Shown here: positions 1 to 38,797 of the stretch, one piece after another | Position numbering within the stretch: the first letter of the stretch is position 1 | Layout of the letters: the number at the start of each line of letters is the position of its first letter | Virus record (IMG/VR): IMGVR_UViG_3300048599_000735 | Span: 1-38,797 of that record | DNA from: a virus | Taxonomy: Duplodnaviria > Caudoviricetes | DNA length: 38,797 nt | Direction: 5' to 3' (one strand) | Position numbers and translations under genes: made by a program | The notes under the pieces: model-generated | What the model saw: only the letters and a program-made list of their open reading frames with translations | Told to the model about the DNA's origin: nothing | The model's database searches: none

Positions 1-969
1 ATGCTGAATGAAACTGATCTCGCCCATGCCGACCTTTCGAGGGCCGACCTCAACCTGCTGGTCCTGTTCGAGATCGTGCGGGAGGAGCGGCATGTCGGGC
101 GGGCGGCGGAGCGGCTCAACCTCTCCTCGTCGGCGGTGAGCCACGGGCTCGGCCGGCTGCGGCGGCTGCTCAACGATCCGCTGTTCCTCAAGACGCCGCG
201 GGGCGTCGTGCCGACGGCGCGCGCGCTGGAGCTGGCCGCGCCGATTGCCGACATCCTGGCGCGGGTGCGGAGCGTCGTGGCGACCGCCGCGCCGTTCGAG
301 CCCGCGACCTCGACGCGCCGCTTCACGATCGGCGCGCCCGATGGCGTGTCGGCGGTGTTCCTGCCGCCGCTGCTCGCCCGGCTGCGCAAGCAAGCGCCCG
401 GCATCGACATCGCCGTGCGCCAGCTCCTGCCGACGCAGGGCGAGGCCTCGGCCGAGCACGCGTGGCGCGGCGCGCTGGCCGATCTTGAAGCCCAAGGGAG
501 AGAGGGCGCGAGGGAGGGCGCGCTGGATATCGCGATCATGCCGTCCGACGACATGCCGGCGCGCTTCCACGGGCGGTTGCTGTTCGAGGAGGATTTTGTC
601 CTCGCGATGCGCGCCGGCCATCCGTTCGCCCGCGCGCCGACGCTCGACCGTTATTGCGAGATGCAGCATCTCGTGGTCTCGCTCACCGGCGATGCCCATG
701 GCTTCGTCGATCGCGTGCTGGCCGAGCAGGGCCGGACGCGGCGGGTCGCGCTGACGGTGCCGAACTTCATGTTCGCGCTGGCGCTGGTGGCCGAGACCGA
801 CCTGATCACGGCGCTGCCGCGGCGGTTCGCGGCCCGCCATGCGCGCCGCTTCGGCGTGGTGCGGCGGGAGGCGCCGCTGCCCCTGGGACGTTTCCGGCTC
901 ACCGCCATCGCGCCCAGGGTGGCGATGATGGATGCCGGCCTCGCCTGGCTGTTCGACAGGCTCTGGTGA
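1..969 (+). CDS. LysR-family transcriptional regulator
   Basis: N-terminal LysR HTH (DLNLLVLF...AAERLNLSSSAVSHGLGRLR...DPLF), LysR substrate-binding domain; host-like gene. Confidence 0.95.
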   Translation: MLNETDLAHADLSRADLNLLVLFEIVREERHVGRAAERLNLSSSAVSHGLGRLRRLLNDPLFLKTPRGVVPTARALELAAPIADILARVRSVVATAAPFEPATSTRRFTIGAPDGVSAVFLPPLLARLRKQAPGIDIAVRQLLPTQGEASAEHAWRGALADLEAQGREGAREGALDIAIMPSDDMPARFHGRLLFEEDFVLAMRAGHPFARAPTLDRYCEMQHLVVSLTGDAHGFVDRVLAEQGRTRRVALTVPNFMFALALVAETDLITALPRRFAARHARRFGVVRREAPLPLGRFRLTAIAPRVAMMDAGLAWLFDRLW

Positions 970-1014
970 CGCGAACGGTGACTCCGGCGGCGAGTCTGGC
1001 TACTCGTCGGAGGG

Positions 1015-2943
1015 ATGAGTGGCGATTATCGTTGGGTCGAGGATTTCGACGACCTCATCCGTGCAATCGATTGCACGTTCGCGGAGACGGGCCGGCCGGT
1101 CGAGGTCGCGGCCCGGCTCGATAGCCAGGGCGGGCCTGCCATCGCGTTCACCATGGCAGCTGGCGCGGCGGACTGTCTCGATCTCTCGGGCGTGCTGTCC
1201 GATCATGCTGCCGCGGGCCTGCGGTTCCTGCTGACTTCGCCGCGGATCAGGTTGCGCGGCGCCAACTTCAAGGCCGACATGGGGTGGCTCGCCGCGCGGC
1301 TGGGCATCGACTGCACCAACTTCGCCTTCGACGCGCTGCTGGCGGGCTCGCTGCTCGACGAGAACCGCTCCAACAGCCTCGCCACCTACGCGACGCTCTA
1401 CATGCCCGCCGAGGAGGGGAGCGGCGAGGAGGAGACTCCGCACGACCCGCGCTTGCATCGCCTGGGCCGCGCCGTCGACGCCGCCTTCCAGTCCGCCGCC
1501 GCCATCCGCCGCGAACTGCTGGCATCGCCAGCACTCGCCCATTTCTACGTGACCCTGCTCCATCCCGCCTCGCAAGCCTTCGCCCGCCTCGAACAGCGCG
1601 GCGTCGTGGCCTCGCGCGACCGCTTCGAAGCGCTGCGCATCGAGCTGGAGGGTGAGGACGGCCGCGGCGGCGCGCTGGCCGATCTCGACCGCGAGGTGCG
1701 GGCGCTGCTGCCCGGCCGGCTCCGCATGAAATACGCCGACAACCTCGCCGTCCGCCCCGCGCTGCTGCGCGACTTCTTCTTCGGCACTGCGGGCCTCCAC
1801 CTCAAGCCGCGCATGGTGACGCCGCGCCACGGCGAGCCCTCGACCGCCAAGGCGCACCTCGCGATGTTCCACGACGTGCCCGAGGCGGCGGCGATGGTGA
1901 CGGTCCTCGAAGCGCGCAGCGGGGCGGCCAAGATGCTCTCGGCCTACGTGAAGGGCTTCCTCAAGCACCTGCACGCCGACGGCCGCTTCCATCCGAGCTA
2001 CATGCTGTTCGCCGGCCGAGCCTGCGACGACGATACGAGCGACAAGAGGGGCGACAGCGGCACCGTCACCGGCCGCACCTCCGCGCGCGATCCCGCCATC
2101 CAGACCGTGCCGAAGCGCGGGACGTGGGCGAAGAAGCTCCGCCGCTGTTTCGTGGCGCCGCCCGGCATGGCGATCTGGTCGACCGATGCGGCACAAGGCG
2201 AACTCAAGATTGCGGCCTGCCTCGCGGACGAGGCCAACATGCTGGCGGCCTATCGCGCCGGGCTCGACCTCCATGCCGTCACCGGCGCGTCGATGATGGA
2301 CATGCCGATCGACGCCTTCATGGCGCTGGCCGCCGACGTTCGGGATCGCGAGAAGATGGAGCGCTTCGAACTGGGCCGCTTCAAGGCCAAGGCCTGCAAC
2401 TTCGGCCTGCTCTACGGCATGCAGGCCAAGGGCTTCGTGCGCTACGCCTGGCAGACCTTCAAGATGGTGCTGAGCGAGACGCAGGCGCAGGAGATGATCG
2501 ACCGCTTCTTTGCGACCTATCCCGGCCTGCTCGACTGGCACGAGGCCGCGCGCAAGCAGGCGCGGCGCGACGGCGCCGTCGCCAATCCGTTCGGCAGGAT
2601 GCGCCACCTGCCGTGGATTCGCGCACAGGATCGCCAGATCGCAAGCCGCGCCGAACGCCAGGCGATCAACGCGCCGGTGCAATCGACACTCTCCGATCTC
2701 ACCTGCTGGGCCTTGAGCGAAATCGACCGGCAAATCCCCGAGGCCCAACCCTGCGCCATGATCCACGACGCCATCGTGGGCTACTGCCCCGAGGACCGCG
2801 CCGACGAAATCGGCCGGCAGATCGTCGAGGTCGCGGGCAACCTGCCGATCGAGACACTCTGCGGCTGGCGTCCCCAACTGCGCTTCTCCTTCGACCACGA
2901 ACACGGCCCCGACATGGGCTCGATGACGAAGATGAAGGTGTAA
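1015..2943 (+). CDS. polA: Phage-type family A DNA polymerase with degenerate 3'-5' exonuclease domain
   Basis: TVTGRTS..DPAIQTVP, motif A DAAQGELKI, motif B RFKAKACNFGLLYG, ERQAINAPVQS, motif C MIHDAI; GGAGG upstream. Confidence 0.92.
   Translation: MSGDYRWVEDFDDLIRAIDCTFAETGRPVEVAARLDSQGGPAIAFTMAAGAADCLDLSGVLSDHAAAGLRFLLTSPRIRLRGANFKADMGWLAARLGIDCTNFAFDALLAGSLLDENRSNSLATYATLYMPAEEGSGEEETPHDPRLHRLGRAVDAAFQSAAAIRRELLASPALAHFYVTLLHPASQAFARLEQRGVVASRDRFEALRIELEGEDGRGGALADLDREVRALLPGRLRMKYADNLAVRPALLRDFFFGTAGLHLKPRMVTPRHGEPSTAKAHLAMFHDVPEAAAMVTVLEARSGAAKMLSAYVKGFLKHLHADGRFHPSYMLFAGRACDDDTSDKRGDSGTVTGRTSARDPAIQTVPKRGTWAKKLRRCFVAPPGMAIWSTDAAQGELKIAACLADEANMLAAYRAGLDLHAVTGASMMDMPIDAFMALAADVRDREKMERFELGRFKAKACNFGLLYGMQAKGFVRYAWQTFKMVLSETQAQEMIDRFFATYPGLLDWHEAARKQARRDGAVANPFGRMRHLPWIRAQDRQIASRAERQAINAPVQSTLSDLTCWALSEIDRQIPEAQPCAMIHDAIVGYCPEDRADEIGRQIVEVAGNLPIETLCGWRPQLRFSFDHEHGPDMGSMTKMKV
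1060..1077. promoter_or_regulatory. 18-bp perfect palindrome CGTGCAATCGATTGCACG (copy 1)
   Basis: Perfect inverted repeat; identical copy at 4486-4503; function inferred. Confidence 0.6.
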
Positions 2944-2982
2944 CGCTGGGCGCGCGCCAGTGGACTGGCGCGCCCCCAGCGT
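2943..2982. repeat. GC-rich hairpin, 19-bp arms with one mismatch, after polA
   Basis: acgctgggcgcgcgccagt-gg-actggcgcgcccccagcgt; no U-tract. Confidence 0.7.
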
Positions 2983-3052
2983 GGACGCAGCCGAGGACCG
3001 GCGACGCCGGTGGCGATGGCGCGGGCGCGCGGGCCGTCCATAGGCTCGCGGC

Positions 3053-4528
3053 ATGAAGATCAAACAGCCCGAGATGCGTGTCACCTCGCTTGCTCCTGCC
3101 GGTGCGCCGGCGATGGCGTCGAACGCGCTGCAGGTCGAGGACGAATTCAACGCCTTCTACATGGCCGGCACGGACGGCGCGGCGGGGCATGTGCTGCGGC
3201 CGCCCTACGATCCGCGCGTGCTGGAGCGGCTCACGCAGGAGAACAATGTCCTGGGCGCCTGCATCGACGCCATGGTGGTCAACGTCGCCGGCACCGGGCA
3301 TCGCATCGAGCGCGAGACCAAACGCGCTGACGAACCCGACGAGCAGGACGATCCGGTCGCCTGCAAGCTCGAAGCCTTCTTCCGCGAGCCGTTCCCCGGC
3401 ACGAGCTTCCTCGCCATGCGCCGCGACCTCGAACGCGACATGGAGCGGGTGGGCTACGGCGCGCTGGAGATCATGCGCAACGCCGCGGGCGAAGTGGTGT
3501 TCCTGCGCAACACGCCGGCCCGCACCATTCGCCTCTGCAAACTCGATGCGCCGGCGCCGGTCGCCAAGACCGTCTCGCGCAATGGCGCGGAGATCTCCGT
3601 CAACGTCATGGTGCGCGAGCGCCGCTTCGTGCAGCTCATGGCCGGGCAGCTGCTGTTCTTCAAGGAGTTCGGCGCGTCGCGTCAGCTCGACAAGCACACC
3701 GGCCAGTGGGAAAGCGCCGAGCGGCCCGTGCCGGTTCAGGCGCGCGCCACCGAGCTTCTTTACTTCCAGGTGGGGCAGGACCCCAACAGTCCCTACGGCG
3801 TGCCGCGCTGGGAGGGGCAGATCCCCTCGGTCGTCGGCTCGCGCGCGGCGGAGGAGAACAACCTCACCTATCTTCAGTCGGGCGGCCTGCCGCCGGCGCT
3901 GATCGTGGTGCAAGGCGGCATCGTCGCCGGCGAGGCGCGGCAGGCGCTGGAGCGCCAGTTCGCGCCGGGCCAGAAGTCGCGCGCCGCCATCCTCGAAGTG
4001 CCCGCGACCGACGGCATGCTCGACAAGCCGGGCACGGTGAAGGTCACGGTCGAACGGTTCGGCCACGAGCGCGCCGGCGACAGCATGTTCGAGCGCTACG
4101 ACGACAAGTGCGCGGAACGGGTGCTGCGTGCCTTCCGCTTCTCGCCGCTGTTCCTCGGCAAGTCGGCCGACTTCAACTTCGCGACGGCCTATGCGTCCTA
4201 TCTCGCGGCAGAGAGCCAGGTGTTCGGGCCGGAGCGCCGTCTGTTCGACGAGATCGTGACGCGCAAGCTGCTGCCGGAACTGGGCGGCGCGGGCTATGTG
4301 TTCCGCTCCAATCCCATCGCCATCAAGGACGTGACGCAGCAGATCGAAGCGCTCGCGCTGGCGGCGGGCCTGCCGGGTATCGACCTCGAGAGCGTCGTCG
4401 ATCAGCTCAACAAGGCGGCCGAGCTGGAGCTGCAGTTCCGGTGTTCGGAGGCGCCACCTCAATCGTCGATCGCGCAATTGCGTCCCGTGCAATCGATTGC
4501 ACGCCCCGGATCGGAGGCCGAACCGTGA
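3053..4528 (+). CDS. Phage portal protein, PBSX/XkdE-like
   Basis: PPYDP..L, D.E..GYGALEI.RN..GEV, YGVPRW, N..YL..GG.P, FNFATA motifs; 491 aa; upstream of protease and capsid. Confidence 0.88.
   Translation: MKIKQPEMRVTSLAPAGAPAMASNALQVEDEFNAFYMAGTDGAAGHVLRPPYDPRVLERLTQENNVLGACIDAMVVNVAGTGHRIERETKRADEPDEQDDPVACKLEAFFREPFPGTSFLAMRRDLERDMERVGYGALEIMRNAAGEVVFLRNTPARTIRLCKLDAPAPVAKTVSRNGAEISVNVMVRERRFVQLMAGQLLFFKEFGASRQLDKHTGQWESAERPVPVQARATELLYFQVGQDPNSPYGVPRWEGQIPSVVGSRAAEENNLTYLQSGGLPPALIVVQGGIVAGEARQALERQFAPGQKSRAAILEVPATDGMLDKPGTVKVTVERFGHERAGDSMFERYDDKCAERVLRAFRFSPLFLGKSADFNFATAYASYLAAESQVFGPERRLFDEIVTRKLLPELGGAGYVFRSNPIAIKDVTQQIEALALAAGLPGIDLESVVDQLNKAAELELQFRCSEAPPQSSIAQLRPVQSIARPGSEAEP
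4486..4503. promoter_or_regulatory. 18-bp perfect palindrome CGTGCAATCGATTGCACG (copy 2), 3' end of portal
   Basis: Identical to 1060-1077. Confidence 0.6.
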
Positions 4529-4608
4529 GCCGAGCCCGCCAGGTGAAGACCTGGCTGCACCTGCTGCTTTACGCGCTGGCCTTCCACTGCACGCCGATCC
4601 CGGCATGA
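4525..4608 (+). CDS. 27-aa hydrophobic small ORF (MSRARQVKTWLHLLLYALAFHCTPIPA)
   Basis: GGAGG at 4513-4517; GTGA overlap with portal stop and ATGA overlap with next start. Confidence 0.45.
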   Translation: MSRARQVKTWLHLLLYALAFHCTPIPA

Positions 4609-4865
4609 GCCCGCTGCTGGGCCTGAAGCTCGCCGCCGCAGCACTAGCGTTGGCCATCGTCGCGGGCGCGCTGTGGTGGACCTATGCCGAAGGCAAGAGC
4701 GCCGGCCGCAACGAAGTCTCGACCCGGTCGATGGAGAAGGCGGCGGAGAAGACAAATGAAGGCATCAGGCTGCGCAATCAGGCGGCGCGTCGCGCTGCTG
4801 GCGACGACGACGACACTGCTTTCGAGCGCATGCGCCCCCGCGCCCGTGATGGTGCTGAGCCCTGA
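4605..4865 (+). CDS. Inner-membrane spanin (Rz-like)
   Basis: N-terminal TM helix LAAAALALAIVAGALWW then charged helical region; overlaps a lipoprotein ORF. Confidence 0.65.
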   Translation: MSPLLGLKLAAAALALAIVAGALWWTYAEGKSAGRNEVSTRSMEKAAEKTNEGIRLRNQAARRAAGDDDDTAFERMRPRARDGAEP

Positions 4866-5019
4866 TCCCTGTGCGCGCTTCTCCCGGCTGGAAATGACCG
4901 ACGCGCAGGTCGACGACGCCAAGCGTTCCGCCGAGAGCCGCCAGACCTGGCGCCCGTTCTTCAACCAGACGAACGCCCACAACGACGTGTTCGACGCGAC
5001 GTGCCTGAAGGCGAGGTGA
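4756..5019 (+). CDS. Outer-membrane spanin lipoprotein (Rz1-like)
   Basis: GGAG RBS, basic N-terminus, lipobox-like LLSSAC then Pro-rich segment; +1 frame overlap with the Rz-like gene. Confidence 0.6.
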   Translation: MKASGCAIRRRVALLATTTTLLSSACAPAPVMVLSPDPCARFSRLEMTDAQVDDAKRSAESRQTWRPFFNQTNAHNDVFDATCLKAR

Positions 5020-5026
5020 TGCCTCG

Positions 5027-5491
5027 CTATTTCTTCAGGACGACATGCTCGAGTTCGAAATCGTCGGCGGAGGCGCCGAACATGGCGTAGTAGCCGCGAT
5101 GCTCGGGGTTCTTGAAGACGTCCTTGCGCGTCTCGAAGAACTCTTTGTCGTACCAGTTCACGCCGAACGAGATCGTCATGCCTTCGCGGAACGACGAGCT
5201 CCATTCCCAGAGAACAAGCAGTTCGGGCCGCAGCCGCAGCCTTTCATCCGACCAGCGCAGGAGCCGCACGCACTGGCGCAGGTCGCGTTCGTTGGAGAAA
5301 GTGATGCGGGCCTTGGTCTGGGCGTAGGGCTTGCGGCCGGCGGCAGGGCCCTCGGTGCCGCGCAGGATCATCACGCGCTGGGTGACGCCTTTGCGAAGTT
5401 CGCGGTCGAGTTCGTCGTCGATGTCCGGTAGCAGATCGTCGCCAATGCGCAGAAGGTCGCTTTCGTGACTCCGGTGTGAGTCTTGCACCAT
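5027..5491 (-). CDS. Hypothetical protein (154 aa), antisense to the phage genes
   Basis: GGGGGAGG RBS before ATG at 5491; protein-like composition (MVQDSHRSHE...HVVLKK). Confidence 0.75.
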   Translation of the reverse strand: MVQDSHRSHESDLLRIGDDLLPDIDDELDRELRKGVTQRVMILRGTEGPAAGRKPYAQTKARITFSNERDLRQCVRLLRWSDERLRLRPELLVLWEWSSSFREGMTISFGVNWYDKEFFETRKDVFKNPEHRGYYAMFGASADDFELEHVVLKK

Positions 5492-5674
5492 CGCTGCCTC
5501 CCCCGTTGAATTCTCGTCGGCGGATTGACGATGAATCCGTACCGCTCCCACGAAGGCGGGGACATCAGTATTTTGGCATATCAGAAACACAACCGGCGCC
5601 GCCCCTGATCGCGAACGCGCCGCCGCTGCATCATCCCGCTGAGCCTCGCCGTGTCGGGCTCTACCCTCCACACG

Positions 5675-6190
5675 ATGGACTGGAAGCCGATCGTCACGGT
5701 CGTGGCGCCGACCTTTGCCTGTGCGCTGGAAGGGCCGTTGAAGGGGCTGGCGGCGGGGGTGGCAGGGAAGGTGCTGCTGGAGCGCGACGACGCGCGGCCG
5801 GACGAGATTGTCGAGACGATCCTGAAGGAGCAGACGCCGGAGCTGATGCACCGGCTGCGGCGGGTCGAGGCCGCCATCGTCGAGCAGCAGCGCATGCTGG
5901 GCTTCACCTTCGCGGCGCTGCGGCCGGAGGTGCATCGCCGGCCGAGCCCGTGGGCGCACCTCGGCATCAACATCCTGGCGGCCGTCGTGCTCGGCATGTT
6001 CATGGCGGGCGTCTACTACGTCTTCAACAAGAAGCTGCCGGCCGACGAGCCCGCCTCGATTGCACTGATCTCGTCCGTGGTGGGCTATCTCGCGGCCAAC
6101 ACCACGCAGGTGCTGAGCTACTATTTCGGTTCGACGTCGAGCACCAACCGCCGCAGCGAGGCGATGACCGACGCGTTGCAGAACAAATAA
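5675..6190 (+). CDS. Putative holin (3TM holin-like family)
   Basis: MDWK..V..VAPT.A.AL.GP N-terminus; C-terminal TM helices ending QVLSYYFGS. Confidence 0.6.
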   Translation: MDWKPIVTVVAPTFACALEGPLKGLAAGVAGKVLLERDDARPDEIVETILKEQTPELMHRLRRVEAAIVEQQRMLGFTFAALRPEVHRRPSPWAHLGINILAAVVLGMFMAGVYYVFNKKLPADEPASIALISSVVGYLAANTTQVLSYYFGSTSSTNRRSEAMTDALQNK

Positions 6191-6244
6191 TTGCCTTCGC
6201 GCCGGCCGGTGCTATTCACCCTCCACACGACCAAGGAGGGTTGC

Positions 6245-6697
6245 TTGAACACATTGACCGTCATGCAGATCGTCGCCGCGCACGAGGCCATCGCCCGCCT
6301 GCGGGACAAGCCGCTGCCCGGCGCGGTGAGCTATCGCCTGTCGAAGATCGTGAAGTATCTCGACGAGGAGTTCCGCCTCTACGCCACCGTGAAGAACGAG
6401 CTGATCGTGCGTCACGGCGAGCCGGTGCCGGACAAGCCGGAGGAGTATCGCGTGCTGCCGCACCTGCCGGGCTTCGCTGCCTACATCGAGGCGATGACGC
6501 GCGTGCACGAGGAGACGGTGCCGTTTCCCTTCAAGAGGATCGAAGTGAAGGACCTCGACCTCGACTTCTCGGCCAACGAGATCGAGGCGCTGGCGCCGAT
6601 CTTCGACGGCTTCGCGGTCGACGATGATGGCGTGGACGCCACCGCCCTCGAAGCCCGCGCCGCGGTTCGGCGGGAGCGGCTTACCGCTTCGGTCTAA
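6245..6697 (+). CDS. Conserved phage protein (DUF1617-like)
   Basis: AAGGAGG RBS then TTG; LP..VSY.L.K...L.EE...Y....NEL...HG pattern. Confidence 0.55.
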   Translation: MNTLTVMQIVAAHEAIARLRDKPLPGAVSYRLSKIVKYLDEEFRLYATVKNELIVRHGEPVPDKPEEYRVLPHLPGFAAYIEAMTRVHEETVPFPFKRIEVKDLDLDFSANEIEALAPIFDGFAVDDDGVDATALEARAAVRRERLTASV

Positions 6698-6701
6698 CCT
6701 C

Positions 6702-6813
6702 TGTCGTCTCGCGCGGAGTAACCTCCGCGCTGGAGCGTAAGCGAAGGACCTCATCGCCGCCTGCCATCAGTGAGGCAACCGGCATGAGATCCTTCGCTGC
6801 GCTCAGGATGACA
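6702..6813. repeat. Host REP/MITE-like palindromic element, copy A
   Basis: Right arm AGATCCTTCGCTGCGCTCAGGATGACA identical to copies B-D; left arm interrupted by a small hairpin. Confidence 0.85.
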
Positions 6814-6895
6814 GAAGAGGGCACACGGTTCCTAAACCGAACCAGGGCCGGGCGGAGCTGTAGCCGCCCGGACGGCGGCGGCTAACGTCGCTCGC

Positions 6896-7510
6896 ATGTC
6901 TCCCCCCATGTCCCTCATCGAAGTCGCGATCAAGAAGCAGGACGCCGAACAGCAGATCGTGTTCGGGGAAGTCTTTGCCCCCGGCGTCACCGACGCGCAG
7001 GGCGACCGCATGTCGGCGGCGGAGATCGCCAAGGCGGCCTATCTCTTCATGGAAAAGGGCCGGCTGGCGAAGATCGACACCAACCACGATCTACTGCCCA
7101 ACGGTTCCTACATCGTCGAGACCTTCATCGCGCGCGCGGGCGATCCGACCTTCATCGCGGGCGCCTGGGTGATCGGCGTGAAGGTGCCCGATCCCGCGCT
7201 ATGGTCGGCCATCAAGAAGGGCGAGCTGAACGGCTTTTCCCTCGATGGCGCGGGCTTTCGCGAGGAAGTGACCCTGGAGGTCGAGATTCCCGAGGCGCTG
7301 TCGGGCCTTACCGACCGGGTTGGTGTCGGAGTCGAAGCCCACGCCCATCAGTTCACGGTCCGCTTCGATGCCGACGGCAATTTCCTCGGCGGCGAGACCG
7401 ATATCGTGCAGGGCCATCGCCACACCATCACGCGCGGCACGCTGACCGACGAGAGCGCGGGCCACAGCCATCGTTTCTCCTATGTCGAGGGGCTTCTCCA
7501 TGAATCGTGA
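6896..7510 (+). CDS. XkdF-like prohead serine protease with His-rich C-terminal repeats
   Basis: VFGEVFAP..DAQGD.M...EI.KAAY.F, IDTNHD, LW..IKKGELNGFSLDG; HAH, GHRH, GHSH repeats. Confidence 0.85.
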   Translation: MSPPMSLIEVAIKKQDAEQQIVFGEVFAPGVTDAQGDRMSAAEIAKAAYLFMEKGRLAKIDTNHDLLPNGSYIVETFIARAGDPTFIAGAWVIGVKVPDPALWSAIKKGELNGFSLDGAGFREEVTLEVEIPEALSGLTDRVGVGVEAHAHQFTVRFDADGNFLGGETDIVQGHRHTITRGTLTDESAGHSHRFSYVEGLLHES

Positions 7511-7970
7511 GGTCAAGAGGCGTGAAGTCAAAGCCAACGAACTCAGCGACGTCGACGTGCGCTTCGTGTCGCTGGTCAAGCGCGGCGCCAACCGCATCCC
7601 GTTCCGTCTCACCAAGGAAGACACAACCAAGATGCTCGATTTCGTGAAGCTCTTCCGCAAGAGCGACGAGGAGGCGAAACCCGCGCCGTCCTCGGCACCG
7701 CAGCCCGAGGCTCCGCACAAGGAGCCGTCCAAGGAGGAGAAGGATCCTGTCCTCGCGGCGCTCGCGCGCCTGGAGGAGGGACAGCGTGCCTTGGCCGAAA
7801 GCGTCGGCCAGCTCGTCGCCAAGGTGCAGAAGACCGATGCCCCCCTGTCCTATGGCGTCTCCAGTGTCGTGCTGGGCGAGGCCAATCGCGACCAGCCGGT
7901 GCGTCTCGCCAAAAGAGCAGGGGGCGCGGGTATCCCGAGGCTGCTCGATACCGGCCTGATCAAGCTCTGA
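7500..7970 (+). CDS. Putative capsid scaffold carrying a protease-fold segment
   Basis: ELSDVDVRFVSLVKRGAN N-terminus, Pro/Glu/Lys linker, short coiled coil; lies between protease and capsid. Confidence 0.6.
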   Translation: MNREVKRREVKANELSDVDVRFVSLVKRGANRIPFRLTKEDTTKMLDFVKLFRKSDEEAKPAPSSAPQPEAPHKEPSKEEKDPVLAALARLEEGQRALAESVGQLVAKVQKTDAPLSYGVSSVVLGEANRDQPVRLAKRAGGAGIPRLLDTGLIKL

Positions 7971-8029
7971 TCCGCCGACTGACTCTACATCCTCGAACTC
8001 GACACAGCCCAAGGAGGGGCGTCCTAAAA

Positions 8030-9007
8030 ATGTCCAGCAACCAGATCCTGCTGCAGAAAGCCGACCTCGCCCTCGCCGACCTCTCGGCCAATGGCGGCCT
8101 GCTGATGCCCGAACAGGGCGCGGCCTTCATTCGCAAGCTCATCAAAGAGCCGACGCTCATCAAGGAAGCGCGCGTCGTCGAGATGGCGGCCCCGCAGCGC
8201 AAGATCAACAAGATCGGTTTCGCCAACCGCATCCTGCGCAAGGCGCAGTCCGGCGTGGCGCTCACCCAGGCGCAGCGCGCCAAGCCCGGCACCGAGCACA
8301 TCATGCTCTCCACGCAGGAAGTGATGGCCGAGGTCCGGCTGCCCTACGACGTGCTGGAGGACAATATCGAGCGCGCGGTCGCGGCCGGCAACGAGCCGTC
8401 GAACAGCCCGTGGTCGAGCGGCCTGCAGGAGACGCTGGTGACCTTGATCGCCGAGCGCGCCGCGCTGGACCTCGAAGAACTCTGCCTGCTGGGCGACACG
8501 GCCTACACCAATCCCGGCAACGCCGACGACCAGGCCTATCTCTCGATGTTCGACGGCTGGCTGAAGCTCGCCGGTGCGGGCCATGTCGTGAACTGGGCCA
8601 ACGCCGCCATCGCCAAGGAGATGTTCAAGAAGGGCATGACCGACATGCCGGTCCAGTATCTCCGCAACAAGGCGGCGATGCGCCACTTCGTGTCGGTGAA
8701 CCAGGAGACCGAGTATCGCGACACGCTGGCCAACCGCGTCGGCGTGCTGGGCGACCTGCAGGTCCAGACCAGCGGGCTGCTCTCGCCCTACGGCGTGCCG
8801 ATGAAGTCGGTGCAGCTCATGCCCGAGGCGCTGGGCCTGTTCACCAATCCGCTCAACCTGATCTTCGGTATCCAGCGCCAGATCAGCCTGGAGTTCGACA
8901 AGAACATCAGCGAGCGCGTCTACATCGTCGTCCTCACCGCCCGCGTCGCGGTGCAGGTCGAGGAGACCGACGCCATCGTGAAGTACACGAACATCGGCAC
9001 GGTCTAG
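8030..9007 (+). CDS. Major capsid protein, PBSX XkdG-like
   Basis: NQ.LL.KA...L...GGLL.P.Q...FIR, KIGF..RILR.A, EV.AE....YD.LE.NIE, AERAA.D.EEL...GDT. Confidence 0.9.
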   Translation: MSSNQILLQKADLALADLSANGGLLMPEQGAAFIRKLIKEPTLIKEARVVEMAAPQRKINKIGFANRILRKAQSGVALTQAQRAKPGTEHIMLSTQEVMAEVRLPYDVLEDNIERAVAAGNEPSNSPWSSGLQETLVTLIAERAALDLEELCLLGDTAYTNPGNADDQAYLSMFDGWLKLAGAGHVVNWANAAIAKEMFKKGMTDMPVQYLRNKAAMRHFVSVNQETEYRDTLANRVGVLGDLQVQTSGLLSPYGVPMKSVQLMPEALGLFTNPLNLIFGIQRQISLEFDKNISERVYIVVLTARVAVQVEETDAIVKYTNIGTV

Positions 9008-9038
9008 CTCACGGCGTCCGACCACCAGCGAGGACATC

Positions 9039-9659
9039 ATGAAGCTCGCCAGCCTGCTTTCCGTCCGGGAAGCGCTGGGTGTCGAGGCCGGCCAGGACAG
9101 CGACAACGCGATCCTGGCCGCGCTCGATGCCGCGACGGACGATATCGCGAGCCGCCTCCGCACGGGCTTCGAGCGGGTGACGGCGCGCGACGATTTCGCC
9201 GTGGAGATCGGCCAGTATCCCGCGGGCCATCTCGTACGGCTTGGCCTCTTGCGCGGGTTCCTCGTCGGGACGCCGACAGTGAAGGTCGCCCGCTCGCCCG
9301 CCGAGTTCGGCGTGGACGAGATCGACTTCACGGCAAAGGCGACCGTCGATCCCACGAAGGGCGTCGTGTCGATCGCCGGTGATGAAGCGCTCGGCGGCTT
9401 CCGGCCCTGGTGGTTCCGCGTCTCCTACACCGCGGGCTTCACCGCGACCGACGGCCAGCACTACGACGCCGTGCCGGCCTGGCTCGCGCTCGCCGCACGG
9501 CTGCATGCCCGCGTGGCGTTGAACGCGCATCCCATGTTCGTGCAGAACCAATCGACGGCCGATGCGCGCCTTCTCGAAGGCCAGCTCGTGCGCATTCTGG
9601 AGCGCCACGCGCGCTACATGCCCTGGGCCGAGACGCCGCGCGCCGGCGTCGTCGTCTAA
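9039..9659 (+). CDS. Head-tail connector/adaptor protein
   Basis: Immediately after capsid; V.YTAGF...VP.WL..AA motif. Confidence 0.65.
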   Translation: MKLASLLSVREALGVEAGQDSDNAILAALDAATDDIASRLRTGFERVTARDDFAVEIGQYPAGHLVRLGLLRGFLVGTPTVKVARSPAEFGVDEIDFTAKATVDPTKGVVSIAGDEALGGFRPWWFRVSYTAGFTATDGQHYDAVPAWLALAARLHARVALNAHPMFVQNQSTADARLLEGQLVRILERHARYMPWAETPRAGVVV

Positions 9660-10036
9660 TGGGCATCGAAGTCTCGTTCCGCGGCCGGCACTACACCGAT
9701 GCCGCGGCGGGCTTCGAGGCGGCGGCGACCGCGCTAGCCGAAGGCTGGCAACGCGCACCGGGCGCTCTGCGGCGCGAACTCGAAACCTATCTGAAGGGCG
9801 CGGCGGCGGGCTCCGGCGCGACGGTCGAGGTTTCCGGCAACAGCCTGGGCGACATCAAGGGCCGCGTGCTCGTGACGGCGCGCCGGCAGGGGCGCAAGCG
9901 CACGCCGTTCCTCCTGCAGGCGCGCACGGGACGGGGGCGCACGCGGTTCGAGGTGCTGCACGCGCTGGAGAGCGAGCGGGATTACTTCCTCGAACGCGCC
10001 CTGAAAGCGATGCTGAAGGAGATGAGCGGTGGCTGA
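9659..10036 (+). CDS. Putative neck/tail completion protein (short, basic)
   Basis: TAATG coupling to upstream gene, overlaps downstream gene; position in neck module. Confidence 0.5.
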   Translation: MGIEVSFRGRHYTDAAAGFEAAATALAEGWQRAPGALRRELETYLKGAAAGSGATVEVSGNSLGDIKGRVLVTARRQGRKRTPFLLQARTGRGRTRFEVLHALESERDYFLERALKAMLKEMSGG

Positions 10037-10499
10037 GTTCGTTCCCAACCAACTGACGGTGCGCGAACGTGCGCTGGCCGCCCTCGAACAGATCATCAGG
10101 ACGCAGCCCGCAGGCGACTATGGTTTCGCCTGGGATCTCGTGGTGCGCGCGCCGCTGCGCGACTGGGCCTATCGCAAGCAACGCTCGCTCGGCATCTTCG
10201 ACGGCCGCGAAACCAAGCGCGACCTCCATATGGTGCGCGAGTGCAGCCTCGCGGTGGCGCTCGAGATCAAGCTGGTCGTGCAATCGAGTGCGCAGCCCAG
10301 CAGCGAGATGAATGCCTATTTCGGCGCCGTCCAGCGCCGGCTGGCCGAGGATCCGACCCTGGGCGGGCTGGTGATCGACCTCGTGGAAACCGGCAACGAC
10401 TCCGACGTCGAGGACGAGAACCAGCGCCACGTCGCCGGCGTGCTCCTCTACACGATGAAGTACCGCCACGCGACCAAGGATCCACGCCGGATCGTCTGA
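10029..10499 (+). CDS. Putative tail terminator protein
   Basis: Acidic, DPTLGGLV.D motif, C-terminal Y.MKYRH...DP. Confidence 0.6.
   Translation: MAEFVPNQLTVRERALAALEQIIRTQPAGDYGFAWDLVVRAPLRDWAYRKQRSLGIFDGRETKRDLHMVRECSLAVALEIKLVVQSSAQPSSEMNAYFGAVQRRLAEDPTLGGLVIDLVETGNDSDVEDENQRHVAGVLLYTMKYRHATKDPRRIV
10277..10294. promoter_or_regulatory. 18-bp palindrome variant (15/18)
   Basis: CGTGCAATCGAGTGCGCA. Confidence 0.4.
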
Positions 10500-10503
10500 C
10501 GCC

Positions 10504-10539
10504 CGTTTTCTCTTCCCCATTCAGATGGGGAGGAGAACG
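10504..10539. terminator. Hairpin between convergent genes (possible bidirectional terminator)
   Basis: tcttccccat-tcag-atggggagga. Confidence 0.5.
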
Positions 10540-10546
10540 CTTCGGT

Positions 10547-10951
10547 TCAGCGCGCCGTCTTCTTCGACAGGATCGCTGCCAGCGCCAGGCCGCCGACCAT
10601 AGAGACATGCTCGAACGAGACCACCATGTGGTGGAAGGCGTCCATGCCGGTCTTGGTCCAGAAGGCGTGGGCGATGGGGATGGTCAGCAGCGTGAAGATC
10701 GCGAGCGCGCCGGTGCCGAGCCAGACGCCGCGGTTCAGGATGACGGCCAGCGAGCCGCCGAGCTGCACGATGATGGTCGCGACGGCGAACAGCCAGCCGG
10801 GATGAAGGCCGAACATCTCCATCTCGCCGATGGTGGCGTTGAAGCCGAACAGCTTGGCGAGGCCGGACGACCAGAAGACGAAGGTGAGCAGCACCCGTGC
10901 GAGCAGGAGAAACGCCGGCGATTCCAGGATCGTGGCAATGACGGAGGGCAT
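10547..10951 (-). CDS. DoxX-family membrane protein
   Basis: RVLLTFVFWSSGLAKL.GF, TIPIAHAFW, EHVSMVGGL; about 4 TM helices. Confidence 0.9.
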   Translation of the reverse strand: MPSVIATILESPAFLLLARVLLTFVFWSSGLAKLFGFNATIGEMEMFGLHPGWLFAVATIIVQLGGSLAVILNRGVWLGTGALAIFTLLTIPIAHAFWTKTGMDAFHHMVVSFEHVSMVGGLALAAILSKKTAR

Positions 10952-11076
10952 TCTTCAGTTCTCTCGATAGTGACCGGAGCGCTTTGTACGGTCCCGAACG
11001 ACTGAAGCAAAGCCCGGTCCGTCAGGACCCGGCATGTATTTTCCGGAGTAGGCCCGCGTTTCGTCGACCGGGTCGA

Positions 11077-11376
11077 TCAGCACTTCGCGACGCGTTGGCG
11101 GTAGCCGTCGTAGTACTGGCTCCAGCAGCGGACACGCTGCTTGACGACGTGGTCGGGATAGCCGTTCTGGCCGCGGTTCGTCACGATCACCGTGGTGTAG
11201 CCGTCCCGGGAATAGCCGCCCTGGGATCCATTGCCTACAGGCGTGAAGTAGCTGCCATCATCCGCCAGCGACGGCTGGAAAGAAGCCATCGGTGCGGCAT
11301 TGCCGTCGCCGAGGGATGCCGCGCCGATCATGCCGATGCCGAGAATGAGTGCCAGTCTCGGGAAGAGCCTCGACAT
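11077..11376 (-). CDS. Small secreted hypothetical protein
   Basis: GGAG RBS; signal peptide MSRLFPRLALILGIGMIGAASL. Confidence 0.6.
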   Translation of the reverse strand: MSRLFPRLALILGIGMIGAASLGDGNAAPMASFQPSLADDGSYFTPVGNGSQGGYSRDGYTTVIVTNRGQNGYPDHVVKQRVRCWSQYYDGYRQRVAKC

Positions 11377-11409
11377 TGTGATTTCTCCAAATCAAGCTGT
11401 TTCAGCGAC

Positions 11410-11462
11410 GCCACTCTATACGGGTATATTATTATTGTAAAACACGTATAAGTAGTAATCGT
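11410..11462. promoter_or_regulatory. AT-rich divergent promoter region
   Basis: AT-rich patch in a GC-rich background, bracketed by inverted TATACG (11417-11422) and CGTATA (11445-11450). Confidence 0.45.
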
Positions 11463-11578
11463 CGTTGGCGCAGCGCCGAACCACGGCGGCCGGGAGCGAT
11501 ACCGGGCGGGCGAGGGCGGTGCCAGTTCGGGGCGGGCATGGAGGGGTGCATCCGCATCCCGCACAACGAGGTGCTCCA

Positions 11579-12337
11579 ATGACCGTCAGGATTTCCCGAA
11601 CGCAGTATGCGGCGGGCAGCCAGATCTTTCGCGCCGACGGCAACGGCCTCACGCCCGCGATGCGCGGCCTGGCCCAGTCGCTGGCCCGCATCGCCGCATC
11701 GACTGTCACCGATCTCGTCGACAACTCGGGCGGCCAGACCGCCGACGGCACCATCGAGGCCATCGGCAGCTTCGTGCCGGCCGCGCTCGGCAGCAGCGAC
11801 GCCGCCCAGAAGGCCGAGCTTGAGGCGGGCTTCGCCAACGCGACCGACGCGCTGAAGGAGCTGATCGCCCAGGTCAATCTCCTCAATGCGCGCGTGCCCG
11901 CACTCACAGGCGCGCTGGTCGACAACATCGTCGGCACGTCCGCGGACGGCACCATCGCGGCTATCGACGTCTCCTACACCGGCGTCGGCACCGCGATGGC
12001 GTCGGCTGCTGGCGCCAACCTCGTGCTGGCGCGGCTCAAGAACGCCGTGGCCCAGCTCGCGCTGCACGTGAACAAGCTCGCCGTCGCCTGCGGCTCGCCC
12101 GCGGTCGTCGATCTCTCGGGCGGCACGCCGGTCTACAGCCTTGCCTTCGCCGACATTCCCGAAGGCACCGGCACGGCGGCCTCGGGCGCCGATGCGACGG
12201 CCGCCAACGCCATCGTCAAGGCGGCCGACGCCAGTGCGGTGATGCAGAAGCTCGCCAACGCCGTGAAGGAACTCGCCACCAAGCTCAACGCGCTGGGCGA
12301 TGCCACCGGCGGCGTTGCCGTCACCGTCGCCGTCTAA
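11579..12337 (+). CDS. Ala-rich virion protein with three internal repeats (possible head fibre/decoration)
   Basis: LVDNSGG.TADGTI.AI-type and A..A..EL...VN.L-type repeats; located before tail tube. Confidence 0.55.
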   Translation: MTVRISRTQYAAGSQIFRADGNGLTPAMRGLAQSLARIAASTVTDLVDNSGGQTADGTIEAIGSFVPAALGSSDAAQKAELEAGFANATDALKELIAQVNLLNARVPALTGALVDNIVGTSADGTIAAIDVSYTGVGTAMASAAGANLVLARLKNAVAQLALHVNKLAVACGSPAVVDLSGGTPVYSLAFADIPEGTGTAASGADATAANAIVKAADASAVMQKLANAVKELATKLNALGDATGGVAVTVAV

Positions 12338-12389
12338 GCGTCGCCGTCTAGACTCCCAACGATTCCTTTAGGCCCAAGGAGGGGCTTCC

Positions 12390-13661
12390 ATGAGCATTCT
12401 CACCCGCAAGACCATGCTCTATGCCGGCATCGAGCCGGCCTATGGCACGCTGCCCGCGTTCAGCGATTCGACCAGCCCGATCCTGGTCGAGAACGCCGAC
12501 TACAAGATCGATCTCCAGAACATCGACCGGCCGCTCTATCGCGCCGATCTCTCGCCGACGCCCGACATGATCGGCCGCAAGATCTCCAAGATCTCCTTCA
12601 CGCACGAACTGCGCGGCGGCGGCACGGTGGGTTCCGAAAGCCGGCTGGGCCGCCTGCTGCGTGCCTGCTCGCTCTCCGCGGAGAACAAGGCGTCGGCCTG
12701 GTGGGGCGCGTTCCTGCCGATCGGCAATGTCGCCGGCGGGCCCAACGTCGCCTGGACGACGGGCGGCAGCCTCTCCGGCATCGCCGAGCCCAAGACGCTG
12801 CTGATCGAGGTCACGACCGGCGGCCTCACGAGTGTGGCCGAAGTGTCGATCACCGCCGACGACGGCACGGCGCCGCAGATGGGCGTCGACATGATCAGCG
12901 GCACGGCGGCCACGCTCTCGACCGGCGGTCTTGCCGGCGCCACGATCACGCCGACGTGGAGCGGCGCGCTGATCGTCGGCCAGAAGTGGATCGTCACGGT
13001 GTTCCCGGCCGGTATCCAGTATCGGCCGACTTCGGTCGAGAGCCAGCAGGAGAGCATCGCACTGCGCCTCTACAAGGACGGCGTGCTGCACGAGGCGACA
13101 GGCTGCTACGGCACCTTCAAGGTGAACGCGCAGGCCGGCGGCCGCGCCACGGTGGAGTTCGAGTTCACCGGCATCTACAGCACGCCGACCGATGCCGCCT
13201 TCCCGGCGAGCCCGGTCTTCGAGTCGACCCTGCCGCAGCAGGTCGAACTCGGCCGCCTGCATGTCGACGGCTTCGGCGTCGCGGGCCCGCTCAACAACCC
13301 GTGCGTGGTCGACACGTTCAGCTTCGACATCGCCAACAAGATCGACCCGCGCACCTCGATCAACGCGGTGAACGGCTATACGGGGCTTCGCATCACAGAC
13401 CGCGGCAGCTCGGGCGGCATCGACCCCGAAGCGACGCTGGTCGCCAGCCAGGACTTCTGGACCAAGCTCGCCAACGCGCGCCTGATGCCCTTCGGCATGC
13501 GGGTCGGCACGACGCCCGGTAACTCCTGGTACATCCACGCGCCCTGCGTCCAGTACACCGGCCTCACCTACAAGGACCGCAACGGCCTGCAGGCCCTCGA
13601 CGCCGCGTTGCAGTTCAATCGCCTGAACGGCGACGACGAGATCATGTTCTACGCCTGCTGA
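12390..13661 (+). CDS. Major tail tube protein (siphophage), with an inserted beta-rich domain
   Basis: E..YGT N-terminus, ISF..EL.G.G, LLRAC, G..GTF.V, ITDR...G.ID; no sheath gene present. Confidence 0.8.
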   Translation: MSILTRKTMLYAGIEPAYGTLPAFSDSTSPILVENADYKIDLQNIDRPLYRADLSPTPDMIGRKISKISFTHELRGGGTVGSESRLGRLLRACSLSAENKASAWWGAFLPIGNVAGGPNVAWTTGGSLSGIAEPKTLLIEVTTGGLTSVAEVSITADDGTAPQMGVDMISGTAATLSTGGLAGATITPTWSGALIVGQKWIVTVFPAGIQYRPTSVESQQESIALRLYKDGVLHEATGCYGTFKVNAQAGGRATVEFEFTGIYSTPTDAAFPASPVFESTLPQQVELGRLHVDGFGVAGPLNNPCVVDTFSFDIANKIDPRTSINAVNGYTGLRITDRGSSGGIDPEATLVASQDFWTKLANARLMPFGMRVGTTPGNSWYIHAPCVQYTGLTYKDRNGLQALDAALQFNRLNGDDEIMFYAC

Positions 13662-13699
13662 TCCTCGCCGCGAGGCGGTAGCCGACAGCCGACACTCCG

Positions 13700-13727
13700 G
13701 GCCGTGCGAGCGATTGCACGGCCTTTT
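13700..13727 (+). terminator. Intrinsic terminator built on the 18-bp palindrome (16/18 at 13703-13720)
   Basis: ggccgtgc-gagcgatt-gcacggcc followed by tttt, after tail tube stop. Confidence 0.65.
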
Positions 13728-13795
13728 CCGTGGACGATCCTCTTGCACGCGCAGGTAGTGTGAATTTAGGATCGCCGCCGTGGTGGGGGAGTGAA

Positions 13796-14500
13796 ATGGC
13801 AACGCCTGTAAAACTGAGACACAAGAATACGGGGCTCGAGAAGACCGGCTATACCGGCTTTTCCTGGACGACCTTGTTCTTCGGCCCGTTCCCGGCCCTG
13901 TTCCGGGGAGAGTTTCTGATCTTCCTGGTGTACGTCGCCGTCGTGGTGGTGATTGCAGTCCTGTTGCCCGTGCTCGGCCTGTTGGTGACGCTGATCGCGC
14001 AGTTGGTCTGGTGCTTCCAGTTCAACGCCTTCCATATGCGGAAGCTGATCGGGCAGGGCTATCTGCTGGCCGATACCGACCTCAACAACCAGCGCGCCGC
14101 GGAAATAGTCAGGATGTCGCCCGCCGCGATGGGCGCACGGCCCGAGCACAGGGACCTCGGCAACGACGGCTACAAGATCTTCCTCGTCAAGAAATACAAG
14201 ATCGAAAAGAACGAGGCGCTGGGCAAGATGATCGTGGGCGAGCGCCTGTTCGACACGATCGACGAGGCGCTGGCCTATGCCGACAGCCTCGAGAACGGCG
14301 CCATGCCGCCCCACGCGACGCCGCTGGTGCCCGACGGGGAGAGCTGGCGCCGGACGCACACGATCGTTCGCACCATCGCGGTCAGAGGCGGGAAGATATT
14401 CGCCCTGAGCGGCGGTGTTTTCGCCGTGCCGAACAACAACACCCTGTTCGGCACGATGGACGAAGCCGTCAAATTCGCGATTGCGCAGGGCGCGGTCTGA
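13796..14500 (+). CDS. Membrane protein, DUF2628/HrgC-like N-terminus (moron-like)
   Basis: GFSWTTLFFG.FPALFRG motif, TM helices; candidate promoter TTGCAC-N18-TAGGAT at 13743-13772. Confidence 0.75.
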   Translation: MATPVKLRHKNTGLEKTGYTGFSWTTLFFGPFPALFRGEFLIFLVYVAVVVVIAVLLPVLGLLVTLIAQLVWCFQFNAFHMRKLIGQGYLLADTDLNNQRAAEIVRMSPAAMGARPEHRDLGNDGYKIFLVKKYKIEKNEALGKMIVGERLFDTIDEALAYADSLENGAMPPHATPLVPDGESWRRTHTIVRTIAVRGGKIFALSGGVFAVPNNNTLFGTMDEAVKFAIAQGAV

Positions 14501-14642
14501 GGGCTCGGTCTGAAAGCGCGATAAGGGAGGGCGGTGGCCGGTAATCCGAACACGGCCCGCCCCGCAGGCTTCGAGCCGGGGACTGGAAATCGTAGGCAAG
14601 CCTTGCCGCCTCCCGATGCGGGACGAACGCGGCGGGCGCCCC

Positions 14643-14828
14643 ATGTACGAAGTCAAAGTCTTCATCGTCCAGAAAGCCAACGGCGAGCTGGTCGGCGCCA
14701 AGCTGACGCGCGGCGCCGCGCAATCGATTGCACGCTACTACGCACCGGCGAAGGTGACGGTGATGGTTGCCGACAAGCAGGTCGTGCCGTCGATTGCACG
14801 CTCGGACAGCCTTCGTTACAAGGGGTGA
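14643..14828 (+). CDS. 61-aa hypothetical phage protein
   Basis: Protein-like ORF MYEVKVFIVQK...; contains two palindrome copies (14717-14734, 14783-14800). Confidence 0.6.
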   Translation: MYEVKVFIVQKANGELVGAKLTRGAAQSIARYYAPAKVTVMVADKQVVPSIARSDSLRYKG

Positions 14829-14840
14829 CGGTGGGAGGTT

Positions 14841-15482
14841 GTGTTGCGCAAGATCGTTCTCGGCTCGCTCATAGCGTGTGCTTGGCTAACCGCGGCGACG
14901 ATCGCCGCCCAGCCGGCCGTCGCTCAGGCGGCCGCTGCCAAGTCGGAGCGCAGGATCAGCAAAGGCTCCATCCTCTGCGAAACGCCGCAAGGGCTGGACG
15001 ACGCGCTGCCCACGATGAGCGAGCAGCAGCTGAAAAGTATCGGTTGCGCCGTGACCCGGATGACCTGGCCGGCCCGGATCACCAACACCAGCGCACCCAA
15101 GGATCGGATCGTGCGGCTCCAGCTCATGACGCCGGACCAGGTCCTCCATATGTGGGGCAGGCGCACGGACCTGATGGGCGTTCTCGCCTCACCCCCCGGC
15201 GCTAGCCAAGGGAAGCCCCTGGTGTGGGAAGCCACGGTCAAGGACGCCATCTATTGCTTGGAGCCCAAGGGGGTGAAGGACGCGCGACCGGGTATGGACG
15301 CAGCGGCCTTGCAGCAGATCAACTGTTTATCCAGCAATGGTGAATATCTGGTGAGGCTGGTCGACGGCAGCGCTCCCGATGACCCCGTCGTGCAGGTAGA
15401 GATCGAGGATCCCAAACAATCCGCGCAACTGTGGATCAAGCGGGAAGCGGCGAGCGCGTTCAAGCCCATGCCCGCGAACTGA
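14841..15482 (+). CDS. Secreted protein with two repeated Cys-pair domains
   Basis: GGGAGG RBS, signal peptide; ILCETPQGL...KSIGC vs IYCLEPKGV...QQINC. Confidence 0.7.
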   Translation: MLRKIVLGSLIACAWLTAATIAAQPAVAQAAAAKSERRISKGSILCETPQGLDDALPTMSEQQLKSIGCAVTRMTWPARITNTSAPKDRIVRLQLMTPDQVLHMWGRRTDLMGVLASPPGASQGKPLVWEATVKDAIYCLEPKGVKDARPGMDAAALQQINCLSSNGEYLVRLVDGSAPDDPVVQVEIEDPKQSAQLWIKREAASAFKPMPAN

Positions 15483-15613
15483 AGCCTACGCCGTTCACCT
15501 CCACGGTCGCATCTCCGCGCCACGCCCATCCCGCGGCATAGTCCGCTGGCCGCTTCTCCCTAGGCTGTAGCTCGTTTCGCAGAGCCAACAGCATCTCGAG
15601 GAGGAGAAGCAGA

Positions 15614-16051
15614 ATGGCCATCAAGGCACTCACTTTGTCCGCCGTGAAGACCGTCGAGTCCAAACTGGACGAGGCTTACGGCACCCCCGACGCCACCCGC
15701 TTCACCATCGGCGCCATCGACGCCTTCGTCGCCGCCTATATCGGCGACCGCAGCCTCACCTTCACCGACGGCGAGGACAATGGCCGCGCCGTGGCGCAGG
15801 TGAAGCTGAACGAGGCCAACCTCGAATATGTCCGCTTCGGCCTCAAGGGCTGGGAGAAGTTCGCCGATGCCAAGGGCAACGAGGTGGTCTTCGCGACGGC
15901 CGAGAAGGTCGTGATGGGCAAGAAGTACCAGGTGGTGGCCGACGACTGCCTGGCGCTGATCGATGCCGAGCTGACCGGCTGGCTGGCGCGCGAGATCAAG
16001 GCCATCAACACGGTGAGCGCCGACGACGCGGGAAAATCCGTCGCGGCGTGA
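15614..16051 (+). CDS. Tail assembly chaperone (gpG-like)
   Basis: Between tube and tape measure; VRFGLKGWE.F motif; slippery GGGAAAA near 3' end. Confidence 0.8.
   Translation: MAIKALTLSAVKTVESKLDEAYGTPDATRFTIGAIDAFVAAYIGDRSLTFTDGEDNGRAVAQVKLNEANLEYVRFGLKGWEKFADAKGNEVVFATAEKVVMGKKYQVVADDCLALIDAELTGWLAREIKAINTVSADDAGKSVAA
16030..16036 (+). other. Programmed -1 frameshift heptamer G GGA AAA
   Basis: In-frame X XXY YYZ; the -1 frame is open into ORF 16048-16398. Confidence 0.8.
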
Positions 16052-16398
16052 TCGCGCTCTGCCTGCTGCCGGAGCGCAACTGTGCGACCTGCACGGCGCG
16101 GCAGCAGAAGGAGTGGGGTTGCGACGCCAGACAACGGCCCGACGGATCGTGGACCGACCGGTCGCTGGTCCCGATGGAGGTGGACGGCCAGGAGAGCTGG
16201 GCCTGCCCGCGCCGGCCGGTGAAGGACGACCCGGCGCTGTTCGGCGAACTGATGTCGCTCTACGGCCTCTACGCCGAAGGCGTGCTGGCCGACGAAGGCG
16301 GGGTGATGAGCCAGACGGTGAAGTACCTCGCGATCATGCGCCTGATCCACGGCACCGTGAACGAATGCCGCGCGGCGCAGATGGAGAAGAAGGACTGA
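16048..16398 (+). CDS. Tail assembly chaperone extension (gpT-like, Cys-rich)
   Basis: -1 frame relative to the G gene; CATC..WGC..CP; precedes tape measure. Confidence 0.75.
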   Translation: MIALCLLPERNCATCTARQQKEWGCDARQRPDGSWTDRSLVPMEVDGQESWACPRRPVKDDPALFGELMSLYGLYAEGVLADEGGVMSQTVKYLAIMRLIHGTVNECRAAQMEKKD

Positions 16399-16444
16399 GC
16401 CGAAGACGCGCCGCAGGGCGCCGAACCCAAGGAGGGGTGGAGCC

Positions 16445-19400
16445 GTGGCCGACCAGGAACTGTTAATCGTCGTCCGCATGCGCGACGAAGCGTCGGCGGT
16501 GCTCGACAAATTCGCCGCCGCCGTCGGCAAGCAGGGTCGCGCGTTGGGTGACGCCACCAAGGCGGCCGACGCCTTTGCCGCCGCCATCGGCAAGATCGGC
16601 ACGGCGAACACCAATGCCCTCGGCCCGACGAACAATCTGATCGGCGCTCTCGGCAATCTCAATACGGCATTGAATGGTCAAGGCGCGGCGCTGCAGCAGA
16701 CGGCGAACTGGGCCACGGCTGCCAAGAACGCATTCGCGACGCTGGGCGCGGGCATCCTCAGCGCGACGTCGAACGGTTCGGCAATCACCAACATGGCCAA
16801 TGCCGGATTGCAGCTCGGCCGCAATCTTGGGGCAGCCGCAACTGCGGCGCAGACGTTTGGAGGAGCAGTCAGCCGCATTGTGACCGCCGGTGGACCCTTG
16901 CCGGGCCAGCTCAGAGCGATCACCGTTGCGCTTGGGCCATTGGTCGGCCGTCTCGGGAATGTCGCCGCGGCCTACGTACAGCTCGTCGATGCGGCAGAAC
17001 CCCTTGTGGCCAAGCAGGACGAGCTGATGCGGCGGCTCAGCACTCTCGCCGGTGGGAGGTCGGACGCCGAAGCGTTTCTCAAAGGCATCAAGAAATACGC
17101 CGACGAAACCGGCATCAGTATCGACGCTGCCAAAGAGAAGGCGATCCAGTTCGCCAAGGCCGGGAGCAAAATCGGTATCTCTGCTGGCAATACACTCGGC
17201 GTCGCCGTAACGGCGGAGCAACTGACACAGATTTCGGGTGCTTCGCCACAAGAGGCGGAGGCTGCCAACAAAGCTCTGCAGAGTGTATTGTCATCGACTA
17301 AAGTCGAAGCGGCGGATCTCAAGACTATCCTGGCCAGTGTGCCGCAGATCGCCCAGCAGATCGCGCTCGGTCTTCGCGTGTCGGTCGGCGAACTACAGCA
17401 GATGGCAGAAGCCGGTACGCTCACCGGCCGGCAGGTGTTCGATGCTCTTCGGAAGCAAAGCGCCGAGATAAACCGGAGCTTTGAAAAGCTGCCTCAATCG
17501 GTTGCAGAGAGCAAACAGCGTATCGCCAACACCATCGACGACCTGACAACCCGGTTCGCCCAATGGCTGCCGGGCGTACGTCTCTATCAGCAGGCGTGGG
17601 CTGCTGTTGCTGATGCGGTCCAAGCCGTGAGTACGGCGTCCTTTCTCGATGACAACGAAGAGTATCTGAAGAAGACAATTCAGAAATACCAAGCACACTA
17701 CGAAAAGCTAAAGAATGAATTGAAGAGGCCCGCAGGTCATACGGAGTTGGTGGCAACCGCAAAGACTCTTGAGAATTTACAGAACCGCCTGGACGAGATC
17801 GAGAAGAAGAAGGCTACGGCCCTTGCTCTAGATAAGGCGGAAGAATTCAAGGGCACTCTCATTGGTATTGAGGCTGGTCTCAACAAGCTGGGCGTTACGC
17901 TTGACGCAAAGACGGGACAGTTGGTCTCGCTTGCGGAAAGAGATGCCGCGGCCAAAGTCGCCTATTGGACCGAGGTGCGAGACCGCGTGCGGAAAGCGTA
18001 CGACGACCTCGCGGTACAATATGAAAGAGGTGAAGTATCGGCAGAGCGGGTTAAGGAAGCGCAACTCGCTTTGGAGGGCGCCAAACGCCTGTTGGCCGAA
18101 GCGACGGATAGCTTCGCCAAAGTTACGTCAGTGAGGCGTGCAGAGATCGATGCCCGAGAAGTAGAGGAAGACAAGACCGTAGAGTCGCTTAAGCGGGTGA
18201 CTTCTACCTTGGTGTTGTTCCGAGATGGCCTCGATGTCGTTGCGAAGACTGCTTTGGACTTTGCGACCGTGGCGCGGTCGCCTTTCGATCCTGCAAGCAT
18301 GAAGCCCCCGGCTTGGGCCGAGCAATTTAAGGGAGTGGGCATTGATCCGATGACGGACCCGCCCCCGGAGTGCGGTGGCAGCAATGGCGTCCAAGGCTCG
18401 GGCTCGCTGAAGTCTTTACGCGATGAACTCGCTGCGATTGCCGCTGCGTTGAAGGTGGTGGGCGAGGGTCCCTACGCCATTCGGAAGGCCGAAATGGACG
18501 CAAAGGCGTCACGCGTGGGCACCGTAGAGGGTGACTTGCAGAGGCAGGTGTTCGAGAAGCGGCAGGTCCTGACCGATACCATCGCGATCGACAACCTCGT
18601 GAGGGAAACCGAGCTGACGCGCCAACTGACGGCAGCGATTGGCGACGTGAACAAGCAGAATGAGATTCGCCAGAATTTCGAGATCGCCAAGAGGCTGCGC
18701 GATGCCGCTCCGGAGAAGAAGGTCGAACTTGAAAAAGTGATGCGGGACGGAAACAAAGCCCGGAAGGACAACGAGGAGGCCGACAAGGCGTACAAGGAAG
18801 AACAGAGCAAGATGGAGCGGGCGACGGCGTTCGCGCGCGAGACGTTCAAGGGCTTCTTCAACGACGTCAAGGAGGGCCTGAAGAAGGGGCAAGATCTCTG
18901 GGAGACATTCGGCAACGCCGCGCGCAATGCGCTGAACAAGATCACCGAGAAGATCGTCGACCTCGTGTCGAGCAAGCTTCTGGATCAGCTATTCGACGGG
19001 TTCGGGAGTGTTCTCGGTGGCGGCGCTGGCGGGAAGGGCATTGGTGCGGGTGCCGGCGCTGGTGGCGGCCTCGGGGGCATCCTCGGCTCTCTCTGGCAAG
19101 GATTCGTCAGTCTGTTCGCCGACGGCGGCATCATGACCGGTCGCGGACCGGTGCCGTTGCGCAAATATGCGGGCGGCGGCATCGCGACGTCGCCGCAGCT
19201 CGCGCTGTTCGGCGAGGGATCGGTGCCGGAGGCCTATGTGCCGGTGCCGTCGGGGCGCATTCCGGTCGAGCTGCGCGGCGGCCTGCGCGGGGGCATGACG
19301 GTGCAGACCAACATCAGCGTCAACATGACGGCACCGGCTGGCGGTCAGGGCTCCGGCGACGGCGGCGGGCGCGGCAACATGATGGAGCAGGCGCGGGAGC

Positions 19401-19507
19401 TCGGCGCCATCGTGACGGCCATGGTGAACAAGAACCTGCAGGACCAGATGCGGCCGGGCGGCCTGCTCAACCCCAGCGGTTCGTTCAGCGCGGGAGTGGT
19501 GCAATGA
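16445..19507 (+). CDS. Tail tape measure protein
   Basis: 1020 aa helical, Ala-rich; tape-measure domain (GELQQMAEAGTLT); C-terminal FADGG..YAGGG..GE...EAYVP. Confidence 0.92.
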   Translation: MADQELLIVVRMRDEASAVLDKFAAAVGKQGRALGDATKAADAFAAAIGKIGTANTNALGPTNNLIGALGNLNTALNGQGAALQQTANWATAAKNAFATLGAGILSATSNGSAITNMANAGLQLGRNLGAAATAAQTFGGAVSRIVTAGGPLPGQLRAITVALGPLVGRLGNVAAAYVQLVDAAEPLVAKQDELMRRLSTLAGGRSDAEAFLKGIKKYADETGISIDAAKEKAIQFAKAGSKIGISAGNTLGVAVTAEQLTQISGASPQEAEAANKALQSVLSSTKVEAADLKTILASVPQIAQQIALGLRVSVGELQQMAEAGTLTGRQVFDALRKQSAEINRSFEKLPQSVAESKQRIANTIDDLTTRFAQWLPGVRLYQQAWAAVADAVQAVSTASFLDDNEEYLKKTIQKYQAHYEKLKNELKRPAGHTELVATAKTLENLQNRLDEIEKKKATALALDKAEEFKGTLIGIEAGLNKLGVTLDAKTGQLVSLAERDAAAKVAYWTEVRDRVRKAYDDLAVQYERGEVSAERVKEAQLALEGAKRLLAEATDSFAKVTSVRRAEIDAREVEEDKTVESLKRVTSTLVLFRDGLDVVAKTALDFATVARSPFDPASMKPPAWAEQFKGVGIDPMTDPPPECGGSNGVQGSGSLKSLRDELAAIAAALKVVGEGPYAIRKAEMDAKASRVGTVEGDLQRQVFEKRQVLTDTIAIDNLVRETELTRQLTAAIGDVNKQNEIRQNFEIAKRLRDAAPEKKVELEKVMRDGNKARKDNEEADKAYKEEQSKMERATAFARETFKGFFNDVKEGLKKGQDLWETFGNAARNALNKITEKIVDLVSSKLLDQLFDGFGSVLGGGAGGKGIGAGAGAGGGLGGILGSLWQGFVSLFADGGIMTGRGPVPLRKYAGGGIATSPQLALFGEGSVPEAYVPVPSGRIPVELRGGLRGGMTVQTNISVNMTAPAGGQGSGDGGGRGNMMEQARELGAIVTAMVNKNLQDQMRPGGLLNPSGSFSAGVVQ

Positions 19508-19851
19508 CGACGACGGTTCAGTTTCCCGCCATCGACTGCACCTTCGGCACGCCGGTGAGCTATGCGCCGCGCGTGCTGAAGAACGCCTACGGCAACGGCT
19601 ACGAGCAGAGGGTGGGCGACGGGCTGAACACCGTCGCCGAGAAGTGGACGGTGGCGTGGCAGGGCATCCGCTGGAGCGAGTGCCTGGCGATCAACACGTT
19701 CCTCAAGGCGCAGAAAGGCTACCTGCCGTTCCTGTGGACGCCGCCGGGCGAGGCGCCGCTCCAGGTCAAATGCGAGAGCTGGAGCCGCGAGAAGACGTCG
19801 GGCAACACCGGCAACGTGCAGGCGACCTTCGAGCAGGTATTCGATCTCTAG
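19504..19851 (+). CDS. Lambda gpM-like distal tail protein
   Basis: P.V....YGNGYEQR..DGLN, FL..QKG..PF.WTPPG, ATFEQVF. Confidence 0.9.
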   Translation: MTTTVQFPAIDCTFGTPVSYAPRVLKNAYGNGYEQRVGDGLNTVAEKWTVAWQGIRWSECLAINTFLKAQKGYLPFLWTPPGEAPLQVKCESWSREKTSGNTGNVQATFEQVFDL

Positions 19852-19909
19852 CTTGCGCCGGGGTGGATGAACCCGGCATCCGCAGATCCAGCCCAAGGAG
19901 GGGCAGGCA

Positions 19910-22393
19910 ATGGCTCATGTCGTCAAGCTTCGCGTCAAGGACACCACCGCCAGCACGGGCACCGGCACGAAGGTGCTGGCGCGCACGTCGACGCTCAACT
20001 TCCGCACCTTCGACGCGGTGATGGCCAACGGCGACACCTGCGACGCCATCGTGATCAACCGCAGCGCCAACCAGTGGGAGCATTCCTCCTGGACGATCGC
20101 GGGCGTCGGCAGTGAACCTGCGCTGACACGACTCGAGTTCAAGGAGTCCTCGACCGGCGCGCCCGTGCACTTCACCGAAGGCACGAAAGACGTGCTGATG
20201 CTCTATCCGGTGGCGGGCAAACTGGACTTCACGGCACGGACGTTGAAGCTCGCCCCCAACATCATCGACGGCACGCCCGGCACGACAAGCGCGTTCCGTT
20301 TCTATGACGACGGCAACGGGTGGATCGGGGGGGTCGGTGTTTCCTCGGGGGCCGTCGACATCCGGTCGGGATGGAACCTCAACCTCTGGTCCGGGCAGAC
20401 TGGAAGTCAGCGGAACACGATAAGAGTCAACCAGAACGGATTGGGTATTGCCGTCGGTGCTGCCGTCGCGGCCGGCATCGAGCCGCAGGCAGCGCTCCAC
20501 GTGGTCAATCGCGGAGGCGCGCCATCCGCGATCATCACGACCAGCACCAGCACGGCTGTTCGCATCGGGCCCAACGGGGCATCGTCAGCCATCGAAGGCG
20601 TCGACTATACCGGCCTGAATGTTTGGCGCCCGCTGTTCGTCAACGGCGACGTGGTCATCCTAGGGGCGCAAGGCTACGAGGCCATGCGGATTAGCGCTAA
20701 CCGAAACGTGCTGATCGGCACGACGGTGGAGTCCGCAAAGCTCTCTATTGGCCTGGATGGCGTGGCTGATCCAAGCAATTACGGCAAGGCGATCCAGATC
20801 ACCCGTGGCCCCTCGGGCGGGCAGCAGATCGCTTTTATACGGAACGGCGCACAAGTCGCAAGCCTGGGCTATAAGCCTGGTAGCAATGCATTCGGTTTCG
20901 GCCTTGGCACCACCGTTGATGCCAACTTCTGGCCGAATTGGTTGTCGCTCAACAATGGTAATGTTGGGATCGGTATCGAGGCCCCCGGCTCCAAACTCGA
21001 TGTCATGGGGGCGACTACAGGCCTCACTGAGAACATTGTCCGCATCGGCAATGCTGGTGCCAACCGATACATGCGACTAGGAGTACATGCCTCCGGGGCA
21101 AACCAGTACCCATTCATCCAAGCCTATCATACGAACTCAGACGCCAATCCTTGGAAGTTCCTCCTCAATCCTTATGGACGCGAGGTTGGCGTAGGCGGTA
21201 TCCCAGGCGACGGCGTCTTGTTAGATGTAATGGGCGACATGAGCGGCGCGGCCTATTCGCACTTCCGCGTCATCAACTACGGCACGACCGGGGCGCAAGC
21301 TAGAACCCACATGACAGCAGGCGGCCGAACGGCCGGTAGGGTAGTCGATTACGATGGCCAGTATCTGTTTGAAGTCGGACATGGCCTAACTACTCGCTAT
21401 AGCGACTTTGATAACCATCACTGGAGATCCAACAGCGGCGCTGCGCGCATGCAATTGACTGCAGTGGGGGTAGGCATTGGTCGTAATCCTGGCGCTCCGT
21501 TGGATGTGTGGTCGTCGACTGTGGGCACGGGGTACGACTACATAGCGCAGTTCGGTGTCAACAACGGTGTGTCGGCACACACACGAATGCTGTTTGGTCA
21601 GAACGCCGTCAACTCAATGTTCTTGGAAGTGGCAAATCAGGACAATACGAAAGGCGTGTTAACACTGCAGCCGTTCGGCGGATCGGTGATCGCCGGTGGT
21701 TCCTATGCCGCCGACCGAGGTCAGTTCTCAGTACAGGCGAGTGTTGCTGGGAACTTGATGTCTTTGATCCACAACGACAGCGCGCATGCGAATGCTTATG
21801 CGGAGCATCGTATTTATGTCGGTGGGAAGTATGTCCGCCGATTGGTGGGCTGGAATGGCTCGCACCTGCAAGAGCTGGCCACTGGTGTCACCACCCGCTA
21901 TAGCGATTTCGATCTTCATAGCTGGCGAAACAACGCTGGCGCGGAACAAATGCGCCTCAGTAGTGGCGCGCTGGGTATTGGCGGGGTTCCGCTGTATCGG
22001 CTGGATGTGATTTACAACAATGATAGCTACTGCTTCTCCAGCACTCGAAACGGCAGCTTGGGTAATTGGGCCAGCGCCGGTCTTTTGTTGGATTTGTCGG
22101 CGGTACCGAATGCCTACGCCACCCTCAACTTGGTGCGAAACGGTGGCAATCCTGTTCTAGAGCTTGCAACGTTCAGTGGTGTTACAGGCGGCATTCACAT
22201 AGTGGGCAAGGCGGTGAGGTTCTTCAATTCGGCCTCCACCTTGTTGATGGCGCTCGAAAACACGGGTCAGTTGTTCATCGGTAACGCTTCGGAACCATCA
22301 ACTCCTAGCGGAGGTGGCTATCTTTTTGTCTCTGCTGGTGCTTTAAAATGGAAAGGTAGTGCAGGCACCGTCACGACAATCGCCAACGCCTAA
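19910..22393 (+). CDS. Tail fibre / receptor-binding protein
   Basis: N-terminal RVK.TT..TGTG anchor with F..GTKDV; repeated GNVGIG...P...LDV units; lower GC body. Confidence 0.8.
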   Translation: MAHVVKLRVKDTTASTGTGTKVLARTSTLNFRTFDAVMANGDTCDAIVINRSANQWEHSSWTIAGVGSEPALTRLEFKESSTGAPVHFTEGTKDVLMLYPVAGKLDFTARTLKLAPNIIDGTPGTTSAFRFYDDGNGWIGGVGVSSGAVDIRSGWNLNLWSGQTGSQRNTIRVNQNGLGIAVGAAVAAGIEPQAALHVVNRGGAPSAIITTSTSTAVRIGPNGASSAIEGVDYTGLNVWRPLFVNGDVVILGAQGYEAMRISANRNVLIGTTVESAKLSIGLDGVADPSNYGKAIQITRGPSGGQQIAFIRNGAQVASLGYKPGSNAFGFGLGTTVDANFWPNWLSLNNGNVGIGIEAPGSKLDVMGATTGLTENIVRIGNAGANRYMRLGVHASGANQYPFIQAYHTNSDANPWKFLLNPYGREVGVGGIPGDGVLLDVMGDMSGAAYSHFRVINYGTTGAQARTHMTAGGRTAGRVVDYDGQYLFEVGHGLTTRYSDFDNHHWRSNSGAARMQLTAVGVGIGRNPGAPLDVWSSTVGTGYDYIAQFGVNNGVSAHTRMLFGQNAVNSMFLEVANQDNTKGVLTLQPFGGSVIAGGSYAADRGQFSVQASVAGNLMSLIHNDSAHANAYAEHRIYVGGKYVRRLVGWNGSHLQELATGVTTRYSDFDLHSWRNNAGAEQMRLSSGALGIGGVPLYRLDVIYNNDSYCFSSTRNGSLGNWASAGLLLDLSAVPNAYATLNLVRNGGNPVLELATFSGVTGGIHIVGKAVRFFNSASTLLMALENTGQLFIGNASEPSTPSGGGYLFVSAGALKWKGSAGTVTTIANA

Positions 22394-22418
22394 CTCTCGT
22401 CCGACCAAGGAGGGTCGC

Positions 22419-22751
22419 ATGTCAGTCGCCTATACGTGGAAAGTCGAGAAGATCGAGTGCCGACCTTTTGTCGGTGAGTACGAGAACGTCGTGTCAACGG
22501 TGCACTGGCGCATGTTTGGTGCCGATGGCGAGGTGCAGGACTCGGTTTATGGCTCCGAGAAGGTCGACTTCGTGGAGATCGCCGTCTTTACGCCGTTCGA
22601 GGAACTTACCGAAGAAGGCGTGATCGGGTGGGTGCAGGACAAGCTCGGAACCGAGCGGATCGCGCTGCTGAAGACGGCACTCAACACCATGATCGCGAAC
22701 CGTATCACGCCGCCCGTCGTATCGCCGCCGCTGCCCTGGTCGGCCTCGTAA
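22419..22751 (+). CDS. Conserved phage protein adjacent to tail fibre (possible fibre chaperone)
   Basis: YTW.V, NVV..VHWR, PFE.LTE..V.GWV, C-terminal LPW; AAGGAGG RBS. Confidence 0.7.
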   Translation: MSVAYTWKVEKIECRPFVGEYENVVSTVHWRMFGADGEVQDSVYGSEKVDFVEIAVFTPFEELTEEGVIGWVQDKLGTERIALLKTALNTMIANRITPPVVSPPLPWSAS

Positions 22752-22773
22752 CGCTCCTGCCGAGAGGCACCCC

Positions 22774-23535
22774 ATGTCCTCGACCGCGCCGCATGGCGTG
22801 CTGCCGCATGGCGACGAGCTGTTTGCCGTCACGCGGCTGGCCGCCGATAGCCAGTCGCTCACGCCCGGCGATATCGTCATGCTGTTCGACATCGACACCG
22901 CGCCGATCGGCGGCACGGAGATCTGGTATCTCTGTGCCGGCCTGGTCGATGGCGCCGCGCCCGTGTGGAAGGGCAACACCTATGCGCCGCATCCCATCGT
23001 GGCCGAAGGCTTCGAGTGGGCGGGGCGCGGCCAGTTGCCCAAGCCCAAGCTCACCGTCGGCAATGCGCTCGGCCTCCTGCAGGCCGCCGTCGTGCAGTAC
23101 AATGACCTGCTTGGCGCCAAGGTCACGCGCTGGAAGACGCTGAAGAAATATCTCGACGGGCAGCCCAACGCCGATCCCGACACGCACTACATCCCCGACA
23201 TCTATCACATCGATCGCAAGGTCGCGCAGACCAAGGGCATGATCGAGTTCGATCTCTCCGCCGCGCTCGACCAGCAGGGCGTGATGCTGCCACGCCGCCA
23301 GATCATCCGCGACGCCTGCACCGAGACCTATCGCAAGTGGGACGCCGCCAAGGCCGAGTTCGTGCCGGGGACATGCCCCTATGCCGGCGCCGCGAAGTTC
23401 ACCGCCAAGGACGCACCGACCGACGCGGCCCATCTCGACGTCTGCAGCCACAAGCTCTCGGGCTGCCGGGCCCGCTTCGGCGCCGACGGCGAGCTGCCGT
23501 TCTCGGGCTTTCCCGCCGTATCGAGGACCCGCTGA
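22774..23535 (+). CDS. Lambda gpL-like minor tail protein
   Basis: P.P.LTV.N, DL.GAKVTR..TL.KYLD, LP.RQI...C, C.Y, DVC.H.LSGC..RFG Cys cluster. Confidence 0.93.
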   Translation: MSSTAPHGVLPHGDELFAVTRLAADSQSLTPGDIVMLFDIDTAPIGGTEIWYLCAGLVDGAAPVWKGNTYAPHPIVAEGFEWAGRGQLPKPKLTVGNALGLLQAAVVQYNDLLGAKVTRWKTLKKYLDGQPNADPDTHYIPDIYHIDRKVAQTKGMIEFDLSAALDQQGVMLPRRQIIRDACTETYRKWDAAKAEFVPGTCPYAGAAKFTAKDAPTDAAHLDVCSHKLSGCRARFGADGELPFSGFPAVSRTR

Positions 23536-24296
23536 TGTTTGCTGTTTCCGTAGCCATCCAAGAAGCGATCGTCGAGCACGCCCAATCGCTCGCGCCGGAG
23601 GAGGCGTGCGGCGTCGTGCTGGGCAAGGACAGTGGCGACCGCTACGTCCCGTGCGAGAACGTGGCCGAGGATCGGAGCACAGCCTTCGAGATCGACGCTG
23701 GCTTCATGGCGGAAGCGCGGGCGTCGGGCGAACTGCGCGCCATCGTGCACTCGCATCCGCACGGGCTCGACGGTCCGTCCAGGACCGACATGGAACAGGC
23801 CGCCGAGGACGACGTGCCGTGGGGCATCGTCGTGCTCGATCCCGTGCACCGGCCCAAGCTCTTCTTCTGGGGCGACATGCTGCCGGCCGCGCCCTACGAG
23901 CAGCGGCCGTTCCGTCACGGCATCGCCGACTGCTATGCGCTGGTGCGCGACTGGTATCGCCAGGAGCGCGGCCTAACCCTGCCGCTGACGCCGCGCGATC
24001 CTGATTGGTGGAACAAGGGCCAGCGCGTCATCGAGGACAATCTCCACCGCTTCGACTTCGACGAATTCGGCGACGGCGAGCCGTTGCAGGTGGGCGACGT
24101 GCTGCTGTTCCAGGTCGGCGCGCCAACGGTGAACCACACCGGCATCTATGTCGGCAACGGCCTGGTGCTGCACCACCTCACCAACCGCCTCTCGCGCAAG
24201 GACGTGCTGGGCCCGTGGAAGCAGAAGTATCACGCCAAGACGATGCGGATGCGGCCGAGTGCCGTGCAAGCGATTGCACCGGAGGGTGGGCAATGA
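23535..24296 (+). CDS. Lambda gpK-like tail assembly protein (JAB/MPN + NlpC/P60)
   Basis: PEEACG, HSHP...PS..D; DCYALVRDWY, NH.GIY.G...LHH. Confidence 0.93.
   Translation: MFAVSVAIQEAIVEHAQSLAPEEACGVVLGKDSGDRYVPCENVAEDRSTAFEIDAGFMAEARASGELRAIVHSHPHGLDGPSRTDMEQAAEDDVPWGIVVLDPVHRPKLFFWGDMLPAAPYEQRPFRHGIADCYALVRDWYRQERGLTLPLTPRDPDWWNKGQRVIEDNLHRFDFDEFGDGEPLQVGDVLLFQVGAPTVNHTGIYVGNGLVLHHLTNRLSRKDVLGPWKQKYHAKTMRMRPSAVQAIAPEGGQ
24263..24280. promoter_or_regulatory. 18-bp palindrome variant (16/18), 3' end of gpK-like gene
   Basis: CGTGCAAGCGATTGCACC. Confidence 0.5.
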
Positions 24297-24313
24297 GGTG
24301 GGGGCGCTCTCCT

Positions 24314-24406
24314 TGTCATCCTGAGCGCAGCGAAGGATCTAATGGCCGCGAGACAGCCTTGCTCTGCTTTGGTGCAATGAGATCCTTCGCTGCGCTCAGG
24401 ATGACA
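24314..24406. repeat. Host REP/MITE-like palindromic element, copy B (perfect 27-bp arms)
   Basis: TGTCATCCTGAGCGCAGCGAAGGATCT (24314-24340) and its reverse complement (24380-24406). Confidence 0.9.
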
Positions 24407-24447
24407 GAGGAAACAGCCAAGCCGACCGCGAGCCGGGAGCCCGCCCC

Positions 24448-25230
24448 ATGATGCGCCAGGTCTATCTCTACGGCGCGCTGGGCCGGCGCTTCGGCTATCG
24501 CCACCGGCTCGCGGTCGACACCTTGCCCGAAGCGATCTGGGCGCTGTCGGCGATCCGTCCGGGATTCAAGGAGTATTTCTTCCGCGGCCCCGCTTATGCC
24601 TTCGTGAAGGGCGCGACGCGGCACGGCGGCATCGACCTCGACCTCACAGAACTGCCGATGACGCTCGGCAAACACGACATCCACATCATGCCGGCGGCGA
24701 TGGGCGCGGGCGGCGGCTCGGGCAAGACGGTCGGCAAGATCGTGTTGGGCGTGGTGATGATCGCGGGTGCGTTTTTGACTGCCGGAGCATCGCTGGCTCC
24801 CATGATCGCGTTGGATGCAGCGATGTATGGCGTCCCGGCGGCCACTTTGACGGCGACTGCAGGCGCTGGAGGCATGAGTGCCGCCATCGGTTCTGGCATG
24901 ATTCTTGGCTCAATCACCTACGGCAACATCGCTGCCGCGGGCGCGATGATGGCGCTCACCGGCGTTTCGCAGCTCATCTCGCCGACGCCGCAGGCCTCGC
25001 AGGCTGCCTACACGAACATGGAGCGGCCGGAAGCGCGGACGAGCTTCATCTATGGCGGCGCGGTCAACACGTCGGAGCAGGGCGGCCCGATCCCGATCCT
25101 CTACGGCCGCATGCGCATCGGCTCGACCCTCGTGGCGGCCTCGGTCTCGACCGATCAGATCGAGGGCACCGTCACTGCCGGCGCGCCGGGCACCACGGCA
25201 CGGCACGCCTTCTCGGGCGGCGAGCTGTAG
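24448..25230 (+). CDS. Lambda gpI-like tail assembly protein
   Basis: V.LYG.LG.RFG, EAI.AL, IHI.P, NT..QG.PIPILYG...IGS. Confidence 0.92.
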   Translation: MMRQVYLYGALGRRFGYRHRLAVDTLPEAIWALSAIRPGFKEYFFRGPAYAFVKGATRHGGIDLDLTELPMTLGKHDIHIMPAAMGAGGGSGKTVGKIVLGVVMIAGAFLTAGASLAPMIALDAAMYGVPAATLTATAGAGGMSAAIGSGMILGSITYGNIAAAGAMMALTGVSQLISPTPQASQAAYTNMERPEARTSFIYGGAVNTSEQGGPIPILYGRMRIGSTLVAASVSTDQIEGTVTAGAPGTTARHAFSGGEL

Positions 25231-25429
25231 CCGCCGTTCACTTCTCCAGTTCGATCTTGGCTGCGACCGGGCGGGCGGCGCGAGAGACATGACCCCTCCG
25301 CCCTGGTGAGACGAGGGCACCTCCCCCGATGACGGGGGAGGCGAAGCGCAAGTGGTCCGATCCCGCGCCACCGCGGCCGCGCCCGCATAATCCGCCATCC
25401 GCCGGGGCTAGCCTCGCCAACACCGCCTT

Positions 25430-25465
25430 CCCATCCGAGGGCCCATCCGAGGGCCCATCCGAAGG
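25430..25465. repeat. 12-bp tandem repeat x3 (CCCATCCGAGGG)
   Basis: Two exact copies and one with a single mismatch. Confidence 0.8.
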
Positions 25466-25501
25466 GGAGCGGGCGGCGACGGGCGGTTCTGGAGGCGCAT
25501 T

Positions 25502-28500
25502 GTGAGTTCCATCATCCCGAGCCACACCGTCTTCGGGCGCGGCGGCAGCGGCGGCAAGGGCGGGGGTAAGTCGGAGCCGGTCGGGCGGTCGCCGGTCGAG
25601 GCGCCGAACTCGCTGCAATCCAGGTCCATCGCGCGCTTCCTCGACCTGTGGTGCGAGGGGCCGATCCACGGTCTGGTGAACGAAGACCAGTCGATCTACT
25701 TCGACGACACGCCGCTCAAGAACGGCGACGGCACCTTCAACTTCACCGGCGTCGCGTTCGACACGCGCTACGGCTTTCCGTTCGGCTCGCAGACCTACAT
25801 GGCGGGCTTCCCGTCGAGCCGCAACACGGTGACGCTGGAAGGTGGCCAAGGCGTCGAGATCCGCAAGTCGAACGGCGGCGTCGTCCGCACCGTCAACAAT
25901 CCGCAGGCCAACGCCGTCATCGTCAAGATTTCGACGCCCGCCCTCTACATGCAGAACAACGAGACGGGCGACATCAACCCCTACACGTCGAACTTCCGCA
26001 TCTTCGTGAAAGCCTTCGGCGCCGCCTCGTTCGTCGAGACGCACTATGTCGGCTTCCACGGCAAGACGACCTCGACCTATCAGCGCGACTATCGCGTGGC
26101 GCTGCCGCCCGGCGGGGCGCCCTGGGACATCAAGATCCAGCGCGAGAACGACGACGATCCCGCGGAGTGGTTCAAGGACCGGCTCTACTGGACCTCCTAC
26201 ACCGAGGTGGTCGACGGCAAGCTCGCCCATCCCAACGTCGCCTATTGCGGCGTGCAGATCGACACGGCGCAGTTCAACGGCAGCGCCCCGGCGCGCTCCT
26301 ACGACGTGAAGGGCCTGCTGATCAAGATTCCGTCGAACTACAATCCGGCGACGCGCAGCTATACCGGCGACTGGAATGGCACCTTCACCACCGCCTGGTC
26401 CGACAATCCCGCCTGGTGCTTCTACGACCTGCTGACCAACACGCGCTATGGCCTGGGCCTCGATCCCGCGGCGGTGAACCCGTGGAAGTGGGACCTCTAC
26501 ACGATCGGCCAGTATTGCGATGCCGTGGACGAGAGCGGCGCCTATGTCGGCGTCGACGACGGGGCCGGCGGGAAGGAGCCGCGCTACACCTGCAACATGC
26601 TGCTGAACAGCCGGCAGGAAGCCTATGCCGTGGTCAACACCATGGCGTCGATCTTCCGCGGCATGCCGTTCTGGTCCTCCGGTGCGGTGCGCGCGACGGC
26701 CGACATGCCCAAGGCGCCGGTGGCGCTGTTCACCAACGCCAACGTGCTGGGCGGCGAGTTCAAATACGAAGGCACGTCGCTCAAGGCGCGGCACACCACG
26801 GCCAAGGTCGTGTGGAACGATCCGGCCGACGCCTATCGCCCCGCCGTCGAATGGGTCGACGATCCCGAGGGCGTGGCGCTCTACGGCGTGCGTCAGATCG
26901 ACATCGTGGCCTATGGCTGCACCAGCCGCGGCCAGGCGATCCGCGCCGGGAAATGGGTGCTCGACACCGAGCGCACGGCGACCGAGACGGTGCATTTCCG
27001 CTCCGGCCTCGAACTCGCCGACAAGTTCCCCGGCGACATCGTTTCCATCGCCGACGAGAACTACGCCCAGCAGATCTTCGGCGGCCGCATCGTCTCGTCG
27101 ACCTTGAGCAGCGTCACGGTCGACCAGGCTTACGCGGTGCTGGCGGCGTTCAGCTACACGCTGCACATCACCATGCCCGACGGCACGTTGCAGAAGCGCA
27201 CGCTCACCAATACGGCGGGCGAGACCGCGACCTTCACCTGGTCGACGCCGCTGCACGAGGAACCGCTGGCCGGCGCGGTGTGGGCCATCACCTCGACGTC
27301 GCTGGAGGCGCGGCAGTTCCTGCTGGTCTCCAACATCGAAGTGGGACCGGCGACCTTCGAGGCGATGGGCGTGTTCCACGATCCCGCCAAGTTCGATCGC
27401 GTCGAGAAGGGCATCGTCGTTCCGCCGCCGCCCTACAACGTGACGCCGACCGGGCCGATCGTGCCGCCCACGGGGCCCAGTTCGATGATGCGGCTCTATC
27501 AGGTGGGCTCGGCGGTGCGCGCCGCGGTGCTGCTGTCGTGGGCGAAGTCGGACGACGGCCGCGTCTATGCCTACGAGGTACAGGTCAAGGGTCCGCAGGA
27601 CATCGACTACCAGACCATCGGCACGACCTCGATGACCAGCATCGAATATCAGGACAGCCAGGAAGGCACCTACGATTTCCGCGTCCGCGCCAAGGCGCTG
27701 AACGGCAAGACCAGCGCGTGGCTGGAAGCGACGAACATCACGCTCACCACCGCCATCCCGCCCAGCGATGTTGGCCGGGTGGAAAAGGTCTATGACCCCG
27801 ATGGTGTCGCGATCAAGTGGCCTGCTGTCGAGGACTTGAACGTCGACTACTACGAGGTCCGCCGCGGCCCCGTACCGGCGGAGGAGCCGAACACGCAAGA
27901 GAAGTTCGAGATTTTGTGGAACGCGGCCACCAAAGTAGGCACGCCACGTGAGTTGCGTCACACCGAGAAAAAGGTCGCGACGGGGAAGTACCGGTACTGG
28001 GTAAGGGCGGTGTCAAAGCCCCAAGGCATCTACAGCGTGACGCCTTCCCACGTGGATATTGACGTGGAAGCCCCGCCGATGCCTGTCGTGACGGCTGTGC
28101 TCGAAGCAGACCAGTACAAGCTCTCGTGGCCGGGCGTAGTCTCGTCAGGCTTCTTTGTCGAGGAGTATGAAATCCGCTACGGCGCAGATTGGACTCCCGA
28201 CGACCCCCTCTCTCTCATTTCTCGCGTCAAGGGCACGTCGTTCTCCGGTCCCGTGCGTTGGGGTGGCAACCGCAAATTCTGGGTCGCGGCCAAGGACAAG
28301 GCAGGCAACTACAGTACGGCAGGCAATGTCAGTTTGATGATCAATGCCGCGAGTTCTGTTTCGAACCTGACGGCGCAGGTCGTCGACAACAACGTGCTGC
28401 TGCGCTGGAGCAGCGCCATCTCCGTCCTCCCCATCGACCACTACGCAGTAAGGAAGGGACCGACCTGGGGTGCCGGGCTATCGATAGGTGATAAGTCCGG

Positions 28501-29767
28501 TACGTTCACCAGCGTCTTCGAGAGCGCGGCAGGCACCTACACCTACTGGGTGGCGGCGGTCGACAGCGGCGGCAACGAAGGCATGCCGCTGTCGGTGACG
28601 GCGGTGGTCAACCAGCCCCCGGATTACATACTGCGCACCGAAGACTACGCAGACTTGGGTGCTGGCCGCACGGGCCACGTGCTCACGAGCACAGCCGCGG
28701 GAGACACGTTTGCCGGCGTCACGTCGACCTGCGCCGTTACCGCCAACAAGACCTTCCGGTTCCAGATCTGGGTCAAAGCAGGCTCCCAGCCCGGCGTCGT
28801 GCGTCTGCATCTGCGCGACGGTGCCAACACCGAGTATGGCGCTTTCGACTTCACGCCTACGTCCACCTGGCGGCTGTACAGCGTGCAGACGACCTTCCCG
28901 TCGGGGGCGGTGCCTAACCTGGTCGTCTATGTGAACCCGTTGTCGACTGCGAGCGCAGCGGGGCAGACGCTGCTACTTGCCGACGCCGAAATCATCGAGG
29001 TGGGATCGCTCACCAACCTCATTGCTTCCGAGTTCGCGGGGGGCAGCTGGTACTATAGCAACAGCGCGGGCGCCCAGAACGTCGTGCCGGGACCTTTCGA
29101 CGGCGTGCTGACCAATCTCACGGTGCAGGCCGGTGTTCTCTATGGCCCCGCCGACACGACCGAGACGTGGCTGACGCACTTCACCGATCAGGGATGGGAC
29201 CAGCCGCAAGACCAGATCGACGCCGGTTACGTCGACTGGCTTGACCCCGGCCCGAGCACGGCGAAGTACGTCGAGGTGTTCGACTATGACTCGGTCGTGC
29301 AGGGAACTCTTGTCACGATCTCGCCGAGCAAGAACGATTTCTCTGGCTCGGTGTCCGTGTCCATTGGCCTGGAGAGCAGTCTCGACGGTGTGAACTGGAC
29401 GATGGTCGGTACGGGCTCGCAGCAGTATGTGTCGAACTTCCGCTACTTGCGCGTCACCCTCGACCTCAGCAGCGCAGGCGCGGTGTGCGCAATCTCGGCC
29501 ATCTCGGTCAAGCTCGCTTCCAAGATGAAGACCGACGCCGATACGGTCAATGCGAACGCCAGCGACAGCGGCGGCACGCTGGTGACGTTCAACACGCCAT
29601 TTGCGTCGGTGACTTCGATCCAAGTGAGCCCGGTGGGTACGGCCGCACGGTACGCCATCTATGACTTCGCTGGCGTGCCTTATCCGACGAGTTTCAAGGT
29701 GTTGGTGTTCGATGCCGCGGGCAACCGCATTTCCGGCCAGGTGAGCTGGACCGCACGAGGATACTAG
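25502..29767 (+). CDS. Lambda gpJ-like central tail tip / host specificity protein
   Basis: GG.GG N-terminus, EGPI.GL, WSDNPAWC.YDLLTN.RYGLG, EPRY.CN, GCTSRGQA.R.GKW; FNIII-like repeats and a CBM-like insert. Confidence 0.95.
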   Translation: MSSIIPSHTVFGRGGSGGKGGGKSEPVGRSPVEAPNSLQSRSIARFLDLWCEGPIHGLVNEDQSIYFDDTPLKNGDGTFNFTGVAFDTRYGFPFGSQTYMAGFPSSRNTVTLEGGQGVEIRKSNGGVVRTVNNPQANAVIVKISTPALYMQNNETGDINPYTSNFRIFVKAFGAASFVETHYVGFHGKTTSTYQRDYRVALPPGGAPWDIKIQRENDDDPAEWFKDRLYWTSYTEVVDGKLAHPNVAYCGVQIDTAQFNGSAPARSYDVKGLLIKIPSNYNPATRSYTGDWNGTFTTAWSDNPAWCFYDLLTNTRYGLGLDPAAVNPWKWDLYTIGQYCDAVDESGAYVGVDDGAGGKEPRYTCNMLLNSRQEAYAVVNTMASIFRGMPFWSSGAVRATADMPKAPVALFTNANVLGGEFKYEGTSLKARHTTAKVVWNDPADAYRPAVEWVDDPEGVALYGVRQIDIVAYGCTSRGQAIRAGKWVLDTERTATETVHFRSGLELADKFPGDIVSIADENYAQQIFGGRIVSSTLSSVTVDQAYAVLAAFSYTLHITMPDGTLQKRTLTNTAGETATFTWSTPLHEEPLAGAVWAITSTSLEARQFLLVSNIEVGPATFEAMGVFHDPAKFDRVEKGIVVPPPPYNVTPTGPIVPPTGPSSMMRLYQVGSAVRAAVLLSWAKSDDGRVYAYEVQVKGPQDIDYQTIGTTSMTSIEYQDSQEGTYDFRVRAKALNGKTSAWLEATNITLTTAIPPSDVGRVEKVYDPDGVAIKWPAVEDLNVDYYEVRRGPVPAEEPNTQEKFEILWNAATKVGTPRELRHTEKKVATGKYRYWVRAVSKPQGIYSVTPSHVDIDVEAPPMPVVTAVLEADQYKLSWPGVVSSGFFVEEYEIRYGADWTPDDPLSLISRVKGTSFSGPVRWGGNRKFWVAAKDKAGNYSTAGNVSLMINAASSVSNLTAQVVDNNVLLRWSSAISVLPIDHYAVRKGPTWGAGLSIGDKSGTFTSVFESAAGTYTYWVAAVDSGGNEGMPLSVTAVVNQPPDYILRTEDYADLGAGRTGHVLTSTAAGDTFAGVTSTCAVTANKTFRFQIWVKAGSQPGVVRLHLRDGANTEYGAFDFTPTSTWRLYSVQTTFPSGAVPNLVVYVNPLSTASAAGQTLLLADAEIIEVGSLTNLIASEFAGGSWYYSNSAGAQNVVPGPFDGVLTNLTVQAGVLYGPADTTETWLTHFTDQGWDQPQDQIDAGYVDWLDPGPSTAKYVEVFDYDSVVQGTLVTISPSKNDFSGSVSVSIGLESSLDGVNWTMVGTGSQQYVSNFRYLRVTLDLSSAGAVCAISAISVKLASKMKTDADTVNANASDSGGTLVTFNTPFASVTSIQVSPVGTAARYAIYDFAGVPYPTSFKVLVFDAAGNRISGQVSWTARGY

Positions 29768-29768
29768 A

Positions 29769-30479
29769 ATGGCCGACTGGAACAATCCGCAGAACGCATC
29801 GCTCTACACGGACGTGATGCAGATGATCAAAGATCGAGACTACGCGGCCATGACGCTAAACAGCGTCGCCGAGACGTTCACCAATCTGCCCGACGGCGCG
29901 ATGAAGTGGCATCCCGGCAATCAAAGGCTGGAAAGAATATGGAGCGGTGTGTGGCAAGCCCAGCTCATAGGCCTGGGGGGTGGCGGTACAGGGGCCAATT
30001 CCGCCGCAGGCGCGCGTAGCAATCTCGGGTTGGGCGCCGTCGCGGTCGAGAATGTCCTTACTGTTGCCAAGGGCGGTACCGAGGCCACGACGGCGGCCGG
30101 GGCTCGCGACAAGCTCGGCCTGGGCTCGATGGCGACGCAGAACGGCAACGCCGTGTCGATCACCGGCGGCAGCATTTCCGGCATCGCGGCGCTCGGCATC
30201 GCCGTGGGCGGCACGGGTGCGAACAGCGTCATCGGCGCTCGCGCCAATCTCGGGCTGGGCGGCCTTGCGATCCTGCACGCCGTCGGGGTGGGCGAGATCT
30301 GGGACGGCAACGTCACCACCGCGAAGCTCGCCGATGGGGCCGTGACGACCATCAAGATCGCCGATGGCCAGGTCACGGACGCGAAGATCGCCTCCGGCCT
30401 CAACGGCAAGGGCAGCCGCATCGTGTCGACGGGCACACCGTCGGGCGGTAACAACGGCGACATCTGGTACCAGGTCTAA
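29769..30479 (+). CDS. Short tail fibre protein
   Basis: 3x GGT.A.....AR..LGLG, VT..K(L/I)ADG repeats, C-terminal PSGG.NGDIWYQ. Confidence 0.75.
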   Translation: MADWNNPQNASLYTDVMQMIKDRDYAAMTLNSVAETFTNLPDGAMKWHPGNQRLERIWSGVWQAQLIGLGGGGTGANSAAGARSNLGLGAVAVENVLTVAKGGTEATTAAGARDKLGLGSMATQNGNAVSITGGSISGIAALGIAVGGTGANSVIGARANLGLGGLAILHAVGVGEIWDGNVTTAKLADGAVTTIKIADGQVTDAKIASGLNGKGSRIVSTGTPSGGNNGDIWYQV

Positions 30480-30483
30480 GGCC

Positions 30484-31377
30484 ATGGCGAACGAGAACAC
30501 CTTCGTGAAGGATGCGGGCGCCTGGAAGATGGCGACCGCGATCCACGTCAAGGACGCCGGCGTCTGGAAGACGGTGAAGGGCATCTGGACGCACGACGGC
30601 GGCGTCTGGAAGAAGGTCTACTTCAAGTCGTTCCGCTTCAATCACACCTACAGCACCGTCACGGCGAGCCCGAGCGTGGCGACGCTCGCGACATCGCTGG
30701 GATGGAACGGCAGCGATCCCGTAGTGGGCAACATCGTCGTCGATGCCAACCTCTACTCGACCTCGACCGGCGTGGCGGCCTTCTATTGCCACGGCCTGCC
30801 GGCGGGATCGGTGATCAATCTCACCGTGAATGCCGGAAGGACCATCGGCGGCTGCGGCGGGCAAGGCGGTAACGGCGTGGCCGGCGTCAACGGCGAGACG
30901 GGCGGGCTCGCGATGTACGTGCGCAACACGCTGAACGTCACCAACAACGGGACGATCGCGGGCGGCGGCGGCGGCGGCGGTGTCGGCGGCGACTATGTCG
31001 ACTGGGGCGCCAGCCTCTTCATCGGCGGCTCGGGCGGCGGCGGCGGACGCGGCGGCGGCGGCGCGGGCGGCGGCATCAACAATGCGGGCTACACGCCGGG
31101 CGGTCCGGGCAACAACGGCTCCTTCGCGGGCGCGGGCACGGGGGGCGCGGGCGTCTCCGTGTCGCGCGGCGGCGAGGAGGGCAGCCCGATCACCTGGCAC
31201 ACCGGCGGCAACGGCGGCAACGGCGGCGACTGGGGCCAGCCGGGCAGCGCCGGCAGCACGGCGAGCAACGGCGGCGGCGGCCCGGGCGCGGGTGGCGCGG
31301 CGGGCTCGGCCGTCGACGGCAACTCCTTCGTGACGTGGCTGGCGACAGGCAGCCGGTTCGGGAGCTTGGCGAACTAG
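30484..31377 (+). CDS. Glycine-rich adhesin (T-even gp38-like)
   Basis: N-terminal K.(A/G)G.WK Trp repeats, N.GTIAGGGGGGG, multiple polyglycine runs. Confidence 0.7.
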   Translation: MANENTFVKDAGAWKMATAIHVKDAGVWKTVKGIWTHDGGVWKKVYFKSFRFNHTYSTVTASPSVATLATSLGWNGSDPVVGNIVVDANLYSTSTGVAAFYCHGLPAGSVINLTVNAGRTIGGCGGQGGNGVAGVNGETGGLAMYVRNTLNVTNNGTIAGGGGGGGVGGDYVDWGASLFIGGSGGGGGRGGGGAGGGINNAGYTPGGPGNNGSFAGAGTGGAGVSVSRGGEEGSPITWHTGGNGGNGGDWGQPGSAGSTASNGGGGPGAGGAAGSAVDGNSFVTWLATGSRFGSLAN

Positions 31378-31388
31378 GGCCGAGGGTT

Positions 31389-31406
31389 CGTGCAACCGAT
31401 TGCACG
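31389..31406. promoter_or_regulatory. 18-bp palindrome variant (17/18) right after the last tail gene
   Basis: CGTGCAACCGATTGCACG, intergenic. Confidence 0.55.
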
Positions 31407-31416
31407 GCGCCCGGCC

Positions 31417-31731
31417 TTACGCCACCGGCTGGCTCACCTGCGTCACCGGCTGGAGGTCGGTGAACTTGGCGATGTCGGCGAAGACTTCGCCGGCGCGCGG
31501 GCCGGTGAGGCTCGCCTTCAGGGCGTCGGCGCTCTCGAAGGTGAGGTGGGCCATCAGGATGTAGGGGGCGGGGCTGCCGTCGCCGGCGGAAAGGCCGCGC
31601 ATCACCTGCACCGTCTTGAGCCCCGTCGACGCGAAAGCCGACTTGACCAGCGGGATGTGATTGCTGTCGTAGTAGGCGTTGTCGAAGCGCGCGCCGTCGC
31701 GGCGGGGATAGAGGACGCTGAAGACGACCAT
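31417..31731 (-). CDS. EthD-family protein
   Basis: SVLYP....FD..YY...H.PLV, DI.KFTD.QP..Q.S. Confidence 0.88.
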   Translation of the reverse strand: MVVFSVLYPRRDGARFDNAYYDSNHIPLVKSAFASTGLKTVQVMRGLSAGDGSPAPYILMAHLTFESADALKASLTGPRAGEVFADIAKFTDLQPVTQVSQPVA

Positions 31732-31787
31732 GGGAACCTCGCGAGCGTGATGGTGGTTGTGCACGTGACGCGGACTCGACTGTCGCG

Positions 31788-31825
31788 ATAGAGACCTTAG
31801 CGGATAATAGGGACCTTAGCCGACA
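31788..31825. repeat. 19-bp imperfect tandem direct repeat upstream of EthD gene
   Basis: atagagaccttagcggata / atagggaccttagccgaca. Confidence 0.65.
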
Positions 31826-31876
31826 ATCGCCGCCGGGGTCATCGGGCGGTCGCCGGAGGGCCGCGGCGAAAGCGGA

Positions 31877-32377
31877 TTACTCCGGCATCAACTGCAGGTC
31901 GGTGTCCTGCAGTTTCAGGCCGCATTGCGTCAGCAGGCAATGCGCCTGGCCGCGATGGTGGGTCTGGTGGTTGAAGAAATGCGCGACGAAGATCCAGCGC
32001 CGGCCGCTGACGTCGCGATGCGAGCTCTTGGAAAAATAGCTGAGCTGGCCCGCCAGCCACGCGGGCGCCAGCGCATCGGCCCACTGGACGATGTCGGCAT
32101 CGCAGGCGATGCGTTCGTCCTGCAGCGCCTCCCAGGTGGGCCAGGTCGAGACGGCGTCGGCCATCGCCGCGGGTGGCGTCGGCGTTCCCTCGAAGCGGCT
32201 GAGCCACAGCCGGTCGGCCCAGACGAGATGCGCCAGCGTCGCGTGGATCGAGCCGAAGAAGGCGCCGCGGTCGCGCCGACGCTCCTCGTCGGCGAGGCTC
32301 GAGGCCGCGCCGTAGAGGCTTTCGTTCTGCCAGCGATTGTAGCGCGCCAGGCGTTGGGCGTAGGCGACGTCGATCAT
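31877..32377 (-). CDS. DinB/YfiT-family putative metalloenzyme
   Basis: YNRWQN, GAFFGSIH.TL.H...AD..WL.RF, HFFNHQTHHRGQ. Confidence 0.92.
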   Translation of the reverse strand: MIDVAYAQRLARYNRWQNESLYGAASSLADEERRRDRGAFFGSIHATLAHLVWADRLWLSRFEGTPTPPAAMADAVSTWPTWEALQDERIACDADIVQWADALAPAWLAGQLSYFSKSSHRDVSGRRWIFVAHFFNHQTHHRGQAHCLLTQCGLKLQDTDLQLMPE

Positions 32378-32504
32378 CGGATGCTCCCGTAGCGAGGCCG
32401 CAAGCGTAGCGGAAAGCGAGAAGGCTTGCCGCTCCGCCGGGGCGTGGCTAGTCGAGGAAGGCACGGGATAGACGCGACGCGACGCAATCACCAAGGAGGG
32501 TGGC

Positions 32505-33107
32505 GTGCTGGTGCTGGCTCTGACCGGATCGCCTGGATCCGGCAAAACGACCGTGGCGGACCATCTGGTGCTGCGTCACGGCTTCCGGCGGCTGCGCTTC
32601 GGCGAGCCGTTGAAGACCATGCTGGGGGCGTTGATTGCCGCGCAGGGGCAGACGCCGGAGTATGTGAGGCGCTGTCTGGAGGGCGATCTCAAGACGCGGC
32701 CGGTTCGCGAGCTGGCGGGGCGGACGCCCAGGCATGCATTGCATGCACTGGCCAACGGCTGGGGGCGCGACATGATCGGGCCCGACCTCTGGGTGCAGTG
32801 CTGGCGCGGCGCCGTCGAGCCGATGCTGCAGGCGGGGCCGGTGGTGGCCGAGGATTGCAGCCGCTTCGACGAGGTCGACATGGTGCGCGCGCTGGGCGGG
32901 CTGGTCTGGCGGATTGTACGGACCGACGGGCGCACCGACGGGCGCGACGGCGACGACTCCGGCTCTGCCACGGCGCCCGATCCCGAGCAGGCGGCCTTCG
33001 AGGTCGATGCCAACCTCTTAAACAACGGCGCGGTGCCGGCGCTGCTGCTGCACGTCAACCAGCTCCTGCGCGACTATGTGCGGCGCCAGCAGGCGAGGAC
33101 CCCGTGA
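32505..33107 (+). CDS. Phage deoxynucleoside monophosphate kinase
   Basis: Walker A LTGSPGSGKTT, F.EPLK.ML, TPR..L..L..GWGR.MI..D.WV, D..RF.E. Confidence 0.85.
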   Translation: MLVLALTGSPGSGKTTVADHLVLRHGFRRLRFGEPLKTMLGALIAAQGQTPEYVRRCLEGDLKTRPVRELAGRTPRHALHALANGWGRDMIGPDLWVQCWRGAVEPMLQAGPVVAEDCSRFDEVDMVRALGGLVWRIVRTDGRTDGRDGDDSGSATAPDPEQAAFEVDANLLNNGAVPALLLHVNQLLRDYVRRQQARTP

Positions 33108-34078
33108 CCACGCTCAACCGCTGCATCGAGGTCGCGGGCGGCGACAGGGTCGGCCGCTTCCTGTATCGGCTGCATCGCTGGACGGCCTTCACGCGCATCG
33201 TGCGCGGCGGCGTCAAATGGGTCGCGCTCACCTACGCGCAATGGGCGGACGAACTCGCCGTCTCCTACACGCAGTTCAAATACCTGCTCGAGAAGGCCGC
33301 GGCCGCCGGCCAGGTCGTGCGCGAGCAGCATCGCTTCCGCGGACTGAAGGTGCTGTTCGTGCGCCTGTCGGACGCCACGCGGGCGGCGATTGCCCATACC
33401 GGTGCCCAGGCCGGTGCCCAGACCGGTGAGGGCAAAAGTGCCCAGACCGGTTTGGGCAAAACTGCCCAACTCATAAGAAACCCGACTCAAGAAACGATTG
33501 AAGAAACCAAGATTGCGAGCGGCCCGGCGGCCGCCGCGGCACCAGCTCCAACGCCAGCTCCAACACCAGTTCCAACGCTGGCCGCGACGAAGGTCGCGAC
33601 ACTGGAAGCGCTGTGGCGGGAAGCGCGGCCGTCGGCGCCGATCACCGCCAAGATGCGCGGCCAGTTCCGCCACCTCGTCCGCACCCTGCGCGACGGCGAG
33701 GCGGAGCGGGTGGTGCGCTTCGCCCTGGCGCACTGGCCGCGGGTCGTGCGCGCCGCCGAAAAGCACCACGGCGCGTTCAAGTCGCCCGACGTGCCGCAGC
33801 TCGGGTTTCTCGTGAAACACATCGAGGCGGTGCGGAGCCTGACCAACAAACCACCTCACCCTGAGGAGCCGCACGCAGTGCGGCGTCTCGAAGGGTGGGC
33901 CGCAGACGCGGCGCTTCGGCCTTCTGTCGTCCTGAGCGTAGCGAAGGACCTAATCGCCGCTTGCAACCGGCATGAGATCCTTCGCTGCGCTCAGGATGAC
34001 AAGAGAAGCAGCGCGCGCCCTCGGCCCGCGATCATGACCTATCGCGAGATGCTGGCGCTGGAAGGGATCGCGGCGTGA
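33104..34078 (+). CDS. Putative replication initiator (N-terminal winged helix, internal iterons)
   Basis: W...TY.QWA.EL..S..Q....L HTH; GTGA-coupled; upstream of loader and DnaB. Confidence 0.6.
   Translation: MTTLNRCIEVAGGDRVGRFLYRLHRWTAFTRIVRGGVKWVALTYAQWADELAVSYTQFKYLLEKAAAAGQVVREQHRFRGLKVLFVRLSDATRAAIAHTGAQAGAQTGEGKSAQTGLGKTAQLIRNPTQETIEETKIASGPAAAAAPAPTPAPTPVPTLAATKVATLEALWREARPSAPITAKMRGQFRHLVRTLRDGEAERVVRFALAHWPRVVRAAEKHHGAFKSPDVPQLGFLVKHIEAVRSLTNKPPHPEEPHAVRRLEGWAADAALRPSVVLSVAKDLIAACNRHEILRCAQDDKRSSARPRPAIMTYREMLALEGIAA
33391..33515. repeat. Iteron-like repeats plus A-rich tract (candidate origin)
   Basis: TGCCCA(G/T)(A/G)CCGG x4 (33391, 33403, 33415, 33439), partial at 33463, then three AAGAAAC units. 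Confidence 0.6.
33854..33898. repeat. Second host repeat family (CTCACCCTGAGGAGC..GCGTCTCGAAGGGTG), in frame within the CDS
   Basis: Resembles an alphaproteobacterial intergenic repeat (from recall); internal hairpin gccgcac-gca-gtgcggc. Confidence 0.55.
33925..34001. repeat. Host REP/MITE-like element, copy C, in frame within the initiator CDS
   Basis: Both arms present; translated as VVLSVAKDLIAACNRHEILRCAQDD. Confidence 0.85.
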
Positions 34079-34647
34079 GCGGGGAGCCGTGGTTCAAGCC
34101 TCATGGCGTGCTCGATCCGGAGCGGCATGCGGCGTTGATCGCCAACCGCGACGCCATCGCGCGGGATGCGGGGATACCGGTGCATCTGCTGTGGCAGAAG
34201 CTGCCGGCGGCGCTGACGCCTGTGGAGCGGGACTGGCTGGCGCGGTTCCATCGCCAGCGCGGCGAGGGACGCTGCGGCCTGCTGCTGACGGGCGAGGCTC
34301 CCGCGCTCGATCCGTTGCAGCGCATCGGCGCGATGGCGGGGTGCCTGTCGCGCAACTTCGTGCGGGCGCGGGTCGTGCCGCTGCTAGAGGCGCTGGAAGC
34401 GGTGGCCGACGGCGCGCCGATCGCGGCGACCTGTCTCCTCGTTCCCGACTTCGTGCCCGATCGCGCCACCGTGCGCGAGGCGCCGGCGTGGCGGGTGGCG
34501 CAGCTCACGGCGCTGCTCACCGCGCGCTGGAGCACGTCGGGGCTGCAAACCGTGCTCTACGCGCCGAGCCTCGCCGACGCCGGCCGCGAATATGGCGGCT
34601 TCGTCGCCGACCTGCTGCGCAACCATTATCTCGAGGTCGCGATATGA
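34075..34647 (+). CDS. DnaC/IstB-like helicase loader remnant lacking Walker A
   Basis: Lies between initiator and DnaB; AGIP, GLLLTG without GKT, LLVPDF, LL..R....QT. Confidence 0.5.
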   Translation: MSGEPWFKPHGVLDPERHAALIANRDAIARDAGIPVHLLWQKLPAALTPVERDWLARFHRQRGEGRCGLLLTGEAPALDPLQRIGAMAGCLSRNFVRARVVPLLEALEAVADGAPIAATCLLVPDFVPDRATVREAPAWRVAQLTALLTARWSTSGLQTVLYAPSLADAGREYGGFVADLLRNHYLEVAI

Positions 34648-34663
34648 GGCGTGCTTTCCCTTC

Positions 34664-34773
34664 TGTCATCGCGCGCGGGGCAGCCCCGCGCTGGAACGAA
34701 GTGAAGGATCTCATGGCGGTTGCCTCACCGATTGCGGGCGGCGATGAGATCCTTCGCTGCGCTCAGGATGACA
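34664..34773. repeat. Host REP/MITE-like element, copy D
   Basis: Same right arm; hairpin-interrupted left arm as in copy A. Confidence 0.85.
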
Positions 34774-34789
34774 ATGAGGAGCCCCACTG

Positions 34790-36058
34790 ATGCTCTCCTC
34801 CGCGCAGCGTTATCTCGCTTCCGTCATCGCCGAGGGCAAAGTCGAGACGCTTCTGAAGCACGGGCCGGTCGCGCATCTCTTCGCAGGGCACGAGGAGCGC
34901 TTGTGGAATTACTTCGACCGCCACGTGAAGACCTACGGCACCCTGCCGGACTTCGCCCTGGTGAAGGCCGACACCGGCTTCGATCTCGCGGCACAGACGC
35001 AGCCCGCCGCCTTCTATCTCGACCGCGCGCGCGACAACCACTTGCACCGCAGCCTCGTGTCGCTGCTGGCCGAGGTCCATCACAAGCACCTCGCCGGCGC
35101 GAATGCCAATCCGCGCGAGGCGCTGAATCTCCTCGGCAACGCGGTGATGGCGCTGTCGGTGCAGAACAACGGCGCGCTGGTGATGGACTATCGCCGCGCG
35201 CAGGACGCGATCATGCAGGCCTTCAAGGCCAAGATGATGGACGCAGGGACCATGGGCCTGCAGCTCGGCTGGCCGACGCTCGACGCGATGACGGGCGGCC
35301 TCGGCACCGGCGACATGATCGGGCTCGCGGGACGTCCCGCGGCGGGCAAGACGTGGTTCATGCTGTGGATGGCGCTGCATGCCTGGGCGGTGCAGGGCAA
35401 GGTGCCGCTGTTCGTCTCGATGGAGATCAAGCCGCTGGTCATCGTGCAGCGCCTGCTCGCCATCCACGCGAAGCTGCCGTTCAAGGGCATCCGCGATGCA
35501 GCACTTACGACGACGCAGTATCGGCAGATGAAGCACGTCCTCGTCGAGAGCGCGCAGAGCCCGGTGCCGTTCCATGTCGTCGACGGCAACCTCGCGGCGT
35601 CGGTGGCCGACCTGCATGCGCTCTGCCGCCAGCTCAAGCCCGACTTCGTGGTGATCGACGGCGCCTATCTGCTGACGCATCCCACCGAGCGCGACCGCTT
35701 CAAGCGCGTGGCGGAGAACGCGTCGCTGATCAAGCAGCACATCTGCGACCTCGCGCCGACGGCGTGCTCCTGGCAGTTCGCGCGGCCGGCGAAGGGCGGG
35801 AGCGGGAGCGGCGGGAGCGGGAAGAAGCCGCCGCAGACCGGCGACGACATCGGCTACTCCGACGCGATCCTGCAACTCTCCTCGCTGGCGCTGGGCCTGA
35901 TGCAGCCCGAGAGCGCCGAGACGATCAAGCAGCGCGAAGTCTCGATCCTGAAGGGCCGCAACGGCGAGACTGGTTCGTTCACGGTGAACTGGAATTTCGA
36001 TTGGACGACGGACTTTTCGGAAGTCACGGAGCGGGCGGGGGAGCTGGAGGTGGAGTAG
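34790..36058 (+). CDS. dnaB: DnaB-like (SF4) replicative helicase
   Basis: GWPTLD.MTGGL, Walker A GRPAAGKT, FVSME, VVIDG.YL, Q..R, SD.I.Q, LK.RNG. Confidence 0.92.
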   Translation: MLSSAQRYLASVIAEGKVETLLKHGPVAHLFAGHEERLWNYFDRHVKTYGTLPDFALVKADTGFDLAAQTQPAAFYLDRARDNHLHRSLVSLLAEVHHKHLAGANANPREALNLLGNAVMALSVQNNGALVMDYRRAQDAIMQAFKAKMMDAGTMGLQLGWPTLDAMTGGLGTGDMIGLAGRPAAGKTWFMLWMALHAWAVQGKVPLFVSMEIKPLVIVQRLLAIHAKLPFKGIRDAALTTTQYRQMKHVLVESAQSPVPFHVVDGNLAASVADLHALCRQLKPDFVVIDGAYLLTHPTERDRFKRVAENASLIKQHICDLAPTACSWQFARPAKGGSGSGGSGKKPPQTGDDIGYSDAILQLSSLALGLMQPESAETIKQREVSILKGRNGETGSFTVNWNFDWTTDFSEVTERAGELEVE

Positions 36059-36105
36059 ATTGCCGAGGCCCTGACGCGGCGCAGCGGAGGTTTCCGCATC
36101 CAACC

Positions 36106-37215
36106 TTATGAATTCTTCTGCATAGCCTGAGATTGGCTGAGGGTGTGCCACAAGGTAACGGCGCGGCTGGTAACCTGCACTCCCTTTAGCCGTTCGTGAA
36201 TAGCATCAACCGCTTGAAGTGCGGCAAGTGGTTTTGGCAATGCACTCCAAAAGAGTGCTTGGTCTACGAATGTTCGCCAACCGTAAAAGAGGGTTAGGCC
36301 AATTCCCAAGCCTGATGCCCAAGCTGCAAGAGCCTGAGAGTCGAGCACGGGTTGTCGATCCGATGCCATTACAATTGCCGCGTCATTGACTCGTTGTTCG
36401 GCGCACCTTCTTGCAAAAATATGAACGTCAGATGAACTAACTGGCTTATCTCGCACCTCGATGGCCTTCTCCCACGTCGTGAGGACATCGGCGTTCCTGA
36501 TAGCAACATCACCTGGATAGTGGCGGCTTGGATCATTGATAAGGCCGGTCTCCACGCGATCGCGCCCCGCTACTATGTCTAGCAGCCCTGCGACTACGGC
36601 TTGAGCCCGTTTTCCGCCTTCTGAATCTTCTGTCACGAATTGCGCAATCGCGTTGGTAAGACCCTCGGGCGAAATCATCCCACCTTGCGGGAGATCCGCA
36701 TATTGAATGATGTACTGCCGACGCACTGCGATAAATGCTTGAAGAGCTTCCCGGGCTTTGTTCGAAGAGACTTGTTGCAGCTCTCGGACCAGCTCTAGCA
36801 TGTAGTTGAAGCCGTCTCTTCCGCCGGTGGAGATCGGCGTTCCATCGTCGAGGCGTTTCATGCGGAAGTAGGGCTGATTGTTCAGGGGCTCCCGTCCACC
36901 TACGCCGAGGCTAAACCCTAGTTCGGCAGACAAAGGCACGAGCACAGAGTGACATAGAGACGGAGCAGAGAACGCGTTGGGGTTGCCCTTATCGTGCTCA
37001 GGCTTAATGGCAAACAGGTCAGCGTTCGCATCCACAGCTTTGGCCAGGATCGCTGTTGCGAGAAAGGCTATGTGCGTCTTTGAGGCTTTTGGCGGCTCGC
37101 AGAGTAAAGACAGGCGCTCAACCTTCTTTGTCCAGGCCGAAGCAAGACCTTCGGCGGGCGCCGGGGCGGCTGCTGCACGTACCAAGCGTTCTGCTTGCGC
37201 GGCGTCAATCGGCAT
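36106..37215 (-). CDS. Type II restriction endonuclease, SacI-family-like
   Basis: REPLNNQPYF motif; PD-(D/E)xK-like GDV...EVRDK; lower GC; linked to C5 MTase. Confidence 0.75.
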   Translation of the reverse strand: MPIDAAQAERLVRAAAAPAPAEGLASAWTKKVERLSLLCEPPKASKTHIAFLATAILAKAVDANADLFAIKPEHDKGNPNAFSAPSLCHSVLVPLSAELGFSLGVGGREPLNNQPYFRMKRLDDGTPISTGGRDGFNYMLELVRELQQVSSNKAREALQAFIAVRRQYIIQYADLPQGGMISPEGLTNAIAQFVTEDSEGGKRAQAVVAGLLDIVAGRDRVETGLINDPSRHYPGDVAIRNADVLTTWEKAIEVRDKPVSSSDVHIFARRCAEQRVNDAAIVMASDRQPVLDSQALAAWASGLGIGLTLFYGWRTFVDQALFWSALPKPLAALQAVDAIHERLKGVQVTSRAVTLWHTLSQSQAMQKNS

Positions 37216-37447
37216 TGTCGCCGCTACCTTTCCCTGTGGACAGCTCGAGCAAATCGCCGGGGGAGCACTCCAATGCCTTGCAGAGCTTCTCTACAGTGCT
37301 GAGTGTGGTGTTGTAGCCGGGACGTGCCGCCAGGGATTGGAGAGTGTCGACGGAGATGCCCGTCATAGCTGAGAGAGAATCGTACGTGAGCCGCACACCG
37401 TTGCGGCGTCTGTATGCTTCCATCGCTTCTCTGAGCTTGACGTCCAT
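37205..37447 (-). CDS. XRE/Cro-type HTH controller (C) protein of the R-M system
   Basis: LS.MTGIS..TL, TL.T..KLC.AL.C.PGDLL; overlaps the REase start. Confidence 0.85.
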   Translation of the reverse strand: MDVKLREAMEAYRRRNGVRLTYDSLSAMTGISVDTLQSLAARPGYNTTLSTVEKLCKALECSPGDLLELSTGKGSGDNAD

Positions 37448-37454
37448 TTCCTAT

Positions 37455-37475
37455 AACTGTATTCTCAATACAGTT
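37455..37475. promoter_or_regulatory. Inverted-repeat operator AACTGTATT-ctc-AATACAGTT
   Basis: Perfect 9-bp arms just upstream of the C gene, in the divergent C/M intergenic region. Confidence 0.65.
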
Positions 37476-37528
37476 TCCTGTCGTATCGGTCCCATATGGT
37501 GTGTTAGCACGACTCTCAGTTCACGAGA

Positions 37529-38797
37529 ATGAGGGCAGCGACGCGTATGTTTAAAGCAATCAGTCTCTTCTCTGGTATTGGAGGATTGGACTTTGGGTTC
37601 GAAGAGGCGGGCTTCGAGACGCGCGTAGCTCTTGAATTCGACAAACACGCTTGCAAGACGATTCGGCTCAATCGCCCTTGGCCGGTGATTGAAGATGACA
37701 TAAACAACGTGACCTCAGGGGATATCCTGGGGACGGCTGGTCTCAAGTCTGGCGAGACAGATGTGCTCATCGGCGGACCCCCGTGTCAGCCCTTCTCTAA
37801 GTCGTCCTATTGGGTACGCGGCCATGCTTTGGGCCTCGACGATCCGAGGGCAGATACATTAACTGGTTATCTTCGCGTGCTTCGCGACACGCGGCCGCGG
37901 GCGTTCCTATTGGAGAACGTTTACGGATTGGCGTACGCGAGCAAAGACGAGGGATTACGCTACATCCTCGACGGTATCGCGCAGATCAACCATGAGAAGA
38001 AGACAAACTACACCGTTGCATGGAAGGTGTTGAACACGGCCGCGTATGGGGTGCCGCAGATTCGAGAGCGCGTGTTTCTTGTCGGCTCGCGCGATGGTCG
38101 GACTTTTCGTTTTCCAGAGCCAACCCATAGCGATGACAAGCCAGCGATGGACGATCTGTTGGCGCCTTCGCTCAAGCCGTACAGTACAGCGTGGGATGCG
38201 ATAGGTGACTTGCCGCCGCCAGATGTTGAGGCAGAAGGTCTCAAGGTCGGCGGACAGTGGGGCGATCTGTTGCCGACGATCCCAGAAGGTGAGAATTACC
38301 TCTGGCACACGAACAGGCGTGGAGGTTCTCCGCTGTTTGGTTGGCGCACCCGGTATTGGAGCTTCCTGTTGAAGCTTTCCAAGCGCTTGCCATCTTGGAC
38401 TGTGCAAGCGCAACCCGGCTCGGCCATTGGTCCTTTCCACTGGAAAAACCGCCGTCTGTCCTTCGAAGAACTATGTCGCATTCAGACTTTCCCTGACGGT
38501 CTCAAGATCGACTCTGGTCGTACCGAGACACAGCGAATGCTTGGTAATGCCGTTCCCTCTTTGGTTACGGAGGTCTTGGCGAGAGAGATCAGGAGACAAC
38601 TACTCGACAGCCCGCTCAACTCGCCTCTACGACTTCTGCCCCCCACCCGCGGAAACATTCCGCCACCAGAGCGGCTAGCGTCACTGCCTCAGAAGTACAA
38701 AGAACTTATCGGAGATCATGCGGATCATCCGGGTACTGGTAAGGGGCGAATGGCAGTGGCTCGGACAAAGCGGACGGCGGCAGGCGTCGGCGTGTAG
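37529..38797 (+). CDS. C5-cytosine DNA methyltransferase (start may be 37547)
   Basis: Motif I FSGIGG, IV GGPPCQPFS, VI ENV, VIII Q.RERVF, IX RIQTFP, X GNAVP. Confidence 0.96.
   Translation: MRAATRMFKAISLFSGIGGLDFGFEEAGFETRVALEFDKHACKTIRLNRPWPVIEDDINNVTSGDILGTAGLKSGETDVLIGGPPCQPFSKSSYWVRGHALGLDDPRADTLTGYLRVLRDTRPRAFLLENVYGLAYASKDEGLRYILDGIAQINHEKKTNYTVAWKVLNTAAYGVPQIRERVFLVGSRDGRTFRFPEPTHSDDKPAMDDLLAPSLKPYSTAWDAIGDLPPPDVEAEGLKVGGQWGDLLPTIPEGENYLWHTNRRGGSPLFGWRTRYWSFLLKLSKRLPSWTVQAQPGSAIGPFHWKNRRLSFEELCRIQTFPDGLKIDSGRTETQRMLGNAVPSLVTEVLAREIRRQLLDSPLNSPLRLLPPTRGNIPPPERLASLPQKYKELIGDHADHPGTGKGRMAVARTKRTAAGVGV

Follow-up and report, generated by a model that had tools for sequence, protein, structure and literature searches.

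The stretch analysed here (the window, 38,797 nucleotides, a trimmed virus record out of a 939,635-bp contig) is a slice cut from the central part of a large prophage skeleton without integrase, which several species of its host, Reyranella, carry. By gene homology and order, the element is identified as a reduced prophage of the RcZahn/DLP5 family that carries replication genes of its own, and if, as is likely, it copies itself in place and packs host DNA from nearby, it would be a gene-transfer-agent-like system that is young and derives from a new phage lineage. The reading that we prefer, with chances that we see as evenly balanced, is that of a prophage immobilised in the R. massiliensis group that would combine replication in situ with headful packaging, as in BaGTA, the gene transfer agent of Bartonella.

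Gene content of the window and its phage ancestry

A first-pass annotation of the window had counted about 30 open, co-oriented phage genes, and we found 34 intact ORFs, all on the + strand between 1015 and 36058 and free of internal stops. Pfam and PHROGs annotate PolA, portal, XkdF protease, capsid, adaptor, terminator, tube and tape measure protein (TMP), as well as lambda-type M, L, K, I and J, a gp38-type fibre, a dNMP kinase and DnaB. As had been noted, integrase, terminase, endolysin and phage repressor gave no match in the window by Pfam or PHROGs, and it holds no tRNA; its sole HTH is that of a restriction-modification C-protein (37205-37447). The features are:

1-969, + strand: LysR regulator, cargo between the terminase region and PolA (found in G002; PolA is not preceded by it in G001, G020 and L210)
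1015-2943, + strand: family-A DNA polymerase (PolA, RcZahn gp15 homolog), without ~128 aa at its N-terminus and without the ExoI/ExoIII proofreading residues
1061-1076, no strand: 16-bp palindrome GTGCAATCGATTGCAC, first of eight copies (0 in 100 shuffles)
4487, 10278, 13704, 14718, 14784, 24264 and 31390: the other palindrome copies, with up to 2 mismatches
3053-4528, + strand: portal (Pfam/PHROGs; dN/dS 0.10-0.13 in group A)
4605-5019, + strand: Rz/Rz1-like spanin pair, overlapping genes (Rz match weak, E 8e-4)
5027-5491, - strand: antisense cargo gene
5651-6190, + strand: putative holin-like membrane protein (phrog_1544, a function-unknown group)
6896-7510, + strand: XkdF-type maturation protease (PF14550)
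7500-7970, + strand: scaffold with an in-frame internal deletion (156 aa vs 474 in RcZahn), both ends retained
8030-9007, + strand: major capsid protein (65% identity to RcZahn gp19; dN/dS 0.04-0.09)
9039-10499, + strand: head-tail adaptor, internally shortened gp22-like gene (9659-10036), tail terminator
10547-11376, - strand: DoxX and a small secreted-type cargo gene
11579-16398, + strand: gp24-like protein, tail tube (12390-13661), inserted genes, tail assembly chaperones
16445-19507, + strand: TMP, its low-GC middle differing among species
19504-31377, + strand: lambda-type tail tip M, L, K, I and J, variable fibre (19910-22393), gp38-type adhesin
31417-32377, - strand: EthD and DinB-family cargo genes
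32505-33107, + strand: dNMP kinase (phrog_139)
33104-34078, + strand: homolog of RcZahn gp51, the replication initiator; a REP has been inserted in frame close to the 3' end
33403-33510, no strand: predicted origin, iterons followed by an A-rich stretch
34075-36058, + strand: gp52-like helicase partner (putative loader) and DnaB helicase (Pfam/PHROGs, RcZahn gene order)
36106-38797, no strand: low-GC cargo (SacI-like endonuclease, C-protein, C5 methylase) lying between DnaB and a primase expected past the window

The antisense DoxX, EthD and DinB genes and two hypotheticals reported earlier are all present, as are the host palindromic repeats (six REP half-sites at four places). The core is host-like in GC (0.669 vs 0.667-0.671 in host DNA), with low-GC patches in the TMP middle (0.575) and the fibre (0.565). 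LysR does end at 969, 45 bp before the start of PolA, but it was wrongly taken as the element's border: both LysR and the restriction-modification system are internal cargo.

The window corresponds to gp15-gp53 of the ~100-kb RcZahn/DLP5/SIO-2 phage family, and the replication genes are therefore the natural flank of the virion block. The element is neither of PBSX type nor a new chimera, but a reduced family skeleton with its own replication genes. Capsid, portal, terminase and gene order are homologous to those of this group, with capsid identities of 49-65% to RcZahn, DLP3/DLP5, SIO-2 and RHph_TM16. RcZahn, DLP3/DLP5 (Delepquintavirus), SIO-2 and Rhizobium phage RHph_TM16 all show the order terminase-PolA-portal-protease-scaffold-capsid-tail-initiator-helicase-primase-SSB-gp66, and G002 is collinear with RcZahn from the HTH gene gp135 to gp66, over ~119 kb. 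The family's dispersed 16-bp palindrome also occurs in the element. A search of the capsid against PDB sequences gave 0 matches.

Unlike these phages, which are autonomous (80-100 kb), the element is chromosomal and has no autonomous genome with maintenance and recombination genes: integrase or other recombinase, ParB-nuclease, RecA, resolvases and most small genes of the family have been lost from the locus. It also differs in its shortened scaffold and tail-completion gene (gp22), in tens of kb of host-type cargo and in a PolA devoid of proofreading; the ExoI D-x-E motif is present in 32/32 other family loci covering it (31 by pattern and L016 by eye, the loci being partly redundant). Homologs of gp1, gp6, gp58-gp65 and gp95 are missing from the fetched loci and present in G004, a full family prophage with an integrase and tRNA-Ser at both ends. 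Within the family, DLP5 lysogenises as a plasmid (PMC5834331) and the RcZahn genome is circularly permuted, of the headful type (PMC8601537).

In sister species the skeleton extends both ways from the window and includes endolysin, terminase, primase and SSB; the apparently missing terminase, endolysin and primase lie either 18-40 kb further upstream or, on the downstream side, within a few kb. The proposal of a cluster interrupted by host-type genes, its terminase and endolysin encoded beyond the window, is thus borne out in these genomes. A distant orphan terminase was discarded, as the gene sits in the same skeleton. Integrase, terminase and att sites just outside the window had been named as findings that would speak against domestication; in the sister genomes a terminase does lie outside it, and no integrase or att site was found.

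Insertion site, inheritance and selection

The insertion site, beside purEK, is identical in G001, G002 and G020. Among 27 purK loci of non-carriers, 26 have this site empty and the last one runs into a contig edge. Within the element span of the same three genomes we found no Tyr or Ser recombinase, and no att repeat, att core or tRNA at the site. The element is fully endogenised in the sister genomes, at a fixed site and with its modules parted by host-type genes, and presumably so on the window's own chromosome. In group A its length is 88-120 kb, variable accessory genes filling it out; in G083 it is ~34 kb long. A temperate phage of 90-120 kb that still excises by an unrecognised route could account for the presence of all virion modules in G002 and for a span near the family's ~100-kb headful. 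We consider this very improbable given the lack of recombinase and att site, the single fixed site per host group, divergence at the host's level, and the finding that none of the best 80 of 248 matches among viral contigs, in a set that may leave out records close to the window, exceeds 76% capsid identity.

Carriers number 8 of 130 family genomes, a count that led us to reject a genus-wide ancient gene transfer agent (GTA), and their sequences indicate two separate captures, in groups A and B. Sisterhood of both groups had 97 support in a 13-taxon tree, and was dropped when the addition of L257 and L217 placed B with L257 at 100. A Fic gene was considered as a flank common to both groups; it is missing at 27/27 non-carrier purK loci and is therefore cargo.

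Within each group inheritance appears vertical: in both, dS of the element matches that of the flanking host genes, and the hosts are nearest to each other by PurK and GlmS. Across the groups, the two captures, losses and mosaic genes blur co-divergence with the host. In G020 ~11 kb between Rz1 and the chaperone are deleted, and with them protease, capsid and tube; the G001 tail tube carries an internal stop, and almost nothing of the element is left in G084. These losses, like the low number of carriers and their two captures, count against our preferred reading. The initiator with its origin, the tape measure and the fibre have been swapped.

Packaging, head, tail, lysis and replication genes are under purifying selection. 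Values of dN/dS range from 0.04 to 0.3 across core genes, including terminase (0.15-0.18), DnaB (0.08-0.17), primase (0.18-0.25) and endolysin (0.14-0.19), and the proposed dN/dS check gave values well away from 1 for capsid and portal as well (see the list above). The initiator and gp38, at 0.45-0.78, count against our preferred reading. The earlier view of a resident, selected and non-excising element hence agrees with the fixed site, the absence of recombinase and att, and the core dN/dS; that of long residence does not, since the element is young and patchy, with two captures and subsequent losses. On conservation and synteny the outcome is mixed, one fixed site in sister carriers on one side and the low number of carriers on the other.

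These losses, together with the patchy distribution, the REP insertions and the lost proofreading, could also reflect a slowly decaying cryptic prophage, recently immobilised, in which selection dates from the phage past or from self-protection and cargo fills neutral space; three partial or near-total losses are seen among close hosts. Bobay and co-workers are said to have found in 2014 that purifying selection is common on defective prophages. However, with site and cargo in common, the element has the same dS as its host, so that divergence and selection happened in place; besides, the deletions are in frame with both protein ends retained, the expansion of the locus reaches ~45 kb outside the element, and palindromes stand at orthologous host intergenic sites. 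Simple decay therefore appears unlikely to us.

Replication in place, packaging and known particle systems

In the reading that we prefer, the element would on induction replicate in place from its own origin, run-off replication would carry into the neighbouring chromosome, headful packaging would load the element and adjacent host DNA into tailed particles, and lysis would free these particles, whose DNA could be delivered to related cells and recombined there. The origin suspected at about 33.4 kb coincides with iterons and an A-rich stretch, which form our predicted origin, and the initiator N-terminus and iterons switch jointly in G001/G020. The anticipated coverage amplification at this point did not appear: in the one probable source run, which was uninduced, contig depth stays flat at about 10-11 throughout the window and on the origin contig as well, and this counts against the preferred reading. 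Depth peaks at 6.8, 24.3 and 33.9 kb were discarded as amplification, being REP repeats. Group B is missing the phage DnaB and is under equally strong selection, so replication is unnecessary for retention.

A GTA is defined by caudovirus-derived particle proteins, fully endogenised, often over several loci, mostly inherited vertically in step with the host, which package mostly random host DNA and deliver it to other cells while unable to package their own whole genome (PMC9662315). The element has the caudovirus-derived particle proteins and, in the sister genomes, is fully endogenised with its modules set apart by host-type genes. In BaGTA, phage particle genes and a phage origin are chromosomally fixed in a high-plasticity zone, as here (PMC2697382, PMC9662315), the origin lying inside that zone (PMC2697382). 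The analogy gained strength from the surroundings of the element, where a backbone interval of 23 kb (G124) or 18 kb (G119) in non-carriers becomes 190 kb in G020 and more than 220 kb in G002, a zone rich in accessory genes. The expansion covers ~45 kb on each side of the element and correspondence is 1:1 beyond; this 190-220 kb plasticity zone is defined from two carriers and two non-carriers. BaGTA is nevertheless a chimera of two phages and genus-wide, whereas the element derives from one phage, has its own polymerase, primase and SSB, is limited to two species groups and has a predicted function.

The element resembles RcGTA (Rhodogtaviriformidae) in its siphovirus-type head-tail, apparent vertical inheritance and lysis genes apart from the main cluster. 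It differs in its capsid, protease and terminase lineages, in having a lambda-type tip instead of the distal-tail/megatron set, and in size (90-120 kb with replication genes vs ~14 kb). We found no compact RcGTA-type cluster with GTA tail-tip genes, and the nearest capsids are those of RcZahn/DLP5. Bacillus PBSX is a non-excising defective prophage with a contractile tail. It shares with the element the defective, non-excising state and XkdF/XkdG-type head proteins; the element, in turn, has a non-contractile lambda-type tail, its own replication module and a Gram-negative host.

A PBSX-like particle kept for killing or damaging related strains, in which DNA packaging is incidental, would fit the retention of lysis genes in groups A and B, the group B head and tail kept without DnaB, and the turnover of fibre, gp38, DUF7936 and TMP, which diverge among species far beyond core genes, in a manner resembling tailocin fibres. 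But capsid and terminase, superfluous for killing alone, are strongly conserved and intact (including the terminase ATPase and nuclease motifs), no sheath or baseplate was matched in the window by Pfam/PHROGs, the tail being lambda-type and non-contractile, and the plasticity zone and group A replication genes are left unexplained. We hold this reading to be unlikely. The suggested tailocin-like particle is contradicted by the head and packaging genes (capsid, portal, protease, terminase), and since the capsid is the most conserved gene the element is not a tailocin; the short scaffold hints at an altered head. In lateral transduction by P22 and staphylococcal phages, the prophages replicate in situ and fill their heads with the chromosome next to them by the headful mode, as we predict for the element; those prophages still excise, which the element apparently cannot.

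A scan for LexA boxes gave a single match, within the restriction gene, and one for sigma-70 promoters between 31.3 and 36.2 kb gave 0 matches. RNA runs X15/X16 were set aside as expression evidence: their low-depth contigs span much of the window, may reflect DNA carry-over and show neither transcription nor its level.

A dispersed palindrome and the gp66 homolog

The 16-bp palindrome is found genome-wide in 8/8 carriers (9-25 copies), at orthologous host intergenic sites, and in zero copies in 113 of 122 other genomes. It is family-wide and evenly spread, with 8 copies in RcZahn, 14 in 40 kb of DLP5 and 18 of a variant in G004, and one copy lies 78-88 bp upstream of gp66 in DLP5 and RcZahn. 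This last pattern is not universal, because 40 kb of SIO-2 contain only 3 loose copies and in G004 none directly precedes gp66.

A gp66 homolog is present in exactly the same 8/130 genomes, G020 included. ParB, Noc and Raf1 fill the top 19 rows (Z 8.7-9.6) of the comparison of its model fold, which resembles ParB/Noc DNA-binding domains with Z 8.7-9.5 (rmsd 3.0-3.2 over 108-114 residues), values that are weak for helical proteins, being below about 13. The Foldseek match to ParB was not significant (E 0.7-1.2), Pfam gave no ParB match for gp66, and its profile found nothing significant in the PDB. From this model, the gp66 homolog may bind the scattered palindromes, as in ParB-parS, Noc-NBS and KorB-operator systems, which likewise pair scattered 16-bp palindromes with such a DNA-binding fold; unlike them, the gp66 model has no CTPase domain, the pair is of phage origin and the binding is predicted. 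What is suggested is a pairing of ParB-like protein and site, as yet undescribed, within a phage group that is widespread. The DLP3 paper makes no mention of the palindrome, and the literature on ParB-type systems gave general papers only.

The same observations could be read as a relic of immunity or defence against RcZahn-like phages, gp66 acting on incoming palindromes, or the shortened scaffold and terminase interfering, with the rest hitch-hiking or helper-dependent. Besides the distribution of palindrome and gp66, swapped modules imply contact with related phages, and six other genomes hold an orphan operon of ParB-methylase, small ORF and terminase. Hitch-hiking, however, would not produce dN/dS of 0.04-0.2 in some 25 structural and replication genes, and palindrome copies across the host chromosome are left unexplained, so we judge the relic improbable. 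Returning to the immobilised prophage, we also propose, tentatively and as a rather doubtful extension, two RcZahn-like groundings with parallel shortening of the same head and tail genes, an error-prone in-situ replicon amplifying a 200-kb zone, and a chromosome seeded with a phage ParB-like palindrome that would mark or regulate host DNA.

How a prophage turns into a GTA is still an open question, since the GTAs known today are old and what they descended from is lost. Here close relatives of full length, namely RcZahn, DLP5 and an intact prophage of Roseococcus, stand side by side with two independent young captures, and intact, half-lost and lost states coexist with culturable hosts, so that the order of the steps can be worked out and put to the test; the spread of the phage palindrome over the host chromosome offers a measurable mark of domestication. 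Among the openly available publications listed as linking Reyranella with gene transfer agent or prophage, no title or abstract opening reports on the element, and none was listed for phage capsid.

Alignment with gp66 was obtained in 0 of 5 palindrome-bearing non-carriers. In G043 the sites proved to be orthologous to those of group A; as purK is also missing, the locus is probably absent from this assembly. In G057 and G109 the palindrome copies are bunched on one or two contigs.

Gene content and phage ancestry

The proteins encoded in the window (a virus record of 38,797 bp) map onto a 939,635-bp contig, and members of the portal and DnaB clusters carry the names Reyranella massiliensis and Reyranella sp. 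The first-pass annotation had described about 30 open, co-oriented phage genes, of which we count 34, and what it said of the antisense genes, the REP repeats (host palindromic repeats), the 45-bp gap and the host-like GC was as stated. Searches of the window found no integrase, terminase, endolysin or tRNA, again in agreement.

Features of the window
1015-36058, + strand: 34-gene phage block; PolA and portal, followed by a spanin-like pair, a holin-like protein, XkdF protease, scaffold and capsid; then adaptor, terminator, tube and chaperones; then tape measure, lambda-type tail tip and two fibres; lastly dNMP kinase with initiator, helicase partner and DnaB
33403-33470: iterons inside the initiator gene, followed by an A-rich stretch
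33921-34006: REP-type palindrome read in frame within the initiator gene, likewise in G001; other inserts stand there in G002 and G020
36106-38797: low-GC insert after DnaB, with a SacI-like restriction endonuclease, a C-protein and a C5 methylase

Among 232 phage records the capsid best matches RcZahn (65%), then RHph_TM16, DLP3/DLP5 and the SIO-2 group. Since the gene order of the window equals that of RcZahn gp15 to gp53, the replication genes are the ordinary downstream flank of the virion block and were not added to it as a module. The head of RcZahn measures 87 nm, and its 101.6-kb genome is headful and circularly permuted (PMC8601537). DLP5 lysogenizes as a plasmid (PMC5834331) and DLP3 is temperate (PMC7326821). 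A full-length family member is integrated in a Roseococcus genome (G004), with an integrase and tRNA-Ser at both ends.

Layout, insertion sites and carriers

Eight of 130 family genomes carry the element, four in group A (G001, G002, G003 and G020; capsid 98-99% where present) and four in group B (G056, G078, G083 and G086; capsid 77-78%). Capsid and portal were each found in seven of the 130 and terminase in 17; the absences are soft, because completeness of these genomes is not reported. Group-A hosts are mutually nearest in PurK (92-93%, next 84%; no match in G003), as are group-B hosts plus G084 in GlmS (90-91%, next 86%).

In G002 the phage genes are kept in RcZahn order across about 119 kb: HTH and DUF6127, endolysin (phrog_181 match, E 3e-33), a gp2-like gene with terminase, gp7, PolA and the window block, followed on the right by gp54, primase, SSB, HTH and gp66. 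The terminase and endolysin sought outside the window are thus both seen in the same skeleton of a sister genome; on the window's own chromosome the outer modules are presumably present, judging from these relatives. Skeleton genes are marked by the ribosome-binding motif CAAGGAGGG, with 8 instances in the window and 11 in G002, every one of them on the strand of the element; two empty sites (70 kb) have none. Between the skeleton genes lie accessory genes of host type, which vary from species to species (130 genes each, as called in this analysis) and include ECF/FecR/TonB sets, GSTs and regulators as well as toxin-antitoxin and restriction systems. One cargo gene near the left end, similar to C58-family cysteine peptidases (G002:C42:161743-162354; PF03543, E 3e-8), is common to G002, G001 and G020.

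In G001, G002 and G020 the element occupies one fixed site between DUF2390 and DUF465-purE-purK, spanning 88 kb in G020 and 120 kb in G002. Non-carriers have these neighbours side by side at 26 of 27 loci, as do the group-B hosts. Searches of the element span gave no att repeat, tRNA or recombinase. A mobile phage is a very improbable reading of the element.

The group-B site differs, adjoining recD2 and glmUS. There the terminase lies beside the portal, the endolysin is GH19-like (assigned by eye from motifs), and phage DnaB is absent. In G083, a block absent from group A holds an endolysin and five structural-looking genes between spanins and protease (C8:21104-26736). Also on C8 of G083 (8900-11078 and 65222-68345) are a DUF3141 gene split into three pieces and, 17 kb outside the group-B element, a RIT-type element with three integrases.

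Nine further terminase matches comprise three short fragments and six copies of an orphan operon, in which a ParB-DNA methylase fusion and an ORF of ~130-160 aa accompany a large terminase of the family type.

Loci of the orphan operon in six Reyranella genomes (L132-L141)
G090:C11
G091:C236
G103:C58
G108:C13
G109:C9
G114:C3

Its sites vary, capsid and portal are absent, and the G108 copy is broken; a relic, a satellite or a defence module are all possible. Ten genes are 100% identical between G001:C91 and G114:C3 (185-205 kb), genomes of two species, probably through bin contamination in G001. G080 has a left-end HTH homolog (C235:3059-3292, 64%), and no other element gene was found there.

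Reduction, selection and probable mode of action

Of 136 family loci compared (some of them redundant, and 31 without protease), the 14 of Reyranella type all have a protease-to-capsid gap of 474-592 bp; in 91 others it is at least 803 bp. The middles of the scaffold and the gp22-like gene are deleted in frame, and gp22 is missing altogether in group B. ExoI and ExoIII residues are missing in all four aligned group-A PolA copies; ExoI is retained in 32/32 other family loci. Once L257 and L217 are included in the tree, L257 comes out as the sister of group B (support 100), and it has a full gp22; A and B are therefore separate captures whose shortening was partly parallel. L257 is a viral contig of 64% GC; its scaffold has 246 aa, and the 5.7 kb after its tube contain no chaperone. 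It may be a third grounded copy at an earlier stage.

RcZahn has repeats at the matching position in its initiator gene. The initiator N-terminus is different in G001 and G020, and so are the iterons; tape measure and fibres differ sharply as well, and DnaB and gpK favour a four-taxon split other than that of most genes.

Pairwise Nei-Gojobori estimates, all biased alike by high GC3, give the element a dS similar to that of flanking host genes in both groups (G002-G020: portal 0.27, terminase 0.27 and PolA 0.29 vs purK 0.33 and azlC 0.26; G083-G056: portal 0.45 and tube 0.47 vs glmS 0.48 and recD2 0.47). Group-A dN/dS is 0.04-0.09 for the capsid, 0.10-0.13 for portal, 0.10-0.20 for tube, 0.15-0.18 for terminase, 0.08-0.17 for DnaB and 0.20-0.28 for PolA, with 0.04-0.45 in flanking host genes. 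The initiator (0.51-0.78), gp38 (0.45-0.54) and the gp2-like gene (0.26-0.73) stand higher, as do a few short genes. Terminase motifs are intact.

The element most likely works like BaGTA, the Bartonella gene transfer agent with run-off replication, or by permanent lateral transduction, a reading to which we give about an even chance. Of six features in the published GTA definition (PMC9662315) it shows two, and it is not filed as a GTA. In Bartonella a zone is amplified by run-off replication (PMC2697382), and the Reyranella interval expansion resembles it: in a comparison of two carriers with two non-carriers, a backbone interval that measures 23 kb (G124) or 18 kb (G119) without the element reaches 190 kb in G020 and more than 220 kb in G002. 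Of this growth, about 45 kb per side falls beyond the element, with near 1:1 synteny farther out.

Some observations were counted against the BaGTA-like or lateral-transduction reading. In the run that is probably the source, contig depth stays flat over the predicted origin. About 11 kb, Rz1 through chaperone, is missing from G020, where the junction shows a short stretch of shared sequence and no N run; the G001 tube gene contains a stop, and G084 retains only gp7 and one cargo gene. A particle that kills related strains, a decaying prophage and a relic kept for immunity are all unlikely, to much the same degree. A search of one literature library found no paper on the Reyranella element.

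A family palindrome and its candidate binders

The GTGCAATCGATTGCAC palindrome occurs in 8 copies in the window vs 0 in 100 shuffles. Its TGCAAT-NN-ATTGCA form is spread evenly over family genomes (8 in RcZahn, 14 in 40 kb of DLP5, 18 of a variant in G004). Exact degenerate copies number 9-25 in each of the eight carriers and 0 in 113 of 122 non-carriers, G084 included; the reversed palindrome, as control, gave 1 match in 130 genomes.

Among the family genomes, a gp66 homolog is present in exactly the eight carriers. Its model (pLDDT 84.5) aligns to ParB/Spo0J, Noc and Raf1 domains (Z 8.7-9.6, with Foldseek E-values not significant), and a palindrome site lies 78-88 bp upstream of gp66 in DLP5 and RcZahn. 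We infer that the gp66 homolog binds the palindrome; two end HTH proteins (seven carriers each) are alternatives.

In G020, 19 of 26 copies lie beyond the element, and several outside copies (20 sites inspected) sit at host intergenic positions common to group-A genomes. Five inspected outside copies in G083 (L409-L413) share about 40 bp of flank, and this longer shared sequence suggests that some spread as a dispersed composite repeat. Far from the element, at about 1,775 kb of G020:C1 (L406) and on G043:C20 (L403), a palindrome adjoins a second fragment of the initiator gene (69% to the resident copy). Tight palindrome clusters in two genomes without the element (G057:C91 and C390; G109:C51:553990-559360) are probably other mobile elements.
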